From: an uncultured Acidimicrobiales bacterium
Lineage (GTDB): Bacteria > Actinomycetota > Acidimicrobiia > Acidimicrobiales > VFJN01
Direction: 5' to 3'
Length of the DNA stretch: 64,000 nt
Assembly (NCBI GenBank): GCA_963739835.1
Contig: CAVUBW010000024.1
Span: 386,840 to 450,839, forward strand
Shown here: in pieces, positions 1 through 64,000 of the stretch
How positions within the stretch are numbered: position 1 is the stretch's first letter
How the letters are laid out: every line of letters begins with the position of its first letter
Translations under genes and position numbers: made by a program
Notes under the pieces: generated by a model
Told to the model about the DNA's origin: nothing
Seen by the model: the letters and a program-made list of their open reading frames with translations, nothing else
Database searches by the model: none

Positions 1-1092
1 GTCCTGGCCGGCGCGGTTGAACTCGTCGGGCGGTGCCCCGACCCGCACATCGAGCGCCAGCAGGTCCTGCAGCGCCCAGGCGTCGGCGCCGTCGGGATCG
101 ACGCCGATGGCCAGGTCGGTGAGCAGCGGCACCGGCTCCTCGGCCCGGGACATCTGGTCGTCGACCAGGAACTGGACCCAGGCCCAGAACGCCACCCGCT
201 CGGCGTGCGCCGCCGCGAACCGGCCGACCCCCGCGCTCTCGGGGTGGCGCTGCTCGGGCGGCCAGTCCCGCCACCCGCCGCCGTGGTGCTCGGCCAGGGC
301 ACAGAACCGGGCGTAGGTCTCGAGCCCGTCGCCCATCGCCTCGCGCCACCGCTCGAAGCGCAGGTCGGGACCCTGTTCCCTCCAGAGCAGGTCGAGGGCG
401 CGGCGCTTCAGCGCCCACACCGTGTCGCGGTCGATGAGCGGGCCGCCGTTGAGGTCGCGGCCCCGGGCCGCCAGCTCCTCGACCGCCGGGTTGCCCGCCG
501 CGCCGGGCAGCGCCTCGATGCGCAGCGCGAGGGGGGACGACCACCGCCGGCTGGACGGGAAGTACGGGCTCGGCTCGACACGGTCGATCGGCAGCGGCGC
601 GTGCAGCGGGTTGACCGCGACCATCCCCGCCCCCCGCGCGGCGGCCCAGGTCCCGACTGCCCGCAGGTCGACCAGGTCGCCGATGCCCCAGCTCTCGGCC
701 GAGCGGCACGCCGGCAGCTGGACCGACAGGACCCACGCCCGCAGGTCGGCCGGCAGGTGGCAGCGGCCGGGGGTGACGATCAGCCGGGTGAGCGGGCCCC
801 CGTCGAGGGGGTCGAGGTCGTGGTAGCCGGCCGGAAGGTCGGGCGGCAGGGCGCCCTCGGCCCGGTGCTCCGAGCCGTCCTCCAGCCGCAGCTCGCACGG
901 CCCGAGCAGGGCCTCGGCCGACCCGGCCCGGACCACCCACAGCGGCCGTTCGGCCGCCGGCGGGCCGTCCCCGGCGTCCCCGCCGGCCGCCATCGCGGCG
1001 CGGAGTGCGGCGCGGGTCTCGGGCGGCGTGGCGTGCCAGTGGCCATGCACGTCGAAGTAGCCGTCGTCGATGCCCCAGGGGTCTGTGGCCAT
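1..1092 (-). CDS. malQ: 4-alpha-glucanotransferase (amylomaltase, GH77), N-terminal 364 codons; continues past window start
   Basis: Own minus-strand translation from ATG at 1092: MATDPWGIDDGYFDVHGHW..., open to position 1. Motifs GIGDL, VNPLHAP, PSPYFPSSRR. Absent from ORF track because no stop lies in the window. Confidence 0.85.
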   Translation of the reverse strand, partial: MATDPWGIDDGYFDVHGHWHATPPETRAALRAAMAAGGDAGDGPPAAERPLWVVRAGSAEALLGPCELRLEDGSEHRAEGALPPDLPAGYHDLDPLDGGPLTRLIVTPGRCHLPADLRAWVLSVQLPACRSAESWGIGDLVDLRAVGTWAAARGAGMVAVNPLHAPLPIDRVEPSPYFPSSRRWSSPLALRIEALPGAAGNPAVEELAARGRDLNGGPLIDRDTVWALKRRALDLLWREQGPDLRFERWREAMGDGLETYARFCALAEHHGGGWRDWPPEQRHPESAGVGRFAAAHAERVAFWAWVQFLVDDQMSRAEEPVPLLTDLAIGVDPDGADAWALQDLLALDVRVGAPPDEFNRAGQD

Positions 1093-1139
1093 AGCGCCAG
1101 CGCACGGTACCCGGCAACGCAAGTCGCTGTCCGTGGGAC

Positions 1140-2037
1140 CTAGTCACATATCGTGGTTGCCTCGGGCGCCGGTGCCGGGCGTCGCAGGGGCGAGCTGTTG
1201 ACCGCAGCGATCCCGGCGGCCGTGAGCGCCCCGCCGAGCACGATGCGCCACTCGAACGGCTCGCCGAGCACGACGATGCCGACGACGACCGCGACCACCG
1301 GGATGATGTAGGTGACCAGCGACGCGGTGGTCGCCCCCAGGTCGGCGATCACGCGGTAGCTGAGGACGTAGGCCAGGCCGGTGCCCAGCACGCCCAGCAG
1401 CACGACCGACCCGACCCGGGTCGGCGTCAGCGCGATGCCGCCGACCAGCGACGTCGCCGCCGCCACCGGGAACAGCAGGACCGCGCCCATGCTGAGCTGG
1501 CCGGCCGCCGCCACCAGCGGGGGGACGCCGATCAGGTTGCGGCGCATGTACACGAACGCGAGGCCATAGCAGGCGCCGGCCAGCACCGATGCGGCGGCCC
1601 CGGCCAGCGACGATCCCCGGCAGGTCGGACCCTCCGACGCCCGCGGCCACCGCGACCCCGACCGCGCCGACGCCGAGGCCTGCCACCTGCAGCGGCCGCA
1701 GCCGCTCGCGCAGCGCCACCGCCGCGAACAGGGCGGTGAACAGCGGCGTCGAGGCGTTGAGGACGGCGGTGAGGGCGGACGTGATGTGCTGCTCACCCCA
1801 CGCGAGCAGGGAGAACGGCGCGATGTTGCCGATGAGGGCCACGACGGCGAAGTGGCGCAGCATCGTCCGGTCGGTCGGCACGCGCCCGCCCTGGTGCCCG
1901 AGCACGACGCGCAGGACGGTGGCGCCCAGGGCGATCCGGGCCCAGGCGACCGTCGTCGGCGTCATCCCCTCGACGGCGACCTTGATGAACAGGAAGGACC
2001 AGCCCCAGATGAAGGCGAGGAGGAACAGGCGCCGCAC
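1140..2037 (-). CDS. EamA/DMT-family permease; one apparent +1 extra base at 1611
   Basis: Two ORF-track frames join: ...LFLLAFIWGWSFLFIKVAVEG...GGSDLPGI then SLAGAAASVLAGACYGLAFVYMRR...IADLGATTASLVTYIIPV. Two EamA-like halves, about 10 TM. GTG at 2037 (TTG at 2049 possible). Confidence 0.8.
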
Positions 2038-2127
2038 CCGGGCAGTCAAGGGGACTTCCGGGCGGCCCGCAACGCAGTTTGTGCGGCGGCGCAACGCCGA
2101 GGGGCCAGGGCCACCCGCCGAGCCACC

Positions 2128-2133
2128 TAGAAT
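2128..2133 (+). promoter_or_regulatory. candidate -10 hexamer TAGAAT, 6 nt upstream of ATG 2140 (leaderless or very short leader)
   Basis: tagaat matches the TANNNT actinobacterial -10. No Shine-Dalgarno lies between it and the ATG. Confidence 0.35.
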
Positions 2134-2139
2134 CGCCGT

Positions 2140-2439
2140 ATGCCCAAGTCGTTGGTCGAGCGCCGCCTGAGCCAGGTCGCCGGGCGCCTGCGGCAGCTGC
2201 GCGACGAGCTGGCCGTCAGCGACGAGCAGCTCGCGCACCTCGCCGACGCCGCCGACGACGCCCGGCTGCGTGCCCTGGTGTCCGAGACGCCCGTAGCCGA
2301 CGACGACCACCGCGAGGCCGAGCGGCACGCGGACGCCATGCGCCGCCACCAGGCCAAGGTCAGAGAAGAGATCGCCAAGCTCGAACGCAACCAGGACGAG
2401 CTGCTCGACCGGCTGCTTGCCGAGTCGAAGTCACGCTAA
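2140..2439 (+). CDS. small coiled-coil hypothetical protein (99 aa)
   Basis: Clean ORF MPKSLVERRLSQVAGRLRQLRDELAVSDEQLAHL...LERNQDELLDRLLAESKSR with high GC3. No family recognised. Confidence 0.55.
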   Translation: MPKSLVERRLSQVAGRLRQLRDELAVSDEQLAHLADAADDARLRALVSETPVADDDHREAERHADAMRRHQAKVREEIAKLERNQDELLDRLLAESKSR

Positions 2440-2508
2440 CGATGCTCGAACGCAACCAGGACGAGCTGCTCGACCGGCTGCTTGCCGAGTCGAAGTCACG
2501 CTAACGAT
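2379..2508. repeat. perfect 65-bp direct tandem duplication (2379-2443 = 2444-2508)
   Basis: gctcgaacgcaaccaggacgagctgctcgaccggctgcttgccgagtcgaagtcacgctaacgat occurs twice back to back. It covers the last 19 codons, the stop and 4 nt of the preceding ORF. Confidence 0.95.
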
Positions 2509-2532
2509 CACGCAGAAGCGAAAGGAACGCCC

Positions 2533-3127
2533 TTGGCAACCCGCGTCGTCATCGCCGAGGACGAGGCCATCATCCGCCTCGACCTGCAAGGAGACCCTCG
2601 AGGAGGAGGGCTACGAGGTCGTCGGCGAGACCGGCCGCGGCGACGAGGCCGTCGAGCTGGTCCGCGAGCTCGAGCCCGACCTCGCCATCCTCGACATCAA
2701 GATGCCCGGCATCGACGGCCTCGACGGCCGCCCGCGAGCATCGCCGGCGAGCGCGATCTGCGGCGTGCTGATCCTCACCGCGTTCAGCCAGCGCGACCTC
2801 GATCGAGCAGGCCCGCGACGCCGGCGCCCTGGCCTACCTGGTCAAGCCGTTCCAGCGAGCGAGCTGATCCCGGCCATCGAGGTGGCGCATCGGCCGCTTC
2901 CGCGAGCTGCAGGCGCCTCGCCGAGCGAGGCCGACGCGCTCGAGGAGCAGCTCGAGACCCGCAAGGTCGTCGACCGGGCCAAGGGCATGCTGATGGACGA
3001 GCCCGGCATGTCACGAGGCCGACGCGTTCGCGTTCATCCAGCGCACGGCGATGAGCGAGCGGCACCGACGGATGCGCGACGTCGCCGACCGGATCCTCGA
3101 CGGCGACGCTCGCGCCCGGACGCCTGA
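2533..3127 (+). CDS. pdtaR: ANTAR response regulator (PdtaR-like), many +1 extra bases
   Basis: RBS aaaggaa then TTG 2533. After removing single bases: VVIAEDEAIIRLDLKETLEEEGYEVVGE...DIKMPGIDGLDAAREIAGERICGVLILTAFSQRDL...LETRKVVDRAKGMLMDE...AFAFIQRTAMSERTTMRDVADRIL. Same length as mycobacterial PdtaR across the receiver and ANTAR helices. Confidence 0.85.
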
Positions 3128-3140
3128 CGGCCGACGCCGT

Positions 3141-5889
3141 CGGCCGGCGACCACGCTCCTGCTCATCGACGGCAACTCGCTGACCTACCGGGCGTTCTTC
3201 GCCCTGCCGACCGACATGACCACCGCGTCCGGCCAGGTCACCAACGCGGTGTTCGGCTTCACGTCGATGCTGATCAACCTGCTGCAGCGACCACCAGCCC
3301 GACGGCGTCGCGGTGGCCTTCGACCGGCCCGAGCCGACGTTCCGCCACGAGGCCGATCGCCGACCTACAAGGCCAACCGCGACGCGGCGCCCGACATCCT
3401 GCGCCAGCAGATGGGCCTGGTCCGCCAGGTGGTCGAGGCGCTGCGGCATCACCGATCCTCGAGCTGCCCGGCTGCGAGGCCGACGACATCATCGCCACCC
3501 TCGCCGACCAGGCCCGCGACGCCGGGCGACGACGTCATCATCGTCACCGGCGACCGCGACAGCTACCAGCTCGTCGAGGACCCCCACGTCAAGGTGCTCT
3601 ACAACCAGCGCGGCGTGTCAGCGACTACGCGCTCTACGACGAGGCCGGCATCGAGGAGCGCACCGGCGTCACGCCCGGCGCAGTACGTCGCAGTACGCCG
3701 CGCTGCGCGGCGACCCGCAGCGACAACCTGCCCGGCGTGCCCGGCGTCGGCGAGAAGACCGCGGCCAAGCTGATCAACACCTACGGCGGCCTCGACGGCA
3801 TCTTCGCCCACGTCGACGAGCAGACGCCGAAGCTGCGGCCAGAACCTGACCGAGCACGAGGCCCAGGTCCGGCAGAACGCCGAGGTCATGGTGCTGCGCC
3901 GCGACGCCCCGGTCGACGTCGACCTCGACGAGCTCGACCGTCGGCGACCCGACGCCGACGAGGTCCGGCGGCTGTTCGACTTCCTCGAGTTCCGCACGCT
4001 GCTCGACCGCCTGGCCGAGGCGCTCGGCGACGGCCGGCGTCGGCGCCGGCGGCCGCGCCGGCGAGGTGCTCGAGGCCGAGGCTCGAGGCCTGGACGATCG
4101 CCGCCGACGCCGTCGCGGCTGCTCGACGCGCTGGCCGCGGCGCGACGGCCGCTCGACCGTCGCCGCCGCCTGGCCGGCGAGCCGACGGCCGCTCGCCGCT
4201 GGCCGGCCTCGCCGCTCGTCACCGACCGCGCCGGCGGCCGAGGTCGCCTGGATCCCCGCCGACGCTCGCTGGCCGACGATGCCGGTCGCGCTGGCCGGGC
4301 TCGTCGGCGCCGGCGGCCGACCGCTGCGCGGCCCACGACGCCAAGCCGCTGATGCGCGCGCTCGCCGAGCTCGACGTCGACGTGCGCGGCCTCGGCGCTC
4401 GACACCGCGATCGCCGCCTACCTGCTCGACCCGGCCGAGGCGCGCTACGCGCTCGACGAGCTGCTCGAGCCGCTACGCCGACGCTCGCGCTGCCCGACCG
4501 ACGACGGCCGCCGGCCGAGGGCCAGCTCGACTTCGACGGCGACGCGCGTCGACGTCGCGCGAGCTGGCCGGCCCGCCGACGCGCTCGCCGTCGACCGCCT
4601 CGTCGAGCCGCTCGCCGCCGCGCTCGACGCCCAGGGCCTGCGCGGCGCTCGTACGACGACGATCGAGGAACCCGCTCGTGCGGGTGCTCGCCCGCATGGA
4701 GCACGTCGGCATCGGCGTCGACGTCGGCCGAGCTGCGGCGCGCTCAACGAGCGAGCTCGTCGCCGAGGTGCGAGCGCGCTGCAGCGCGCAGATCTGGGAG
4801 GACGCCGGCGAGCGAGTTCAACGTCAACTCCACCGCCGCAGCTGCGCGAGATCCTCTTCGACGAGCTGCGGCCTGACGCCCGCAGAAGAAGACCAAGACC
4901 GGCTACTCCACCGACGCCGCCGTCGCTCGAGAAGCTGCGCGGCCAGCACCCGATCATCGAGCCCCTGCTGCGCTACCGCGAGGTCGAGAAGCTGCGGTCG
5001 CACCTACGGCGAGGGCCTGCTCGCCGAGGTCGCGCCCGACGGCCGCATCCACGCCACGTTCAACCAGACGGTGGCCCGCACCGGCCGGCTGTCAGCTCCG
5101 ACCAGCCGAACCTGCACAACATCCCGGTGCGCACCGAGGAGGGCCGGCCAGTTCCGCAAGGCGTTCGTGCCCGCGCCCGGGCTACGAGCTGCTGGTGGCC
5201 GACTACAACCAGATCGAGCTGCGCTGCATCGCCCACCTCGCCGAGGACCCGGGCCTGATCGAGGCGTTCGACGAGCGGCCAGGACATCCACACCGCCACC
5301 GCGTCGCGGGTGTTCGGCGTCGAGCCCGGCGACGTCACCGTCGAGCAGCGGTCGAAGGCGAAGATGGTCTCGCTACGGCCTGGCCTACGGCATGGAGGCC
5401 TACGGGCTCGGCCAGCGGCTCGGCATCCCCACCGAGGAGGCCGCCGGTGATCCTCGACGCCTACTTCGTGGCCTTCCCGGCCGTGAAGGACTACATGGAC
5501 CGCACGGTGGCCGAGGCCCGCGAGCGGGGCTACACCGAGACGCTGTTCGGCCGCCGCCGCCCGATCCCCGAGCTGCTCGAACTCGAACTTCCGCATCCGC
5601 CAGGCCGGCGAGCGCCAGGCCATGAACGCCGGCATCCAGGGCCTGGCCGCCGACATCTTCAAGGTGGCGCTGGTCCGCCTCGACCAGGCGCTCGAGCGAC
5701 GGCGGGCTCGACGAGCCGCCTCATCCTCCAGGTGCACGACGAGGTGCTCGTCGAGGTGCCCCGAGCCGAGCACGACGCCGTCGGCCGACCTCGTGCGTCG
5801 ACGCCATGCGCGGTGCCGCCGAGCTGCGACGTGCCGCTCGAGGTGAACCTGTCGTTCGGGCGACACGTGGGCCGACGGCGAAGGGCTGA
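3141..5889 (+). CDS. polA: DNA polymerase I, many +1 extra bases; start codon not resolvable (about 3130-3150)
   Basis: [105 protein letters not shown] spread over three frames. Restored C-terminus ...TWADAKG with TGA 5887-5889. Confidence 0.9.
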
Positions 5890-5892
5890 CCG

Positions 5893-6834
5893 GTGGCCGA
5901 CGACCGCCGACGGCGGCAGCGTCGCCGACCACTGGTTCGAGCCGCTCGCCGACCACCTGGGCGCGGCCTACCTGCGCTACTCGTTCACCAAGGGCACCGA
6001 GCAGGAGGTCGACGTTCCTGGTCGACGCGCTCGGGCTGACGCCCGGCGACGCGGGTGCTCGACGTCGGCTGCGGGCCCGGGCCGCCACGCCCACGCACTG
6101 GCCCGGCGGGGGATCGAGGTCGCACGGCGTCGACATCAGCCAGCGCTTCGTCGACCTGGCCACGCGCGGCGGCGCCGCCCGGGCGCGACGTTCGAGCGGG
6201 TCGACGCCCGGCACGCTCGCCGTTCGACGCCGAGTTCGACGCGGTCATCTCGCTGTGCCAGGGGGCGTTCGGGCTGGCCGGCGGGCCGGACGGCGCCGAG
6301 TCGACGCCGACGGCGCGTGCTGGCCGGCATGGCCCGGGCGCTGCGGCCCGGCGGGCGGCTGGCGCTGTCAGCGCGTTCACCGCCTACTTCCGGTGCGGTA
6401 CCTCGAGGACGGCGACACCTTCGACGCCGACACCGGCGTCAACCACGAGCGCACCGAGGTGCGCGACGAGGCCGGGCGCGGCGCGCGACGGTCGACCTGT
6501 GGACCAGCTGCTACACCCCCCGCGAGCTGCGCCTGCTGCTCGGCGCGGCCGGTCTGCGCGGTCGACGCGATCTGGTCAGCGTCGAGCCCGGCGCCTACGG
6601 CGCCGACGCCGCCCGACCATCGAGTCGCCCGAGTTCCTCGGTCGCTCGCGCCCGACCGCGGCCGGCGTCCGGACGTCGTGCTGGCTCGCCGGCGTCGCTG
6701 GCGCTGCGACCGGTGCGCTGGTCCTGGTCGCCGTGCGCCGCGCCGAGCGAGCACCTGTCCGCCAGTCGCACGTCCGACCGTCCCTCGTACCCCCGAAAGC
6801 CGACCGTCCCTTGTCCGACACCGCGACCATCTGA
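5893..6834 (+). CDS. class I SAM-dependent methyltransferase, several +1 extra bases
   Basis: GTG 5893. [77 protein letters not shown]. The only stop in any frame before rpsA is TGA 6832-6834, so the end is inferred. Confidence 0.6.
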
Positions 6835-6853
6835 CCCATCCGCCCGCCGAGCC

Positions 6854-8229
6854 ATGGGCACCTTCGACGACGAGGGCAGCTACACCCCCCGCCAGATCAT
6901 CGCCGACGACCTCGGCATGTCGCTTCGCCGACGCCATCGACGGCACCATGGTCGACGGTCGAGGACGGCCAGCTCGTCCACGGCACCGTCGTCAAGGTCG
7001 ACCAGGACGAGGTCCTGCTCGACATCGGCTACAAGTCCGAGGGCGTCATCCCCGCCCGCGAGCTGTCGATCCGCAACGACGTCGACCCGCACGAGATCGT
7101 CTCGCTCGGCGAGCAGGTCGAGGCCCTCGTCCTCACCAAGGAGGACAAGGAAGGCCGCCTGGTCCTGTCCAAGAAGCGGGCCCAGTACGAGCGGGCCTGG
7201 GGCACGATCGAGAAGATCAAGGAAGCCGACGGCGTCGTCGAGGGCCCGGTCATCGAGGTCGTCAAGGGCGGCCTCATCGTCGACATCGGCCTGCGCGGCT
7301 TCCTGCCCGCCTCGCTCGTCGAGCTGCGCCGGGTCCGCGACCTGCAGCCCGTACGTCGGCAAGATCGCTCGCAGGCCAAGATCATCGAGCTCGACAAGAA
7401 CCGCAACAACGTGGTGCTGTCCCGCCGGGCCTGGCTCGAGGAGACCCAGAAGGAGCAGCGCGAGGAGCTTCCTCACCAACCTCAAGCCGGGCGAGGTCCG
7501 CAAGGGCGTCGTCTCCTCGGTCGTCAACTTCGGTGCGTTCGTCGACCTCGGCGGCATGGACGGCCTCATCCACGTGTCAGCGAGCTGTCGTGGAAGCACG
7601 TCGACCACCCCGGCTCGGTCGTCGCCGTCGGCGACGAGGTCAAGGTGCAGGTGCTCGACGTCGACCTCGACCGCGAGCGCATCAGCCTGTCGCTGAAGGC
7701 CACCCAGCAGGATCCGTGGCAGGAGTTCGCCACCAGCCACCAGGTCGGCGAGCTGGTCTACGGCCGGGTCACCAAGCTGGTGCCGTTCGGCGCGTTCGTC
7801 CAGGTCGGCGACGGCATCGAGGGCCTGGTGCACATCTCGGAGATGTCGGCCCACCACGTCGACCCGCCCGAGCAGGTCGTCACGCCGGGCGAGGAGCTGT
7901 GGGTCAAGATCATCGACCTCGACCTCGCAGCGCCGCCGCATCAGCCTGTCGATCAAGCAGGCCGCCGAGGGTGGCGATCTGGCCGCCGAGTACCGGAGCA
8001 CTTCGGCGAGCACGCCTACGACGACCAGGGCAACTACATCGGCCGCGCGAGCACCGACCGAGGCCGAGGAGGCCTGGGCCGAGTACTACGCCGAGAGCGG
8101 CGAGGCCCCGCCGGCGGACCTGGCCGAGGCCGGCGAGGCCGAAGCAGAGGCCGACGCCGAGGCCGCCGGACGAGGTCGACGAGCGAGGTCGAGGGCGAGG
8201 CCCCGGATGAGGGCGAGGGCGAGGGCTGA
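6854..8229 (+). CDS. rpsA: 30S ribosomal protein S1, several +1 extra bases
   Basis: MGTFDDEGSYTPRQIIADDLG...VEDGQLVHGTVVKVDQDEVLLDIGYKSEGVIPARELSIRNDVDP...KIIELDKNRNNVVLSRRAWLEETQ...FGAFVDLGGMDGLIHVS...KATQQDPWQEF. Acidic tail ends EGEGEG then TGA 8227-8229. Confidence 0.92.
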
Positions 8230-8230
8230 A

Positions 8231-8284
8231 GCGTTTTGTCCGCCGAATTGGTCGCCATAGCGACCACCTCGGCGTAGAAAACGC
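8231..8284 (+). repeat. ~54-nt three-helix hairpin element, copy A (core GGTCGCCATAGCGACC)
   Basis: gcgtttt-gtc-cgccga-att-ggtcgc-cata-gcgacc-acc-tcggcg-tag-aaaacgc. Lies between the rpsA stop and the coaE start. A related inverted copy is at 22818-22867. Confidence 0.6.
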
Positions 8285-8305
8285 GAGACCCGCTAGGGTC
8301 CCGGC

Positions 8306-8933
8306 GTGCTGGTCGTAGGGCTCACCGGAGGCATCGGGTCGGGGAAGTCGACCGTGTCGCGCCTGCTGGCCGACCGGGGCGCCGTCATCGTCGACGCCGA
8401 CGCCATCACCCGCGAGGTGCAGGAGCCGGGCACTCCGGCGTTCGCCGCCATGGTCGAGCGCTTCGGCCCGGGCATCGTGGCCGCCGACGGCACGCTCGAC
8501 CGGGCCGCCGTCGCCGACATCGTGTTCGCCGACCCCGATGCCCTCGCCGACCTCAACAAGATCGTGCATCCCGCCGTCGGGGCCGAGATCGCCCGGCGCA
8601 TGACCGAGTTGGCCGACACCGACGCGGTCGTCGTGCTCGACGTGCCGCTGATGGTCGAGTCGTCGCGGGGCTACCCCGTCGCCGGCCTCCTCGTCGTGGA
8701 CGTCGACCCCGAGGTCGCGCTCGCGCCGGGTGGTCGAGCAGCGGGGGATGCGCGAGGCCGACGTCCGGGCCCGGATGGCCAACCAGGCGACCCGCGACCA
8801 GCGCCTGGCCCGGGCCGACCGCGTGATCGACAACGGCGGCACGCTCGCCGGCCTGGAGCGACAGGTCGACGAGGCCTGGCACTGGATCGAGGGCCTGGCC
8901 GTCACAGCGGCGCCACGTCCACCGACACGGTGA
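8306..8933 (+). CDS. coaE: dephospho-CoA kinase; one +1 extra base near 8727
   Basis: MLVVGLTGGIGSGKSTVSRLLADRGAVIVDADAI... (P-loop), then frame change to RVVEQRGMREADVRARMANQATRDQRLARADRVIDNGG. Confidence 0.88.
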
Positions 8934-9332
8934 GCTCCTGGCCGGCCGGTGGACCGAACACCACGCCCCGCACCGGCACCACGTCCGTGTAGTCGCGGCC
9001 CCACCCGATCGTGACGTGCCGGTCCGGCTGGACGAGGCCGTTGGTCGGGTCGAGGTCGATCCAGCCCCCGCCCGGTACGTACAGCCCGACCCAGGCGTGC
9101 GAGGCGTCGGCGCCGACGAGGCGGGGCTGGCCCGGGCGGCGCGGTCTCCAGGTAGCCGCTCACGTCGCGCGCCCCGAGCCCGATCGACCGCAGCGAGCCG
9201 GCGAGCAGGTGGGCGAAGTCCTGGCACACCCCCCGCCGCTCGGTAGTCGTCGACCGGCTGGATGCTCTGGTGGACGAACAGTTCGGCGAAGGCCCGCTTG
9301 GACACCAGCCGGTTCTCCAGCAGGTAGCTCAC
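8902..9332 (-). pseudogene. transglutaminase-like protein, C-terminal core only (N-terminal region absent), two extra bases
   Basis: Minus strand: ...ERRGVCQDFAHLLAGSLRSIGLGARDVSGYLET...ADASHAWVGLYVPGGGWIDLDPTNGLVQPDRHVTIGWGRDYTDVVPVRGVVFG...VSVDVAPL. Cys-His-Asp core present, but only ~140 codons before non-coding sequence. Confidence 0.6.
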
Positions 9333-9422
9333 CCCCCGACGGCACCCGCCGGCATGTGTCCCGCCGGTTCGCCTCGTATGACGCCCGCGTGAATCGATGC
9401 GGGGCGGAGGGACGCGACCTGC

Positions 9423-10061
9423 TTGAGTGGTCGGATGCTCCCCGCCCTGCTCACCGGCCTGGGCCTGGGCGCCCTCGTGGCCGCACAGGTGGGCCCGGTG
9501 TCGCTCCTGTGCATCCGGACCACCCTGCGCCACGGCTTCGCCCCCGGCCTGGCGATCGGGGCCGGCGCCGCCGCGGTCGACACGGTCTACGGCGGGCTGG
9601 GCATGGCGGGCGCGGCGACGGTGATCGGGTTCGGCCCGGTGCGGGTCGTGCTGGGCCTGATCGGCGCCGGTGTGCTGGCGGCGATGGGCCTGCGGACGCT
9701 GCGGACCGCGCACCGCGTGCGGATCGGGCTGGAGATGCCGGCCGAGGTCGTCACCCCCGGCCGGGCTCTCCGGACCGCCCTCGCCGCCACCGCCTCGAAC
9801 CCGTTGACGATCGCCTCCTGGGCAACCGCGTTCGCCGCGGCCTCGACCGCGTCGGTCGTGGCGGGCTGGAGCGACGGCGTGGCGCTCCTGGTCGGGATCG
9901 GCGCCGGCAGCGTGGGCTGGTTCGCCGTGCTGACCTCGGGCGTCGCGCTGGCCGGCCGGCGGTTGGGCGACCGGGCGGTCCAGGTCGCCGACGTGGTGGC
10001 GGGCGCGGGGCTGGTCGGGTTCGGCGCCCTGCTGGGCATCCGGTCGCTGCGGGACGCCTGA
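9423..10061 (+). CDS. LysE/RhtB-family amino-acid exporter
   Basis: Clean 212-aa ORF, about 6 TM, ...LRHGFAPGLAIGAGAAAVDTVYGGLGMAG...ASNPLTIASW. The ATG at 9435 is the more likely start. Confidence 0.75.
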   Translation: MSGRMLPALLTGLGLGALVAAQVGPVSLLCIRTTLRHGFAPGLAIGAGAAAVDTVYGGLGMAGAATVIGFGPVRVVLGLIGAGVLAAMGLRTLRTAHRVRIGLEMPAEVVTPGRALRTALAATASNPLTIASWATAFAAASTASVVAGWSDGVALLVGIGAGSVGWFAVLTSGVALAGRRLGDRAVQVADVVAGAGLVGFGALLGIRSLRDA

Positions 10062-10062
10062 G

Positions 10063-11283
10063 CTACAGCGCCAGCGCCAGGTCCTGGACGGCGACCATCG
10101 GCAGGCCCCAGCGCAGGGCGAAGCGCTCGAGGTCGGCCTCCCCGGCCATCGTCCCGTCGGGATTCATGACCTCGCAGACGGCCGCGACCGGCGGCAGACC
10201 CGCGCCGCGGCACAGCGCCACGCCGGCCTCGGTGTGACCCCGGCGCTCGGCCAGCCCGCCGGGCCTGGCCCGCAGCGGGAACACGTGGCCCGGTCGCAGG
10301 AAGTCCTCCGGTCGCGCCTCCGGGTGGGCCAGGCGGCGGACCGTCGCCGCCCGGTCGGCCGCCGACACGCCGGTGGCCGTGCCCTCGGCCAGGTCGACCG
10401 ACACGTGGAAGGCCGTGCCCTGGCGGTCGCCCTCGCCGGGCATCGGGGGGATCTCCAGGCGGTCGAGGATCTCGCCGGCGCACGGGATCGTCGTGTGGCC
10501 GCAGGCCTGGGTGAGCAGGAACGCGAACGCCGCCGGCCGGAGCGTCGCGCCGGCGAAGACCACGTCGCCCTCGCCCTCCAGGTCCGGGTCCCAGACCACC
10601 ACGCCGCCGCCCGCGGCGATCTGGGCGACCGCCTTGTCGGCGGCCACCCGTCCCTCCAGCCGGCCCGCCCACGGCAGCGCGCCAACCACCTTGGCCAGGG
10701 CCGCCGTGGGGGACTCGGGCCAGCGGCGGGCCACGAGGCCGACCACGTCGGTCTCCAGGTTGACCCGGTCGCCCTCCTCGACGGCCGCCAGCGTCGTGCC
10801 GGCCAGGGTCGTCGGGACCAGGGCCACCGAGAACCGGTCCCGGACGACCTCGGCGACGGTCAGGCTCACGCCGTCGACCGCCACCGAGCCCTTGGCCACC
10901 AGGCCGTCGAGGAACCGGCGGGGCGGCCGGATCCACAGCCGGCGGCCGGGGCCCTCCGCGTTGCGGCCGACCACCTTGCCGACGGCGTCGACGTGGCCCT
11001 GGACCAGGTGCCCGTCGAGCGGGTCGCCGGCGCACAGCGGCGGCTCGAGGTTGACCGGCGTGCCCGGCGCCCACTCGTCTGCCACCGACCGGTGCCGGGT
11101 CTCGGCCATCACGTCGGCCCGGAAGCCCTCGGGGGTGACGTCGGTGGCGCTCAGGCACACGCCCGACACGCACACGGAGCCACCGGGCTCCAGCCCGGCG
11201 GCGGTCTTCGGCGCGGCCACGACCACGCCCTCGGCGTCGAGGTCGACGACGTAGCCGACCTCACGGATCCGTCCCGTGAACAC
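10063..11283 (-). CDS. ribE-ribB: riboflavin synthase alpha chain fused to 3,4-dihydroxy-2-butanone-4-phosphate synthase (single 406-aa ORF)
   Basis: RBS ggagga then GTG 11283: VFTGRIREVGYV...GDPLDGHLVQGHVDAVG...GVSLTVAEV...DRVNLETD (RibE). No stop follows, then ...GEGDVVFAG...TAFHVSVD...TGVSAADRA...RPGHVFPL...RRGHTEAGVAL (RibB). The region has no frame breaks. Confidence 0.8.
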   Translation of the reverse strand: MFTGRIREVGYVVDLDAEGVVVAAPKTAAGLEPGGSVCVSGVCLSATDVTPEGFRADVMAETRHRSVADEWAPGTPVNLEPPLCAGDPLDGHLVQGHVDAVGKVVGRNAEGPGRRLWIRPPRRFLDGLVAKGSVAVDGVSLTVAEVVRDRFSVALVPTTLAGTTLAAVEEGDRVNLETDVVGLVARRWPESPTAALAKVVGALPWAGRLEGRVAADKAVAQIAAGGGVVVWDPDLEGEGDVVFAGATLRPAAFAFLLTQACGHTTIPCAGEILDRLEIPPMPGEGDRQGTAFHVSVDLAEGTATGVSAADRAATVRRLAHPEARPEDFLRPGHVFPLRARPGGLAERRGHTEAGVALCRGAGLPPVAAVCEVMNPDGTMAGEADLERFALRWGLPMVAVQDLALAL

Positions 11284-11351
11284 GATGCATCCTCCACGAT
11301 CGCCGGCGCCCCGCGGGCGGCCGGCACGACGAAGGCGAGAAGAGCGGGTGC

Positions 11352-11478
11352 CGTCCTCGGCGGAGCGGGGTGTACCGCATGGCCCCGGAGTTCCACCGGG
11401 TCGTCCCGCCGGGGGGCGGGACCGGCGGGCTGTGACCGCCGCACCTGGGAGTTGCGCCTCGCCCCGTAGGGTAGCCGA
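11352..11478 (-). promoter_or_regulatory. FMN riboswitch (RFN element) in the leader of ribE-ribB
   Basis: Minus strand: ...cggggcgaggcgcaactcccaggtgcggcggtcacagcccgcc...gacccggtggaactccggggccatgcggtacaccccgc... Resembles the two conserved RFN halves (GGGGYG..AA.TCCC..CGGCGGT.A.AGCCCGC and GA.CYGGTG.AA.TCCGG.GCC..CGGT). Boundaries approximate. Confidence 0.65.
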
Positions 11479-11540
11479 CACCCGACGGGTTTTCGGTCCC
11501 CGGCGGCGATGTCACACCTCGCCGGTACAGTCGGTCAGCG

Positions 11541-13598
<2,058 letters not shown>

Positions 13599-14120
13599 TT
13601 GCTACGAGCTTCGGCGCGGGCCGAAGCGTCGCCGCCGTACGGTGCGCGGGTGGGAACAGAGCCGACCTCCGTCAACCCCGCGTCCGCCGTCGTGGCCGCG
13701 GTCGACCGCGTCCTGGCCCTGGCGGCCACCTGGCCGGCGTGGGACGGCCGGCCCCGGCTGGCCAGCGACGGCGAGCGGACCTACACGCCGCACAAGGCGG
13801 TCCGGCGCACGGCCGACCACCTGGTCGACCACCTGGCCGAGGTGGAGGCGGTGCTGGCCGGGGTCCCGTCCGAGCCCGATCGCTGGCACGCCAGCGCGGT
13901 GACGCTGGACGCCGACATGGCGCCGTTCACGCCTGTCGACCTGGACGAGGCCGTCCAGCGGCTGCGGCGTCTGGCCCGCACGTTCGAGCTGCGCTACGCC
14001 GCGGCCGGCCCGCCGGCGTGGGACGCGCCCCGGCCCGGCTGGACGCTGCGCCAGATTGCCGAGCACCTGGCCGACCCCTGGTACGCCGAGCAGGTCGGGG
14101 ACCTGTCCGCACCGTCCTGA
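13599..14120 (+). CDS. hypothetical protein, possibly DinB-like four-helix bundle
   Basis: Clean ORF. ...[28 protein letters not shown]...[18 protein letters not shown] (His-rich helices). Start uncertain (GTG near 13650 possible). Confidence 0.45.
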
Positions 14121-14121
14121 G

Positions 14122-14137
14122 GCGAACATGCGTTCGC
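14122..14137. promoter_or_regulatory. LexA SOS box upstream of uvrA
   Basis: gCGAACatgcGTTCGc matches the actinobacterial SOS-box palindrome TCGAAC-N4-GTTCGA. It lies 20-32 nt upstream of the candidate uvrA starts. Confidence 0.65.
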
Positions 14138-14156
14138 GAGGTGCGCGCCGACGATA

Positions 14157-17065
<2,909 letters not shown>

Positions 17066-17074
17066 ACACGCCGG

Positions 17075-17503
17075 TCAGCCCGGCGGCTCCCAGCCGGGCG
17101 GCGCGAGCTCGAACCCGTCGAAGGTGAACGCCGGCGACACCGTGCACCCGGCCAGCGTCCAGTCGCCGGCGGGCTCGGCCGACTGCCACGCGCCCGGTGG
17201 CACGAGGGCCTGCGGCCGCTCGCCGGCGGCGACGTCGGGCCCGAGCCGGACGGTGGCGGCGGGCGCGTCGCCGGCCTGAACCCGCAGGCGCAGCGGCGCG
17301 CCCGTGTAGTGGTGCCAGATTTCGGCGGCGTCGACCCGGTGCCAGTGGGAGCGCTGCCCGGCGGCCAGCAGGTAGTAGATCGCGGTCCCGGCCGGCCGCT
17401 CGCCGGGGGGCGCGTCCGCCCGCCAGGTCTCCGCATACCACCCGCCCTCGGGGTGGGGCCGGAGGCCGAGGCGCTCGATCAGCTCGGTCACGGTGGCGTC
17501 CAC
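17075..17503 (-). CDS. cupin-fold protein (DUF985-like)
   Basis: Clean 142-aa ORF: ...[16 protein letters not shown]...[28 protein letters not shown]... Confidence 0.75.
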
Positions 17504-17569
17504 CGCCCGAGTCTCGCGGACCCGCGCCCGCGCTCTCGCTCCGGCGGGCGGCCGCTAGCGTCGGGCGGC

Positions 17570-18277
17570 GTGCCGCCCGTCCGTGCACCCGCCACGCCGC
17601 CGGGCGCGCCCCGGCCCGCGTGGGCCGGACGACCGGTCGTGCTGGCCGTGGCCGCGGCGGTCGTCCTGGTGATCGGGTTGGTGGCGGTCGCCCTGCTCGG
17701 CGGCGGCGACGGTGGTGGCGGCGGCGCCGACGGCGTGTCCGCCATCGGCGGCGCGGTCGGGCGGGTGGCCCGGGACACGACCACCGCGCCCGCCCAGGGC
17801 GGCGTGGTCACCATCCCGCCGAGCACCGAGGCGCCGCCCGACAGCGGCTCCCCGTCGCCCCGCACCGACCTGCCGCCGGTCGACACATCGGTCGACGCGT
17901 CGCCACCGACGACCCGGCCGGGCACACCGTCCAACGCGGTGCCCGGGCCGGACGGCGACCTCCCGCTGTTCGGCCAGATCGTCGTCGACCTCGACCAGGG
18001 TGGCTACCACGATTTCGCCGTCACCCTGCGCGAGGACCAGTCGCTCCAGCTGCTGTCGCTCGCCGACGACGGGGTCGAGACCCACATCGAGGTGTTCGCC
18101 CCGGACGGCAGCAGCGAAGGCACCTGGGACGGCGGCGAGCCCGGCGTCGTCAACGGGCTCGAGTGGTACCCCGACACCGACGACTCGCTCCCGGCCACCG
18201 GCACGTACGTGATCCGCGTCATCCACACCGGCGGCAGCGACGACCCGTTCGTGCTCGGGTTCTTCGGCACGACCTGA
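17570..18277 (+). CDS. membrane-anchored secreted hypothetical protein (Pro/Gly-rich linker, C-terminal beta-rich domain)
   Basis: GTG 17570. Single [25 protein letters not shown], then a low-complexity linker, then ...[35 protein letters not shown]...[23 protein letters not shown]. The longer track ORF from 17309 would overlap the cupin gene. Confidence 0.55.
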
Positions 18278-18360
18278 GCGCGGGAGGGTCGACCGTGGAC
18301 TTCCGCCGCGCCGGCGGGGTACCAACAGGGCACACGATCGTCGCCCAAGGAGGCCGGTGC

Positions 18361-19101
18361 ATGCTCGGACTACCCCCTGAGGTGCGGGCCTGCCTGTTCG
18401 ACCTCGACGGCGTGCTGACCCGCACGGCCAGCGTGCACGCCGCCGCCTGGAAGCAGATGTTCGACGAGTACCTCACCGACCGAGCGGCCAGGACGGGCGA
18501 GCCGTTCCGGCCGTTCGAGCCGACCGACTACGACCGCTACGTCGACGGCCGGCCCCGGCTCGACGGCACCCGCGGGTTCCTCCGGTCCCGCGGTATCGAG
18601 CTGCCCGAGGGCGAGCCGTCTGATCCGCCGGGCGCAGAGACCATCCAGGGGCTGAGCACCCGGAAGAACAACCTCGTGCTGGCTCTCCTGGCGACCGAGG
18701 TCGAGGTGTTCGAGGGCTCGGTGGGCTATGTGCGGGCCGTGCGGGACGCAGGACTGGCGACCGCGGTCGTGTCGTCGAGCGCCAACACCCACACCGTGCT
18801 GGCCGTCGCCGGGATCGAGGACCTGTTCGACACGGTGGTCGACGGCAACGTCGCCCAGGAGCAGCACCTGGCCGGCAAGCCGGCGCCGGACACGTTCCGA
18901 CATGCGGCCGAGGTGCTGGGCGCGACGCCCGCGAGCGCCGCCGTGTTCGAGGACGCCATCGCCGGCGTCGAGAGCGGGCGGGCCGGTGGCTTCGCCCTGG
19001 TGGTCGGCGTCGACCGCGTCGGCCAGGCCGACGAGCTGCTGGCGCACGGGGCCGACGTGGTGGTGCAGGACCTCGCCGAATTGCTGGAGGAGGATTCGTG
19101 A
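18361..19101 (+). CDS. pgmB: beta-phosphoglucomutase-family HAD hydrolase
   Basis: [38 protein letters not shown]...[12 protein letters not shown]...GKPAPDTF...[17 protein letters not shown]. Stop overlaps the start of the GH65 gene. Confidence 0.8.
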
Positions 19102-21470
19102 GCGACCCGATTGCCCCGACGCCCCGCCGGGTGTTCTCGGTCGAGCCGTGGACGGTGACCGAGAACGAGCTGAACCTCGACGCGCTGGGCCGCACCGAGT
19201 CGGTGTTCGCCTTGTCGAACGGCCATATCGGCCTGCGGGCCAACCTCGACGAGGGCGACCCCCACGGCCTGCCCGGGACCTACCTGAACTCGTTCTACGA
19301 GCTGCGGCCGCTGCCGTACGTCGAGCGGGGCTACGGCTACCCGGAGTCGGGCCAGACGATCATCAACGTCACCAACGGCAAGCTCATCCGGCTGCTGGTC
19401 GACGACGAGCCGTTCGACGTCCGCTACGGCACGCTGACGTCCCACGTCCGCCGCCTCGACATGCGGACGGGGACCCTGCGCCGGGAGGTCGAGTGGACGT
19501 CGCCGGCCGGCGACTCGGTCCGCATCCGGACCACGCGGTTGGTGTCGCTCTCCCAGCGTGCGGTCGCGGCGATCTGCTACGAGATCGCCCCGGTCGACGA
19601 CTCGCTGCGGATCGTCCTCCAGTCCGAGCTTGTGGCAAACGAGGAGCTGCCCGATCTCGGCCGCGACCCCCGCACGGCCGCGATGCTGGAACGCCCGCTG
19701 GTGGCCGAGGAGCACACGGTGTCGGACACGAAGGCGGTGATGCTGCACCGCACCCGCCAGAGCGGGCTGCGCATCGCGGCCGGCATGCGTCACGTCATCG
19801 ACGGCCCGGAGAACACGCACCTGGACATCTGGGGCTCGGACGACGTGTGCCGCCTCACGCTCGCCACCCGGCTGCGGCCGGGCGAGCGGCTGCGGATGGT
19901 CAAGTTCCTGGCCTACGGCTGGTCGAGCCAGCGGACCCGGCCCGCTTTGCACGACCAGGTGGTGGCGGCGCTGGCGCAGGCCTACCTGACCGGCTGGGAG
20001 GGGCTTCTGGCCGAGCAGCGGGCCTACCTGGACATGTTCTGGCGGCACGGCGACGTCGAGCTTGAGGGCGACGCCGAGGTGCAGCAGGCGGTGCGGTTCG
20101 CCATGTTCCACATCCTCCAGGCGGCCGCCCGGGCCGAGCAGCGGCCGATCCCGAGCAAGGGCCTCACCGGCCCCGGTTACGACGGGCACACGTTCTGGGA
20201 CACGGAGACGTTCGTGCTGCCGGTCCTCACCTACACCAACGCCGACTCGGCCGCCTCGGTGCTCACATGGCGCAAGCTCACGCTGGACATCGCCGCCGAG
20301 CGCGCCCGCGAGCTCAACCTGGAGGGCGCCGCGTTCCCGTGGCGCACGATCCGGGGCCGGGAGTCGTCCGGCTACTGGCCCGCGAGCACGGCCGCGTTCC
20401 ACATCAACGCCGACATCGCCGACGCCGCGGTCCGCTACCTCGACGCGACGGGCGACGAACGGTGGGAGCACGACGTGGGGGTCGACCTGCTGGTCCAGAC
20501 GGCGCGGCTGTGGCGGAGCCTGGGCCACCACGACGGCGCCGGCCGGTTCCGCATCGACGGCGTGACCGGGCCGGACGAGTACAGCTGCCTGGCCGACAAC
20601 AACGTGTACACGAACCTCATGGCCGAGCAGAACCTGCGGATGGCCGCGGTCGTCGCCGCGCGCAACCCGGACCGGGCGACCGATCTCGGGGTGACGACCG
20701 AGGAGGCGGCCGCGTGGCGGGACGCCGCCGAGGCGATGGTCGTGCCCTATGACGAGAAGCTGGGGGTGCACCCGCAGAGCGAGAGCTTCACCGACCACGC
20801 CGTGTGGGACTTCGCCGGCACCCCGCCCGACCAGTACCCCCTGCTGCTGCACTACTCGTACTTCGACCTGTACCGGAAGCAGGTGGTGAAGCAGGCCGAC
20901 CTGGTGCTGGCGCTGCACCGGCGGGGCGACGCCTTCAGCTTCGACGAGAAGGACCGCGACTTCCGCTACTACGAGGCCCTCACGGTGCGGGACTCGTCGC
21001 TGTCCGCCGGCACCCAGTCCGTGGTGGCGGCCGAGCTGGGCTACCTGGAGCTGGCGCACGACTACCTGGCCGAGGCCGCGCTCATGGACATCGAGGACCG
21101 GGCGCACAACACGCGCGACGGGCTCCACCTGGCGTCCCTCGCCGGCGCCTGGACCGCGCTCGTCGAGGGCCTGGGCGGGATGAGGGCCCGGGACGGCCGG
21201 CTCTCGTTCGGGCCCCGCCTGCCGGCGGGGATCAGCCGGCTCACGTTCCGGGTCTGCTACCGGGGTAGCTGCATCCACGTCGTCACCGACGGCGACACCG
21301 CGACGTACCGGGTCCAGGAGGGCCCGCCGATGACGATCACCCACCACGGCGAGCCGGTCCAGGTGGGGGAGACGCCGGTCGAGCTGGCGATCGAGCATCT
21401 GCCGACCCGGCCCCGGCCGCACCAGCCCCCGGGTCGGGAGCCGGAGCGGCGGGGCCAGACGGTCGAGTAG
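19098..21470 (+). CDS. glycoside hydrolase family 65 disaccharide phosphorylase (trehalose/maltose/kojibiose type)
   Basis: Clean 790-aa ORF: ...[20 protein letters not shown]...[18 protein letters not shown]...NINADIADA...[12 protein letters not shown]...[17 protein letters not shown]. Coupled to a beta-PGM gene, as is usual for GH65 phosphorylases. Confidence 0.85.
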
Positions 21471-21473
21471 GCG

Positions 21474-22600
21474 TCAGGTGATGTCGAGCATCCGCTGGAG
21501 GGCGACGCGTGCCCACTCGGCGGTCTCGGCGTCGACGGTGATCTGGTTCACGACCTCGCCGCGCGACCAGCTCGTCGAGCACCCAGGCCAGGTGGGGCTC
21601 GTCGATGCGGAACATCGTCGAGCACGGGCAGATCAGCGGGTCGAGCGACACGACGGTCTTGTCGGGGTGCTCGGCGGCCAGGCGCTGGACCAGGTGGATC
21701 TCGGTGCCGACGCCGATGGCGGCGCCGGCGGGCGCGTCGTCCACGCGCCCGATGATGGCGTCGGTCGAGCCGACCTGGTCGGCGAGCTCGCACGACCTCG
21801 TGCGCGCACTCGGGGTGCACGATCACGATGCCGTCGGGGTGCTCGGCCCGGAAGGCGGCGACGTGCTCGGGCCGGAACCGCTGGTGCACCGAGCAGTGGC
21901 CCTTCCACAGGAGGAACGTCGCCTCCTTGACGTCGCGCCTCGTCGAGGCCGCCGAGCTCGCGGCGCGGGTTCCACACCCGCATGTGCGTCCAGCGGCGTA
22001 GCCCATGGCCACGCCGGTGTTGCGGCCGAGGTGCTGGTCGGGGAAGAAGAGCACCTGGTCACCGACGCCGGCGTCCCGCTGCGGCCCCCGCCGAGCGCCC
22101 ACTCGAGCACGGCCCGGGCGTTGGACGAGGTGCACACGGCGCCGCCGTGGCGCGCCGACGAACGCCTTGAGGGCGGCGGACGAGTTCATGTAGGTGATCG
22201 GCACGACCCGGTCGATGTCGGTGACGTCGGCGAGGGCGTCCCACGCCTCCTCGACCTCGTCGATGTCGGCCATGTCGGCCATCGAGCACCCGGCGTTGAG
22301 GTCGGGGAGGATGACGCGGCTGGTGGTCGCCGGTGAGGATGTCGGCCGACTCGGCCATGAAGTGCACGCCGCAGAACACGATGAACTCGGCCTGCGGGCC
22401 GCTGCTGGGCGAGCACGGACAGCCGGAACGAGTCGCCGCGGGCGTCGGCCCAGCGGATGACCTCGTCGCGCTGGTAGTGGTGGCCGAGGATGAAGAGGCG
22501 GTCACCGAGCGCGGCCTTGGCCGCAGCGATCCGCCGGGCCGAGCTCGTCCGGGGACGCGACGGTGTACCGCTCGGCGAGCGGGCTCTGGAGCCGCAGCAT
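21474..22600 (-). CDS. nadA: quinolinate synthase, many +1 extra bases
   Basis: RBS ggagga then ATG 22600: MLRLQSPLAERYTVASPDEL...LFILGHHYQRDEVIRWAD...FCGVHFMAESADIL...NAGCSMADMADIDEVE...ITYMNSSAALKAF...WKGHCSVHQRF...VHPECAHEV...STMFRID. Confidence 0.88.
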
Positions 22601-22628
22601 GTTGGGGATCCTCCAAAGTGCGATGGCT

Positions 22629-22690
22629 CCGGTTGCGGCCGGTGGGGACAGCCTGGTCGCCCCCCACGGGGATGTCGGCCCCGGAACCGA
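22629..22690 (-). promoter_or_regulatory. candidate NAD+ class I (nadA-motif-like) riboswitch domain in the nadA leader
   Basis: Minus strand: UCGGUU-ccgg-GGCCG-ACAUCCCC-GUGGGG-(14 nt loop)-CCCCAC-CGGCC-gc-AACCGG. Two coaxial helices are separated by a one-sided ACANCCCC bulge, 15 nt upstream of the RBS. GGGGAUGUCG at 22767-22758 can pair with the bulge instead. Confidence 0.45.
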
Positions 22691-22817
22691 TATGCCGCCG
22701 GAATACCAGGCCGGCTTGGCGGAGAGTCTACGGGGTGAACGGCAGCTGACCTCCAGGCGACATCCCCGGCCGGGTCCCTGGCCATGGCGGACAATCGGCG
22801 CGGTGACCTCGACCAGG

Positions 22818-22867
22818 AGTTCTACGCGGAAACGGTCGCTATAGCGACCACTTCCGGGACAAACGTC
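22818..22867 (-). repeat. hairpin element copy B (perfect 16-bp palindrome GGTCGCTATAGCGACC), inverted relative to copy A
   Basis: The reverse complement acgtttgtcccggaagtggtcgctatagcgaccgtttccgcgtagaac aligns with copy A. The middle helix differs in sequence but still pairs (cggaa/ttccg versus cgccga/tcggcg). Confidence 0.6.
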
Positions 22868-22913
22868 GAGGCCGCCCGGCCCGGGGCGGTCGGGTCGCGC
22901 CGGCGCCATTAGC

Positions 22914-24841
22914 GTGCAGAGCGTGGTGCAGCGACCGCCGGCCGGCACGATCCCCGACGCTCCCGGCTCCTACCAGTTCAAGGACGCGCGAGGGCCGCGT
23001 CATCTACGTCGGCAAGGCCAAGCGCCTGCGCCAGCGGCTGTCGAACTACTTCCAGGACCCGCCGAGCGCTGCAGCCCCGCACCGCCCAGATGGTGGCCAC
23101 CGCCGAGACCGTCGAGTGGATCCAGGTCCGCAACGAGGTCGAGGCGCTCATGCTCGAGTACAGCCTCATCAAGCAGCACCGGCCCCGCTTCAACATCCGC
23201 CTGCAGGACGACAAGTCGCTACCCGTTCCTCGCCGTCACCCTCGACGAGGAGTGGCCCCGGGCCATGGTGATGCGGGGCCGCAAGCGCAAGGGCGTCCGC
23301 TACTTCGGGCCCTACGCCCACGCCTACGCCATCCGCGAGACGCTCGACCTGCTGCTGCGCACCTTCCCGATCCGCACCTGCACCGACAACAAGTTCGACC
23401 GGCACGAGCGGCTCGGGCGGCCGTGCCTGCTGTTCCACATCGAGAAGTGCTCCGGCCCCTGCGTCGGCGAGATCGACCGCGGAGAGCTACGACCGGCTCG
23501 TCGCCGAGCTGCTCGACTTCCTCGACGGCGACACCGACGCCGATCGTCGACCGGCTCGAGGCAGCAGATGACGGGCCGCGGCCGACGACGCTCGAGTTCG
23601 AGCGGGCCGCCCGGCTCCGCGACCAGCTGACGACGGTGCGCAAGGCCATCGAGCGCCAGCAGATGGTGGCCGAGCGCAACGAGGACCTCGACGTCATCGG
23701 CATCGCCGAGGACGAGCTCGAGGCGGCGGTGCAGGTGTTCTTCGTGCGCCGGGGCCGGGTCGTCGGCCGCAAGGGCTTCGTCGTCGACAAGGTCGAGGAC
23801 GTCGGCCCCGGCGAGCTCGTCGGCCGCATCCTCGAGGAGCTCTACGGCGACGAGCCGCCGCTCGGCATGCCCCGCAGCAGGTGCTCGTGCCGACCGAGCC
23901 CGACGACCTCGAGCTCTACGAGGAGTTGCTCGGCCTAGCTGCGGGGCTCGCCGGGTGCGACGTCCGGGTGCCGCAGCGGGGCGACAAGCGCGAGCTCGCA
24001 GGACACGGTCACCCGCAACGCCGCCGAGGAGTTCACCCGCCACCGGCTGCGCCGGGCCGCCGACCACAACGCCCGGGCCCAGGCCCTCAACGCGCTGCAG
24101 GAGGCGCTCGACCTGCCCGAGGCCCCGCTGCGCATCGAGTGCTACGACATGAGCCACCTCCAGGGCACCGACTACGTCGGGTCGATGGTGGTGATGGAGG
24201 ACGGCCTCCCCAAGCAAGTCCGACTACCGCCGCTTCAAGGTCCGGACGCGTCGACGGCAACGACGACTTCGCCGCCATGGAGGAGGTGCTCACCCGCCGG
24301 CTCACGCGCCTACCTCGACGAGCGCGACGCAGCCGGTGGGCGAGCGCGCCGGCAAGTTCGCCTACCCGCCGCAGCTGCTGCTGGTCGACGGCGGCAAGGG
24401 CCAGCTCAGCGTGGCGGTGCGGGTGCTCGAGGAGCTCGGGCCTCGACGAGGAGATCCCGGTGGCGTCGCTGGCCAAGCGGTTCGAGGAGGTGTACGTGCC
24501 CGGCCGGTCCGACCCGGTGCGCGATCCCGCGCGAGTCCGAGGCGCTGTACCTGCTGCAGCGGATCCGCGACGAGGCGCACCGCTTCGCCATCACCTACCA
24601 CCGCGAGCTGCGGGGCAAGCGGATGACGACGTCGGTGCTCGACGACATCCCGGGCCTCGGCCCGACCCGCCGCAAGCGCCTCATCAAGGAGCTGGGCGGC
24701 GTCAACGCCGTGAAGCAGGCGTCCCGCGACGACCTGCGGGCGCTGTCGTGGCTGCCCGACGCCGTGGCCGACGCCGTGTACGACAAGCTCCACGCCGTCC
24801 CGCTGGCCCGCCGGCCCGGCGCGCGGGGGAGCCGGCGGTGA
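22914..24841 (+). CDS. uvrC: excinuclease ABC subunit C, many +1 extra bases
   Basis: ...[29 protein letters not shown]...[34 protein letters not shown]...[27 protein letters not shown]...[14 protein letters not shown]...[13 protein letters not shown]...[35 protein letters not shown]. Confidence 0.9.
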
Positions 24842-25607
24842 GCGAGCCCGGCCGACGGCGAGCCGGCGCGAGCCGGCCGCTCGACCACGCGGCCGTGTGG
24901 GAGCGCCACGCGGCCTGGTGGCAGGCCGAGTTCACCGACGGCGCCGACCCCGAGTACGACGGAGCAGATCCTGCCGCTCGCCGCCGCGCCACCTGGCCGG
25001 AGCGGCCGCGGGTGCTCGACGTCGGCTGCGGCGAGGGCCAGGTCGCCCGGCTGCTCGTCGGCGAGGGCGCCAGGCGGGTCGTCGGGGTCGACCCGCTCGG
25101 TCGCCCAGATCGCCGAGGCGGCCCGTCTGGGCGGCGGCGCCGGCCTACGTGCGGGCGTCGGCGACAGCCCTGCCGCTGCCGCTCGGCCGGCTTCGACGCG
25201 GTCGTGGCCTGCCTCGTCTTCGAGCACATCCCCGACCTCGACGGGGCGCTCGACGAGGTCGCCCGGGTGCTGCGCCCGGGCGGCCGCTTCGTCTGTTCTT
25301 CCTGAACCACCCGCTGCTCCAGACGCCCGGGCAGCGGCTGGATCGACGACCAGATCCTCGACCCGCCCGAGCAGTACTGGCGCATCGGGCCCTACCTCCC
25401 CGAGGCGCACACGGTCGAGGAGGTCGAGCCGGCGTGTTCATGCCGTTCTTCCACCGCCCGCTCAGCCGCTACGTCAACGCCCTGGCCGACCGCGGCCTGT
25501 ACCTGACCCGCATGGTCGAGCCCGCGCCCCCGCCCGGGTTCCTGGCCGCGGCACCCGAGTACGCCGGGGCGGCGACGATCCCGCGGCTCCTGCTGCTGCG
25601 GGCCTGA
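24838..25607 (+). CDS. class I SAM-dependent methyltransferase, several +1 extra bases
   Basis: GTG overlaps the uvrC stop (GTGA). [87 protein letters not shown]. Confidence 0.7.
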
Positions 25608-25631
25608 GCGCCACTGAGACTGGACGAGGCG

Positions 25632-26498
25632 ATGGGAGAGTTCGTCGTGATCACCGGCCATTCCGGCGCCGGTCGCAGCCTTGCCGCCGACGCTCTCGAG
25701 GACCTCGGCTGGTTCGTCATCGACAACCTCCCGCCCGAGCTGGTGCCGAAGGTCGTCGAGCTGGCCCGACGCCGGGCTCACGCGTCGGCCGGGTCGCCCT
25801 CGTGGTCGGCACCGGGCACTACCAGGACGAGATCCTTCCGACGCTGGCATGGCTGCGCTCGACCGGGGCCCGGGTGCGGGTGCTGTTCCTGGACGCCGAC
25901 GACCGACACGCTGGTCCGCCGCTACGAGAGCAGCCGCGCGCCGCCACCCCCTGCTCGGGCGGCAGCCACGAGCACCTGGTCGGCGGCGATCGAGCGGGAG
26001 CGGCTGCTGCTCGAGCCGGTCCGGGACGGCGCCGACATCGTGATCGACACGACGGCGCTGAACGTCCACGAGCTGCGCGCGCCGCGTGCACGAGCTGTTC
26101 GGCGGCGACGACGCCGCGCCCGCGATGCAGACCACGCTGCTGTCGTTCGGCTACAAGCACGGCGCTGCCGCTCGACGTCGACCTGGTGTTCGACTGCCGG
26201 TTCCTGCCCAACCCCCACTGGGTCGACGAGCTGCGGCCGCTGACCGGCCTCGACGCGCCGGTGCGCGACTACGTCCTGGGCCAACCGGCGACGGGCGCCT
26301 TCCTCGACACGCTGGACGACCTGCTCGAGCTGCTGCTGCCGGCCTACGTCGCCGAGGGCAAGGCGTACCTGACCATCGCGCTCGGCTGCACCGGCGGGCG
26401 CCACCGCTCGGTCGTCGATCGCCGAGGAGCTGGCCCGCCGCCTGGCTGCGCCACGGGCATCGGGCCGCGCGTGCCGCCACCGGGACGTCGACAAGTGA
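25632..26498 (+). CDS. rapZ: RNase adapter / nucleotide-binding protein RapZ, many +1 extra bases
   Basis: [44 protein letters not shown]..., ...[21 protein letters not shown], ...SFGYKHG...[29 protein letters not shown], ...[15 protein letters not shown]. Confidence 0.85.
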
Positions 26499-27407
26499 CG
26501 GCACCGTCGCCGGCGACCCGCGGGTCGTCGCCATCGGCGGCGGCCACGGGCTCGCGGCCACGCTCCGGGCCGTGCGCCGCTACGCCGGCCGGATCACCGC
26601 GGTGGTGGCGGTGGCCGACGACGGCGGCTCGACCGGCCGGCTGCGGGAGCCGCTCGGCCTGCCCGCCCCGGGGGACCTGCGCAAGTGCCTGGTGGCGCTG
26701 GCCGGGCGGAGTCGAGCTGCCCGCTCGCCGCGGCCATGGAGCACCGGTTCGGGGCCGGCGACGCTGGCGGGCCACGCGCTCGGCAACCTGCTGCTCGGCG
26801 GGCCTGGCCGAGTCCGATGGGCGACTTCGTGGCGGCGGCTCGACGAGCTGTCGCGCCGGTCGGCCTCGACCCGGCGGTCGGCCGGGTGCTGCCGGCGACG
26901 GCGGAGCCGGTCGTGCTCCGGGCCGACACCGCGGCTCGGGCGACGAGGTGCGCGGCCAGGTGGCGATCGTGGGCACGCCGGGCCGATCGTCCAGCGTGAC
27001 GGGTCGACCCGGCCGACGCGTCCGGCCCGCCCGAGGCGGTGGCGGCACTGGCGCAGGCCGACCAGGTGGTGCTGGGCCCGGGCTCGCTCTACACGAGCGT
27101 GCTGGCGGCCGCCGCGGTCGCCGACGTCCGGGACGCGCTCAAGCAGGCGCCGGGCCCGCTGGTCTACGTCTGCAACCTGCGGCCCCAGGCCGAGGAGACC
27201 CGCGGCTACGACGTGGCGGACCACGTCGACGGCGCTGCGCCGCCACGGCGTCGAGCCGGACGTGGTGCTGGTCCAGCGGGACGCCCTCGCCGCTGGGCGA
27301 GCCCCGACGCGAGATCGTGGAGGCCGACGCTCGTGCGGCCCGCACGGCCTCGCCCACGACCCGGCCAAGCTGGCGGCAGGCCCTCCGGGCTGCTCAGCGG
27401 CAGCTGA
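26471..27407 (+). CDS. yvcK: YvcK/CofD-family gluconeogenesis-factor-like protein, many +1 extra bases; both ends uncertain
   Basis: ...[64 protein letters not shown]...GHALGNLLL...[24 protein letters not shown]...[23 protein letters not shown]. The end is placed at TGA 27405-27407 because GC3 stays high in that frame. Confidence 0.75.
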
Positions 27408-27519
27408 CGGGTGCCGGCGACGCTGCTCGCGTCGCCAACGTACCGTCGGTCGTCCCGCCCGCTCTAAGGTCCCTGTGGACGCTTCGGGTCGACGATCGAC
27501 GACAGAGAGGGCCAGACAG

Positions 27520-28550
27520 ATGACCATCCGCGTGGGGATCAACGGCTTCGGCCGCATCGGCCGCAACTTCTTCCGGGCCGCCAAGGGGCAGGGCGCCGAC
27601 ATCGACTTCGTCGCCGTCAACGACCTCGGGCTCGCTCGAGACGATGGCGCACCTGCTCAAGTACGACTCGGTCGCTCGGCACGCTGCCCGGACGACGTCA
27701 AGGCGACCGACGACGGCATCAACGTCGACGGCGACGTGCTCAAGGTGCTCGCCGACCGCGACCCGGCCGAGCTGCCCGTGGGGCGAGCTCGGCGTCGACG
27801 TCGTCGATCGAGTCGACCGGCTTCTTCACCGACCGCGACAAGGCCGCCGCCCACCTCGACGGCCGGCGCGCCCCGTCGTCATCGTGTCGGCGCCCGTGCG
27901 ACCGGCGCCGACGCCACGTTCGTGGTCGGCGTCAACGACGACACCTTCGACCCGGCCGCCCACAAGGTCGTGTCCAACGCGTCGTGCACCACCAACTGCT
28001 TCGTGCCGATGATCAAGGTCCTCGACGACGCCTTCGGCGTCGAGAAGGGCCTCATGACCACGATCCACGCCTACACCGGCGACCAGAGCTGGTCGACGGC
28101 CCCCACAGCGACCTGCGCCGGGCCCGCGCCGCGGCCGTCAACATCGTGCCGACCTCCACCGGCGCCGCCCGCGCCACCGGCCTCGTGCTGCGAGTCGATG
28201 AAGGGCAAGCTCGACGGCACCGTCGCTGCGGGTGCCCGTGCCCGACCGGCTCGATCACCGACTTCGCCGGCGTGCTCGACCAGGACGTCGACCGTCGACG
28301 AGGTCAACGCCGCGTTCCAGGCCGCCGCCGCCGAGGGCCCGCTGTCAAGGGCGTGCTCGAGTACACCGAGGAGCCGCTCGTGTCGTCCGACATCGTCGGC
28401 TCGCCCGCAGCTCGTGCATCTTCGACTCGCGGCCTCACCATGGCCATGGGCAACCTGGTCAAGGTGCTCGGCTGGTACGACAACGAGTGGGGCTACTCGA
28501 ACCGCCTCGTCGACCTCGCCCTGATCGTCGGCACGGCCAACCAGGGCTGA
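27520..28550 (+). CDS. gap: glyceraldehyde-3-phosphate dehydrogenase, many +1 extra bases
   Basis: [22 protein letters not shown]...[12 protein letters not shown]...[18 protein letters not shown]...[39 protein letters not shown]...[12 protein letters not shown]...[18 protein letters not shown]. Confidence 0.93.
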
Positions 28551-28552
28551 GC

Positions 28553-30510
<1,958 letters not shown>

Positions 30511-30893
30511 CCAACCGCAGTTCGCGTGTGACCGGCGCCACAGCGTGGTACACACGGAGCGACGGCGGGTGTTCTCACCGTGCCCGAGCCGCCAACGTGC
30601 AGGTTGTGTGAAGATGTCGCGACGAGCTGATGTAAACGTCCAACGGCACGCCGCTCTGCTTTGCTCACCCGTCACCGAACCGGCGTCACACCAGACGTTC
30701 CTGCTAAGTTCGGCCCGTTCACCGGTACGACTTGCGAGCTACCGGACGCGAACAACCGCAGGGAGAGTCGCCGTGACGACAGCCGTGGCTCGTTCCCGGT
30801 TCGGGGGCCGACCATCGTCGGCCGCCGCCGGGCGTCCATCGCCGAGCACGGTGGCCCCGCGGTCGACATGACCACATCGAGGAGGTCCACCAA

Positions 30894-32588
30894 GTGAGAC
30901 GACAGCGCAGGGGCTCCCAGCTCCTTGCTCTCATCCTGGGACTCTCCCTCATCGCCGCCGCCTGTGGCGGGGATGACAACGGGAGCAGCAGCGGGAGCAA
31001 CGAATCGAGTTCGAACGAGACGCCGCAGCAGGGGGGCGAGATGGTCGATCTCGGCACCTTCGTCGGCGACCCGCCCGAGCACATCGATCCGGCCCTGAAC
31101 ACGACGCTCGACGCCTACCAGGTCGTGAACGCCGTGTACGACGGCCTGACCGACATCGACGCCAGCGATCCCGACAAGCCGAAGATCGTGCCGCAGGTGG
31201 CCGAGTCGTTCGACTCGAACGACGACGCCACGCAGTGGACGTTCAAGATCCGCGACGGCCTGAAGTTCGCGAGCGGCGAGGAGATCAAGCCGAGCACGTT
31301 CCAGCGGTCCTGGGAGCGCGCCAGCAATCCCGACTTCGCCGGCGACTACTCGTACCTGTTCAACTTCATCAAGGGCGGCGCCGAGAAGCTCGACGGCACC
31401 GCGACGACCCTCGCCGGCGTGAAGGCCGACGACGACACGATGACGCTGACGGTCGACCTGGCCAAGCCGTACTCCAACTTCCCGGCCGTCGCCGGGTTCC
31501 AGCTGTTCATGCCGGTCCCCGAGGAAGCCGGGACCGACGCCACCACGGCCGCCGACTGGGAGAACGGCAAGATGTTCGGCAACGGGCCCTTCATGCTGGA
31601 GTCGCCCCGGACCGACACCGAGATCGTCCTGGTCCCGAACCCCGAGTGGGACGGCACCAAGTACACCGACCTCGACCTGCCGGCCAAGCCGTACCTCGAC
31701 AAGGTCACCTTCCAGGTGACGGCCGACCCCGACACCTCGTTCAACTCGTTCGAGGCCGGTGAGGGCCAGACCGGGCAGATCCCGCCCGGCCGCGTCACCG
31801 AGGCCACCGACAAGTACGCCAACACGCTCGACGTGTCGATCCTCGGCAGCTACCACTTCGACGTCAACATGCGCGACCCGCAGCTCGGCGGCGACCAGAA
31901 CAAGCTGCTGCGCAAGGCGATCTCGCAGTCGATCAACCGCGACGAGATCAACGAGGCCGTCTACGAGAACAGCCGGACCGTCGCCAACGGCGTGACCCCC
32001 GAGGGCATCCCCGGGTGGAAGGCCGACCTGTGCGACGACTGCAAGTACGACCCCACGGCTGCCAAGGACAACTTCCAGAAGTGGCAGGACGCAGGGGGGA
32101 GCCTGAGCGCGCCCATCAAGATCCAGTTCAACACGGGCGCCGGCCATGAGGACGTCGTGGCGATCATGGTCGACAACCTCAAGCAGACCGGCATCGACGC
32201 CGTCCAGGAGGGCATCGACAGCGAGACGTACTTCTCGCAGCTCGCCGACGGCGCCTGCGTGATCTGCCGGGCCGGTTGGTTCGCGGACTACCCGACGTAC
32301 GACAACTTCATGTACGACCTGTTCCACACCGACTCGCTCGGCGGGAACAACTACGGGTACTCGAACCCCGAGTTCGACCAGCTGGTCGACCAGGCCAAGC
32401 AGACGGTCGACCCGGACGAGCAGGCCAGCCTGTTCCAGCAGGCCGAGACCATCCTGCTGGACGACGTCGGGGTCATCCCGATCGTCTGGTACCGCGGCGA
32501 CTACGTCTACGACAAGGACAAGATCGGCGGTTTCACGCAGACCAACTTCGGTCTGATCCTCTGGGAGAAGGTCTTCGCCAAGAGCTAG
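30894..32588 (+). CDS. ABC transporter substrate-binding lipoprotein, family 5 (peptide/nickel, OppA/DppA-like)
   Basis: RBS gaggagg then GTG. Lipobox LSLIAAACGGDD. Clean 564-aa ORF with the typical SBP_bac_5 layout (...NPDFAGDYSYLF..., ...GWFADYPTYDNFMYDLF...). Confidence 0.85.
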   Translation: MRRQRRGSQLLALILGLSLIAAACGGDDNGSSSGSNESSSNETPQQGGEMVDLGTFVGDPPEHIDPALNTTLDAYQVVNAVYDGLTDIDASDPDKPKIVPQVAESFDSNDDATQWTFKIRDGLKFASGEEIKPSTFQRSWERASNPDFAGDYSYLFNFIKGGAEKLDGTATTLAGVKADDDTMTLTVDLAKPYSNFPAVAGFQLFMPVPEEAGTDATTAADWENGKMFGNGPFMLESPRTDTEIVLVPNPEWDGTKYTDLDLPAKPYLDKVTFQVTADPDTSFNSFEAGEGQTGQIPPGRVTEATDKYANTLDVSILGSYHFDVNMRDPQLGGDQNKLLRKAISQSINRDEINEAVYENSRTVANGVTPEGIPGWKADLCDDCKYDPTAAKDNFQKWQDAGGSLSAPIKIQFNTGAGHEDVVAIMVDNLKQTGIDAVQEGIDSETYFSQLADGACVICRAGWFADYPTYDNFMYDLFHTDSLGGNNYGYSNPEFDQLVDQAKQTVDPDEQASLFQQAETILLDDVGVIPIVWYRGDYVYDKDKIGGFTQTNFGLILWEKVFAKS

Positions 32589-32667
32589 TCGTGTGCTGTG
32601 ACCGGGGGGCGCTCCGTGCGCCCCCCGGATCCACTCCTCCCCACGAGTCCTCCCCACGAGGCCCACG

Positions 32668-33675
32668 ATGACCAGCTACATCATCCGCCGTCTCCTGCTC
32701 ATCATCCCGACGGTGTTCTTCGCGCTGTCGTTCCTGTTCTTCCTGTTCTTCACCCTGCCCGGCGACCCGGCGCGCCTCATCGCGGGCGGCGCCAACCGCA
32801 GCATCGACGCAGGGGTCGTCGAGCGGATCAACGAGCGCTACGGCCTCGACGAGCCGCTGCTGATCCAGTTCAAGGACTACTGGTCGCGGACGATCCACTG
32901 GGACCTCGGCGAGTCGTTCCTCAACCGCCGCAGCGTGAACGACATCCTCGGCGAGAAGGCGGTCAACAGCATCCGCCTCGGCATCTGGGCCGTCCTCATC
33001 GAGATCGTCGTCGGCATCTCGGTCGGCGTGCTCTCCGCCCTACGGCGCTACTCGCTCAGCGACAAGGCGACGACGATCGTCACGGCCGCGGCCTCCGCGA
33101 TACCCGTTTTCGTGCTGGGGTTCCTGTTGCAGTGGCTGTTCGCGGTCTACCCGAACAAGCAGGGCTGGCCCGCGTGGACCCATCTGCGGACCCAGGGCAT
33201 CGGCCCCAACAGCTGGGCGTTCTTCTTCATCCCGACCGGCGAGCAGTGGCGCTACCTGATCCTGCCGGCGATCACCCTGGCCTCGGTGTCCACCGCCCTC
33301 GCCGCCCGCATGACCCGGGGCTCGATGCTCGAGGTGATGCGGGCCGACTACATGCGCACCGCCCGGGCCAAGGGGCTGAACGAGCGGAGCGTCGTCCTGC
33401 GCCACGGCATGCGCAACGCCATGCTGCCGGTCGTCACCCTCATCGGCATCGACTTCGGCACCGTGATCGGCGCCGCCGTGCTCACCGAGACGACGTTCTC
33501 GTGGCCGGGCCTCGGCTCGCAGATCGCCAACGCGGTCGGGCAGCGTGACCTGCCGGTGATCCTGGGGTTGACGCTCGTGGTGGTGATCGCGTTCGCCGTC
33601 ATCAACCTGCTCGTCGACATCTCGTACGCCTGGTTCGATCCACGCATCCGGTTGGGGAAGGGGGAATCGTCATGA
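32668..33675 (+). CDS. peptide ABC transporter permease (OppB/DppB-like)
   Basis: Clean 335-aa ORF MTSYIIRRLLLIIPTVFFALSFLFFLFFTLPGDPARL...DYMRTARAKGLNERSVVLRHGMRNAMLPVVT (EAA loop). Confidence 0.88.
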   Translation: MTSYIIRRLLLIIPTVFFALSFLFFLFFTLPGDPARLIAGGANRSIDAGVVERINERYGLDEPLLIQFKDYWSRTIHWDLGESFLNRRSVNDILGEKAVNSIRLGIWAVLIEIVVGISVGVLSALRRYSLSDKATTIVTAAASAIPVFVLGFLLQWLFAVYPNKQGWPAWTHLRTQGIGPNSWAFFFIPTGEQWRYLILPAITLASVSTALAARMTRGSMLEVMRADYMRTARAKGLNERSVVLRHGMRNAMLPVVTLIGIDFGTVIGAAVLTETTFSWPGLGSQIANAVGQRDLPVILGLTLVVVIAFAVINLLVDISYAWFDPRIRLGKGESS

Positions 33676-34589
33676 CGCTCATCGAGTCAGGCACCCCGAT
33701 CGCCGTCGCCGTCCCCGAGGCGGGGGGCGACGACCTCGGTGAGGCCCGCCCGTTCCGCAAGGACGTCTGGAAGCGCTACAAGCGCAACAGGCTGGCGATG
33801 ATCGGCCTCGTGTTCCTCGTCTTCCTGGTGCTGGTGGCGATCTTCGCCCCGCTGATCGCGCCGTACAGCATCACCGAGCGCAGCGACCAGTTCCGCAAGC
33901 CGCCGTCGAGCGCCCACTGGTTCGGCACCGACGACATCGGGCGCGACGTGTTCAGCCGGGTCGTCTACGGCGCCCGGGTGTCGTTGCGGATCGGCGTTCA
34001 TCGCCACGGCGATCTCGCTCGTCATCGGCCTGTTCCTCGGGGCGATCGCCGGCTTCTTCGGCGGGGTGCTCGACACGTTCATCGCCCGGCTCGTCGACGT
34101 GTTCCTGGCGATCCCCTACATCGTGCTGGCGGTGGCCATCGCCTCGGTGATCGGCCACAGCGAGAACTCGGTCATCCTCGTGCTCGGCCTGACGGGCTGG
34201 CTGGCGATGACCCGCATCGTCCGGGCCAGCTTCCTGTCGTTGAAGCGCCTGGAGTACGTGGAGGCCGCCACCGCGCTCGGCCTGACGCGGCGGAGGATCA
34301 TGTTCCGCCACATCCTGCCCAACGCGCTCCAGCCGATCATCGTGTACGGCACGATCGCGGTCGGCGGCGTGATCCTGGCCGAGGCCGCACTGTCGTTCCT
34401 CAACGTGGGCCCGCAGCCGCCGACGCCGGCCTGGGGGCTCATGGTCTCCGACGGCAAGGGCTCGCTGACCAACGCGCCGCACCTGCTGTTCTTCCCGGGC
34501 ATCGCGATCTTCCTGACCGTGCTGGCGTTCGTGTTCATCGGCGACGGGCTGCGCGACGCCCTCGACCCCAAGCTGAAGTGACCCGATGA
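33672..34589 (+). CDS. peptide ABC transporter permease (OppC/DppC-like); single +1 extra base at 33996
   Basis: ...HWFGTDDIGRDVFSRVVYGARVSLRIG then FIATAISLVIGLFLGAIAGFFGGVLDTFIARLVDVFLAIPYIVLAV...EYVEAATALGLTRRRIMFRHILPNAL. Confidence 0.85.
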   Translation: MTLIESGTPIAVAVPEAGGDDLGEARPFRKDVWKRYKRNRLAMIGLVFLVFLVLVAIFAPLIAPYSITERSDQFRKPPSSAHWFGTDDIGRDVFSRVVYGARVSLRIGVHRHGDLARHRPVPRGDRRLLRRGARHVHRPARRRVPGDPLHRAGGGHRLGDRPQRELGHPRARPDGLAGDDPHRPGQLPVVEAPGVRGGRHRARPDAAEDHVPPHPAQRAPADHRVRHDRGRRRDPGRGRTVVPQRGPAAADAGLGAHGLRRQGLADQRAAPAVLPGHRDLPDRAGVRVHRRRAARRPRPQAEVTR

Positions 34590-35693
34590 CGAGCCCGCTG
34601 ATGACGCCCTTGGACGGCATGGCGTCCAACGGCAAGGACGTCCTGCTGTCGATCCGTGACCTGCGGGCGGGGTTCCCGACCGACGACGGCGTCGTCCACG
34701 CGGTCGACGGCGTCAGCTTCGACGTGAACCGGGGCGAGGTGTTCGCCATCGTCGGCGAGTCGGGCTCGGGCAAGTCGGTGACCGCCATGGCGATCCTCGG
34801 CCTGCTACCGACCCTCGACATCACCGGCGGCGAGATCCTGTGGAAGGGGGTCGACGTCCTCACGCTGAACGAGAACCAGCGCCGGTCCATCCGGGGCAAG
34901 GAGATCGCCATGATCTTCCAGGACCCGCTGACCGCGCTGAACCCCGTGCACACGATCGGCCGGCAGATCGCCGAGATGGCCCGCATCCACGAGGGCCTCG
35001 GCAAGAGGGCGGCGTTCGAGCGGGCGGTCGAGCTGCTCGACCTGGTCGGCATCCCCGAGGCCCGCAAGCGGGCCACGATGTACCCGCACGAGTTCTCCGG
35101 CGGCATGCGCCAGCGGGCGATGATCGCCATGGCGATCACCTGCAAGCCCGACCTGCTGATCGCCGACGAGCCCACCACCGCGCTCGACGTGACGGTGCAG
35201 GCCCAGGTGCTCGAGGTGCTGATCGGCATCAAGGACGAGATCGACTCGGCGATCATGCTCATCACCCACGACCTCGGCGTCGTCGCCGGCCTGGCCGACC
35301 GGGTGATGGTCATGTACGCCGGGCGGCCGGTCGAGACCGGCACGATCGACGAGATCTTCTACGAGACCCGCCACCCCTACACGCTCGGCCTGCTGGCCAG
35401 CCTGCCCCGCCTCGACGACGTGGGCGACGAGGCGCTGTCCCGATCGCCGGGTCGCCGCCCTCGCTGATCCGCAAGCCGACCGGGTGCGCGTTCCATCCCC
35501 GGTGCCGCTTCGCGCGACGTCCCGGGGCTGTGCAACACCGAGAGCCCGGAGCTGCGCCTGGTGGCCGGCGACGCCCACCTGGCCGCCTGCCACCGCTCCG
35601 ACGACCTCGCCGGCGTCGACCGTCGACGAGCTGCGCGCCCAGGCCGACGAGGCCGACCTGCTCGTCGAGGACGCGGTGGTCGATGCACCGTGA
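34586..35693 (+). CDS. peptide ABC transporter ATPase (OppD/DppD-like); C-terminal part carries extra bases
   Basis: ...FAIVGESGSGKSVTAMAILGL...FSGGMRQRAMIAMAI...LIADEPTTALDVTVQ...ITHDLGVVA...HPYTLGLLASLPRL, then shifted frames ...IAGSPPSLIRKPTGCAFHPRC...AACHRSDDL...[13 protein letters not shown]. Confidence 0.85.
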
Positions 35694-36767
35694 CCGACAC
35701 CGCCGTCGAACCCACGGCCGGTCGCGAGCGGCGCGCCGGCCGCTCCTGCTCGCGTCACGCGACCTGGTCAAGGACTTCCCGATCCGGGGCGGCGTGTTCG
35801 GCCGCACCGTCGGCTACGTGTCCGGCCGTCGCCGGGCGTCGAGCTTCGACCGTCGCGCCAGGGCGAGACGCTCGGGCTGGTGGGCGAGTCGGGCTGCGGC
35901 AAGTCGACGACCGGGCGGCTGCTGCTCCACCTGCTCCGGCCCACGTCCGGCACGGTCACCTTCGACGGCATGACGACTCGGCCGCATGAGGGGCAAGAGC
36001 CTGGCCGCCATGCCGGCGGCGGTTCCAGATCGTGTTCCAGGACCCGTACGCCTCGCTCAACCCCCGCATGACCGTCGGCGACATCGCTGGCCGAGCCGCT
36101 CAGGTCCACCGGCCTGGGCGACAAGGAGCGTCCAGGCGCGGGTGGCCGAGCTGCTCAAGATCGGTCGGTCTGGCGCCCGAGCACGTCAACCGCTTCCCGC
36201 ACGAGTTCTCCGGCGGCCAGCGCCAGCGCATCGGCATCGCCCGGGCCCTGGCGCTCGAGCCCGAGCTGATCGTGCTCGACGAGCCGGTGTCGGCCCTCGA
36301 CGTGTCGATCCAGGCCGGCGTGGTCAACCTGCTCCAGGACCTGCAGGACGAGCTCGGCCTCTCCTACGTCTTCATCGCCCACGACCTGTCGGTGGTGCGC
36401 CACATCTCCGACCGGGTGGCGGTGATGTACCTGGGCAAGATCGTCGAGACGGGCCAGCGCGAGGAGATCTACGAGAACGCCGGCCCACCCGTACACGCAG
36501 GCGCTGCTGTCGGCCATCCCGCTGCCCGACCCCAACGCCGAGCGCTCCCGGCAGCGGATCGTCCTCAACGGCGACGTGCCCAGCCCGGCCGACCCGCCGT
36601 CGGGCTGCCGCTTCCGCACCCGGTGCTGGCGCAAGCGCGAGCTGGAGGACGCGGGCGTCGACACGTCCGCCTGCTCGGAGGAGGAGCCGGCGCTGGAGAT
36701 CCGCTCGTCGAGCGGGGCCGACCATCCGGTGGCCTGCCACTTCGCGCAGACGCGGGCCGTCGTCTAA
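35690..36767 (+). CDS. peptide ABC transporter ATPase (OppF/DppF-like); several extra bases
   Basis: GTGA overlap with the previous gene. ...[21 protein letters not shown]...[17 protein letters not shown]...[17 protein letters not shown]...[15 protein letters not shown]...[13 protein letters not shown]...[11 protein letters not shown]...[16 protein letters not shown]. Confidence 0.85.
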
Positions 36768-36777
36768 CCTTGAGGCC

Positions 36778-37011
36778 GTGCTCACCGCCATCACCGCCGT
36801 CCTGAACGTAGGCGCGTCGCTGCTCATGATCGTGCTCGTGCTGCTGCACAGCGGCAAGGGCGGCGGCCTGTCCGACATGTTCGGCGGCGGCATGGGCGCG
36901 AGCGCCATGGGGTCGACCGTCATGGAGCGCAACCTCGACCGCATCACGGTGGTCGTGGCGCTCGTGTGGGGCTTCACGGTCGTGTCCCTGTCGTTGATGC
37001 TCGGCGGGTGA
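36778..37011 (+). CDS. secG: preprotein translocase subunit SecG
   Basis: GTG 36778: [73 protein letters not shown]. Confidence 0.85.
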
Positions 37012-39306
37012 ATGAGCATCCTGGGCAACCGGGTCCTCCGTAGCGAGGACCCCCGCCTCCTGACCGACGGCGGCCGGTACACCGCCGATCTCCGCGACCC
37101 CCGCCTCGACGGCGCCCTGCACGCCGTCTTCGTCCGCTCGACGGTGGCGCACGCCGAGCTCCTCGGCGTCGACGTGGCCGAGGCCGCAGCCGCGCCCGGC
37201 GTGGTCGCGGTGCTGACCGGGGCCGACATCGACCTCGCCCCGATGCCGGGGATGCTCAAGGCCGACATGGGCCGCACCCTCCTGGCACGCGACCGGGTCC
37301 GGTTCGTCGGCGAGCCGGTGGCGGTCGTCCTGGCCGAGACGCCCGCGCAGGGCGAGGACGCGGCCGAGCTGGTGATCGTCGACTACGAGCCGCTGCCCGC
37401 CGTGGTCGACCCCGCCACCGCGCTCGACGGCGACACGGTCCTGTTCCCGGAGGCCGGCACCAACCGGTCGGCGGGTTCGGCCACCCGCCCGGCGAGGGCA
37501 CCGGCCCCGAGGACTGCGAGGTCGTCGTCCGCCAGCGCATCGTCAACCAGCGCCTGGCGGCGTGCCCGCTCGAGGTCCGCTCGGCGGCCGCGGCCTGGGC
37601 CGAGGGCCGGCTGGTGCATGTGGATCTCGACTGCCAGAGCGCCCACGGCGCCAAGTCCGGGCTCACCGGCGCCTACGGGCTGTCCCCGGCCGACGTGCTC
37701 GTGATCGCGCCCGACGTCGGCGGCGGCTTCGGCGCCAAGGCCGGCGCGAGCGCCGAGGAGCTGTTGCTGCCGTGGCTCGCCCGCCGCACCGGGCGCCCGG
37801 TGCGCTGGACCGAGACCCGCACCGAGAACATGACCGCCATGGTCCACGGGCGGGCGCAGGTGCAGGACGTGACGATCGGCGGCACCCGCGACGGGCATCA
37901 TCGGGTCGTACCACCTCGACGGTCATCCAGGACGCCGGCGCCTACCCGTCGCTCGGCGCCGTGCTGCCGGGCATGACCCGGATGATGACGACCGGCATCT
38001 ACGCCATCCCCCACGTCGACGTTCGACGGCGACGATCGTCGCCACCACCACGACGCCGATCGCCGCCTACCGGGGCGCCGGCCGGCCGGAGGCCGCCGCC
38101 GCGCTCGAGCGGGCCGTCGACCTGTTCGCGGCCGAGATCGGCATGGACCCGGCCGAGGTCCGGCGGCGCAACCTGATGCCGGCGTTCGCCGAGACCCAGA
38201 CCACGCGCGTCGGGCACCACCTACGACTGCGGCGACTACCCGGCGGCGCTCGAGCGGGTGCTCGCGGCGGCCGGCTACGACGACCTGCGGGCCGAGCAGC
38301 GGCGGCGCCGCGAGGCGGGCGACCCGGTGGCGCTGGGCATCGGCCTGGCCAGCTACGTCGAGGTCACCGCCGGCCCGGTCGCCGGCAGCGAGTTCAGCCG
38401 GGTGCGGTCGACGCCCACGGCGGCCGGCGACGGCGTCGAGGTCGTCGTGTACACGGGCAGCTCGCCCCACGGCCAGGGCCACGACACGGCGTGGGCCATG
38501 ATCGTCGCCGACGAGCTGGGCGTCCCGATGGACGACGATCGGGTCGTCCACGGCGACACCGACCTGGTGGCCCGCGGGCGTGGGCACCGGTCGGGTCCCG
38601 CTCGGTGCAGCTGGCCGGCGCCGCGGTCCGGGCCGACGTCGGCCGAGGCTGGTCGACGCCGCCCGCCGCGGTGGCCGCCGACCTGCTCGAGGCCGCGGTC
38701 GACGACGTCGTGCTCGACGCCGACGCCGGCCGCTTCCACGTCGCCGGCATCGCCGGCGCGTCGCCCGGACGTGGGCCGAGGTCGGCGGCCGCCGCGCGAC
38801 GACCCTGAGCGCGGAGCCCGACTTCCAGGCGCCCCAGGCCCACGTTCCCGTTCGGCGCCCACCTGGCGGTGGTCGAGGTCGACACCGAGACCGGCGACGT
38901 CCGCCTGCGGCGGCTCGTGGCGGTCGACGACGCCGGCCGGGTGCTCAACCCGCTGCTCGCCGAGGGCCAGGTCCACGGCGGCCTGGCCCAGGGCGTCGCC
39001 CAGGCGCTGTTCGAGGAGGTCCGCTTCGACGCCGACGGCAACCCGCTGACGACGAACTTCGCCGACTACGCGATCCCGTCGGCCGCCGAGCTGCCGAGCT
39101 TCGAGCTGGTCGCGATGGAGACCCCCACGTCGGTCAACCCGCTCGGGGCCAAGGGCATCGGCGAGTCGGGCACGATCGGCTCGACACCGGCCGTGCAGAA
39201 CGCGGTGTTCGACGCCCTGGCCCACCTCGGCGTGCGCCACGTCGACATGCCGTGCACCCCCGAGCGGGTGTGGCGGGCGATCCGCGCCGCCGCCGAGGGC
39301 GAATAG
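37012..39306 (+). CDS. molybdopterin-binding large subunit of the xanthine dehydrogenase/CODH family (form-II CoxL-like), orphan copy; extra bases between ~37470 and ~38830
   Basis: [27 protein letters not shown]...[16 protein letters not shown]...; mid-part over three frames includes ...[21 protein letters not shown]...; clean C-terminus ...[32 protein letters not shown]...[19 protein letters not shown]. Confidence 0.85.
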
Positions 39307-39313
39307 CGAAAAC

Positions 39314-39358
39314 GATAACGAGGCCGGCCTCGTTATCATTTGCCGGCCGAAGGCCGGC
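39314..39358 (+). terminator. two consecutive GC-rich hairpins after the orphan coxL-like gene
   Basis: gataacgaggcc|ggcctcgttatc (24-nt perfect palindrome, 39314-39337), then gccggcc-gaa-ggccggc (39342-39358). Only a short aTTT between them, no long U tract. Confidence 0.45.
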
Positions 39359-39472
39359 CTACGCGCGGTAGCGGGACGCGAACACAGTGCGATCCGGCGA
39401 GCACGACACGCCGAGACGGGGCAGGATGACATCGGTCACAGGTCATCCGTCACAAACGGGAGGGGACCCCCT

Positions 39473-39958
39473 GTGCGAATCACCCTGTCCGTCAACGGTG
39501 AGCAGCGCTCCGGCGAGGTCGAACCGCGCCGCCTGCTCGTCCACCACCTTCGCGACGACCTCGGGCTGACCGGGACCAACGTCGGCTGCGACACGTCGTC
39601 GTGCGGCGCCTGCACGGTCCTGCTCGACGGCGAGTCGGTGAAGTCGTGCACGGTGCTCGCGGTCCAGGCCGACGGGCACGAGGTGACCACAATCGAGGGC
39701 CTGGCCGCCACGGCGTCCGACAGGGGCGAGGACGGGTTCCACCCGATGCAGCGGGCGTTCCACGAGCAGCACGGGCTCCAGTGCGGGTTCTGCACGCCGG
39801 GCATGGTGATGGCGGCGGTGTCGCTGCTGGAGGAGCAGCCCCATCCCAGCGAGACGGACGTCCGGGTGGGCCTCGAGGGCAACCTCTGCCGCTGCACCGG
39901 CTACCACAACATCGTGCGGGCCGTACTCGCCGCCGCGGGCGAGGAGGTCCCGGCGTGA
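39473..39958 (+). CDS. coxS: (2Fe-2S)-binding small subunit (CoxS-like)
   Basis: Clean 161-aa ORF with both cluster motifs: [16 protein letters not shown] and [11 protein letters not shown]...[10 protein letters not shown]. Confidence 0.9.
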
Positions 39959-42355
39959 CCGCCGTCGAGAGCCCCCCGACCTCCGCCATGGGCCAACGGA
40001 TGCTGCGCAAGGAGGACGCCCGGCTGCTCACCGGCGAGGCGCGGTTCGTCGACGACCTCCAGATCCCCGGCGCCCTGTGGCTGGGCATGGTCCGCAGCCC
40101 GTTCGCCCATGCTCGGGTCGGCAGCATCGACGCCAGCGCGGCGCTGGAGATCGACGGCGTCCACCACGTGTTCACCGCCGCCGACCTGGAGGGCTCGTGG
40201 GCGGGCCCCATGCCCTGCGCCTGGCCGGTGACCGAGGACATGAAGGCCCCCGAGCACTTCCCGCTGGCCCAGGACAAGGTCCACTACGCCGGCGAGATCG
40301 TGGCCGTGGTGGTGGCGGACACTCCGACGCTCGCCGCCGACGGCGCCGACGCGGTGGTCGTCGACTACGACGCGCTCGACGTCGTGGTCGACATCGAGGA
40401 CGCGGCCAGCGACCGGCTGGTCATCCACGACGAGCTGGGGACCAACCGCAGCTACACCTGGGCGCTGTCGCCCGACCCCGACGCGGTCGAGGCCGCGTTC
40501 GCGTCCGCCGCCCACGTCGTCGACGAGACCTACCTGCAGCAGCGGCTGATCCCCGCTGCGATGGAGCCCCGTGGCGTCGCCGTGGTCCCCGGCGTCTACG
40601 GGGGCGACATCACCATCTACTGCGCCACCCAGATCCCCCACATCCTCAAGGTGATGATGGCGCTCACCTGCGGCCTGCCCGAGCACAAGATCCGGGTCGT
40701 GGCCCCGTCGGTGGGCGGCGCGTTCGGGTCCAAGCTCGACGTGTACGCCGAGGACCTCCTGGCGGTGGCGCTGGCCCGCCGGTTGGGCGTGCCGATCCGC
40801 TGGAACGAGACCCGCAGCGAGAACGCGGTCGCCACGATCCAGGGCCGGGGCCAGGTCCAGAAGATGGAGCTGGCCGCCGACGCCGAGGGCAAGGTCACGG
40901 CCGTGCGGGCGACGCTCATCGCAGACATGGGCGGCTACCTGCAGCTCATGACCCCGGGCATCCCGCTGCTCGGCGCGTTCCTCTACCACGGCGTCTACGA
41001 CGTGCCCGCCTACCACTTCGAGTGCACGGGCGTGTTCACCAACCGCACGCCGACCGACGCCTACCGGGGCGCCGGCCGGCCCGAGGCCACCTACGCCCTG
41101 GAGCGGGCGATGGACGGCCTGGCCGCCAAGGTCGGCGTCGACCCGGCCGAGATCCGGCGGCGCAACTACATCCGGCCGGAGCAGTTCCCCTACGCGTCGG
41201 TTGCGGGCCTGACCTACGACTCGGGCAACTACGCCCCGACCCTGGACCGGGCGCTCGAGCTTGTCGGCTACGAGGACCTGCGGGCCGAGCAGCAGCGGCG
41301 CCGGGACGCGGGGGAGACCCGCCACCTCGGCATCGGCATCTCGACCTACGTCGAGATGTGCGGCCTGGCGCCCAGCCGGGTGCTCGGGTCGCTGCGCGTC
41401 GGCGCGGGCGGCTGGGAGGCGGCGACCGTGCGGGTCCTGCCCACCGGCATGGTCCAGGTCGTCACCGGCTCGACGCCGCACGGCCAGGGCCACGAGACGG
41501 CCTGGTCGCAGATCATCTCCGACAAGCTCGGCGTGGCACCGGAGATGGTCGAGGTCCTGCACTCGGACACCGCCATCAGCCCCATCGGCCTCGACACCTA
41601 CGGCAGCCGGTCGCTGCCGGTCGGCGGCGTGGCGGTGGCGATGGCCGGGGACAAGATCATCGCCAAGGCCAAGGTCATCGCCGCCCACGCACTGGAGTGC
41701 GCCGAGGACGACCTCGAGTTCGTCGACGGCTCGCTGCGGGTGCGGGGCACCCCCGCCAGGGCCATGACGCTGCAGGAGGTGGCGTTCTCCGCCTTCGCGG
41801 CCCACGACCTGCCCGAGGGCCTGGAGCCCAACCTGACGGCCGACATGAGCTACGACCCGCCGAACTTCGTGTTCCCGTTCGGCACCCACGTCGCGGTGGT
41901 CGAGATCGACGAGGAGACCGGCGATGTCCAGCTGGTCGACTACGCCGCGGTCGACGACTGCGGGCCCCAGGTCAACCCGATGATCGTCGAGGGCCAGCTG
42001 CACGGCGGCATCGTCCAGGGCGTGGCCCAGGCGCTGTGGGAGGAGGCGGTCTACGACGAGGACGGCAACCTCCGCAACGCCAGCCTGATGGATTACCACG
42101 TGCCGTCGGCGGCCGAGATGCCGAGCTTCAAGCTCGACCACACCGTGACGCCGAGCCCGTCCAACCCGCTCGGGGTCAAGGGCATCGGCGAGGCCGGCAC
42201 GATCGGCTCGGCGCCGGCGGTCATCAACGCGGTGGTCGACGCGCTGTCGCCGTTCGGCATCACCGACATCGCCATGCCGGCGACGCCCTACCGGGTGTGG
42301 TCGGCGATCCAGGACGCCCGACGAGCACCGGCGGGCGCGGGGGAGGGGAGCGTGA
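39955..42355 (+). CDS. coxL: form-II CO dehydrogenase-like large subunit (molybdopterin-binding); one extra base near 42318
   Basis: GTGA overlap with coxS. Clean for ~785 codons. The active-site loop reads AYRGAGR (41059-41079), not the AYxCSFR of bona fide form-I CODH. After removing one base the stop is TGA 42353-42355, overlapping the coxM GTG. Confidence 0.88.
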
Positions 42356-43193
42356 TCCCGGCACGCGTTCGACTACCAGCGGGCCGCGTCGGTCGACGAG
42401 GCGGTGCGGCCTGCTCGCCGAGCACGGCGACGACGCCAAGCTGCTCGCCGGCGGCCACTCGCTGCTGCCGCTGATGAAGCTGCGCCTGGCGGCCCCGCAG
42501 CGTGCTCGTCGACATCGGCCGGCTGCACGACCTCTCCTACGTCAGGACGGCCGGCGACGCAGCGTGTGCGCATCGGCGCGCTGACCCGTCACCACGACCT
42601 CGGCCACGTCCGACCTGCTCACGAGCAGGTGCCGCTGCTGGCCGCCGTCGGCGGCCCAGGTCGGCGACCCGCAGGTGCGCCATCGGGGCACGATCGGCGG
42701 CTCGGTCGCCCACGGCGACCCCGCCTCCGACCTGCCGGCGGCGCTGCTGGCGCTGCGGGCCACGTTCGTCGCCCGGGGCCCCGGGGGCGAGCGCGAGATC
42801 GCGGCCGACGACTTCTTCACCGGGTTCCTGGAGACCGCGCTCGGCCGCCGACGAGCTGCTCACCGAGATCCGGGTGCCGAAGCGCTGCCGGGCGTCGGCT
42901 GGGCGTTCGAGAAGTTCAACCGCCGGGCCCAGGACTGGGCGATCGTCGGCGTGGCGGCCGTGCTGACCAACAGCGACGCCGGCCCCGGCGTCGGCCTGGT
43001 CAACATGGGCTCCCAGCCGCTGCGGGCGGCCGGGACCGAGGACGCCCTGCGGTCGGGGTCGTCGGTCGGCGACGCCGCGGCCCGGGCCGACGAGGGCACG
43101 GAGCCCCCGGACGACCTCAACGCCTCGCCCGACTACCGCCGCCACCTGGCGCGGGTGCTCACCCGCCGGGCACTCGAGACTGCGGGCGCCTGA
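42352..43193 (+). CDS. coxM: FAD-binding medium subunit (CoxM-like), several +1 extra bases
   Basis: VIPA.FDYQRAASVDEAV..LLAEHGDDAKLLAGGHSLLPLMKLRLAAP..VLVDIGRL...VRHRGTIGGSVAHGDPASDLPAALLAL...FEKFNRRAQDWAIVGVAA...ASPDYRRHLARVLTRRAL. Confidence 0.85.
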
Positions 43194-43217
43194 GCATCTC
43201 CCCGTAGGCTCTTGCCC

Positions 43218-44150
43218 ATGACAGCACCGCCGGTCGCCGACGTCGCCGCCGTCGTCGACGGCTTGGCCGCGCACGACTACCTCGCCGACGAGGGCCTCGC
43301 CACCGCGATCTTCCTCGCGCTCCGGCTCGCAGCGCCCGCTGCTGCTCGAGGGCGAGGCCGGCGTCGGCAAGACCGAGGTCGCCAAGGTGCTGGCGCGCTG
43401 GACCGGCGGCGAGCTGGTCCGGCTGCAGTGCTACGAGGGCATCGACGCCGCCCAGGCGCGTGTACGAGTGGGACTACTCCCGCCAGCTCCTGCACCTGCG
43501 GGCGGCCGAGGCCGCCGGGCGGGCCGCCCAGGCCGGCACCGAGGCGCTCGAGGACGAGCTGTACTCCGAGCGGTTCCTCGTGCGCCGGCCGCTGCTCGCG
43601 GGCGCTCGTCCACGCCCGACGGCGAGCCGCCCCCGGTGCTGCTCATCGACGAGGTCGACCGGGCCGACGACGAGTTCGAGGCGTTCCTGCTCGAGATCCT
43701 GTCCGACTACGCGATCACGATCCCCGAGCTCGGCACGTTCCGCGCCGACGGTGCCGCCGATCGTCGTGCTCACGTCGAACCGCACCCGCGACGTGCACGA
43801 CGCGCTGAAGCGCCGCTGCCTCTACCACTGGGTCGAGCACCCCGACTTCGAGCGCGAGGTCGCGATCGTGCGGCTGCGCGCGCCCGAGGTCGCGCCGAGA
43901 GCTCGCCCGCGCAGGTCGCCGGGCGGTGGCCGAGACGTCCGCGACGCTCGAGCTCTACAAGCCGCCGGGCGTCGCCGAGACGATCGACTGGGCGCAGGCG
44001 CTGGCGACGCTCGGGCCGCTCGACGCTCGACCGGCGGCCGCGTCGCGCCACGCTCGGCACGGTCCTGAAGTACCGCGAGGACCAGGAGCGCGTGCGCGAC
44101 GCACGGCCTCGAGCCGCTCGTGCGGCGCGGCGGTGGCCCGCAGTGCCTGA
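43218..44150 (+). CDS. MoxR-family AAA+ ATPase (CoxD-like), several +1 extra bases
   Basis: ...PLLLEGEAGVGKTEVAKVLARWTGGELVRLQCYEGID...YEWDYSRQLL...VLLIDEVDRADDEFEAFLLEILSDYAITIPELG...VVLTSNRTRDVHDALKRRCLYHWVEHPDFERE... Confidence 0.82.
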
Positions 44151-44164
44151 CGCCGCCGACGGCC

Positions 44165-45293
44165 GTGCCCGACCGTCGCCGTCGCGTTCGCCCGCGTGCT
44201 GCGCGGCGCGGGCCTCGACGTGCCGGTCGGCGTCGACGGTCGTCGTTCGCCGCGCGCGCTCGCCGCCGTCGGCGCTCGACCGGCGCGCCGGCGTCTACTG
44301 GGCCGGCCGGGCGACGCTGGTGCGCCGGCCCGAGGACATCGCCGCCTACGACCGCGCCTTCGCCGCGGTCTTCTGGGCGGCCGGGCCGCCGTGGCGACGC
44401 CCGTGGTCGGCGACGCCGGTCCAGGTCGTGCTCGACGCTGGCCGACGACGACCCGGTCGCCGGCGCCGACGGCGCCGACCCCGAGCCGCCCGGCGACGAG
44501 GATCTCGCGGGCGCTGCGGTGGAGCGCCACCGAGGTGCTGCGCCACCAGGACTTCGCCACCTACACGCCCGCCGAGCTCGCCGAGGCGCGCCGGCTGATG
44601 GCCGACCTGCGGCTCGCCGGCGCGCTGCGCCGCTCGCCGGCGCCGGCGCCGCGCCAGCGCCGGCCGCGGGGCCGCCCGACCTGCGGCGCACGGTCCGCCG
44701 GTCGCTGCGCACCGGCGGCGAGCCGATCGCCCGGGCGTTCGACCGAGCCCGGCGAGCGGCCCCGCCGGCTCGTGCTGCTGCTGCGACGTCAGCGGGTCGA
44801 TGGAGCCCTACGCCCGGGCGCTGCTCCGGTTCGTGCCACGCGGCGGTCGTCGGGCGCCGGCCAGGTCGAGGCGTTCGCGCTCGGCACCCGCCTCACGCGG
44901 CATCACCCGCGAGCTGTCGACCCGCGATCCCGACGCGGCGCTGCGCCAGGCGGCGCGACGCGGTCGCCGACTGGTCCGGCGGCACCCGGCTCGGCGAGGG
45001 GCTGCGGCGCGTTCAACGACCAGCTGGGGCGTGCGCGGCATGGCCCGCGGCGCGGTCGTCGTGATCCTCTCCGACGGCTGGGACCGCGGCGACCCCGACG
45101 TGCTCGGCCGAGCAGATGGCCCGGCTCGCACCGGGTCGCCCACCGCGTCGTCTGGGTCAACCCGCTGAAGGCGACGCCCGGCTACGCGCCGCTCGCCCGG
45201 GGCATGGCCGCGGCGCTGCCGTACGTCGACGAGTTCGTCGAGGGCCACTCGCTGGCGTCGCTCGAGGCGCTGGCCGAGGTGATCGGGCGATGA
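44165..45293 (+). CDS. VWA-domain protein (CoxE-like), many +1 extra bases
   Basis: ...FARVLRGAGLDVPVG...GVYWAGRATLVRRPEDIAAYDRAF...LRHQDFATYTPAELAEARRLM...LVLLLDVSGSMEPYARALLRF...FALGTRLTR...VVILSDGWDRGDP...VVWVNPLKATPGYAPLARGMAAALPYVDEFVEGHSLASLEAL. Confidence 0.8.
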
Positions 45294-45315
45294 CGACGAT
45301 CGGAGGCCGTGCTCG

Positions 45316-46445
45316 ATGAAGGAGATCGCTCGACGACATCGACCGCTGGCGCGCCGCGGGCGCACCGCGGTCGCGGTCGCCCGCGTCGTCGACCTCGACG
45401 GCTCGGGCCCGCGGCTGCCCGGCGCGGCGATGGCCGTGAGCGAGCGCGGCGAGGTCGCCGGCTCGGTGTCGGGCGGCTGCGTCGAGGGCGCGGTCGTCAC
45501 CGAGGCGCTCGAGGTGCTGCGAGACCGGCGAGCGCGGCGATCGTCACGTTCGGCTACTCGCGACGACGAGGCGTTCGCCGTCGGGCTCACCTGCGGCGGC
45601 ACCATCCACCTCTTCGTCGAGCCGCTCGACTGGTGAGCCGGTCGGCGACCGCTCTACGACGACGCTGCGCGGCCGCGCATCCGGCGCCGAGCGAGCCGGT
45701 CGCGCTCGCGACCGTGATCGACGGGCCCGGCGTCGGCGCCAAGCTGCTCGTGCGGCCCGACGGCGAGCCGCGTCGGCACGCTCGGCGACCCCGACCTCGA
45801 CCGCGTCGTCGCCCGCGACGCCCTCGGCGAGCTCGAGGCCGGGCTCGACCGCGGTGCGCCACTACGGCGCCCACGGCGAGGCCCGCGAGGCGGCCGTGGC
45901 GGTGTTCATCGAGTCGTTCGCGCCGCCGCCGCGGATGCTGATCTTCGGCGCCGTCGACTTCACCGCCGCGCTGGCCAAGGTGGCGCAAGGTGCTCGGCTA
46001 CCGCGTCACCGTGTGCGACGCCCGCGAGGTGTTCGCCACCCGGGCGCGCTTCCCGATGGCCGACGAGGTCGTCGTCGACTGGCCCGACCGGCTGCTGCGA
46101 CGCGGTCGGCGCCACGCTCGGCGCCGCGCGACGCGGTCTGCGTGCTCACCCACGACCCCAAGTTCGACGTGCCGGCGATCGTCGGCGCGCTGCGCGACCG
46201 ACGTCGGCTACCTCGGCGCGATGGGCAGCCGCCGCACCCACGCCGACCGGGTCGAGCGCCTGCGCGAGGCGGGCGTCGACCGACGACGGGCCTCGCCCGG
46301 GTCATGGCGCCGATCGGGCTCGACCTCGGCGCCCGCACGCCCGAGGAGACGGCGGTCGTCGATCTGCGCCGAGATCATCGCCCAGCGCACGGGCCGGGCC
46401 AATGCCATGTCGCTGCGCGACGCCGACGGGCCGATCCACGCGTAA
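45316..46445 (+). CDS. XdhC/CoxI-family molybdenum cofactor insertion chaperone, many +1 extra bases
   Basis: ...AVAVARVVDLDGSGPRLPGAAMAVSERGEVAGSVSGGCVEGAVV...AVGLTCGGTIHLFVEP...PVALATVIDGPGVGAKLLV...PPPRMLIFGAVDFTAALAKVA..LGYRVTVCDAR...THDPKFDVPAI...YLGAMGSRRTHADRVERL...APIGLDLGARTPEE. Confidence 0.8.
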
Positions 46446-46454
46446 CCTCGACGG

Positions 46455-47030
46455 ATGACCACCGCCGCGATCGTGCTCGCCGCCGGCGGGGGGTCCCGCT
46501 ACCGGGCCTCCGGGGGCGACAGCCACAAGCTGCTGGCGCAGTACCTGGGCCGCACGGTGGTCGAGTGGTCGATCGAGGCGGCGGCGTCCGCCAACCTCGA
46601 CGCCACGTACGTGGTCCGGGGCGCGACCGACCTGCCGGTCCCGCCGCTGGCGGCTGAGGCGGTCCGCTTCGTCCGCAACGACCGCTGGCAGGAGGGCATC
46701 GCCACATCACTGCAGGCCGGCATCACCCGGGCCCGGCGGGACGGGCACGCGGCGGTGGTGGTCGGCCTCGGCGACCAGCCCCTGGTGCAGACCGAGGCGT
46801 GGCGCCGGGTGGCGGCGACGTCGCGGACGCCGCTGGCCGTGGCGACCTACGACGGCGTGCGGGGCAACCCCGTCCGGCTGTCGTCGCTGGTGTGGCCGCT
46901 GCTGCCCACGCGAGGCGACGAGGGTGCGAAGGTCGTGATGCGGCGGCGGCCCGACCTGGTGGTGGAAGTACCGTGTCCTGGACGTTCCGCCGACATCGAT
47001 ACGGTGGACGACCTCCGCGAGTGGAGCTGA
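46455..47030 (+). CDS. MobA/MocA-like nucleotidyltransferase (molybdenum cofactor cytidylyl/guanylyl-transferase family)
   Basis: Clean 191-aa ORF MTTAAIVLAAGGGSRYR...KLLAQYLGRTVVEWSIEAA...VVVGLGDQPLV... Confidence 0.75.
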   Translation: MTTAAIVLAAGGGSRYRASGGDSHKLLAQYLGRTVVEWSIEAAASANLDATYVVRGATDLPVPPLAAEAVRFVRNDRWQEGIATSLQAGITRARRDGHAAVVVGLGDQPLVQTEAWRRVAATSRTPLAVATYDGVRGNPVRLSSLVWPLLPTRGDEGAKVVMRRRPDLVVEVPCPGRSADIDTVDDLREWS

Positions 47031-47042
47031 CTTCCCGAGGGG

Positions 47043-47849
47043 ATGGCGATGGAGCTGACCAACGAGTTCACGGTGGGCGTACCGGTCGAGCGCGCCTGGG
47101 AGGTCCTGACCGACGTCGAGCTGATCGCCCCGTGCATGCCGGGCGCCCAGCTCCAGGAGATCGAGGGCGACGAGTACCGCGGCATCGTCAAGATCAAGGT
47201 CGGCCCGATCACGGCCCAATACAAGGGCGCGGCCCGGTTCGTCGAGCGTGACGATGCAGTCCACCGGGCGGTCCTGCGCGCCGAGGGCCGCGACACGAGG
47301 GGCCAGGGCAACGCCAGCGCCACGATCACGATGACCCCTCGGCGGCGGCGAGTCGTCGACGGCGGCCCAGGTGGTCACCGACCTGACGATCACGGGCCGG
47401 GTCGCCCAGTTCGGCCGGGGCGTGCTCGGCGACGTGAGCAGCAAGCTGCTCGGCCAGTTCGTGGACTGCCTGGAATCCAAGCTGCCGTCCGACCAGGCGG
47501 CGGCAGAGCCGGCCGCCGCGCCGGTGCCGACCGAGCCGCCCGCGGAACCGGCGGCGCCCGTGCAGGGCCACGGCCCGCTGGACATCGCGTCGGAGGGCGC
47601 GGCGGCCACGCGACCCTCGAGGACGCCGCCGCGGCCGGCGCCGAGTCGGCCCGCCTCGACGGCACGTCCGGCCCGGCGATCCGCGTGGTCGACGGCCCGG
47701 AGGCCCAACCGGTCGACCTGGTCGAGGCCGCAGGCGCCCCGATCGCCAAGCGCGTGGCCCCGGCGGTCATCGGACTCACGTTCCTCTGGCTGCTCAGCAT
47801 CTTCGTCCGGCGCCGCCGCCGCTCCCGCCGCAACCGCCGGGCGGGCTGA
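47043..47849 (+). CDS. coxG: CoxG-like SRPBCC protein with C-terminal membrane anchor; three extra bases
   Basis: MAMELTNEFTVGVPVERAWEVLTDVELIAPCMPGAQLQEIEGDEYRGIVKIKVGPITAQYKG... then VVTDLTITGRVAQFGRGVLGDVSSKLLGQFVDCLESKL... then ...VIGLTFLWLLSIFVRRRRR. Confidence 0.8.
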   Translation: MAMELTNEFTVGVPVERAWEVLTDVELIAPCMPGAQLQEIEGDEYRGIVKIKVGPITAQYKGAARFVERDDAVHRAVLRAEGRDTRGQGNASATITMTPRRRRVVDGGPGGHRPDDHGPGRPVRPGRARRREQQAARPVRGLPGIQAAVRPGGGRAGRRAGADRAARGTGGARAGPRPAGHRVGGRGGHATLEDAAAAGAESARLDGTSGPAIRVVDGPEAQPVDLVEAAGAPIAKRVAPAVIGLTFLWLLSIFVRRRRRSRRNRRAG

Positions 47850-48053
47850 GGCCCGACCGCCACCGCGGTCGTCGCCGCACGGCATGCGCCTCCGCGGGGA
47901 GTGGGCCGCGGCTGTCCTCGACTCGGGATCGGCCGGCCAGAGCGCTCGGACGGTCGCCAAGGCGCAGTCGCTCCGTCGTCGGTTCACCGATCACGGACGA
48001 TCGGTCCACGACTTCGACGAGCGCCTTCGGGCCACGCGGAACTAGTCGCTGCC

Positions 48054-48533
48054 ATGCCGAGGATCGCCGTGAGCGGCCACCGGGGGTTGCCTCCCGAGGC
48101 TGAGGAGCTGATCCGAGCCGTGCTGCGAGCGACCCTGACGCGGCAATCGCCGGAGGAGCTGGTCGGCGTCTCGTGCGTCGCCGACGGGGCGGACACGCTG
48201 TTCGCACAGGTCGTCCTGTCGTTGGGCGGACGACTCGAGGTCGTCGTGCCGGCCGACCAGTACAGGGACGGCCTGCCAGGCGGGCACCACGCCATGTACG
48301 ACCGCCTCGTTGCCGCCGCATCGGTCGTGCATCGCCTGCCGTTCCGCGAGTCGACGCCCGAGGCCCACATGGCCGCCTCGGAGCGGATGCTGGATCTCGC
48401 CGACGAGCTGGTCGCGGTCTGGGACGGGTTGCCCGCCCGGGGCTACGGCGGCACCGCCGACGTCGTCGCCGTCGCCCGTGATCGCGGCATGCCGGTGACG
48501 GTGGTTTGGCCCCCCGGCGCCCGACGCGACTGA
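48054..48533 (+). CDS. hypothetical Rossmann-like protein (SLOG/DprA-like pattern, family not certain)
   Basis: MPRIAVSGHRGLPPEAEELIRAVL...LVGVSCVADGADTLFAQVVLSLGGRLEVVVPADQY...LVAVWDGLPARGYGGTADVVAVARDRGMPVTVVWP. The longer track ORF from 47901 has a poor N-terminal extension. Confidence 0.55.
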   Translation: MPRIAVSGHRGLPPEAEELIRAVLRATLTRQSPEELVGVSCVADGADTLFAQVVLSLGGRLEVVVPADQYRDGLPGGHHAMYDRLVAAASVVHRLPFRESTPEAHMAASERMLDLADELVAVWDGLPARGYGGTADVVAVARDRGMPVTVVWPPGARRD

Positions 48534-48611
48534 CGGGATCAGTCCGATTGGGCCGCCACAGCACCCGCGGTCAGAGTTGTCCGTCCTGCCCGGACCACCG
48601 GGCGAGGCCAC

Positions 48612-48676
<65 letters not shown>

Positions 48677-48695
<19 letters not shown>

Positions 48696-49374
48696 CGAAC
48701 CCTGAGTACACGGCCACCGGCCCCGACCTGCGCTCTTCCGTCCGGGTGGTACGTGAGGTTCACGCCCAGCTCGTCGTAGATCGCGTGTTTGTCTGCGGGT
48801 CGGCGTCGGCTAGGACGCGACGATGTCTTTGGGCTGGCGCACGAGGGCCTTGATCTCGGCCGTCGTGAGCTTGCGGGTGGCCGGCTTGCGGCGGAGCTCA
48901 CGCTCGATCCGCCTGCGCTCCCGCTCGACCTCGGCGATCCAGGTGGCGACCACGGTGATGTTGGCGTCTTGTTCGAGGAGCTGCCGGTACCGGGCGAGCT
49001 TCGTGTTGCACTCCTTGAGCTGTCGGCGCAGGTCGAGTACGCGGCCCTCATCGTCCTCAGGCTCGAGGTCGCTGACCGCAGCCAAGGCCTCGCAAGTGCT
49101 GTCGAGGTGCTCGTCGTCGAACAGGCTGGCGATCCACGTGTCGACGCCGGCACGATCGCGGCCTCGCGGACGTAGACGGTCCTGGATGCTGGCCCTCAGC
49201 GACCGCGTACTCAGACGGGAACTTGCATCGGTAGTACGCCTGGCCGTGGTTCCATGATCCCTGCATCTTGCGACCGCACTGCGCGCAGCGGACCATGCCC
49301 GAAAGGACATAGGTGTTGCGGGTTTGCTCCGGCGGGACTTGGCCCGTTGCGCGGGCCGGGTGGGGCGCTGCCAC
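48677..49374 (-). pseudogene. large serine recombinase, C-terminal part only (zinc-ribbon and coiled-coil), at least four frame breaks, catalytic N-terminus missing
   Basis: ...NTYVLSGMVRCAQCGRKMQGSWNHGQAYYRCKF / RTVYVREAAIVPA / VDTWIASLFDDEHL...ARYRQLLEQDANITVVATWIAEVERERRRIERELR...KALVRQPKDIVAS / LADADP / ADKHAIYDELGVNLTYHPDG. The 3' end runs into the tRNA. The GAF-ANTAR gene stop at 49381 replaces where the resolvase domain should be. Confidence 0.75.
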
Positions 49375-49380
49375 GGGTGA

Positions 49381-50118
49381 TCAGGAGGAGTCGATGGTTC
49401 CTGCCTCCCAGGCCCTGGGATCGAGGGTGCCGTCGATCGCGGCCTGGGCGACGTCGGTCAAGTGACGATTGTGGTCCCGGGCGTATTTCCGGAGCCGGGA
49501 GAACGCTTCGGCCATGTCGATACCTGCCCGCTCGAACACCACCCCCTTGGCTTGCTCGATCACGATTCGGCTCGTCAATGCGTGGGTGAGTTGTTCGTTC
49601 ACGCGCTGCGACTCGGTGGCGGCTCGTTGTTGGAGGACCGCGATGGCCGCGAGGTCCGCGAACGCTCGGGCCACCAGCACGTCGGCCTCGTCCATCGGAG
49701 TCTCTTCGGTGCTCACCAGGTTGAGGGCGCCGATGGTCAGGTCGCGGAGGCGCAGAGGCACGGCGAACGCTGACTGGAAGCCCGCCTCGACTGCCACCGC
49801 GGCGAACCGCGGCCAGCGGCCGGTTCCGGCGCGGAGGTTCTCATGTTGGACGCGCTCGCCGGTGCGAAACGCATCCAGGCAGGGGCCTTCCCTCGCCTGC
49901 AGCTCGAACAGCTCCAAAACGCGCATTGCTTCTGACGATGAGGCAACGAGCCGCAGATCACCGCTCGGCGAGGCGAGCATCACGCCCGCGGCAGCGGCAC
50001 CGAGCAGATGCACGCACCGGTCGGCCAAGCCGGTCAACAGATCGACCACGTCGAAGTCGGCGGTGAGCGTGTCGGCCAGGTCGACGAGGGACTGCACAAC
50101 ATCGCCCTCGCGGGTCAT
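49381..50118 (-). CDS. GAF plus ANTAR domain RNA-binding regulator
   Basis: Clean 245-aa ORF: ...DRCVHLLGAAAAGVMLASPSGDLRLVASSSE...EGPCLDAF...FAVPLRLRDLTIGALNL (GAF), then ...LTHALTSRIVIEQAKGVVFERAGIDMAEAFSRLRKYARDHNRHLTDVAQAAI (ANTAR). Confidence 0.85.
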   Translation of the reverse strand: MTREGDVVQSLVDLADTLTADFDVVDLLTGLADRCVHLLGAAAAGVMLASPSGDLRLVASSSEAMRVLELFELQAREGPCLDAFRTGERVQHENLRAGTGRWPRFAAVAVEAGFQSAFAVPLRLRDLTIGALNLVSTEETPMDEADVLVARAFADLAAIAVLQQRAATESQRVNEQLTHALTSRIVIEQAKGVVFERAGIDMAEAFSRLRKYARDHNRHLTDVAQAAIDGTLDPRAWEAGTIDSS

Positions 50119-50152
50119 CTCGATCCTCCGTTCTCCGCGACGACGTGGGAGG

Positions 50153-50971
50153 TCATTCGAACCTGAACCTTCGGGCCACGACGTCTTCGGCGACGTCGCG
50201 CAGCAGCCGGTCGTTGCTGAAGGCGTAGGCGCGCATCCGGACCAGTGCCTCGGTCACGCTGATCCCGAGCTGGACGGAGACCGCGCCGGCCGCGTTGTGC
50301 ACGATGTAGTGGAAGTCGGAGTCGTGCTCGAGCTCCTCGGCCATCGCGCCGGGGGGCGCGTTGGCCTGGACGTCCAGCACCCACTGAGCGAGGACATCCG
50401 CCATCACCAATGCGTCGGCATGCTGGTCGTCGGTCAGCGGCCCGGGACCATCGCTGTAGAGGTTCAGGGCGCCGAGCCTCACGGTACCCACCTGCAGCGG
50501 GAACGCGAACAGAGCCCGCACGCCCGCCTCGACCGCCCGTGGCGTGAACGCAAGCCATCGCGTGGTACTCGGATGCGCCAGGTCGGGCTCCAGCACGACC
50601 CGGTCCATATGGTAGGCGTCCACGCACGGACCCTCGCCCAGCGTGAACTGCAACTCCTCGATCAGGTTGCTCACATCGTTCGTAGTACACAGCGAACCCC
50701 GCGGCACCTCGCCCGACATGAGCATCACCCCGGCTCCTGACACACCGATGACGTCGCGGGTGACCTCACACAACCGAGACGAGGACCACCCGCCGTCACC
50801 GTCGGCCGACAGCTCCGCCAGGATCCGCGACAGCCGCTCGCCTGTCACGAGGGCCCTCTGCCAACTCCGGGCGGGCCGACGTGCCTCGTGCCGGCCTGTG
50901 TCCAACGATCCACCGACCGCCTCCTTGGCTCGAGAGGAAGACGTCAGCAGGGTCCGGTCCAACGCAGGCAT
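50153..50971 (-). CDS. GAF plus ANTAR domain RNA-binding regulator (second copy); start uncertain
   Basis: ...LCEVTRDVIGVSGAGVMLMSGEVPRGSLCTTND...GEGPCVDAY...FAFPLQVGTVRLGALNLY (GAF), then ...FHYIVHNAAGAVSVQLGISVTEALVRMRAYAFSNDRLLRDVAEDVV (ANTAR). The track ORF extends to 51208, but that part belongs to another small frame. Confidence 0.8.
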   Translation of the reverse strand: MPALDRTLLTSSSRAKEAVGGSLDTGRHEARRPARSWQRALVTGERLSRILAELSADGDGGWSSSRLCEVTRDVIGVSGAGVMLMSGEVPRGSLCTTNDVSNLIEELQFTLGEGPCVDAYHMDRVVLEPDLAHPSTTRWLAFTPRAVEAGVRALFAFPLQVGTVRLGALNLYSDGPGPLTDDQHADALVMADVLAQWVLDVQANAPPGAMAEELEHDSDFHYIVHNAAGAVSVQLGISVTEALVRMRAYAFSNDRLLRDVAEDVVARRFRFE

Positions 50972-50997
50972 CCGAGATCCGGACAGCAACCTCTGTG

Positions 50998-51208
50998 TCA
51001 CACGATACGCCCTGTCACCACACGATCGCCTCCGAGCCCGGACGACATCGACGGGTCGAGGCCGACATCGGGATCGTCGCAAGCCAGCGTGGGCCGGAAC
51101 AGATCGAGCAGCTCGGCGAGCATCGCCCTCCAGCAGATCCTCCCCCGGCATCACGATGATCGCCCGGGTTTCCTGCTCCACGACGTTGGCTCGCGTGGCC
51201 GTGATCAT
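50998..51208 (-). CDS. small ORF (~69 codons after removing one extra base at 51121), weak STAS-like pattern
   Basis: MITATRANVVEQETRAIIVMPGEDLLEGD then LAELLDLFRPTLACDDPDVGLDPSMSSGLGGDRVVTGRIV. GC3 stays high only if the frame is changed at gat|g|ctc. The ATG overlaps the upstream stop (ATGA). Confidence 0.35.
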
Positions 51209-51960
51209 GAGCGTGACTGTCTCCTGCGCTTGTCTCGCGGCGAACTGGCAGACAGACGATGTCGACCGCGTCCCGGATCGTGGCTGCAGCCCGGCTCGGC
51301 CGCCGTGAAGCGTCGCACGCGGTCGCGACCCGGCGCCCCATCCTGGGGGGCCGCGGCTCGACGCCTGCCTCGGATGGATCTGGCGCCGTTGGGTGCTCCG
51401 ATCAACTCATGGCCGTGGGTGATGGCGATCCTGGCGTGACGTACGAGCCGCGTGGCCTCGGTGATGCCTTCTCGGGTGCTGGGCGGTGCATCGCTTGCGA
51501 CGGCATCGGTCCAGAGCCCGACGAGGAGGCGGTCGACCTGCAAGAGCGCATCTGCGGCCTTCTCGACGATGGGCTCGGCCTCCGAGGAAGAGTCGCTGCT
51601 CGAAGGTTCAAGATTGGGTCGAGACCACGAGCTGTCGCGGGGCTGGGCGGCGAGGGCAGTGTGGCGGAGTCCCCGCACCAGTCCGTCGAGGTCGTCGATG
51701 GCCTGGTCCAGCCGAGCCGAGGCGAGACCTCCGTTCAGGCTCCGAGCGGCCGCCAACGTCAGCGAGACTGAGAAGATGTCCTGAACGACGCGATCGGCAA
51801 GCTGAAGGCAAAGTTGGCAGTCGGCTGGGGCGGGATCTGGCTGTGATTTGGGTGCGGGCGTCGGTGGCTCGATATCGCCGCGACCACGGGCAACCCTCGG
51901 TGTGCGATTCGCAGTCGCCTCTGGAACCGGAGTGCCGCCCGCCGCGGAGGCTGTGGGCAT
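51205..51960 (-). CDS. hypothetical protein with a HisKA_3-type H-box helix lacking the histidine; no ATPase domain
   Basis: MPTASAAGG...CLQLADRVVQDIFSVSLTLAAARSL...DQAIDDLDGLVRGLRHTAL... Compare the NarL-group kinase H-box LHDxVIQxLFAVGLxL. The C-terminal third has poor GC3, so the end is uncertain. Confidence 0.45.
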   Translation of the reverse strand: MPTASAAGGTPVPEATANRTPRVARGRGDIEPPTPAPKSQPDPAPADCQLCLQLADRVVQDIFSVSLTLAAARSLNGGLASARLDQAIDDLDGLVRGLRHTALAAQPRDSSWSRPNLEPSSSDSSSEAEPIVEKAADALLQVDRLLVGLWTDAVASDAPPSTREGITEATRLVRHARIAITHGHELIGAPNGARSIRGRRRAAAPQDGAPGRDRVRRFTAAEPGCSHDPGRGRHRLSASSPRDKRRRQSRS

Positions 51961-52253
51961 CACGCTGTCTCGGTGCGGAGTGCGAAGTCGAGTGTGGCGA
52001 TCGCTCGCTCGGTGGTCTCCGTAGCCCGTTCCGTCGCAGCGCGGAGTACGCGGGCGCGTGCTCGGTGAAGCACCCCGAGGTCGCCACCCACAGACTCCAG
52101 CAACCGGAGGGCAGCAACGTGGGGAGACCAGGCCTCGTCGAGGATCACCCGAACAAGGTGAAGCATCGCGGCATCGGTGCTCGGGCGACGCGGACAAGCC
52201 GTCCGGGGTCCCGAGGTGTCGGGCGAGGGTGCATCGGGGCGTTCTGTCTCCAC
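51960..52253 (-). CDS. small hypothetical protein, first gene of the minus-strand cluster
   Basis: ...MLHLVRVILDEAWSPHVAALRLLESVGGDLGVLHRARARVLRAATERATETTERAIATLDFALRTETA. Its stop overlaps the next ATG (TGATG). Confidence 0.4.
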   Translation of the reverse strand: METERPDAPSPDTSGPRTACPRRPSTDAAMLHLVRVILDEAWSPHVAALRLLESVGGDLGVLHRARARVLRAATERATETTERAIATLDFALRTETA

Positions 52254-52463
52254 GTCGGCGCCTCCTGTGGCGATAGTCGCCGGGGTCCGGAGCGACGTGG
52301 TGTGTCAACACACGAGAAGGTCGCACGGTAGGTGCGCTACCTGCCGCTGCGAAATAGGGTCAGCCCTAAACCTCGGTGGGGGACACCCCCACTCGCTCAC
52401 CCAGATCCGCCCTTCGCGAGGTCGGCCAAGTCGTCTAGAGGGAGAAACAGGGAGGAGTCGGCG

Positions 52464-53156
52464 GTGTCAGAACAGTCGGAGGAGACGACGCGAGTAGCTA
52501 TTGCGAGCGACTACTTCCTCACACGCGAGGGCCTCGCGTGCCTCCTCTCGGGTGTCGACGGTATCGACGTCGTCGCACGGGTCGCGTCCCACGCTGACGT
52601 CGTCGATGCGGTCCGGCGCGATCGGCCAGATGTTGTCGTCGTCGGCATCCGCGCTGGACAAGTAGCGGCGGAGGAGACGCTCGCCGCTGCCGCCCAGCTC
52701 CGTAGCGAGCACCCTGAGGTCGCGATCGTGGTCGTCGCGCTCGAAGGCGACCACTTCGCCATGGAGCTACTACGTCGCGGGTCGTGTGGCAGCGCGTTTC
52801 TGCTCGATGATCGGATCACCGATCTCGACGTTCTCGCGACGGCCATTGCCCAGGCCCGAAGCGGGCAAGTGACGCTCGACTCCGCGGTTGTCGACAGCCT
52901 CGTCCACCGGCGGACAGGTTCGAGGCTCGACGAGCTCACACTCCGGGAACTCGACGTGTTGGCCGAGATGGCGAAAGGGCACTGCAATCGCGTCATCGCG
53001 GAGGATCTGTCGATCTCGACCAAGGCTGTGGAACGGCACGTGACCAGCATCTTTCGCAAGATGCGCGAGTTCGACTCCAAGCGATTCGATCCCCGAGTGG
53101 CGGCGGTCGTCACGTACATCGGTGCCTTTGGATCGGTGCGTGCCCCGGACAGATGA
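52464..53156 (+). CDS. LuxR/NarL-family regulator with a degenerate (pseudo-)receiver domain
   Basis: RBS agggaggag then GTG 52464. The receiver fold aligns with the neighbouring NarL regulator, but DD is SD, the phospho-Asp is Gly (ggc 52644-52646), Thr is Ala and Lys is not conserved. C-terminal HTH: ...LTLRELDVLAEMAKGHCNRVIAEDLSISTKAVERHVTSIFRKM. Confidence 0.8.
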   Translation: MSEQSEETTRVAIASDYFLTREGLACLLSGVDGIDVVARVASHADVVDAVRRDRPDVVVVGIRAGQVAAEETLAAAAQLRSEHPEVAIVVVALEGDHFAMELLRRGSCGSAFLLDDRITDLDVLATAIAQARSGQVTLDSAVVDSLVHRRTGSRLDELTLRELDVLAEMAKGHCNRVIAEDLSISTKAVERHVTSIFRKMREFDSKRFDPRVAAVVTYIGAFGSVRAPDR

Positions 53157-53479
53157 CCGCGTCTTGGCGCACCGACTTGGTGCGCGGCGCGACACTCGAG
53201 CGCCCGGCAGGCCGAGTCGCCGCCGCGGTGTGCGACGTCGCGCTCGCGGCGCCGCTGGACGGTACGGTGGAGATCGGCGGTCCCGAACCATTGCGGTTCG
53301 AGGACTTCGTCCGGGAGGGGTTGCGTGCCGTGGGGGACCGCCGCACGGTGGTCGCCGATCCCCGAGCCCGGTACTTCGGCGGCCGCCTGAGCGAGCGCAC
53401 CCTCGTGCCGGGCAACGGCGCCCGGCTCGCGGCGACCCCATACGACGACTGGCTCAGTCAGCGGGCACAAGGGAGCTGA
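53153..53479 (+). pseudogene. NmrA/SDR-like NAD(P)-binding protein, C-terminal third only
   Basis: ...LAAPLDGTVEIGGPEPLRFEDFVREGLRAVGDRRTVVADPRARYFGGRLSERTLVPG...TPYDDWL. The Rossmann N-terminus is absent. Confidence 0.55.
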
Positions 53480-53861
53480 CCCAGCGGCATCGATCCGCCG
53501 GACGAGACACGGTGCGGGCGGATGATGACGGCCAGCGGTGCGGCTCCATTGCGGCTGTACTTCGAATGGCGCCCCTAGGTTCGGTCCGGCCGCCGGGGTT
53601 GCCCGAGACCGACGGAGTCATGCCGAGACAGGGAACACGCCACCCAACTCGCCGGCTTGCCAATCAGCTTGCCAATCGACTTTCGCGGGCAGACGCCTGC
53701 AGGCGATGTCGCCGGCGCAGTTCACGCATCGTCTGCCCCGCTCAGCGCTTGGAAGCGGAGTTCCCAGCACCTTGCCAAGGTGGCGACACGGCTTCGGATC
53801 CCGTTGGGAGTGCCCATGCGGGGAAGCATCATGCTGCGACCAACCAGGCCTGCCAGGGGTC

Positions 53862-53910
53862 GCGTGTACTCAGGGTTTGTGTCGCCCCTCCGACACGAAC
53901 CCCAAGAGCC
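53862..53910. repeat. attR-like junction with dyad symmetry
   Basis: gcgtgtactcagggtttgtgtcg-cccctc-cgacacgaaccccaagagcc. The left arm matches the reverse complement of 48691-48713 at 21 of 23 positions. Confidence 0.6.
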
Positions 53911-53985
53911 GCTCGTGCTCCCGCTCGACCTCCGCGATCCAGGTCGCCATCACGGCGATGTTGGCCCTCGGCGACCGCGTGTGGA
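53905..53985 (-). pseudogene. second, tiny remnant of a related serine recombinase 3' region
   Basis: The minus strand encodes ...ANIAVMATWIAEVEREHERL, paralogous to DANITVVATWIAEVERERRRI of the first remnant. DNA similarity to 48930-48970 is visible by eye. Confidence 0.55.
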
Positions 53986-54010
53986 GAAACTCGGGACCCG
54001 GGAGTCAGGG

Positions 54011-54676
54011 TTACGGCGTGCTGCGGGGCGCGACCAGGCCTGATTCGTAGGCGAGCACGACGAGCTGGGCGCGGTCGCGGGCGTGGAGCTTGGTCATGGC
54101 CCGGCTGACATGGGTCTTGGCGGTCGTGGGGCTGATGACCATGCGGGCGGCGATCTCGTCGTTGCTCAGCCCGCGGGCGACGAGGGCCACGACCTCGCGC
54201 TCGCGGTCGGTGAGCTCCTCCAGAGCGTCGGCGACCCGGCGGTCGGGTGGCCGGGACACGTACTCGCTGATGAGCCTGCGGGTGATCGCCGACGCGAGCA
54301 GAGCGTCGCCCCGGGCGGCGACCCTGACCGCATGCAGCAGGTCGACGGGCTCGATGTCCTTGACCAGGAACCCGCTGGCGCCGGCGCGCAGTGCGTTGAA
54401 GACGTGCTCGTCGAAGCCGTAGTTGGTGAGGATGACCACGTGCACACCGGCCAGGCGCGGGTCGGCCGCGATGCGCCGGGTGGCCTCGATGCCGTCCAGG
54501 ATCGGCATCTGTACGTCCATGAGTGCGACGTCGGGCACATGCTCGACCGCCAGGGCGACCCCCTCGTCTCCGTCCGCGGCTTCGGCCACGACCTCGATGT
54601 CGTCCTCGGCGTCGAGCAGGGCGCGGAAGCCGCCGCGGATCAGCGGCTGGTCGTCGGCGAGCAGGACCCGGATCAC
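54011..54676 (-). CDS. NarL/LuxR-family response regulator (canonical receiver)
   Basis: VIRVLLADDQPLIRGGFRALL...PDVALMDVQMPILDGIEA...VVILTNYGFDEH...GASGFLVKD...LTDREREVVALVARGLSNDEIAARMVISPTTAKTHVSRAMTKL. GTGA overlap with the kinase gene. Confidence 0.9.
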   Translation of the reverse strand: MIRVLLADDQPLIRGGFRALLDAEDDIEVVAEAADGDEGVALAVEHVPDVALMDVQMPILDGIEATRRIAADPRLAGVHVVILTNYGFDEHVFNALRAGASGFLVKDIEPVDLLHAVRVAARGDALLASAITRRLISEYVSRPPDRRVADALEELTDREREVVALVARGLSNDEIAARMVISPTTAKTHVSRAMTKLHARDRAQLVVLAYESGLVAPRSTP

Positions 54677-55848
54677 GAGGCCGCGCTGGTCCCGTTCCCG
54701 GCGGCCGGGAGCTCGGCCCGCACGGTGAAACCGCCCTCGGGCCGCGGTGCGGCGCGCAAGCGGCCGCCGAGGGTCGTGACCCGCTCCCGCATGCCGATGA
54801 GCCCCGTCCCGGGAACCGGTGCTGCCGTGGGGGTGGCCAGCCCGTCGTCCTCGATCTGCACCGCCAGACCGTCGGGGCGGTAGTCGAGTCGGACCGACAC
54901 GGTGGCCGGTCGCCTGGCGTGACGGCCGACGTTGGTGAGCGCCTCCTGGACGATCCGGTACGCGGCTCGATCGACCTCCGCCGGCAGCGAGCGCTCGTCT
55001 CCACTGACGGTGACCGTGGCGGGAACGCCTGCAGCCCGGGCCCGCTCGACCAGCTCGTCCAGCCGGTCGAGCCCGCTGCCTGGCGAGTCGTCGCCGGCGG
55101 CGTCCGCGATCCCGGTCCGCAGCACGTCGAGGGTGGCGCGCAGCTCGCGGGTGGCGTCGCGGCTCGCCTCCTGGATGGCGAGGAGCGCCTCGGGCACCTC
55201 GTCGCCTCGCTTGCGGGCCAGGTGAACGGCCACGCCGGCCTGCACTTTGATGACCGAGATGCTGTGGGTGAGCGAGTCGTGCAGCTCCCGCGCGATCCGC
55301 AACCGCTCGTCGGCGGCCCGTCGCCGGGCGGTCTCCTCCCGCGTGCGCTCGGCCTCGGCCGCCCGCTCCTCGGCCGCCCGGACCGCCGCTTCCCGCTGCC
55401 GGGACACCTCGGCGGTGACGCCGGCGGCCACGATCCACCCAAGGGGCAACCGCCGCTCCATGAGATCACGCACCGTCTCGCCGGCCGCAGGGCTGGCCGT
55501 CAGCGCGCCGACGACCACGGCGCACCCGGTGACCGCAGCCGTGAGCGCGGGGTGACCGGCCCGCACTGCGGTGTAGACCGCGACCAGCACCGGGACCGCG
55601 GTGACCTCGGGATAGTCACGCAGCTGGTAGCCGAGCACGCACGCCAGCACGACCAGCAACACCGCCACCGGCGCACGCCGGCGCAGGAACAGGACCAGCG
55701 CCGAGGCCACGAGCAGCAGGTACCCGAATGCATCGAGGGCGTTCGCGCCCGCCTTCCCATGGGGCGCAGCCACCACGAGGAACGCGGCCGAGCCCAGCGC
55801 CCACGCCGCGTCCCGCCAATCAGAGCGCCAACGACGACCAGGCTCCAT
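54673..55848 (-). CDS. sensor histidine kinase, HisKA_3 plus HATPase_c (NarX/DesK type), membrane N-terminus
   Basis: MEPGRRWRSDWRD..., about 4 TM, ...ADERLRIARELHDSLTHSISVIKVQAG (H-box)...AYRIVQEALTNVGRHA (N-box)...DDGLA...GTGLIGMRERV. Confidence 0.88.
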   Translation of the reverse strand: MEPGRRWRSDWRDAAWALGSAAFLVVAAPHGKAGANALDAFGYLLLVASALVLFLRRRAPVAVLLVVLACVLGYQLRDYPEVTAVPVLVAVYTAVRAGHPALTAAVTGCAVVVGALTASPAAGETVRDLMERRLPLGWIVAAGVTAEVSRQREAAVRAAEERAAEAERTREETARRRAADERLRIARELHDSLTHSISVIKVQAGVAVHLARKRGDEVPEALLAIQEASRDATRELRATLDVLRTGIADAAGDDSPGSGLDRLDELVERARAAGVPATVTVSGDERSLPAEVDRAAYRIVQEALTNVGRHARRPATVSVRLDYRPDGLAVQIEDDGLATPTAAPVPGTGLIGMRERVTTLGGRLRAAPRPEGGFTVRAELPAAGNGTSAAS

Positions 55849-56126
55849 GCAACCGAGCGTAGGGGCAGCGTGCCGGCCTTCACATCCTCCCCGGGAAGGC
55901 ATCTCGCACTACTACCAGCGATGTAGGTACGGCCCGACTGCATCCCACGCAGGATGTGCAAGAGCCTTCCCAGGGCCGACGACAGGCACCCGCCGGGCCG
56001 TCACCATGCGTCCCATGACCCTGCGAACTGCTCTCGACACCCGCATGACCACCCGGCCGGCGACCGCCCCGCTCACGGTCGGCGACGCGTGGGAGGTGGC
56101 GTGATGCTCCGCAGACTCGTGACCTG

Positions 56127-57143
56127 ATGGGGGAGGGCTTCGGGCCGGGTGCGAACGGCCCATTGCTGGTCGCCGTCGACCTCGGGAACGGGGCGGCCGC
56201 CACCGACGCCGGGTCGGCGGCCCGGACCGTCGACCGCATCGTGGGCGATCTGCAGGCCACCGACGGTGTCGCCGCGGTGTCGCCTCCAGCGCTCAACGAC
56301 GCCGGCGACGCCGCGGTGCTCAAGGTCCTCCCCACGACGGGTCCACAGGACGAGGCCACCGAGAGCCTCGTGCACACGCTGCGCGACCGGGTGCTGCCGG
56401 GCGCGGTCGCCGGCACCGGGGCCGAGGCGTCGGTGGGCGGCACCACCGCCACGTTCATCGACGACAGTGAGGACACCGCCAGCCGGCTGCCGCTGTTCAT
56501 CGGCGGGGTCGTCGTCCTGTCATTCCTGCTGCTGATGTCGGTGTTCCGCTCACTGACGGTCGCGGTCAAGGCGGCGGTCATGAACCTGCTGTCGATCGGC
56601 GCGGCCTACGGCGTCATGGCGCTGGCCGCCGGTGGCGGCTGGGTCGGCCACCTCCTCGGCATCGAGGACGCCACGCCCGTGCCCGCCTGGCTGCCGATGA
56701 TGATGTTCGCCGTCCTCTTCGGACTGTCGATGGACTACGAGGTGTTCCTCCTGTCCCGCGTCCGCGAGGAGTACCTGCGGACCCGGGACAACCGCCGTGC
56801 CGTGGCCGACGGGCTGGCGAGCACCGCCCGGGTGATCACCGCGGCGGCGGCGATCATGGTGACGGTGTTCGGCGCCTTCGTGATGGAGGACGCCGTGTTC
56901 CTCAAGCTGGTCGGCATCGGCCTCGCGACCGCCGTCTTCGTCGACGCCACCGTCGTCCGCATGGTGCTGGTGCCCTCGACGATGGAGCTGCTCGGGGACC
57001 GCAACTGGTGGCTGCCCCGGTGGCTCGACCGGCTGCTGCCCCACGTCGACGCCGAGGGCGAGCCGGCGATCCCCCTCCCCGAGCCGGCCGCCACCGCCGG
57101 CTCATGGACCGACGCCGATCGGGAGTCCGTGCCCGTGCCATGA
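56127..57143 (+). pseudogene. MMPL-family RND transporter, C-terminal half only
   Basis: MGEGFGPGANGPLLVAVDL...LPLFIGGVVVLSFLLLMSVFRSLTVAVKAAVMNLLSIGAAYGVMAL...FGLSMDYEVFLLSRVREEY...VVRMVLVPSTMELLGDRNWWLPRWLDR. There is no first transmembrane or periplasmic half upstream. Confidence 0.75.
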
Positions 57144-57214
57144 CCGGCCGAGCCGCCGGTTCGCCACCCGCAGGAACGCGTTCCCCTTCGCCCGACACCA
57201 GGAGGTGCCACGCG

Positions 57215-57703
57215 GTGGCAGATACCCTCATCCTCGACGGCCGGGACATCGGGCGGGCTCAGCGGGCCACCTCGGCCATCTTCGGCGCCGTGCTCGCCGA
57301 GCACGGCACCACGTTCGACCAGTGGGTCGTGTTGGACGCCCTGGCCACCGGAGCCTTCCCGCCCGAGCGGGCGAGGCTCGTCCCCGGCCTCGCCGGTGCG
57401 CTCCCGACCGGACCGGCCGCGGTCGAGGCCCTGCTCGACCAGGCGGAGGCGGCCGGGCTGGCCCGGATCGTGTCGGCGCCCGGCGGCGACCCCGACGCCT
57501 TCAGGGTCGAGCTGACCGCCGCCGGCCGGGTGCAGCACGGCATGCTCCGGTCGGCTATCGGCTACGTCGCCGACGAGCTGTACTCGGGCATCCCCGAGGC
57601 CGACCTGGCGGCCGCCCACCGCGTGCTGGTCGAAGTCACTTGGCGCGCCGACGGCTGGATGAACCTGTGGGCGGCGGCCACCCGCCCGGCGGAGTACGCC
57701 TGA
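57215..57703 (+). CDS. MarR-family winged-helix regulator (weak)
   Basis: RBS aggagg then GTG 57215. ...AIFGAVLAEHGTTFDQWVVLDALAT...AAVEALLDQAEAAGLARIVS...FRVELTAAGR... Confidence 0.55.
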   Translation: MADTLILDGRDIGRAQRATSAIFGAVLAEHGTTFDQWVVLDALATGAFPPERARLVPGLAGALPTGPAAVEALLDQAEAAGLARIVSAPGGDPDAFRVELTAAGRVQHGMLRSAIGYVADELYSGIPEADLAAAHRVLVEVTWRADGWMNLWAAATRPAEYA

Positions 57704-58131
57704 TGAGCACCGCCGCAGCGCCCGTTGCCCCTCTCCCGCCGCCGGCGGGCCGCGCCCCCGCCCGGACGTGGACGGTGTTCGCCACGGTGCTGACCTGGGC
57801 CGTGTTCCTCCAGGCCGTCACCGCCGGGCGCATCCTCACCGGCGACGAGTGGGCGCGCGACGTCCACCGCATCGCCGCCGGGCTGCTGGTCGTCGTGGCG
57901 GTCGTGGGCGGCCTCGTCGCGCTCGTCCGCCTACGCGACCGCGCCGGGGGCGGGCGGTTCGGGTTGTCGCTCGTCGTGATGGGCGTCGCCCTGCTCGTGC
58001 AGCACGGCCTCGGCACCGCGGCGGCCGATGGCCGGGACACCCTGTGGATCCACGTCCCGCTCGGCGTGGCGCTCGTCGCCCTGATGACGCGCGTCGACAT
58101 GCTCGCCCGTCGCCTTGGCGGACCGACGTGA
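57703..58131 (+). CDS. small integral membrane protein (4 TM), hypothetical
   Basis: TGATG overlap with the MarR-like gene. MSTAAAPVAPLPPP...WTVFATVLTWAVFLQAVTAGRIL...HRIAAGLLVVVAVVGGLVALV...FGLSLVVMGVALLVQHGL... Confidence 0.55.
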   Translation: MSTAAAPVAPLPPPAGRAPARTWTVFATVLTWAVFLQAVTAGRILTGDEWARDVHRIAAGLLVVVAVVGGLVALVRLRDRAGGGRFGLSLVVMGVALLVQHGLGTAAADGRDTLWIHVPLGVALVALMTRVDMLARRLGGPT

Positions 58132-58725
58132 GCGCCTGCGTGAGCCCCGGGCGGCGGGTGTGCGCCTCGGCCGCCGGGATGCGGACCGTGCTCCTCTCGC
58201 CGCGTGCGGCGACGACGCCTCCGACGACGGCGCGGCCCTCGGCGCCGAGAGTGGTGGCGCCCCGGCGCCCGCCGACCCGGGTGCGCCTCGCCCGGCCAAC
58301 CAGCGACGGTTGCCTCCCTCCGACGGCGGCTCGAAGCCGCGGTCGACGACAACAAGCGGCTGCGCCAACGTGTCATCGACCTCGAAGCCCGCCTCGCCGC
58401 TGTTTACGGCGAGCTACGAGCACGCCAGGCGCCGGCGCCCAGCAGGTGTCCATGGCCGTCGTAGTGGGCGCGCAAGGCTGGGTGGCGCCCTACCAACACC
58501 TCACCCTTGACAGCCCCTAGGAGCATCGTTTGGTGACATCACTCAAGACGGATTAGGTGCGCGTTCTGGGTACGCGCTCACCCGGGCTCGATGAGCGGAT
58601 CGGCGAATAGGGCGCGCGAAGCGGGTGGCGGCGCTCGGAAGCAGTCCTCACACGACGGGCTGCTCAATCGCGGCCTCGGTGCTGAAGTGCAGTCCGTCCC
58701 CCTATCTGTTGGCTGGCCCGCGCGC

Positions 58726-59547
58726 CTACTGTCCGGCCAGCTCAGCTACGACTGGAGCGAGCGCGTCGGCGCAGTCGGCGCCGAAGACGAAGTAGGAGAA
58801 GCCGATCTCCTCCCGTCGCCGCTGGATCTCCTCGGCGGCCGCCGCGGGGTCATCCGGAAGTACCGCCAGCGAGTCCACGGCGCGAAGCGCAGCAGGGTCG
58901 GTGCCGGGAGGCGCCATGAACGGCGCGACAGTGTCGCCGATCACCGCCACGTGCTGCGCGAGTTCGACGTCTCGGATGGCGCGGAAGTCGCGTACCACCC
59001 GTGTGATTTCGACCCGATCGTCTCCCGGCATCAGTGCGACGGTGACCGTATCTGCGAGGTCGGCCGCCAGTGCCTGGGCCTTGGGCCCGCGCACGGCCAT
59101 CACCACCGGCGTGTGCAAGTCGGGGCCGTCGAGATCTCGCAGTGCCGTCACGGTCTCACGCACCTGGGCCAGCCGCTCGCTCGGCGGCACGACGGGCAGG
59201 TCCAGTTCGTCTTCGATGCCAGGCCTGCCGGTGCCGATTCCCATCTCGAAGCGACCGTCAGTGAGCACCGACAGCGAGTGGGCTTCCCACGCGGTGCTCC
59301 AGGGCTGGCGCAGCGCGGAGGCATACACCCAAGTGCCCACCCGGAGGTCGGCGAGGGCGGCCGCGACGGCCAGCGTGGGGCCAGGCGCCGGCTGCCATTG
59401 CGGGACGTCGGGCATGAGCAGCGTCGAATAGCCGCTGTCGGCGATACGGCGCACCCGGTCTCGCCACGTCGGCAGGTCAGTTGTGAGTGGGGCAACGACC
59501 CCGAATCGGAATGGTCTCGTTTCGCTAGTTGCCGTCGAATCGTCCAT
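58726..59547 (-). CDS. luciferase-like (LLM class, probably F420-dependent) oxidoreductase
   Basis: ATG 59547: MDDSTATSETRPFRFGVVAPLTTDLPTWRDRVRRIADSGYSTLLMPD...FEMGIGTGRPGIEDE...IGFSYFVFGAD. Only the last 273 codons of the 701-aa track ORF look coding. Confidence 0.75.
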   Translation of the reverse strand: MDDSTATSETRPFRFGVVAPLTTDLPTWRDRVRRIADSGYSTLLMPDVPQWQPAPGPTLAVAAALADLRVGTWVYASALRQPWSTAWEAHSLSVLTDGRFEMGIGTGRPGIEDELDLPVVPPSERLAQVRETVTALRDLDGPDLHTPVVMAVRGPKAQALAADLADTVTVALMPGDDRVEITRVVRDFRAIRDVELAQHVAVIGDTVAPFMAPPGTDPAALRAVDSLAVLPDDPAAAAEEIQRRREEIGFSYFVFGADCADALAPVVAELAGQ

Positions 59548-59789
59548 CGTTCCAGTCCTTCGTTTCGGGGCGCCTTCTGCCCGGTTGTCGTCGGGGCGGG
59601 GAACGAAACGTCCAACGACATGCCTGTACGTCACCACCTTGGCCATGCCCCTACGACTCGGCTGGCGCCGTCGACTCATCGGTCGACGACGGACATCCCG
59701 CGACGCGTGATCGGCGCGACCGACTCCCGCCTGCAGCTGCAACGCCCACTGCTGCGCGAATGAAACACCCGCGCGGCGCGCGCCGTCCT

Positions 59790-60223
59790 CTACCCGAGCG
59801 TGAGCATCGCCTCGGCGACCTCGCCGGCGCGACTGCGCGGGTGGCGGCCAGGGTGAGCGCCGAGAACGCGCTCGGATGGTCGAGCGCGGCGACCTGGGCG
59901 ACCATCCCGCCGACGCCGATCCCGGCGAGGTGCGCGGGCCCGCCGCCGAGGGCGTCGGCAAGGGCCGCGGCGTCGGCGGCGAGGTCGCGCAGGGTGTAAG
60001 CGGGCGCCTCCGGGTCCGCCGTCGTCGACTCGCCGCTGTCGCGCAGGTCGTAGCGCACCACGCGCCGCCCGCAGGCGGCGAGTCGCTCGCAGAGCCCGTC
60101 GGGCCAGGAGAACATCGTCGTCCCGCCCGCCAGCAGGACGAGTGGTGCGTCGTCGTCACCGAAGGACTCGATGCCCAGGGCGACCCCGTTGGCGGTGAGC
60201 CGGGCATGTTGGGCGATTTGCAT
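59790..60223 (-). pseudogene. alpha/beta hydrolase remnant: N-terminal ~130 codons joined out of frame to the last ~12 codons; nucleophile Ser replaced
   Basis: RBS gaggag then ATG 60223: MQIAQHARLTANGVALGIESFGDDDAPLVLLAGGTTMFSW...RVVRYDLRDSGES...AHLAGIGVGGMVAQVAALDHP (GxSxG reads GIGVG). Another frame then reads ...GEVAEAMLTLG before TAG. Confidence 0.6.
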
Positions 60224-60305
60224 GGGGTGTCTCCTCTCGTCGGGTGGGGGCGCTCGCCGGCCGAAGTGCTGCCGGTCGTCCTTCGCACTTGTCGGTCGCC
60301 ACGAT

Positions 60306-60650
60306 TCATCCCATCGAGGCCGGGTGGACGTCCTGCGTGTGGACGAGGACGTCGAACCACTCGGCGAGGCTGCCGCCGTCGATGTACCCGGCTGGCCCGC
60401 CTTGGGGCAGGCCGCGGGTGGTGAGTGGTTCGGTGAGCCAGCGTCTGACGGGTATCGGGGCGCGTCCTCGGAGTTCGAGCGTGAACACGGCGTGGTCGAC
60501 CTCGCCGAGGGGGGCTTCGAACCACTCGGGTGACGGCCGGGCGAGTTCGGCGGTCTGGCCGGGATCGAGGGCGACGGTGCCGTGGTCGAGGGTGAACCCG
60601 ATCGACCGGTAGCCCTCGCCATACCAGCGCCCAAGGCGCGGACGAGGTCG
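60306..60650 (-). pseudogene. erythromycin-esterase-family protein, C-terminal ~115 codons only
   Basis: ...GEGYRSIGFTLDHGTVALDPGQTAELARPSPEWFEAPLGEVDHAVFTLELRG...RRWLTEPLTTRGLPQGG...SLAEWFDVLVHTQDVHPAS. Family assignment is from remembered C-terminal pattern only. Confidence 0.45.
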
Positions 60651-60855
60651 TCGCCTCCATCAGCCATCTACGCGAGGTCCTGCTCGGCCACATTCGCTGA
60701 CCAGATCCGGCGATCGGGGACACCCTGTGGACGGGTGTTGCCGGACGGTTCTTCGCCCATCGCCCGAGGCAAGCGCAGCGTGTCGCGCCTTCTTGAGGGG
60801 TCGCCGTCATGGCGCGGCAAGACGCGAGCACTAGAGTGCACCGCGGGTACTAGCT

Positions 60856-61881
60856 ATGCATCAACGAGTGAACCGGCAGGTCAGACTGAAGTCCAGGCCG
60901 TCTGGCATTCCCCAGGCGGAGCACTTCGAGATCGTCGAGGCGCCTGTGCCGGACCCGTCGAATGGTCAGGTTCTGGTGCGCAATATCTACCTGTCGGTGG
61001 ATCCCGCGATGCGCGGTTGGGTCAGCGCGGTCGCCAACTATTCCGAGCCTGTAGCGCTTGGTGCGGTCATGCGCTCGCTAGCCGTCGGGCGCGTCGAAGA
61101 GTCGCGAAGTTCTGATTTCCACCCGGGCGAGTACGTGACTGGCATGTTCGGCTGGCAGGACTACGCTGTGGTGGACGCCGAGGCGATCGAGCGCAAGGTC
61201 GGCGGCTCAGGCTTGCCCATCTCGACATCGCTTGGCGTCCTCGGCCTCAATGGTCTGACCGCCTATTTCGCCCTTCTGGAGATTGGCCAGCCCAAGGCGG
61301 GCGAGACCGCGGTCGTGTCCACGGCAGCGGGAGCGGTCGGGTCATGCGTCGGTCAAATCGCCAAGATCAAGGGGTGCCGTACCGTCGGCATTGCTGGCGG
61401 GCCTGACAAGGTGCGTGTGTGTCGCGAGGAGTTCCGCTACGACTCCGCCGTCGATTACAGGGCTGACGATTTTGAGTCAGCACTCGATGCTGCCTGCCCT
61501 GAGGGCGTCGATGTCTACTTCGACAACACGGCCGGCCCTATCAGCGATTCCGTCATGCGACGTCTCAATGTCGGAGCACGGGTGGTCATCTGCGGCACGG
61601 CGTCCATCGCGAGCTGGGATCCGCCACCCCAGGGACCACGGGTCGAGCGTCATCTTCTCGTCAAACGCGCGCGAATGCAGGGTTTTCTCATCTTTGACCA
61701 TGTTCAGCGCAGTCCCGAGGCACTGCGGGAACTCGAGAGCTGGGTGCGCAACGGACAGATCCGCTATCGAGAGGACATCCTCGACGGAATCGAGCAGGCA
61801 CCGGGTTCGATCGCAGGGCTGTACCGCGGCGAGAATCTCGGCAAGCGTCTGATTCGGATCGCTCCGGATGTCCTGGGGTGA
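60856..61881 (+). CDS. NADP-dependent medium-chain oxidoreductase (alkenal/one reductase, YncB/PTGR-like)
   Basis: Clean 341-aa ORF: ...QVLVRNIYLSVDPAMRGWV...LGVLGLNGLTAYFALLEIGQPKAGETAVVSTAAGAVGSCVGQIAKIKGCRTVGIAGG...YRGENLGKRLIRI. Confidence 0.85.
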   Translation: MHQRVNRQVRLKSRPSGIPQAEHFEIVEAPVPDPSNGQVLVRNIYLSVDPAMRGWVSAVANYSEPVALGAVMRSLAVGRVEESRSSDFHPGEYVTGMFGWQDYAVVDAEAIERKVGGSGLPISTSLGVLGLNGLTAYFALLEIGQPKAGETAVVSTAAGAVGSCVGQIAKIKGCRTVGIAGGPDKVRVCREEFRYDSAVDYRADDFESALDAACPEGVDVYFDNTAGPISDSVMRRLNVGARVVICGTASIASWDPPPQGPRVERHLLVKRARMQGFLIFDHVQRSPEALRELESWVRNGQIRYREDILDGIEQAPGSIAGLYRGENLGKRLIRIAPDVLG

Positions 61882-62030
61882 CGCTCGTGGTGTCCCCAAG
61901 GTTTCGTTGGAGGGCGGTGCCCGCCGCGCTGACGTCGGGCGCGCCGGACACGCAGCGCGGGGGATACGGCCATCACTCCGTGACGCCCGTTCATCCCGGC
62001 CCCGGCCCCGCCCCGTTCGTTTCCCGCACC

Positions 62031-62165
62031 GCCAGATGGTTACGCCCCGAGCTCGTCGCCGAGGTCACCTTCGGCGAATGGACCGACGAAGGCATCCTCC
62101 GCTACCCGAGCTACATCGCCACGCGTGACGAGAAAGACCCCCGGGACGTTGTCCGCGAGACCTGA
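62031..62165 (+). pseudogene. ATP-dependent DNA ligase (LigD-type) extreme C-terminus only
   Basis: ARWLRPELVAEVTFGEWTDEGILRYPSYIATRDEKDPRDVVRET, the conserved end of the ligase OB domain. Nothing ligase-like lies upstream. Confidence 0.65.
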
Positions 62166-62406
62166 CAGGCCGACGAGCCGGGGTTCAGGCCCTTGGCCTT
62201 GATGACCGGCCGGTGTCGTCGCCCACTCGCGATGCAGCCGCGTCCGGATCCTCAGGGCGGACACCCCTGGCGGCCGCTTCGATCACCGGGCTGAGCGGCT
62301 GACGGAGCTGGGCGACCTCTTGTTCAAGCTCAGCAACCCGTCGAGCCACCGTCGCCGCTCGGGCTATGGCCACTGCAAGGTCCGGGTTCGGCTAACAAGT
62401 GCGTGC

Positions 62407-62919
62407 ATGGACTACCGCGGATTGGTCAAGAGCCTCGACCTACCGCCCGGGTTCACGCCGCCGCGGGAGCTGGCCTACGAGGACGTCCGGGCCTCGGCGC
62501 TGACCAGGAACGACCTCGCCGACGACGTGCGGGGCATCAACGCGAGCCTCGATCTGATCCGACGCACCCGGGGCGGATGGCCGACCGCTGCGGTCACCAC
62601 CGCGGACAACTACGTCGATCTGGTGTGGCACGAGCTCGAGTTCCGGGAGGGCTACTCGTTCGCCTATGTCGTCCGCCGCGACGACGGCCGGTATCTCGGC
62701 TGCTGCTACATGTACCCCATGGGTCGGCGGGTCGCTCTGACCGAGGACCTGATGCGGCACGACGTCGACGTGAGCTGGTGGGTCACCACCGAGGCCTACG
62801 AGCTCGGCTACTACGCCAAGCTCTACGACGCGCTCGCCAGCTGGGTCGAGTCCGAGTTCCCCTTCGGCAATCCTTACTTCTCGAACACCGACATCCCCGG
62901 GTCCAGCAGCGCCGTGTAG
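62407..62919 (+). CDS. GNAT-family-like acetyltransferase (uncertain family)
   Basis: MDYRGLVKSLDLPPGFTPPRELAYEDVRASALTRNDLADDVRGINASLDLIRRTRGGWPTAAVTTADNYVDLVWHELEFREGYSFAYVVRR..GRYLGCCYMYP. Clean ORF; the ATG at 62407 is preferred over the longer track ORF. Confidence 0.5.
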   Translation: MDYRGLVKSLDLPPGFTPPRELAYEDVRASALTRNDLADDVRGINASLDLIRRTRGGWPTAAVTTADNYVDLVWHELEFREGYSFAYVVRRDDGRYLGCCYMYPMGRRVALTEDLMRHDVDVSWWVTTEAYELGYYAKLYDALASWVESEFPFGNPYFSNTDIPGSSSAV

Positions 62920-62975
62920 CCGCCCGCAGCCTCGCGTCACCGTCTGGGCCGCTGTCCGGGTTGCCGACCCGCGGC

Positions 62976-63245
62976 TCAGTCCTGCTGGAGCACGGCGAGG
63001 ATGTTGCCGGCGGGATCGGTGAACCAGGCGATCGGCGGGCCGTCGGGGTCGCGCGTCGATCCCCCGGTCGTCCTGGGCGAGGCCGTCGTAGCGCTCGAAC
63101 CGGACCCCCCCGCTGCGAGGTTGTGGACCGTGGCGTCGATGTCGGCCACGGGGAAGTTGAGGATCGTGAACGACGCCGGCTCGTGGGTCGGCTTCGGGTA
63201 GACGAGCACGTCCCGCCCGGCGGGCAGATGCAATGTCAGAAGCCC
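62976..63245 (-). pseudogene. VOC (glyoxalase/bleomycin-resistance fold) protein lacking its N-terminus, two frame breaks
   Basis: ...LLTLHLPAGRDVLVYPKPTHEPASFTILNFPVADIDATVHNLAAGG / VRFERYDGLAQDDRGID / RDPDGPPIAWFTDPAGNILAVLQQD. One break is a G7 homopolymer (63107-63113), the other a +1 base. Confidence 0.55.
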
Positions 63246-63259
63246 GTTCGCTCCGCCGG

Positions 63260-63352
63260 CTGAAGTCCTGCACGACCTGTGCCTGGACGATCTACGACGC
63301 CTCCAAGAACCAGAGCGGCCGCTGGTGCTCCATGACCGCCTGCGGCGGCCGC
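63260..63352 (+). pseudogene. CGNR zinc-finger remnant
   Basis: LKSCTTCAWTIYDASKNQSGRWCSMTACGGR matches the CGNR zinc-finger pattern (C..C...F.D.S.N..R.WC....CGNR). No upstream domain is present. Confidence 0.5.
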
Positions 63353-63454
63353 CACACGCCCGCACCTACCGGCAACGGAAGCGAGCGTGACGCATCGGGG
63401 TGTGGGCCAGGGGGTAGCCCCGTGTGCGGACGGACCCCGCGTCGAGGAGGGACC

Positions 63455-63679
63455 ATGCCGAACAAGCGGCCGAGCGTGAAGAACGAGAAGCAGTATGAGG
63501 CGCTCAAGGACAAGGGCATGTCCAAGGAGCGGGCGGCGAGGATCGCCAACTCTCCCGGTGCTTCGCGGCGAGGCGGCAAGAAGAGCGGGTCGGGAAGCTC
63601 GCCCCGGCAGGGCGGGACCACGGCCCAGAAGCGGGAAGCGGGCCGGAAGGGCGGACGGGCGACAGCTCGCAAGTCGTAG
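63455..63679 (+). CDS. small basic conserved protein (74 aa)
   Basis: RBS gaggaggg then ATG: MPNKRPSVKNEKQYEALKDKGMSKERAARIANSPGASRRGGKKSGSGSSPRQGGTTAQKREAGRKGGRATARKS. I recognise this small actinobacterial family, but the DUF name is not certain. Confidence 0.65.
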   Translation: MPNKRPSVKNEKQYEALKDKGMSKERAARIANSPGASRRGGKKSGSGSSPRQGGTTAQKREAGRKGGRATARKS

Positions 63680-63729
63680 CGAGCCGGACGGTTCGCGGGC
63701 TAGTGCCCCCACCACGCCACGATGAGCAG

Positions 63730-64000
63730 ATGCGCCGCTTCGTGAGGGACCACAGCCTGGCGATCGTCACGCTGGGGGCGTTCCTGCTGATCTGGCTCGG
63801 CGGTCAGACGTGGGCGGGGCACCGCGCCTTCAACGAGGAGCAGCGCGCCCACGGGCAGCCGGCGGTGAGCTTGCCCGTCTACCTGACCCAGGCCCACTTC
63901 GGGGAGGCGACGTTCGAGAACTGGGAGTCCGAGTTCCTCCAGATGGGCGTGTACGTGCTCCTCACCACGTGGCTCGTCCAGAAGGGCTCCGCCGAGTCCA
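63730..64000 (+). CDS. membrane protein (DUF6766-like), N-terminal 90 codons; runs off window end
   Basis: Own translation: MRRFVRDHSLAIVTLGAFLLIWLGGQTWAGHRAFNEEQRAHGQPAVSLPVYLTQAHFGEATFENWESEFLQMGVYVLLTTWLVQKGSAES. Absent from the track because it has no stop. Confidence 0.6.
   Translation, partial: MRRFVRDHSLAIVTLGAFLLIWLGGQTWAGHRAFNEEQRAHGQPAVSLPVYLTQAHFGEATFENWESEFLQMGVYVLLTTWLVQKGSAES

Follow-up and report, generated by a model that had tools for sequence, protein, structure and literature searches.

When alleles were collapsed in a PacBio assembly of T. brucei Lister 427, INDEL errors arose, and with them apparent frameshifts, close to allelic variants (Cosentino et al. 2021, PMC8445201). 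The errors were ascribed to reads misaligned where variants cluster and to differences in repeat length, and the frameshifts vanished once the haplotypes had been separated. The window analysed here, a stretch of 64,000 nt from an uncultured Acidimicrobiales bacterium, is similar to that case in that conserved genes are frameshifted where haplotypes appear to differ, and in that heterozygosity switches between low and high from tract to tract. T. brucei is a diploid eukaryote, however, whereas the window presumably represents a metagenomic mixture of strains, and the sites in the window are denser (10-17 per kb) and nearly all clean one-SNP doublets.

Two further comparisons are instructive. 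Frameshifted genes also occur in Nanopore and PacBio metagenome-assembled genomes (MAGs), where single bases can be removed or added under protein guidance to repair them. The errors of those MAGs, however, occupy homopolymers, are in many cases deletions and bear no relation to codon phase (Sereika et al. 2022, PMC9262707; proovframe), whereas in the window homopolymer extensions account for 2% of sites, deletions are scarce, and the sites go with the third codon position and show natural-looking synonymy. A consensus written with IUPAC codes (S, R, Y) likewise holds both alleles of a polymorphic site in one sequence. Such codes preserve length and frame, whereas the doublets of the window lengthen the sequence by one base per SNP in variable order, and two-base alleles are written as blocks. 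Our literature search found no paper describing exactly this emission of both alleles for a named tool.

Distribution of the extra bases

Because the window is GC-rich (~72%), with a GC3 of ~0.97, the reading frame can be tracked along it. In the blocks named by an earlier note, which had been made by eye from the sequence, the frame steps 0->1->2->0 at a rate of one step per 30-300 nt, and GC3 periodicity is preserved in the affected genes. Comparison by blastn with at least five relatives at 80-90% nucleotide identity counted, per kb of the affected blocks, 10-17 insertions and 0-2 deletions of one base; in the clean blocks the number of one-base indels was approximately zero. A codon-usage Viterbi model skipped ~250 bases between 2.6 and 47.6 kb and reproduced the layout of affected and clean blocks that the note had drawn there; frame changes were also present beyond 48 kb, outside the range that it had given. 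The affected blocks and isolated sites were as follows, with bracketed bases marking the extra base or doublet.

2379..2508 (+): a 65-bp sequence perfectly duplicated in tandem (2.0 copies) where the first affected block starts; single copy in relatives
2586..8726 (+): block 1, with an ANTAR response regulator, polA, a methyltransferase, rpsA and the start of coaE; ~75 single extra bases, 60 sites placed against related loci L010/L012
11857..13451 (+): block within uvrB; ~17 single extra bases
15626..16050 (+): two isolated extra bases in uvrA, which is clean elsewhere; the first is at[C]g (15626), the second lies at ~16040-16050
21556..30327: block 3, with nadA (minus strand), uvrC, a methyltransferase, rapZ, yvcK, gap, pgk and tpiA; ~90 single extra bases
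33996 (+): isolated extra base gg[CG] in oppC, a Viterbi skip; relatives there are too distant for placement
35515..36765 (+): block with oppF and the start of secG
37465..38844 (+): block inside a 750-aa molybdopterin-type gene; filtering against relatives left 1 site
42358..47599 (+): block with the 3' end of coxL, coxM, coxD, coxE, xdhC and mobA; ~45 extra bases, thinning out beyond 46.4 kb, 28 sites placed against L013/L014

Every one of the extra bases was absent from the orthologues in 12 related loci. The window's own population was not found in the protein and contig collections, where the best matches were 92% and 96% identical at the amino acid level; gene order at 21556..30327 was identical in the closest JGI contig (92% aa). 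Alignment to relatives also refined individual placements. Of the two isolated breaks in uvrA, the first is at[C]g at 15626, where the sequence of three relatives is ATG GGC TTC, and not ggg|c|ttc at 15630; the placement of the second is ambiguous over 16040-16050. The site given as tcg|c|ttc at 6923 is in fact ct[TC], where relatives carry CTC for Leu.

Codon phase of the redundant base

Base-level alignment to the 12 related loci yielded 209 sites for a tally of phase, a check that the note itself had proposed. The redundant base followed codon positions 1, 2 and 3 in proportions of 0.21, 0.45 and 0.34. Uniform insertion over the codon phases was rejected (p=9e-5), and insertion at codon boundaries only was rejected as well (p=3e-20), so the description of each extra base as lying exactly between two intact codons does not hold: the base fell before the third position (0.45) at least as often as after it (0.34). 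A tally made by eye was bound to resemble boundary insertions, since any NN[XY] can be read as NNX|Y|. By comparison, a model in which the third-position base is accompanied by a different base, in either order, fitted the phase well (p=0.73); the maximum-likelihood share of third-position sites was 0.88 (support interval 0.6-1.0), and the natural share of 0.62-0.68 falls within the interval. For the minus-strand nadA, the pattern goes with the orientation of the gene. Judged from these alignments, the signal is one of third-position doublets, free in order, rather than of boundary insertions.

Composition and synonymy of the doublets

For 146 doublets placement was unique, and these were used for the doublet statistics. 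There were 124 C/G doublets, in agreement with the earlier observation of an extra C beside G or G beside C, together with 19 containing A or T and 3 homopolymers, so that 143/146 were heterodoublets. Order was mixed (61 CG, 43 GC), and relatives agreed about equally with the first member (130 times) and the second (142). The C/G share of 85% exceeded that of natural pairs at 92-94% identity (54-69%) and was near that of a pair at 99.65% identity (80%, n=15).

Synonymous doublets numbered 117/146 (80%), as compared to 54% for random third-position doublets, and four-fold boxes were enriched (p=7e-7). D/E was the dominant non-synonymous class; the radical pairs Y/stop and C/W did not occur among the 146 placed doublets, and the S/R pair occurred once. 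Non-synonymous doublets lay mostly at residues conserved among the relatives. Non-synonymous changes made up 26/124 (21%) of the C/G doublets, close to the 18.6% predicted from the natural spectrum, which we derived from the G<->C third-position differences of the relatives (n=507) after correction for recovery efficiency. For a positive control we took the natural SNPs of two related pairs, L003/L004 and L002/L007, and rewrote them as doublets, which gave phases of 0.20-0.27/0.35-0.40/0.38-0.40, a synonymy of 0.86-0.87, and mainly D/E and H/Q among the non-synonymous classes. Relative to the natural spectrum, the CT and CG codon boxes were about two-fold over-represented and the AC, GG and GC boxes were under-represented, which points to some extra context dependence.

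At three sites the two serine codon families stand together, the first two having been noted earlier as a tc before agc.

3618..3622 (+): TCAGC, read as [TC][AG]C, that is, Ser codons TCC and AGC in tandem; relatives TCC/TCT
5092..5096 (+): TCAGC, read as [TC][AG]C; relatives AGC
7577..7581 (+): TCAGC, read as [TC][AG]C, in rpsA; relatives TCC

At each of these sites one allele agrees with the relatives. Serine switches of this kind occur naturally in 27/4284 differing codons, and at that rate three among ~250 sites are unremarkable.

Restored proteins

Removing the skipped bases, another check set out beforehand, returned full-length PolA, UvrB, UvrC and GAPDH. Restored PolA, whose repair took 44 single-base skips and two 2-nt skips, was 897 aa long and aligned across 100% of 897-aa PolA homologues. 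Corrected UvrB covered positions 2-652 of 653 of profile NF003673 (1049 bits), corrected UvrC positions 7-645 of 652, and corrected GAPDH positions 1-330 of 330, and the corrected proteins scored above the curated full-length cut-offs.

Proposed origin of the doublets

Taken together, the alignments establish that the extra bases are insertions only, in third-position phase, that they form heterodoublets with a selection-filtered, natural-looking spectrum, and that full-length proteins are restored by their correction. The explanation that we favour, with a probability of about 0.8, is that the extra bases are probably an assembly artefact in which the SNPs of two close strains have been written out with both bases. 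This is essentially the reading of tandem alleles from two haplotypes put forward in the earlier note, and it passed all of the sequence-level tests that we ran (phase, heterodoublets, synonymy and positive control). Counting against it are the high C/G share, the skewed codon-box usage, the position of most non-synonymous doublets at conserved residues, and a context-matched, codon-blind null that phase by itself does not reject.

Under this two-strain explanation, the window would be a consensus, produced by assembly or contig merging, of two co-occurring and closely related Acidimicrobiales strains. Substitutions between them may have been aligned as a deletion with an adjoining insertion rather than as a mismatch, a behaviour that we infer for the aligner or consensus step, and the consensus would then have retained all bases of either strain, so that in effect it would be a common supersequence of both haplotypes. 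A SNP would leave two unlike bases adjoining in free order with no base lost, and a two-base difference would leave two dinucleotides in tandem, as with TC and AG before C. With GC3 at ~0.97, differences between close strains are expected to be mostly synonymous third-position G<->C changes, which would explain why the extra bases sit at the third position or the codon boundary, every one of them causing a +1 shift. A density of 10-17 doublets per kb would correspond to tracts of ~1-1.7% strain divergence, and in the clean tracts the strains would be identical or a single strain would have contributed. We likewise infer the existence of the two strains and the sequencing platform or software involved.

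Alternative explanations

The most probable of the alternatives, although unlikely, is a context-specific artefact of a base-caller or polisher that adds the complementary base beside G or C, so that phase merely mirrors the periodicity of a GC3 of ~0.97. A context-matched, codon-blind simulation of this process gave phases of 0.26/0.39/0.35, and phase by itself does not reject it (p=0.15). Codon-box usage unlike that of natural SNPs (CT and CG high, AC and GG low) and a C/G share above that of natural pairs also speak in its favour. The same null, however, gave a synonymy of 0.66 against the 0.80 observed (p=2e-4), even though it is partly circular in a way that favours it, its contexts having been taken from the inferred third-position doublets. 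Nor would such an artefact account for the absence of Y/stop and C/W pairs, for a non-synonymous share equal to natural expectation, for serine sites that require two-base alleles, or for a minus-strand pattern that tracks gene orientation.

Alteration after assembly, by a script that expands ambiguity codes or heterozygous calls or by a merge of two contigs that ignores gaps, is a software-level variant of the two-strain explanation in which consensus building from reads plays no part, and as a separate account it is very unlikely. The union-like behaviour, with insertions only and both alleles retained, would suit it, as would the 65-bp tandem duplication at the edge of the first affected block, which resembles an untrimmed join. 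The variable base order (61 CG versus 43 GC) and two-base alleles that come as blocks, TC and then AG, instead of position by position speak against simple IUPAC expansion. A gap-ignoring merge of two sequences would be compatible with the data, and it would still require two real haplotypes.

There is very little probability that these are ordinary PacBio CLR or Nanopore indel errors, unrelated to variants, left behind where a hybrid assembly had low coverage and was insufficiently polished. The alternation of affected and clean blocks is compatible with such errors, the relatives are all MAGs, some of them out of long-read projects, and frameshifts are common in long-read MAGs (PMC9262707). 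Against this stand the rejection of uniform phase, the near absence of deletions, and the homopolymer extensions, which were 3/146 as compared to 41% expected in a simulation of random G/C insertion; a codon-blind process cannot give the observed synonymy together with the absence of radical pairs.

Real gene decay through hundreds of genuine frameshift mutations, which the note had also dismissed and for which nothing speaks except the frameshifts themselves, is effectively refuted by ~250 +1 insertions with hardly any deletions, retained codon bias, corrected proteins above full-length cut-offs, essential single-copy genes hit beside untouched neighbours, and synonymous-enriched doublets that decay would not yield. 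Programmed +1 frameshifting or quadruplet decoding was also considered and rejected, as no common motif was found among the ~250 sites and the orthologues in the 12 loci carry no extra bases; that the bases are genomic and decoded as four-base codons is a far more radical and very improbable reading, with essentially no support.

Implications

The feature is most likely an artefact, not a real one, and has no bearing on new biology. It does have practical consequences. Annotation would present the contig, and probably its entire assembly or bin, as pseudogene-rich, and gene-based quality checks would fail with the organism intact. The signature of +1 shifts only, heterodoublets, third codon positions and natural synonymy flags consensus errors from collapsed strains without recourse to reads, and curators could repair such sequences by removing one member of the doublet at each site. 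The doublets also keep the SNPs between strains and could be mined for micro-diversity.

A more speculative suggestion, which we consider possible but rather doubtful, is that every substitution between the two co-existing strains is preserved faithfully, and in phase, in the doublets, such that the alternation of SNP-free and divergent tracts would map recent homologous recombination. If so, a recombination map of an uncultured lineage could be read off a single 'bad' contig. On this reading, SNP-free tracts of up to 5.5 kb would alternate with tracts at 1-1.7% divergence, and the edges of the tracts lie close to gene ends.

Extra bases and restoration of the genes

The window is 72% GC with a GC3 of approximately 0.97, and actinobacterial gene order is conserved along it in four gene groups:

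Group 1: ANTAR response regulator, polA, rpsA, coaE, uvrB, rib genes, uvrA
Group 2: beta-phosphoglucomutase / GH65 trehalose phosphorylase pair
Group 3: nadA, uvrC, rapZ, yvcK, gap, pgk, tpiA
Group 4: oppABCDF, secG, cox-type molybdenum dehydrogenase cluster

Tracts dense in single extra bases (dirty blocks) break conserved genes here and alternate with clean tracts. Tracking of the GC3 phase showed the frame stepping 0, 1, 2, 0 at short spacing inside the blocks recognized in the earlier note and remaining constant outside them. By blastn against seven related loci of 80-90% nucleotide identity, dirty blocks carried 10-17 one-base insertions per kb versus 0-2 one-base deletions per kb, with about zero of either in clean blocks; for 23-25 kb, insertions/deletions across comparisons were 10/0, 13/0, 12/1, and 11/0. 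A Viterbi model trained on the window's own codon usage skipped ~250 bases from 2.6 to 47.6 kb, and these skips fell into the same blocks. Since the three approaches agree, the extra bases are real and the blocks lie where they had been listed. The prediction that deleting these bases would return intact reading frames was also borne out: with skipped bases removed, PolA was 897 AA long and aligned end to end with its 897-AA homologues, and UvrB, UvrC, and GAPDH, likewise full length again, scored above the cut-offs of curated full-length profiles.

Outside the range originally described, from 48000 to 64000, the GC3 phase also changed and the Viterbi model skipped 3-9 bases per kb, in a region with a lower GC content of 0.67-0.69 (examples are ~54600 on the minus strand and an MmpL-like gene at 54.1-57.1 kb); these may be further doublets, that is, two adjacent bases where one is expected, or model noise. 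Where the response-regulator gene ends (3063-3071), three extra bases fall within 9 nt and are net in frame; relatives read E-R-L-T-M, and a search for a simple allele-pair parse of this site found none.

Relatives of the window

All top matches were MAGs or metagenome contigs of uncultured Acidimicrobiales. In scans of genomes and metagenomes, the window's proteins shared 76-83% AA identity with species-representative genomes, and no nearer relatives appeared there; the nearest JGI metagenome proteins were 92% (GH65) and 96% (CoxL) identical, and in the collections searched there was no record of the exact GH65 protein or of the window's own proteins generally. The beta-phosphoglucomutase-family hydrolase and GH65 trehalose/kojibiose phosphorylase (17197-21470, with uvrA on one side and nadA on the other) and the cox-type cluster downstream of secG (39458-47822; CoxS/L/M/D/E, XdhC, MobA, CoxG) are both syntenic with other Acidimicrobiales contigs. 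Among the related loci, L010 and L011, from independent samples (JGI 3300012940 and ENA ERZ27256362), were 99.93% identical across 18.9 kb, and L001 and L006 were 99.65% identical; these two pairs served as natural controls for strain-level SNPs. Structured RNA, sought as an independent check, was limited to one tRNA-Leu at 48612 in clean sequence, while an ARAGORN 'tRNA-???' with a four-base anticodon at 4004-4102 in polA was without Rfam support and was rejected as a spurious call in coding sequence that is frameshifted.

Codon position of the extra base

The earlier note placed the extra bases exactly on codon boundaries. Because any base near a break can be deleted to restore the frame, and third positions are degenerate, the eye cannot separate a base after position 3 from one after position 2. 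We took, for every one-base insertion, the deletion that best matched relatives at 12 loci (L001-L007, L010, L012-L014), with codon phase taken from the relative's GC3 periodicity, and we calibrated this placement with insertions planted into the window's clean genes.

Placement of the extra base within the codon, observed and for planted insertions (share after position 1/2/3; p versus observed)
Observed, 209 sites: 0.21/0.45/0.34
Uniform insertions: 0.33/0.33/0.34; p=9e-5
Boundary-only insertions: 0.22/0.20/0.59; p=3e-20
Third-position base plus its complement, random order: 0.20/0.43/0.37; p=0.73

The extra bases themselves thus stand, but their description as always on a codon boundary is rejected by the calibrated placement (p=3e-20). 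The observed phases fit third-position doublets, and in the minus-strand nadA the pattern tracks the gene's own orientation; the true regularity is therefore a third-codon-position doublet in either order rather than a boundary insertion. In a three-component fit, the third-position share of doublets was 88% (support interval 0.6-1.0), an interval that includes the 62-68% found for natural SNPs between related genomes. Individual sites moved accordingly, with the first uvrA site relocated to 15626, at[C]g, and site 6923 reading ct[TC].

Composition of the doublets and natural strain variation

Among 146 uniquely placed doublets, 124 were C/G, 19 contained A or T, and 3 were homopolymers. Synonymous pairs made up 117 of them (80%), compared with 54% for random third-position doublets and 97% for doublets planted at synonymous sites only. 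Four-fold codon boxes were enriched (p=7e-7), Y/stop and C/W pairs were absent from this set, and D/E was foremost among the non-synonymous pairs, followed by H/Q, I/M, and K/N. Relatives matched the first member in 130 cases and the second in 142.

A codon-blind process that creates G/C doublets at any codon position, with flanking bases matched, was compatible with the observed phases (p=0.15) but was rejected by synonymy (p=2e-4). Random G/C insertion, for which 41% homopolymers are expected, was ruled out by codon phase and the near-absence of homopolymer doublets.

For a natural reference, we tabulated per codon box 507 third-position G<->C differences among related loci that were at least 90% identical, corrected per box for the recovery efficiency of the pipeline. 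This reference predicted 18.6% non-synonymous pairs among C/G doublets versus 21% in the window. As a positive control, real SNPs of L003/L004 and L002/L007 were written as tandem doublets and passed through the same pipeline, which returned phases of 0.20-0.27/0.35-0.40/0.38-0.40 and a synonymy of 0.86-0.87, with D/E and H/Q leading the non-synonymous classes. Taken as a whole, the set of doublet properties cannot be produced by any codon-blind process.

The window reads TCAGC at 3618, 5092, and 7577, where relatives have TCC, AGC, and TCC, respectively, so that both serine codon families, TC+AG, stand ahead of a common C. The first two sites had already been seen as tc before agc, and the third is an additional case. 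Among relatives, 27 of the 4284 codons that differed were serine-family switches, a rate at which three in ~250 is not unusual. An excess of serine TCC/AGC switches was not upheld, since one of four candidates (6368) is an in-frame GTC AGC and the other three are within the natural rate. These sites also parse as two neighbouring SNP doublets, [G/T][C/A]. The codon preceding each ends in TG (GTG at 3618, CTG at 5092, GTG at 7577), which may be chance or may point to emission that depends on the alignment.

The C/G share was 85% in the window versus 54-69% in natural pairs at 92-94% identity, and 80% (12/15) in the pair at 99.65% identity, while doublets containing A or T were 2-3 times rarer than in the natural pairs at 92-94%. 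Compared with natural G/C variation, the doublets at 2586-46443 fell about twice as often in the boxes Leu CTS and Arg CGS, and the boxes Thr ACS, Gly GGS, and Ala GCS were under-represented. Non-synonymous doublets fell mostly on residues conserved in relatives, which is compatible with, but not proof of, transient, slightly deleterious strain variants. Together, the C/G excess, the codon-box bias, the TG before the TCAGC sites, and the conserved-residue hits suggest that whether a SNP turns into a doublet depends to some extent on its context.

Probable origin by collapse of two strains

The interpretation of the earlier note, two haplotypes with both alleles written, is well supported, and from the sequence comparisons we put the probability that the doublets record two alleles at roughly 0.8. 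Two closely related strains would have been merged into a single consensus, with substitutions between them aligned as a deletion plus an insertion instead of a mismatch; retaining all bases found in either strain would then yield a common supersequence of both haplotypes. Such a collapse would explain why there are only insertions, why the members always differ and occur in either order, and why two-base alleles appear as blocks. Expansion of IUPAC codes was rejected on the grounds of the variable base order and these two-base blocks. Dirty blocks would represent tracts of 1-1.7% strain divergence and the lone doublets at 1611, 15626, ~16045, and 33996, each within a long clean tract, would be lone SNPs, a mosaic that is expected of recombining strains.

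Some PacBio consensus code turns mismatches into insertion and deletion pairs. Either a read-level consensus built on an error model dominated by indels or the merging of two contigs without regard to gaps could have produced the doublets. Our literature search found no explicit description of a named tool emitting both alleles; the general precedent found was a T. brucei PacBio assembly, in which the collapse of alleles led to INDEL errors and to apparent frameshifts close to allelic variants (PMC8445201). An assembly artefact of this kind would not be a biological feature, and the value of the doublet signature is diagnostic.

A perfect 65-bp tandem duplication (2379-2508; 2.0 copies, 100% identity), present as a single copy in relatives L010 and L012, sits where clean sequence meets the first dirty block. 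Of the gene upstream of the response regulator, it includes the final codons, the stop codon, and 4 nt, and it may be an untrimmed join.

Follow-up and report, generated by a model that had tools for sequence, protein, structure and literature searches.

The leader of nadA, the gene for quinolinate synthase A, in an uncultured Acidimicrobiales bacterium carries what comparative sequence evidence indicates is a real, conserved folded RNA. We put the probability at roughly 60% that this RNA, by analogy with the solved structure of domain 1 of that class, is a single-domain relative of the NAD+-I (nadA-motif) riboswitch. The reading draws on the conservation of the RNA, its association with nadA, the covariation of its helices, the retention of the ligand-pocket residues and a hairpin holding the Shine-Dalgarno (SD) sequence that abuts helix P1. 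It is weakened by the failure of the Rfam model to recognize the RNA, by a CUG in place of the GYG loop, by an SD that is mostly paired in all models and by the ability of domain 1 of the known riboswitch to bind ATP and ADP. Coordinates refer to the window, by which we mean the whole 64,000-nucleotide stretch of DNA that was analysed. An earlier note, made from the letters of the window, had proposed an NAD+-I riboswitch here; of that identification, the domain-1 bulge and the base pairs of the pocket are kept in the RNA, but detection by the Rfam nadA model fails.

Conservation and covariation of the leader RNA

On the single sequence alone, the likeness to the nadA motif is not beyond chance. 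The Rfam nadA model (RF03013, Rfam 15), which describes one domain in 62 positions and has a gathering score of 37.5 bits, matched positions 22637-22680 of the minus strand with ACAUCCCC aligned on the consensus bulge. This covariance-model search, which the earlier note had proposed as a check, gave 21.2 bits (E-value 0.07 over the whole genome), below the gathering score, and was the only NAD-related Rfam match at E<=10 within 21500-24000. None of 41 related genomes had an RF03013 match above the cut-off, and the model gave no match at E<=10 against 20 diverse members of the family described below. The genome's best RF03013 match, at 22.4 bits, falls inside a glycosyltransferase-like coding region containing CAACAUCCCCG (L001, G000 contig C15:408126-408197), a caution on sub-threshold matches in GC-rich DNA. 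Since the leader's score is sub-threshold, a chance match in coding sequence is as good and other members are missed, the Rfam scan is evidence in neither direction. The minimum free energy fold of the window leader recovers P1, the bulge and P1a with a z-score of -0.26, no stabler than shuffled sequences, a statistic that is uninformative in sequence of 70% GC.

Comparison with relatives gave a different kind of evidence. With nadA located in 40 relatives using PF02445, ACA[U/A]CCCC was found at a fixed distance upstream of the gene in every one of the 16 leaders from the window's genus for which sequence was available, as well as in four further families of the order, and was not found upstream of a shorter NadA subtype. 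A covariance model of 94 positions and 25 base pairs, R1, was built from 12 nadA leaders. It matched 88 of 151 genomes in a sample of Acidimicrobiales (43-108 bits, about 60 families), 46 of 151 in a sample of Acidimicrobiia, 34 of these from other orders, and 4 of 151 in a sample of Actinomycetota; all four were Acidimicrobiia, with no match outside that class in the sample. Every matched genome had exactly one full-length match, and NadA was encoded downstream on the same strand for all 95 aligned copies, at a median of 25 nt from aptamer to coding match. An exact-pattern scan of named genomes, rechecked with R1, confirmed as bearers Acidimicrobiia, Acidimicrobiales, Microthrixaceae and Iamiaceae MAGs, so the earlier note was right to place the RNA in an actinobacterial context (phylum Actinomycetota, class Acidimicrobiia). 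Further matches to the pattern, in Mycobacterium, Amycolatopsis, Hydrogenophaga, Roseomonas, Petrimonas and Myxococcota, were not upheld by R1 and were set aside as chance.

Some members of the order do without the RNA. Two loci, L047 (G032) and L064 (G039), encode the long, MxRLQ-type NadA, yet have no trace of the RNA upstream of nadA, and genomes with the shorter NadA subtype (G027, G028, G030, G033, G035 and G038) also lack it. The RNA has evidently been lost or replaced in some lineages.

In the alignment of 95 sequences, 95.6% of pair cells hold standard pairs, compared with 82% in column shuffles and 35-44% when partners are slid by 1-3 columns, and both partners vary in 25 of the 30 pairs. 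Covariation scores 0.421 in the real alignment, 0.16 after shuffling and about 0.045 after sliding. All of these values are somewhat inflated, as the alignment had been fitted to the nested helices. All six pairs of P0 change on both sides (95.1% of cells paired), as do 11 of 12 in P1, whose helices are 97.4% and 99.8% paired. The pseudoknot was left out of the model that made the alignment; its 5-bp helix is 99.2% paired, its centre pair occurs in all four Watson-Crick combinations (U:A 67, C:G 16, G:C 9, A:U 2), and in two neighbouring pairs C:G gives way to U:A in some sequences. Two compensated substitutions set the window apart from its congeners: CCUGG/CCAGG for CCCGG/CCGGG and GGCCG/CGGCC for GGACG/CGUCC. 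The pair counts include G:U wobbles (e.g. U:G 15 at pair 67:124), which indicates that the constraint acts on the RNA of this strand and not on DNA. As a comparative result, covariation establishes the fold of P0, P1, bulge, P1a and pseudoknot. The one-sided ACANCCCC bulge between coaxial helices upstream of nadA, the core of the earlier proposal, is thus conserved with compensatory changes in 95 nadA leaders; the earlier note had said that an absence of conserved bulge and helices from the leaders of relatives would tell against it, and the alignment that it suggested has both conserved.

These data bear on whether the motif is a chance resemblance in GC-rich DNA, or an operator acting as DNA rather than RNA. 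The weak single-sequence statistics and the equally good Rfam match inside a coding region would fit such an origin, but covariation with G:U wobbles and a pseudoknot across 95 sequences does not, nor does the fixed distance to the nadA start and to the -10 box. With one copy per genome, covariation, and fixed spacing to gene and promoter, we regard this explanation as refuted for practical purposes.

Anatomy of the leader and its promoter

The aptamer spans 93 nt (22717-22625, minus strand) and is matched end to end by R1. Its parts, together with the promoter, the expression platform and the gene, are listed in Table 1.

Table 1. Features of the nadA leader in window coordinates
Feature	Position	Strand	Description
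-35-like AGGTCA	22747-22752	-	Weak; part of the same putative promoter assignment as the -10-like hexamer
-10-like hexamer TAGACT	22725-22730	-	Putative -10 box; conserved TANNNT box across leaders
P0 5' hairpin	22697-22716	-	Stem GCCGG 22715-22711 / CCGGC 22701-22697; loop contains CCUGG
Pseudoknot 5' strand CCUGG, in P0 loop	22706-22710	-	Pairs with CCAGG 22656-22652
Linker CAUAUC between P0 and P1	22689-22694	-	Conserved columns
P1 5' strand	22676-22688	-	Outer GGUUCCGG 22688-22681; inner GGCCG 22680-22676
One-sided 8-nt bulge ACAUCCCC	22668-22675	-	Presumed ligand pocket; ACANCCCC pattern
P1a	22642-22667	-	GUGGGGG 22667-22661 with UCCCCAC 22648-22642
12-nt P1a loop GCGACCAGGCUG	22660-22649	-	Contains pseudoknot 3' strand CCAGG 22656-22652
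P1 3' strand	22625-22641	-	Inner CGGCC 22641-22637; bulge GCAA 22636-22633; outer CCGGAGCC 22632-22625
Expression platform	22598-22624	-	Spacer, SD GGAGG 22614-22610, nadA start ATG 22600-22598
nadA (quinolinate synthase A)	21474-22600	-	Three-frame translations; PF02445 matches in four pieces

P1 comprises 13 bp, with its outer and inner parts contiguous on the 5' strand and separated on the 3' strand by the 4-nt GCAA bulge (22636-22633). Its penultimate pair, C22677:G22640 (columns 73:114), is C:G in all 95 sequences. The columns of the presumed pocket are likewise close to fixed (A91, C94, A94, N, C84, C91, C94 and C95 out of 95, where N is U47/A40/C6/G1), and opposite this bulge the 3' strand runs unbroken between P1a and P1. 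P1a opens with a pair that is G:C in 95 of 95 sequences, followed by one divided between C:G (46) and U:A (45); in most relatives the 5' strand of P1a carries a bulge of 1-3 nt. The loop closed by P1a, GGCGACC-R-GGCUG, is nearly invariant across the alignment and has no local stem, its CCRGG pairing instead with the loop of P0. Two further elements are conserved and have no assigned pairing partner: the linker CAUAUC (22689-22694; C77, A84, U74, A76, U65 and C70 out of 95) and the final A of the 3' bulge of P1 (22633-22636; A in 78 of 95). Both are candidates for a tertiary contact.

The segments listed in the earlier note all lie on the minus strand where it had put them: UCGGUU (22690-22685), AACCGG (22634-22629), GGCCG (22680-22676), CGGCC (22641-22637), ACAUCCCC (22675-22668), GUGGGG (22667-22662), CCCCAC (22647-22642) and GGGGAUGUCG (22767-22758). 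Its outer helix, UCGGUU with AACCGG, needs revision: covariation favours GGUUCCGG (22688-22681) with CCGGAGCC (22632-22625), and the original register is possible only through a CCGG palindrome in the window's genus. The hairpin P0, the pseudoknot and the SD hairpin were absent from that description.

The putative promoter disposes of two other proposed elements. In nearly all 95 leaders, a TANNNT box (TACACT, TAGACT, TAAACT or TACAAT) stands 6-8 nt 5' of the model match or first paired base, from which transcription probably starts at about 22717-22719, at the foot of the first hairpin, P0. In congeners, TTGTCA lies about 17-18 nt upstream of the -10 box; a strict sigma-70 promoter scan found no match in the window leader. 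The segment GGGGAUGUCG, which had been suggested to form a helix mutually exclusive with the aptamer, lies 5' of the conserved -10 box, hence probably outside the transcript, and is unconserved in relatives. The string UUCACCCCGUAG, suggested as a degenerate partner domain near 22740-22729, is present on the minus strand at about 22739-22728, where it shares positions with both the spacer of the promoter and the -10 hexamer TAGACT (22730-22725). That only a single clean domain is visible holds up well: each 330-nt upstream region contains one ACA.CCCC in 21 leaders, and no second ACANCCCC-like domain was found in the leaders. P0, the aptamer and the SD hairpin take up the whole of the predicted transcript of about 120 nt from -10 box to ATG, leaving no room for one.

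The nadA reading frame opens at its ATG with MLRLQSPLAERY, preceded by GGAGG. About eight frame shifts interrupt the gene in the present assembly, as seen from three-frame translations and PF02445 matches; relatives have an intact NadA of 372 aa with the N-terminus MLRLQ. In the interval 22600-22914 nadA is solitary, with no nadB or nadC alongside, and divergent from uvrC (22914-25305, plus strand), which is itself spread across at least three frames. The GH65 gene that adjoins nadA on the other side (790 aa; 19098-21470, plus strand) is intact. The host genome of 5.66 Mb is in 28 contigs with a completeness of 63%. The frame-shifted nadA and uvrC next to an intact GH65 gene, together with this low completeness in 28 contigs, point less to pseudogenes than to indel errors clustered locally in a long-read assembly. 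Two peculiarities of the window's copy, a 5' strand of P1a shorter by 2 nt and a weak SD hairpin, may be artefacts of the same indel-rich assembly.

Relationship to known riboswitches

In domain 1 of the NAD+-I riboswitch, the ligand contacts the penultimate C:G of P1 through its adenosine, and the ACANCCCC bulge stacks its first A on the adenine and, at its narrow neck, binds two Mg2+ that hold the diphosphate; a 7-bp P1a leads to an internal loop, GYG, in which the Gs form pairs with C13 and C14 of the bulge, P1b caps the domain, and a second, similar domain carries the ribosome binding site (RBS) (PMC6859854, PMC7297122). The canonical class regulates nadA (PMC6859854). Its domain 1 binds ATP and ADP besides NAD+ and is thought to scaffold the folding of the RBS-bearing domain 2 (PMC10702441).

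The Acidimicrobiia RNA shares with domain 1 the 8-nt one-sided ACANCCCC bulge between coaxial P1 and P1a, down to the same variable fourth position (PMC7297122), as well as the C:G at the penultimate position of P1 and the G:C with which P1a begins; in NAD+-I the residues of all three make the contacts with the adenosine and the metal ions (PMC7297122). Like NAD+-I, it lies only upstream of nadA and is followed by an RBS-bearing hairpin. The differences are of several kinds. NAD+-I has two domains in tandem and comes from Acidobacteria, whereas the RNA described here has a single domain and comes from Actinomycetota, class Acidimicrobiia. It has no P1b, and in its place a 5-bp pseudoknot with the loop of an added 5' hairpin. 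GYG reads CUG (3' strand GGCUG-Y-CCCC-R-C), with one G kept at the position of G38; P1a, an uninterrupted 7 bp in NAD+-I, here carries the 1-3 nt bulge; and P1 is a 13-bp helix with a bulge on its 3' strand. With GYG changed to CUG and P1a interrupted, the tertiary lock must differ from that of NAD+-I, and where the sixth bulge base is A, the alignment has no compensating change in the loop. The GGC of the P1b 3' strand in the Koribacter NAD+-I riboswitch corresponds to part of the pseudoknot strand here, so that the partner strand of a P1b-like helix would seem to come from the P0 loop. By its defining features, then, the RNA is not a member of the described NAD+-I family and is a distinct variant around the same pocket.

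The closest precedent for the arrangement is the ubiB motif, described as a close variant of nadA domain 1 and with nine Nocardia representatives (PMC6859854; PMC7297122). It too is found in Actinobacteria and has one aptamer resembling domain 1, after which comes a simple hairpin with the RBS. It differs in preceding ubiB (aarF), whereas all copies here precede nadA; in an internal loop that reportedly stays at 7 bp from the bulge, where the loop differs here; in having no described 5' hairpin or pseudoknot; and in being rare, whereas the Acidimicrobiia RNA is class-wide. NAD+-II (the pnuC motif) is more distant: its model had no match at E<=10 within 21500-24000, and its pseudoknot includes the RBS, whereas the SD is uninvolved in the pseudoknot here. 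An analogy of architecture only, since fold and ligand are unrelated, is offered by singlet glycine riboswitches with a 'ghost aptamer', already cited in that role (PMC6859854): in a normally tandem class, one ligand domain is aided by the tertiary contacts of a small helper hairpin. Single-domain nadA riboswitches are stated in the literature to be unknown. We found no description of the Acidimicrobiia RNA in the full texts searched (subscription journals lay outside that coverage, so a prior description is possible), and Rfam 15 has no family for this nadA-leader RNA.

Proposed control of nadA translation

In 61 of 82 leaders, a pyrimidine run directly after P1 pairs with the SD. The resulting anti-SD:SD hairpin begins within 3 nt of P1 in 60 of the 82 and has the SD in its 3' arm in 62, with a median stability of -5.3 kcal/mol; the window's own hairpin is weak. 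The window leader has no detectable intrinsic terminator. With an SD hairpin adjoining P1 and no terminator, we propose translational repression. By analogy with the solved domain 1, the ADP half of NAD+ would bind at the junction of P1 and the bulge, with its adenine stacked on the first A of the bulge and in contact with the invariant penultimate C:G, and pre-organization of the pocket would fall to the pseudoknot instead of to P1b and the second domain. The ligand-stabilized aptamer would then stack on the adjoining anti-SD:SD hairpin and stabilize it, in parallel with the model in which domain 1 of NAD+-I scaffolds the RBS-bearing domain 2 (PMC10702441). nadA translation would thereby be lowered when NAD+ is plentiful, an OFF switch that we infer and consider the weak step of the scheme.

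The modelling of this step gave little help. ViennaRNA folding of 91 leaders was run in three ways: the aptamer enforced, the 5' strand of P1 blocked, and no constraint. The SD was mostly paired with or without P1 allowed (mean unpaired probability 0.27 vs 0.23), and no mutually exclusive fold was found in these leaders. A P1-dependent switch of SD accessibility was rejected, there being no consistent change across the 91, as was pairing of the 3' strand of P1 with the anti-SD, which is sterically poor and unconserved. In the window's genus, the 3' strand of P1 has another possible role, lengthening the SD hairpin through GGAACC with GGUUCC; such pairing would point to an ON switch.

An SD predicted to be paired in all modelled states, along with the failure of the Rfam model, is also what could be put forward for a structured leader that has no small-molecule ligand: one that binds a protein, governs stability or processing, or damps translation constitutively, with a convergent or coincidental likeness to ACANCCCC. 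We judge this improbable, as the 8-nt bulge pattern, its helical context and the gene all match a validated riboswitch (PMC6859854, PMC7297122), and near-invariant unpaired segments such as GGCGACC, GGCUG and CAUAUC are typical of ligand or tertiary cores.

A less easily dismissed alternative, though on the whole an unlikely one, keeps the aptamer and changes the ligand or the sign: the altered loop and pseudoknot would give a different specificity, for ADP or ATP as an energy signal, NaAD, ADP-ribose or NADP, or the element would be an ON switch. The change of GYG to CUG and the replacement of P1b could be read in this way, as could the failure of canonical domain 1 to discriminate against ATP (PMC10702441), the competition in genus g1 between the 3' strand of P1 and the stretch that follows the SD, and the lack of an OFF-type alternative fold in the modelling. 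However, an RNA that occurs once per genome and only before nadA fits the end product of the pathway better than a general energy signal, and conservation extends to the residues in contact with the ADP moiety.

If the RNA is a single-domain relative of NAD+-I that senses NAD+, the new elements might also account for specificity. P0, the pseudoknot and the invariant GGCGACC, GGCUG and CAUAUC could form contacts on the nicotinamide side, so that a single domain recognizes the whole of NAD+ and rejects ATP and ADP. We offer this as speculation that is rather unlikely to be right. If true, the RNA would be a functionally distinct NAD+ sensor, the canonical tandem riboswitch having no such discrimination in vitro, and would give a natural answer to the role of domain 2.

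The comparison has a wider interest, as NAD+-I has posed several puzzles: its reported occurrences are all in Acidobacteria, its domains invariably come as a similar pair with ligand binding confined to the first, and NAD+ and ATP are indistinguishable to it in vitro. An RNA that keeps the ADP-pocket residues, has a pseudoknotted helper hairpin for P1b and the second domain, occurs class-wide in a different phylum and always precedes nadA provides a natural comparison for three questions, namely what the second domain contributes, where specificity originates and how binding is coupled to the RBS. It would also fill a gap in how Acidimicrobiia regulate NAD synthesis, and its compactness makes it suited to structural study.

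Individual copies deserve mention. L149 (G124 contig C1:2570469-2570559) keeps P0, the pseudoknot, the loop and a downstream nadA, while the ACANCCCC bulge is missing (GACCA------CGUAGG); this copy may have decayed or may act independently of ligand. Two further copies, L211 and L218, score about 92 bits on contigs labelled 'Nocardioides sp.' (2.7 kb) and 'uncultured Bifidobacteriaceae', which are probably mis-binned or mislabelled Acidimicrobiia.

Follow-up and report, generated by a model that had tools for sequence, protein, structure and literature searches.

A decayed island at tRNA-Leu(GAG), probably inserted by a large serine integrase and stacked on an older relic

The 64,000-nt stretch of DNA analysed here (the window), from an uncultured Acidimicrobiales bacterium, very probably carries at its tRNA-Leu(GAG) gene the remnant of a decayed mobile element that was inserted by a large serine integrase, next to what is left of an older element. 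The initial annotation had already described a decayed island at this tRNA with the att junctions of a large serine recombinase, and relatives in the same position together with a contiguous attP now support that description. The right-hand boundary has to be read differently.

Boundaries and content of the island

The junctions comprise the following features:
48612..48695, + strand: intact tRNA-Leu(GAG) gene (ARAGORN; Rfam RF00005, 52.8 bits; sequence)
48667..48684, + strand: candidate B half-site of attL, GCGTG-G-GGGTTCAAGTCC (sequence; conserved in 12 tRNA-Leu(GAG) loci with the same core)
48677..49340, − strand: large serine recombinase relic 1, with zinc ribbon, coiled coil and C-terminal region (Pfam, tblastn, DNA alignment)
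48685..48702, + strand: direct repeat copy 1 (repeat search; shuffle test)
48691..48713, + strand: candidate P' half-site of attL, CGACACGAACCCTGAGTACACGG (sequence and inverted-repeat search; same arm at L016, L025 and L033)
53829..53884, − strand: candidate P half-site GCGTGTACTCAGGGTTTGTGTCG (53862-53884) and displaced 3' end of the integrase ORF
53885..53902, + strand: direct repeat copy 2, core plus displaced tRNA 3' end (repeat search; shuffle test)

The tRNA gene extends from 48612 to 48695 in the Rfam call and to 48696 in that of ARAGORN, and its final 8 nt, CTCCGACA (48688-48695), come from the inserted element. The 18-nt direct repeat reported earlier, CCCCTCCGACACGAACCC, was recovered as two exact copies in the window, at 48685-48702 and 53885-53902. 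This is far above chance, as 0.03 matches with two or fewer mismatches are expected in the window and two matches occurred in none of 100 shuffles. At 87% identity the repeat stretches to 30 nt (48673-48702 against 53873-53902). The first six bases of copy 1, CCCCTC (48685-48690), form the core, while the displaced tRNA 3' end lies within 53885-53895. An intact tRNA gene and a displaced copy of its 3' end thus bound DNA of foreign composition, which is an Islander-type signature.

The arms at 48691-48712 and 53863-53884 are inverted and complementary at 21 of 22 positions; the 21 of 23 originally counted over 23-nt arms was confirmed, with a chance expectation of 0.00. Self-complementarity of the T-arm and acceptor of the tRNA, raised at the outset as a possible full explanation of this similarity, does not account for it, since the tRNA takes in no more than 5 nt (CGACA) of the left arm and the partner arm lies 5 kb away.

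The repeats enclose 5.2 kb of DNA with a GC content about 7 points lower. In the composition plot proposed with the initial annotation, GC shifts from mostly 0.70-0.82 upstream to 0.66-0.70 at ~48.75-54.0 kb and to 0.72-0.76 beyond. The cargo consists of:
49381..53479, unstranded: island cargo as a whole (Pfam and NCBIfam scans; GC 0.66-0.70)
49381-50118, − strand: GAF-ANTAR regulator (Pfam/NCBIfam)
50153-51208, − strand: GAF-ANTAR regulator (Pfam/NCBIfam)
about 51205-52330: ORFs without family assignment (Pfam/NCBIfam scans)
52332-53156, + strand: NarL/LuxR-type response regulator (Pfam/NCBIfam)
53153-53479, + strand: 108-aa ORF without family assignment (Pfam/NCBIfam scans)

Domain scans of the island revealed no conjugation (FtsK/Tra) or replication (RepSA) genes, and no match to the tyrosine integrase domain (PF00589) was obtained in ten scanned ORFs, nine from the island and one from upstream of the tRNA. 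In five syntenic relatives, no counterparts of the cargo adjoin the tRNA.

A degraded large serine recombinase gene

The relic beside the tRNA is of the large serine recombinase type, as first proposed. The ORF at 49057-49374 matches PF13408 (Zn_ribbon_recom; E = 1.4e-7, 32.2 bits, cut-off 25.3) and contains the zinc ribbon motif CAQCGRKM...YYRC, and tblastn aligns relic 1 (49326-48680) with residues 347-564 of L029, an intact large serine recombinase of 563 aa. Its final codons, VGGGT and a stop, enter the tRNA 3' end as had been noted, the TGA stop being the complement of 48677-48679 in the T-loop. Of the domains for which a search had been suggested, the zinc ribbon was thus found, whereas the Recombinase domain (PF07508) is absent from relic 1, whose start lies past it. 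The lack of a Resolvase catalytic domain (PF00239) was likewise verified for relic 1, the GAF-ANTAR gene already starting at 49381. The window copy is a fragment of a large serine recombinase gene and not a functional member of the class; as the N-terminal 346 residues with the catalytic and recombinase domains are missing, the island cannot move itself.

The coiled coil was assessed on a close homologue, P0003 (86% identical to the stitched relic 1), rather than on the frameshifted window sequence. Its AlphaFold model (mean pLDDT 79) has long antiparallel helices at residues 226-252 and 257-279, corresponding to a coiled-coil hairpin. The best 22 Foldseek matches of this model in the PDB are all large serine recombinase-DNA complexes, headed by SPbeta (5.5e-9) and followed by phiC31, Bxb1 and LI, and the family profile matches the SPbeta, Bxb1 and A118 integrases in the PDB.

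Aligned with five homologues at the DNA level, relic 1 shows four frame breaks, every one a -1 deletion in a short run of C or G. The type of lesion and the immobility of the element agree with the initial annotation, but the weight that it gave to the frame breaks needs correcting. The core genes of the window also carry many frame breaks, so frameshifts are weak evidence of decay; sequence quality may contribute, and single-base differences in the window are to be read with caution.

Architecture of the recombination sites

Tyrosine integrases employ long arm-type attP sites, and large serine recombinases short dyad-symmetric ones. From sequence conservation and the inverted-repeat search we infer the B, P' and P half-sites. 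The B half-site would run from the end of the variable arm through the T-stem 5' strand and the T-loop to the second nucleotide of the T-stem 3' strand. The P' half-site completes the tRNA 3' end and on its minus strand encodes the integrase residues RVLRVRV. In attP-type sites the blocks GCGTGTACT and AGTACACGC flank a dyad of 14 + 6 + 14 nt, and from this symmetry the CC at 48687-48688 is predicted to be the crossover dinucleotide.

The attP palindrome reconstructed in the initial annotation, with arms matching at 21 of 23 positions around CCCCTC, has a natural counterpart: the 52-nt site is contiguous in L098, where 51 of 52 positions agree. Moreover, at least 120 metagenome contigs contain the P arm with the core, and eight of these also bear a tRNA-Leu (GAG or AAG).

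A (G/C)CGTG block is situated 1 nt outside GGGTTC in the B arm and in the B' arm of L044, and 6 nt outside it in P and P'. In LI integrase, the zinc-ribbon motif is shifted by 5 bp between attB and attP (PMC3783163). The half-sites described here are similar, being short and inverted, with an outer-motif offset between B-type and P-type arms that fits such a 5-bp shift.

Relatives carrying the same arrangement

Nine further genomes combine tRNA-Leu(GAG), the 18-mer, a [C/T/G][A/G/T]AGTAC motif and an integrase 3' end, and three more do so with a damaged tRNA. The intact integrase of L029 has Resolvase (E = 7.7e-8, with an RVSTEDQ motif), Recombinase (E = 7.4e-23) and zinc-ribbon domains. The same three are found in L148 (Resolvase E = 2.2e-10, Recombinase E = 1.4e-20), which is in the attP configuration and bears a TrwC relaxase. 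A full-length integrase relative with 55% identity adjoins tRNA-Leu(GAG) on a Streptomyces replicon. The element family is widespread but little described, and its recurring attL-, attR-, attP- and attB-type sequences would fit unidirectional recombination of attP with attB. In the L029 element no clean second copy of the core was found, only a diverged P-arm-like sequence 5.8 kb away.

The search for an empty site proposed earlier succeeded in part. L017, L044 and L052 possess the tRNA-Leu and the 18-mer without an integrase and represent unoccupied sites; none was found in a close relative, as the five syntenic Acidimicrobiales MAGs, whose 8-kb loci end before the downstream genes of the window, all hold differently decayed relics. 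Across the family the B' flanks show no conservation (1.8-2.0 bits per position).

A second, probably older relic to the right of repeat 2

The second junction contains one additional feature:
53891..53980, − strand: older attL stub and relic 2 (repeat families D2 and D20; block alignment; translation)

The initial annotation regarded the sequence right of repeat 2 as the chromosome-side half of the target, and the recombinase relic at 48677-49374 as the only one. Both points need revision, since this sequence reads as an older attL stub followed by a second relic (53907-53980), not as bare chromosome. The stub represents a CAAG-type P' arm: CAAG, the 4 nt between repeat 2 and relic 2, is the start of the commonest P' variant, and the stub ends with it at 53906. 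Relic 2, ~75 nt in all, consists of two integrase blocks of 55 nt (53907-53961) and 19 nt (53962-53980), which directly past the repeat keep the order and orientation of the integrase gene. The 55-nt block is 89% identical to L001 and 85% to relic 1 over 60 nt; relative to L001, stub and blocks are separated by deletions of 202 and 230 nt.

The reconstructed "attB" was reported to be dyad-symmetric and attB-like. Its inner 33 nt do have this appearance, because P' and B' arms share their inner 12 nt, but its best matches are attL sites of CAAG-type elements (L021, 46 of 49 positions), and the unoccupied site L044 agrees less well, at 43 of 49. The island is the newer member of a tandem pair, as far as the order of insertion can be deduced, and the "attB" is actually an old attL. 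In the tandem reading, CGACACGAACCCCAAGAGCC would be a remnant of the older element and not the native flank of tRNA-Leu.

The same junction order (tRNA, P'1 ... P1-core-P'2) would result if the 5.2-kb element had come first and a second one had entered its attR (P-core-B'), to be almost wholly deleted later together with its own attR, and the sequence does not directly fix the order. We consider this unlikely, as relic 2 is far more degraded (~75 nt, two internal deletions, no cargo or attR), which fits an older insertion, and GC is back to the host level within about 0.5 kb to its right. Where elements form tandem arrays at an RNA gene, it is normally the newest that adjoins the regenerated gene. 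The Dehalococcoides ssrA islands speak for this pattern (PMC3146451), against which the reverse order would go.

Less probable still, and disfavoured, is a single element with an ordinary attR, in which the native B' flank would start right of repeat 2 (GAACCCCAAGAGCCGCTCG after tRNA-Leu) and the integrase-like stretch would reflect coincidence or an unrelated rearrangement. Genuine B' arms such as that of L044 do have the same 12 nt, CGACACGAACCC, immediately right of the core, which gives the junction an attR-like appearance over that span. Against this stand the two integrase blocks in gene order and orientation directly beyond the repeat, the CAAG in front of them, and the closer match of the reconstructed attB to attL sites than to the unoccupied site.

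Finally, an island built by a since-lost tyrosine integrase, with the serine recombinase relic as a passenger, would account for the tRNA gene and displaced 3' end that are the standard signature of such islands (PMC4383910), but is very improbable given the absence of a tyrosine integrase domain from the ten scanned ORFs, the serine integrase ORF that runs across the core at more than 100 sites, whether in the integrated or in the attP configuration, the 21/23 inverted arms centred on the core, and short dyad-symmetric sites that follow the large serine recombinase design, unlike a long arm-type attP.

The attP site lies within the integrase reading frame

When the element is not integrated, its integrase ORF continues across the core and ends with a conserved ~20-aa tail. 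The complete ORF runs uninterrupted across attP in L148; that of L174 is open for 541 codons, to the contig end, and that of L166 is full length with one frameshift. In the window, the displaced tail, read on the minus strand from 53894 through the core, is VGGATQTLSTRDPWQAWLVAA, followed by a stop at 53829-53831. The stop occupies the same codon in 78 of 103 unique sites, and the tail consensus is ...GG[A/G]xxTxSTR[D/A]PWxxxLxAA up to the stop. Entropy amounts to 0.71, 0.74 and 1.35 bits at codon positions 1, 2 and 3, and to 1.76-1.81 bits after the stop. This pattern indicates that the tail is under coding constraint and that the P arm is protein-coding.

As attP lies within the ORF, integration removes the ~20-aa tail: the integrated gene ends in ...GGGT and a stop provided by the tRNA T-loop, and the tail is found at the far junction. 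We tentatively suggest, as a speculation that is more doubtful than probable, that this swap of ~20 aa for two tRNA-encoded residues serves as a switch of activity or directionality between the free and integrated forms, and that the enzymes rely chiefly on the half-site inside the tRNA, which would leave occupied sites open as targets. If true, such targeting would account for the frequent tandem relics. The coding P arm had no place in the initial annotation.

Proposed mechanism and history

Judging from the relatives, an integrase dimer would bind a ~52-bp attP made up of the P arm, the CCCCTC core and the P' arm, the two arms being inverted repeats. This site would have recombined with a tRNA site in which the same core lies between T-arm and acceptor end, the central CC being the likely point of exchange. 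The P' arm would have a triple role, as a binding half-site, as the replacement for the 8 nt at the tRNA 3' end, and as the code for integrase residues RVLRVRVGG. The newer element may have inserted beside an older relative, giving a right junction of P arm, core and older P' stub, then the ~75-nt older integrase relic; the newer integrase would later have lost its N-terminal 346 residues. Canonical large serine recombinases are not known to recombine attP with attL, and insertion beside a resident element consequently needs explaining. The unconserved B' flanks may provide the explanation.

Comparison with known systems

The phage large serine integrases phiC31, Bxb1, A118/LI and SPbeta SprA share with the family the three-domain layout, fold and profile matches, and short inverted-arm att sites, but structural alignments give only 12-20% identity. 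These phage enzymes target protein-coding or intergenic sites. The family instead uses a tRNA 3' end that must be rebuilt, hence the 11-18 bp of identity between attP and attB on one side of the centre, and carries attP inside the integrase ORF. A comparable gene layout is seen in two tyrosine integrases, phage Mx8 IntP and that of the fusellovirus SSV, where the gene lies across attP and its coding sequence is altered or split on integration; for phage Mx8, a change of the IntP C-terminus at a tRNA target is reported (Tojo et al. 1996, cited in PMC4383910). The enzyme family and chemistry are unrelated, and only the principle of gene layout is common to both.

In the Dehalococcoides ssrA islands (McMurdie et al. 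2011, PMC3146451), a large serine recombinase gene (DsiB) is found beside attL in reverse orientation. The target is a structured RNA gene, at its 3' end near the T-loop; the direct repeat measures about 20 bp, and the islands form tandem arrays in which some members are devoid of integrases. Gene position and strand, RNA 3' end target, repeat and tandem arrays are thus like those in the window. These islands differ in their tmRNA target and in a CcrB-like integrase paired with a second, small serine recombinase, and the passages considered do not mention an ORF across attP.

Mycobacterium integrative conjugative elements (AICEs) with serine recombinases in tRNA-Leu (Mab2101, Mflv3036, Mkan25525 and others) are a combination that Ghinet et al. 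2011 (PMC3218068) call rare. As described there, they resemble the island in their actinobacterial origin, serine recombinase and tRNA-Leu target; the host of the window belongs to the Acidimicrobiales, however, and its element is without transfer or replication genes. The passages considered make no mention of an attP inside an ORF, of the half-site layout or of tandem relics. The window island is a further case of the rare tRNA-Leu serine-recombinase elements reported for Mycobacterium in 2011. In the Mycolicibacterium relative L175 the gene is frameshifted, and identity is 61-78% over its N-terminal part but only about 31% over the C-terminal one.

Island boundaries and cargo

ARAGORN places the tRNA-Leu(GAG) gene, at the left end of the 5.2-kb island, at 48612-48696, and Rfam places it at 48612-48695 (52.8 bits). 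The 18-mer CCCCTCCGACACGAACCC is present in two exact copies in the 64 kb, at 48685-48702 and 53885-53902, where 0.03 chance matches with up to two mismatches would be expected, and the two copies are still 87% identical when extended to 30 nt. The inverted repeat formed by 48691-48712 and 53863-53884 matches at 21 of 22 positions (21/23 over the arms delimited in the initial annotation; chance expectation 0.00). Thus, the tRNA gene, the direct repeat and the inverted arms, all first noted from the sequence, are borne out. Self-complementarity of the tRNA is not the source of the arm symmetry, since the only part of the left arm located inside the tRNA is CGACA. The GC content is mostly 0.70-0.82 upstream, falls to 0.66-0.70 at approximately 48.75-54.0 kb and recovers beyond.

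The cargo kept in the island comprises two GAF-ANTAR regulators, one NarL-type response regulator and further ORFs without assignment. Neither transfer genes nor a catalytic integrase domain were found in the island, and no other large serine recombinase (LSR) was found in the window. No cargo is common to the window and the other P-arm loci beyond a homology block of at most ~260 nt at the element end. A tandem GAF-ANTAR pair, 45-50% identical to that of the window, was observed in Micromonospora (L046:5105-6542), ~5 kb from an attR-type site.

The right junction and tandem insertion

The initial annotation read the right-hand flank as the chromosome-side half of attB, and the relic at the tRNA as the only recombinase relic; neither reading holds. 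Directly right of the second repeat copy the sequence continues with CAAG, the start of the commonest variant of the element-side half-site P' (CAAGTACA), followed by integrase-gene blocks of 55 and 19 nt in which gene order and orientation are kept. Relative to locus L001, deletions of 202 and 230 nt separate these blocks from the core, CCCCTC, and from each other. Moreover, the best match of the "attB" reconstructed from the outer halves is the attL of CAAG-type elements (46/49 in L021), whereas the unoccupied site in L044 matches at only 43/49 positions. In combination, the CAAG stub, the integrase blocks and the attL-type match indicate that the right junction consists of the P arm of the 5.2-kb element, the core and the P' stub of a probably older element. 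The interpretation as an island was consequently right in kind, albeit wrong on its right-hand flank and on a single relic. What is present is a stacked island, now dead, with which the two GAF-ANTAR regulators and the NarL-type response regulator arrived.

Similar P-core-P'-relic junctions are found in L051, L098, L153 and L024. Two loci considered as free attP sites were rejected, L051 because it holds only the last ~70 integrase residues and hence represents a tandem junction like that of the window, and L035 because it is cut by the contig end. Canonical LSRs are not known to accept attL as their target. Tandem accretion of serine-recombinase elements at a structured RNA gene, as in the window, has a precedent in the ssrA islands of Dehalococcoides (PMC3146451).

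The recombinase relic and its intact relatives

The ORF at 49057-49374 (minus strand) has a Pfam Zn_ribbon_recom match, and stitching of three reading frames of the relic gives 219 residues of an LSR C-terminus. Its ORF ends in VGGGT*, with the TGA stop within the T-loop of the tRNA. The earlier description of this relic (an LSR with a zinc ribbon, reading into the tRNA and devoid of the catalytic domain) stands, save that a second relic lies right of the second repeat. The relic contains four frame breaks, each a -1 deletion within a C or G run; these were set aside as proof of decay, as frame breaks occur also in the core genes of the window.

Protein searches returned 82 homologues with up to 92% identity, the best full-length match being 90% identical. 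When the family profile was searched against the PDB, the SPbeta, Bxb1 and A118 integrases were matched; the profile was required, as a single-sequence PDB query with P0003, a homologue 86% identical to the relic, gave no match. The predicted model of P0003 contains the helical hairpin (pLDDT 79), and each of the 22 PDB entries that match it best is a complex of a serine integrase with DNA.

No protein listed in two protein searches exceeded 396 aa, despite thousands of relatives of an enzyme of ~565 aa. The notion that the family exists only as fragments was rejected, as tblastn on DNA found intact genes of 563-566 aa; the 396-aa maximum looks like a length ceiling of the searched protein collection, giving a false impression of fragments only. 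An intact 563-aa relative with Resolvase, Recombinase and Zn-ribbon domains is encoded in L029 (contig CAVQVN010000002.1), and the window relic aligns solely to its residues 347-564 (tblastn). Searches by tblastn gave no match in the phage collection and two distant matches in the plasmid collection, one of them from Streptomyces; a full-length relative (55% identity) abuts tRNA-Leu(GAG) on a Streptomyces replicon. The single match of the 18-mer in viral contigs lies inside a coding region and was judged to be due to chance.

attP lies within the integrase gene

The 52-nt attP reconstructed from the element-side halves proved to be a real contiguous site, present in L098 at 51/52 positions. 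Followed across the core and on into the P arm, the integrase frame reads VGG[A/G]xxTxSTR[D/A]PWxxxLxAA*; of 103 unique sites, 78 share the position of the stop codon. Within the tail, entropy is 0.71, 0.74 and 1.35 bits at codon positions 1, 2 and 3, and it is 1.76-1.81 bits in all phases after the stop. In L148, a complete, uninterrupted integrase ORF runs through attP into the conserved tail; in L174 the ORF spans 541 open codons before the contig ends, and the L166 integrase is full length with one frameshift. As these ORFs and the conserved tail read through attP, the site lies within the integrase gene, and integration swaps the tail for GT*. The orphaned tail is retained in the window at 53829-53894. 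A coding layout across attP is a known principle for the integrases of Mx8 and SSV (PMC4383910); the principle is common to both, but theirs are tyrosine integrases and those of the present family serine integrases. The loss of the tail upon integration offers a testable lead on the regulation of integrases whose ORF spans attP.

Half-site architecture

Half-sites of the family, from the outside to the core (architecture partly inferred; B and B', chromosome side; P and P', element side)
B: GCGTG-G-GGGTTCAAGTCC
B' (L044): CCGTG-G-GGGTTCGTGTCG
P: GCGTG-TACTCA-GGGTTTGTGTCG
P': CCGTG-TACTCA-GGGTTCGTGTCG

The outer block is 5 bp further out in P-type than in B-type half-sites, the same relation as that reported for the zinc-ribbon motif with the LI integrase (PMC3783163). 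The symmetry centre of the arms is the middle of CCCCTC, and exchange is therefore predicted at CC, 48687-48688. The need for the element to restore the last 8 nt of the tRNA explains why the identity between attP and target extends right of this centre. A conserved outer B' arm throughout the family was rejected, as the 83 unique flanks beyond CGACAC are near-random (1.8-2.0 bits per position); CCAYG after GAACCC is confined to the GAACCC sub-lineage (12 of 50 genome matches). The unconstrained B' flank may be the reason why occupied sites can be targeted again.

Occurrence across genomes

Scanning one genome per species with the 18-mer gave 50 loci. The arrangement of the window, i.e. tRNA-Leu(GAG), 18-mer, the motif [C/T/G][A/G/T]AGTAC and then the integrase 3' end, recurs in nine (L008, L013, L016, L021, L025, L026, L029, L033 and L049), and in three more with a damaged or partial tRNA. 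L017, L044 and L052, with tRNA and 18-mer followed by an unrelated flank without integrase, look like unoccupied sites. The 18-mer is followed by CCA[C/T] in 12 loci, with a P-type left arm in most; those with the P-type arm, in Micromonospora and other taxa, are attR-type sites. The 3-6 kb upstream of the island are matched at 78-85% identity in five Acidimicrobiales MAGs (L016, L025, L026, L033 and L049), which places the window in this order. An unoccupied site was not found in close relatives. The site is occupied in each of the five syntenic MAGs, whose 8-kb loci stop short of the window's downstream genes. Response-regulator and kinase genes lie at 54011-55902, right of the island.

The tRNA-Leu-targeting serine-integrase lineage added by the present work turns out to be large: about 30 att-type sites were found in reference genomes, spanning Acidimicrobiia, Micromonospora and Streptomyces, and the P arm plus core in at least 120 metagenome contigs. 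In eight metagenome contigs, tRNA-Leu and a P-core junction are found together at distances of 0.6-5.7 kb; these are islands of the same kind, decayed to different degrees.

Islands with the same P arm and core were also observed at tRNA-Leu with anticodon AAG, not GAG (L127, L143, L144 and L096); the family thus uses more than one leucine isoacceptor sharing the T-arm and acceptor end. P-arm-plus-core junctions are repeated within single contigs: L081 (1277 and 5525, spacing 4248 nt), L113 (196 and 4337, 4141 nt), L126 (6604 and 10745, 4141 nt) and L089 (122 and 575, 453 nt). This recurrence points to small elements arrayed in tandem, some of which lack a recognisable integrase.

The intact 566-aa integrase of L148 (7288-8988, minus strand), in attP configuration, is flanked (L148:1-12349) by a TrwC relaxase-helicase (9812-12349) on one side and by ThiF (E1-like), two JAB and an Apea-like HEPN protein on the other. 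These neighbours indicate that at least some members are mobilizable or conjugative, and L148 itself looks like a mobilizable element with a putative ubiquitin-like defence cassette.

Relation to known elements

Serine integrases are preferred tools for large-DNA insertion, and their textbook targets are protein-coding or intergenic sites. According to the Islander paper, tRNA genes are not among the known targets of serine integrases (PMC4383910), and in mycobacterial prophages tRNA genes are used by tyrosine integrases, not by serine integrases (PMC10654092). Ghinet et al. (2011) describe eight conjugative elements of Mycobacterium that use serine recombinases for integration into a single tRNA-Leu gene; they term such integration rare and list one phage as the only other case (PMC3218068). 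The present family has tRNA-Leu and serine recombinase in common with these elements as described. Serine-recombinase elements in tRNA-Leu are hence already published, albeit sparsely, and the window island is a further, rare case. For the window itself this is mainly an annotation result; with its well-defined attP sequences of ~52 bp and a target conserved across many Actinomycetota, the lineage could serve as a broad-host integration tool.

Sequence quality and neighbouring features

Compared with four relatives, the core genes at 44300-47850 carry ~20 private insertions of 1-2 nt in 3.5 kb and several deletions of 7-8 nt. The xdhC-like gene (45724-46439) occupies three frames in the window and one ORF in the relatives, and the coxG-like gene changes frame near 47335. 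Unlike these core genes, the ORFs of the island itself are open. The core-gene frame breaks may stem from assembly error, from real decay or from some other cause, and single-base evidence in the window is consequently unsafe.

Located between tRNA-Leu and the conserved gene on its upstream side, a 714-nt segment (47832-48545) contains an ORF of 210 aa (47901-48533) that has no Pfam or NCBIfam match. The segment is absent in all five syntenic Acidimicrobiales relatives, where homology jumps from ~47830 to ~48546. Finally, ARAGORN reported an odd tRNA at 4004-4102, its identity not called, with a four-base anticodon (tcgg).

Follow-up and report, generated by a model that had tools for sequence, protein, structure and literature searches.

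A tRNA-Leu island carrying a GAF-ANTAR protein, its pseudo-ANTAR paralogue and two small proteins

Five ORFs lie in a row on the minus strand of a tRNA-inserted island within a 64,000-nt stretch of DNA from an uncultured Acidimicrobiales bacterium (hereafter the window), and two of them had been read as paralogous GAF-ANTAR antiterminators joined to small, partner-switching-like proteins. This arrangement raises the question of which of these ORFs are genes, whether they work as one unit and why two ANTAR proteins should stand side by side. Four of these ORFs prove to be real genes, named here GA1, GA2, A and B (Table 1). The reading that we favour, with moderate confidence, is that a decayed tRNA-Leu island holds one copy of a signalling module that recurs among actinobacteria and is made of these four families.

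Table 1. Features of the island and of the gene cluster that it carries
Feature	Position	Strand	Basis or remark
tRNA-Leu(GAG), island integration site	48612..48696	+	ARAGORN; Rfam tRNA 52.8 bits
18-nt direct repeat, left copy, over tRNA 3' end	48685..48702	+	blastn-short
Serine-recombinase remnant	48810..49374	-	Pfam Zn_ribbon_recom 32.2 bits
GA1, canonical GAF-ANTAR, 245 aa, predicted RNA-binding output	49381..50118	-	Pfam ANTAR 63.6, GAF_2 64.2 bits
GA2, GAF + pseudo-ANTAR, 231 aa, GTG start	50153..50848	-	Homology and gene call in L074
22-codon uORF, GTG start, TGA stop overlapping GA2 GTG (GTGA)	50845..50913	-	Read from sequence
Conserved GA2-GA1 leader	50914..51007	-	k-mer enrichment and alignment
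SD AAGGAGG in leader	50920-50926	-	
Pyrimidine anti-SD in leader	50935-50943	-	Pairs with SD and uORF start
Invariant leader box CCCTGCTGAC	50943-50952	-	
-10-like TATCGT in leader	51002-51007	-	
Orphan "69-codon ORF" C	50998..51208	-	Extra G at 51112 shifts frame; 3' end overlaps leader -10 box
B, His-less DHp-like, 186 aa in sister contig L074	51402..51960	-	
A, 97 aa, disordered N-terminus and predicted four-helix core, no known family	51960..52253	-	
LuxR/GerE regulator with pseudo-receiver domain, divergent from A-B	52464..53156	+	GerE 46.5 bits
18-nt direct repeat, right copy, far island end	53885..53902	+	blastn-short

The tRNA-Leu island

The proposal of a tRNA-inserted island is confirmed by a direct repeat of the tRNA 3' end, whose two copies match at 18/18 positions (E = 9e-5, blastn-short within the window) and enclose ~5.2 kb, by a truncated serine recombinase and by a GC content of ~67% against 72-78% in the flanks. 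The island is decayed: the recombinase remnant keeps its zinc-ribbon and coiled-coil part, lacks the catalytic domain and is split over two frames. Lacking an intact integrase, the island is immobile. The sister contig L074 is without the recombinase remnant, and its GA1 gene lies ~95 nt from the tRNA. Rfam searches of the whole window (gathering threshold) and of 48-54.5 kb (E-value mode) returned the tRNA as sole match.

Two frameshifts affect the cluster, one at ~51420 and one at 51112, and both may be assembly errors; frameshifts also occur in housekeeping genes of the same assembly, e.g. polA and the REC-ANTAR gene. For the junction DNA (50840-51400), neither the window's own genome nor its genus yielded a homologue, and the RNA fold of this DNA is not stabler than that of shuffled sequences (z = +1.75). 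Beyond the A gene, the LuxR regulator retains a GerE HTH domain; its Response_reg score of 21.8 bits is under the cut-off of 30.2, and alignment of the receiver pocket reveals a Gly in place of the phospho-site Asp, together with the substitutions DD to SD, T to A and K to D. Its linkage to A-B is confined to close relatives (synteny in L028-L032 and L074).

The GA2-GA1 pair

GA1 is a canonical GAF-ANTAR protein, at the coordinates first given for it. It exceeds both curated Pfam cut-offs, 27.3 bits for ANTAR (PF03861) and 28.6 bits for GAF_2, and carries, within SRIVIEQAKG...AF..LR...N, the equivalents of all five residues tabulated from NasR mutagenesis (R340, K347, F362, R366 and N373; PMC7496416). 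Over the 101 GA2-GA1 pairs used for all residue tallies, GA1 orthologues keep R340 in 101, K347 in 100, F362 in 99, R366 in 100 and N373 in 92 cases. NasR no longer binds RNA once its aromatic residue is replaced by alanine, and it binds more weakly when the Lys is changed (PMC7496416).

The claim of a second GAF-ANTAR protein at 50153-50971 holds for the GAF domain (GAF_2 31.0 bits, above the cut-off) and for homology to the ANTAR domain of GA1 (hhalign probability 98.3%), but neither for the start nor for the RNA-binding residues. Homology within that longer ORF begins only at residue ~42, and the GTG at 50848 is a likelier start than 50971 because the 98-99% identical contig calls a 231-aa protein. 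The ANTAR profile score, 21.8 bits, stays under the cut-off of 27.3, and VHNAAG is found where IEQAKG is expected. Over the 101 pairs, the Lys of AKG (K347) is kept in 0/101 GA2 proteins, the Phe is replaced by Leu in 97/101 and the Glu by His in 94/101; R340 is kept in 27/101, N373 in 11/101 and R366 in 100/101. The ANTAR-like domain also displays a conserved Pro-Gly at the expected position of the linker helix and an invariant signature of its own, VHQA(S/A/T)G...AL..LRA. GA2 is an ancient paralogue of GA1 in which the residues that NasR needs for RNA binding have been systematically lost.

The two genes are separated by the 34 nt first noted, and their association is old and widespread. GA2 occurs in 103/401 genomes of the class, with GA1 directly downstream in 28/29 and 76/80 loci, and the GA2-then-GA1 tandem was found at no fewer than 554 loci, at least, in species-representative genomes across Actinomycetota. 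The pair is a common chromosomal neighbourhood and not peculiar to the island, an outcome that the sequence-only reading had itself named as refuting it; the island's copy of the signalling set is ordinary cargo and no special invention. A single branch with 100% support divides GA1 from GA2, the two trees mirror each other (r = 0.76; permutations reach at most 0.17) and mean pairwise identities are equal (0.586 and 0.584, respectively), GA2 diverging no faster than GA1. Reports describe GAF and PAS as the typical inputs of ANTAR proteins in actinobacteria, and GAF-ANTAR is reported to be the commonest ANTAR architecture in mycobacteria (bioRxiv 10.1101/660928). Our literature search returned no paper characterising any GAF-ANTAR protein, and none describing pairs of a competent and a crippled one. 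The present distribution suggests that a large share of GAF-ANTAR genes form obligate pairs, in which one paralogue is competent and the other RNA-blind.

As already remarked from the sequence, no obvious ANTAR target lies nearby: a scan of the island for the dual-hexaloop (A1, G4) pattern gave nothing save one chance match inside the tRNA, and the vicinity of 34 related loci held 10 matches against 13.7 +/- 2.7 in shuffles, that is, no enrichment. This bears on another view of GA2, namely an RNA-binding subunit of altered specificity, with a GA1:GA2 heterodimer reading an asymmetric two-part RNA, perhaps the operon's own leader; such an RNA would account for the lack of a canonical dual-hexaloop target. 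The absence of canonical hexaloops in the scans, the existence of a conserved, structured leader (see below), the unhurried divergence of the GA2 ANTAR-like domain, its invariant signature and the near-constant R366 all fit this view. We nevertheless consider it rather unlikely, given that GA2, whose Lys has become A, S or T, has lost both a positive charge and an aromatic residue that matter in NasR (PMC7496416), that the linker Pro-Gly argues against the continuous coiled coil of known ANTAR dimers and that the leader is found in just 21/115 loci. The VHQA(S/A/T)G motif of GA2, itself strongly conserved, could still form another RNA- or ligand-binding surface and not a dead one.

Small proteins A and B

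The small ORF first read at the head of the cluster is present and conserved as a family of 97-aa proteins, with profile (HMM) matches in L076, L159 and L163. The TGATG at 51958-51962, by which the stop of A overlaps the start of B, was rightly recognised as well; overlaps of this type are kept in seven other loci (L028, L033, L074, L155, L156, L159 and L163), and A and B are a translationally coupled pair. A fold search with A against the PDB gave nothing with E < 1. The idea that A is a free-standing ANTAR-like domain was rejected, with an hhalign probability of 0.1-0.2%.

B had been described as a 251-codon protein (51205-51960) with a His-less kinase H-box. The missing His stands; the length does not. 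As assembled, the 251-codon frame stays open, but conservation is limited to residues 1-181, and 2 nt missing at ~51420 make the frame run on to 51205, so that its tail is frameshift read-through. In the H-box of B, LADRVVQDIF stands where DosS-like kinases have DLHDTVIQRLF, with Ala at the His position, and the family alignment contains no conserved His there. The Pfam search found no HATPase_c domain, and the protein ends after the second of two helical hairpins in the AF2 model (pLDDT 63). While B of the window matches no DHp profile, Pfam HisKA_3 is matched weakly by 3/15 members of its family (best E 1.7e-4), and shorter, stand-alone His-less HisKA_3 proteins that lie next to other GA pairs pass the cut-off of 24 bits with scores of 25-33. 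The first hairpin of B probably derives from a HisKA_3 dimerisation domain, without its His and without the ATPase. Searches of the PDB with B returned generic four-helix (Dps) folds only, at an rmsd of 18-20 A and without significance, and coiled-coil noise at the level of sequence profiles. A recent origin of B as a fragment of a DosS-like kinase was rejected, as B belongs to a distinct family of proteins of 140-190 aa that share one end point.

The functional link between these small proteins and the pair, proposed from this single locus, finds support elsewhere. All four families occur together in L159-161 (A-B-GGDEF-GA2-GA1) and in L163 (GGDEF-GA2-GA1-A-B), and three of them in L001, L014, L015 and L016 (GA2-GA1-A) and in L076 (GA2-GA1-A-kinase); in L162 and L166, B adjoins GAF-ANTAR genes. 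We argue that A and B are functionally linked to GAF-ANTAR pairs because they recur beside them in permuted orders and in distant genomes, the linked contexts coming from sequences with 26-30% identity. A is near 1/109 sampled GA2-GA1 loci (L076), five more having been found through A or B themselves, and a B-family or His-less HisKA_3 protein is near 7/109; A and B are therefore optional accessories.

Could the juxtaposition be meaningless, the island being a scrap heap on which independent A-B/LuxR and GA2-GA1 blocks were brought together by rearrangement? Its decay (recombinase remnant, indels, unique junction DNA without homologue) would agree with this, as would the separate homology limits of the two blocks, the occurrence of A-B (L033) and LuxR-A-B (L029-32) without GAF-ANTAR genes and the many GA2-GA1 pairs, most of them, that lack A and B. 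We judge it improbable all the same: B is extremely rare (33 representatives among 1.84 billion proteins), yet GAF-ANTAR genes lie within 2 kb in 6/8 of its informative contexts, these contexts are distantly related and differ in gene order, and A directly follows GA1 in five other loci.

Operon structure, leader and proposed mechanism

The sequence-only reading joined all five ORFs into one translationally coupled operon, in which a STAS-like protein and a pseudo-kinase would control two ANTAR antiterminators by partner switching. The genes are indeed co-directional, without a terminator-like site between them on the minus strand (a scan for terminators and sigma-70 promoters found nothing on that strand), and their order recurs in the sister contig L074 as A-B-C-GA2-GA1 and in L159-161 as A-B-X-GA2-GA1. 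Furthermore, true STAS genes stand directly upstream of GA2 in ~30% of related loci, where the Ser at the phospho-site varies (S/A/T/G). The locus itself argues the other way. Only A and B overlap; the ATGA at 51205-51208, taken for a second stop/start junction, is a by-product of the 2-nt frameshift, since the tail of B is read-through. The supposed 69-codon STAS-like ORF C spans 211 nt, so there is no ORF in the window, and it is intact, with 69 aa, only in the 98-99% identical L074. C matches nothing in Pfam or NCBIfam, even at E values as high as 10, and a search of 5.8 billion clusters found no homologue. Against a profile built from the STAS genes upstream of GA2 in other loci it scores 4.7 bits, over its N-terminal half only. 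Taking as STAS proteins those with a profile match and the full beta-alpha fold of about 100-110 residues, C is no working STAS protein; it is probably no gene, and a relic at most. The gap of ~550 nt between B and GA2 holds the promoter-like box, leader and uORF of GA2-GA1, conserved elements that lie between C and GA2 and partly within C, and in L028 the A-B and GA2-GA1 blocks are on opposite sides of the LuxR gene. The window holds no anti-sigma kinase, PP2C phosphatase or sigma factor either. A five-gene operon is thus not supported, and its control by partner switching seems very doubtful.

The leader is found by nhmmer once per locus, upstream of GA2, in 21/115 loci; it is a defined leader RNA, with a uORF, of one GA2-GA1 subfamily. 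Among the related leaders inspected by eye, a uORF of about 20 codons occupies the same place, with L037, which has no stop in the stretch read, as the exception. The RNAalifold consensus gives the anti-SD hairpin with a covariation term of only -0.29 kcal/mol, the structure leaning mainly on sequence conservation. The leader as a mark of a regulon was rejected, as it matches only once in the window's own genome.

In the four-family module that we favour, GA1 would be the RNA-binding output. GA2 and GA1 would associate via their GAF domains or via the ANTAR-like bundle, and GA2 would either keep GA1 from forming an RNA-competent homodimer or form an asymmetric dimer with it; it is the pairing and the residue loss, and these only, that suggest such a heterodimer. 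A and B would be ligand- or state-dependent protein partners tipping the GA1/GA2 balance, a role that STAS proteins, PAS-GGDEF proteins or DosS-like GAF kinases may play in other genomes, and the GA2-GA1 leader would be a likely cis target for feedback. As a tentative generalisation, which is possible and not probable, GA2-type proteins would be dedicated antagonists or asymmetric partners of the co-encoded ANTAR protein, with STAS, His-less DHp (with A), PAS-GGDEF and DosS-like kinases as interchangeable inputs. If true, this would be a widespread post-transcriptional partner-switching system in Actinomycetota, with RNA targets unlike the classical dual-hexaloop. The pairs do have recurrent partners (STAS, stand-alone His-less HisKA_3 and a new 4-helix protein), and an anonymous GAF-ANTAR annotation becomes a testable signalling model with two proteins, two helpers and one RNA as reagents.

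Like the one-component regulators NasR (NIT-ANTAR) and PAL (PAS-ANTAR) and the two-component regulators EutV, AmiR and PdtaR/Rv1626, GA1 joins a sensor to a three-helix ANTAR domain by a helical linker, and it keeps all tabulated NasR RNA-binding residues. Unlike these one- and two-component regulators, it is paired with a paralogue without such residues, and here there is neither a detectable dual-hexaloop nearby nor a kinase or AmiC-type partner. AmiC-AmiR, a case of control by steric hindrance, is similar in that the activity of an ANTAR antiterminator depends on binding to a protein whose gene directly precedes its own in the operon, an interaction that GA2 and GA1 may share; AmiC, however, is a periplasmic-binding-protein-like amide sensor unrelated to AmiR, whereas GA2 is a paralogue of GA1. 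The STAS genes upstream of GA2 in other loci recall SpoIIAA/SpoIIAB/SpoIIE and RsbV/RsbW/RsbU, and the logic would be similar, with a look-alike or antagonist keeping hold of the active factor, but the window lacks the STAS protein and other components of these systems, and the output of GA1 would act on RNA and not on a sigma factor. B, for which HisKA_3 kinases (NarX/DesK/DosS-type) and DHp-binding anti-kinases are the nearest known counterparts, differs from the kinases in that the phospho-accepting His is Ala (Asn, Ser or Gly elsewhere), no ATPase domain follows and no cognate phosphorylatable receiver is present, the adjoining LuxR regulator having a pseudo-receiver. Its first hairpin nonetheless aligns with the H-box helix of DosS-like GAF kinases, and full GAF-HisKA_3-HATPase kinases come after GA1 in L076 and L077.

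Gene content of the tRNA-Leu island

The decayed tRNA island bears one copy of a recurrent module made of GA2 (a GAF protein with a pseudo-ANTAR domain), GA1 (a canonical GAF-ANTAR protein) and the small proteins A and B, the latter His-less and DHp-like, and its GA2-GA1 part has a leader of its own. The insertion into a tRNA gene put forward by the sequence-only reading is borne out: the bases of the tRNA-Leu(GAG) 3' end recur 18/18 at 53885-53902, the GC content is about 67% at 49-54 kb versus 72-78% in the flanks of this high-GC actinobacterial MAG, and the serine recombinase is truncated, which together establish a real, decayed island of ~5.2 kb. The recombinase remnant is absent from L074, a JGI metagenome contig of 98-99% identity to the window and identical gene order, where ~95 nt separate GA1 from the tRNA. 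GA1 of the window shares 82-84% identity with copies in other families versus only 48% with its own genomic paralogue, a pattern that would fit acquisition on the island.

Features of the window in and around the island
Feature	Position	Strand	Remarks
PdtaR-like REC-ANTAR gene and adjacent polA N-terminus	2417-3773	+	both frameshift-broken
"tRNA-???" (ARAGORN), 99 nt	4004-4102	+	four-base anticodon (tcgg); no Rfam match at gathering threshold
tRNA-Leu(GAG)	48612-48696		
Truncated serine recombinase	48810-49374		zinc-ribbon part only, split between two frames
GA1	49381-50118	-	Pfam ANTAR 63.6 bits, GAF_2 64.2 bits
GA2	GTG start 50848	-	GAF_2 31.0 bits
uORF, about 20 codons	50913-50845		stop overlaps GA2 start (GTGA)
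Leader, GTG start	50911-50913		
Leader, SD AAGGAGG	50920-50926		
Leader, invariant CCCTGCTGAC box	50943-50952		
Leader, GC hairpin			leader of most relatives
Leader, -10-like box TA(G/T)CGT	51002-51007		
Long ORF containing the 251-codon gene	51205-52326	-	
A, 97-aa ORF	51960-52253	-	

The five genes had been described as translationally coupled and likely one operon, a specific claim that is not upheld. The TGATG overlap at 51958-51962 between A and B was rightly recognised and recurs in seven loci (L028, L033, L074, L155, L156, L159 and L163); it is the only true stop/start junction in the cluster. Base-by-base comparison with L074, whose gene calls are 97, 186, 69, 231 and 245 aa, indicates that 2 nt are absent from the window at ~51420, and the 186-aa B thereby becomes the 251-codon read-through initially reported, creating as a by-product the ATGA at 51205-51208 mistaken for a second junction. 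In the same comparison, an extra G at 51112 splits C, the 69-codon ORF of 211 nt whose ATG (51208) shares the frame of GA2 and whose TGA (50998) lies in a different one, the GC3 plot placing the frame switch near 51120. Furthermore, since homology begins at about residue 42 of the GA2 ORF initially drawn and L074 encodes 231 aa, the GA2 start is set at GTG 50848.

The REC-ANTAR gene near the window's start has its ANTAR domain divided over two frames at ~2936-3098. The frameshifts of this gene and of polA, together with a completeness of 63% in only 28 contigs, indicate pervasive indel errors in the assembly; caution is warranted for pseudogene calls within the window. Because of these further frameshifts, those at ~51420 and 51112 may likewise be assembly errors. 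The 52-nt and 15-nt insertions that the window carries relative to L074 at 51284-51355, in the non-coding stretch after B, are too large for read errors and thus represent real strain-level indel variation.

The GA2-GA1 pair

Both regulators had been taken for GAF-ANTAR proteins, which holds for GA1 but not for GA2, whose ANTAR match (21.8 bits) is below the 27.3-bit cut-off and whose RNA-binding residues are largely lost. Positions equivalent to R340, K347, aromatic 362, R366 and N373, which mutagenesis of the NIT-ANTAR regulator NasR implicated in RNA binding (PMC7496416), were tallied over 101 GA1/GA2 pairs. They are present in 101, 100, 99, 100 and 92 GA1 proteins, respectively, whereas in GA2 R340 is found in 27/101, N373 in 11/101 and R366 in 100/101, the aromatic is a Leu in 97/101 and the AKG Lys (K347) is replaced throughout by Ala (55), Ser (38) or Thr (8), without a single Lys or Arg. 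The Glu of IEQ is a His in 94/101 GA2 proteins, resulting in an invariant GA2 signature, VHQA(S/A/T)G, and a conserved Pro-Gly occurs in the GA2 linker where the GA1 helix is unbroken.

The ANTAR regions of GA1 and GA2 are homologous (hhalign, 98.3% probability), and in a maximum-likelihood tree one branch with 100% support parts all GA2 from all GA1 sequences. Pairwise identities among GA1 proteins track those among their GA2 partners (r = 0.76 versus a permutation maximum of 0.17), with equal means (0.586 and 0.584). GA2 is hence an old paralogue, co-inherited with GA1 and diverging no faster. Its interpretation as a decaying gene was rejected, given this co-inheritance and an identity equal to that of GA1. 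A GA2 still binding RNA with altered specificity would accommodate the retained R366, but with the other binding residues mostly replaced we consider this unlikely. We rather propose that GA1 would be the RNA-binding output and that GA2 would modulate it via direct binding.

The pair, described earlier as island cargo, is not peculiar to the island: its two genes are common chromosomal neighbours, which the sequence-only reading had itself named as grounds for refutation. Indeed, GA2-type genes occur in 103/401 genomes of the class (64/177 genera), with GA1 downstream on the same strand in 28/29 fetched loci. Among species-representative genomes, at least 554 GA2 loci were confirmed in Acidimicrobiia, Nitriliruptorales and Actinomycetes (Streptosporangiaceae, Sporichthya, Mycobacteriales), GA1 being the immediate downstream neighbour in 76 of the 80 best loci; the gap between both genes has a median of about 109 nt. 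GAF-ANTAR is reported to be the commonest ANTAR architecture in mycobacteria (bioRxiv 10.1101/660928). Our literature search returned no characterised GAF-ANTAR member and no report of the pairing; the link of the pairs to A/B and to His-less DHp proteins is new, as are the residue, tree and census statistics.

A second module, ordered GA2'-GA1'-A', is found on another contig of the same genome (G000:C17:518960-520855; L001 4961-6855, minus strand), the products being 41%, 48% and 48% identical to the window copies. A', a 98-aa paralogue of A, is encoded directly downstream of the pair, and this module is devoid of a B gene and of a leader copy.

The leader and candidate RNA targets

A conserved element precedes GA2 in 21/115 loci, including the window and L074, once per locus; the genome to which the window belongs has a single copy of it. 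In the RNAalifold consensus, a pyrimidine tract pairs with the SD AAGGAGG and the GTG start; covariation is minimal, so that this structure rests on sequence conservation. This leader speaks for GA2 and GA1 being transcribed and translated as a unit of their own; it is a candidate cis target and would provide feedback.

The 3' end of C overlaps this leader. The STAS-like partner perceived in C has real counterparts, as true STAS genes (Pfam STAS_2, 43-47 bits) directly precede GA2 in about 30/109 related loci, but C itself reaches only 4.7 bits against a STAS profile, matching no more than the N-terminal half of that profile, and has neither a Pfam or NCBIfam match nor a homologue in 5.8 billion clusters. 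We treat C as a probable non-gene, at most a relic. A single five-gene partner-switching operon, which the STAS genes of other loci might have favoured, is highly improbable with a true overlap restricted to A/B and a GA2-GA1 pair endowed with its own leader.

As previously remarked, no obvious ANTAR target lies nearby: the island lacks the canonical dual-hexaloop motif, which around 34 related loci is no more frequent than in shuffles (10 matches versus 13.7 +/- 2.7), and an Rfam search retrieved nothing besides the tRNA.

A, B and other partners of the pair

No Pfam or NCBIfam family matches A, which is rare (2/401 class genomes); the AF2 model of A (pLDDT 75) comprises a disordered N-terminus and four helices, and a structure search found no neighbour. 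The B family is very small (33 representatives among 1.84 billion proteins), its members having 140-190 aa and a common end point. The first of the two helical hairpins modelled for B (pLDDT 63) can be aligned to the H-box helix of DosS-like GAF kinases; an Ala occupies its His position, and weak HisKA_3 matches occur in 3/15 family members.

Gene order around these proteins is variable: A-B-PAS/GGDEF-GA2-GA1 in L159-161, PAS/GGDEF-GA2-GA1-A-B next to TrwC relaxase and integrase genes in L163, B convergent with GA2-GA1 in L162, a GAF-ANTAR gene then B in L166, and a GA pair about 2 kb from B in L028. GAF-ANTAR genes are situated at most 2 kb from B in 6/8 informative contexts, the window arrangement (also that of L074) counting as one of the eight. 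Furthermore, A follows GA1 in L001, L014, L015, L016 and L076. Stand-alone His-less HisKA_3 proteins adjoin the pair in L078, L081, L093, L108, L110, L116 and L136; in the four scanned against Pfam (L081, L108, L110 and L116) the His is an Asn or a Ser, and three of these HisKA_3-only proteins exceed the cut-off. Complete GAF-HisKA_3-HATPase kinases are encoded after GA1 in L076 and L077.

B occurs with no GAF-ANTAR gene nearby in L033 and L029-32, as a meaningless juxtaposition of A-B and GA2-GA1 would predict, but that explanation is very doubtful, as proximity is kept despite the shuffled gene order. This conserved proximity is good evidence, at the level of gene neighbourhoods, for a functional link between A/B and GAF-ANTAR pairs. 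A and B would supply inputs to the pair, a role that STAS or GGDEF proteins or kinases would fulfil elsewhere.

The divergent LuxR gene encodes a pseudo-receiver domain and is linked to A-B in close relatives only. In such relatives (L029-L032, e.g. L029 1-9329), LuxR/A-B lies near Usp genes, a TreT-like trehalose synthase, a ribosome hibernation factor and an IS110 transposase, which is a dormancy or stress-type neighbourhood. On a 203-kb metagenome contig (L163 2220-10432), the module abuts the TrwC relaxase, an HTH_17 excisionase-like gene, a PIN gene and a tyrosine integrase, and thus also rides an integrative conjugative-type element. Finally, GGDEF-EAL or PAS-GGDEF (c-di-GMP) proteins flank about 10% of GA2-GA1 loci (L075, L090, L102, L128, L133, L135, L143, L151, L159 and L163), a hint of possible cyclic-nucleotide sensing by the GAF domains.
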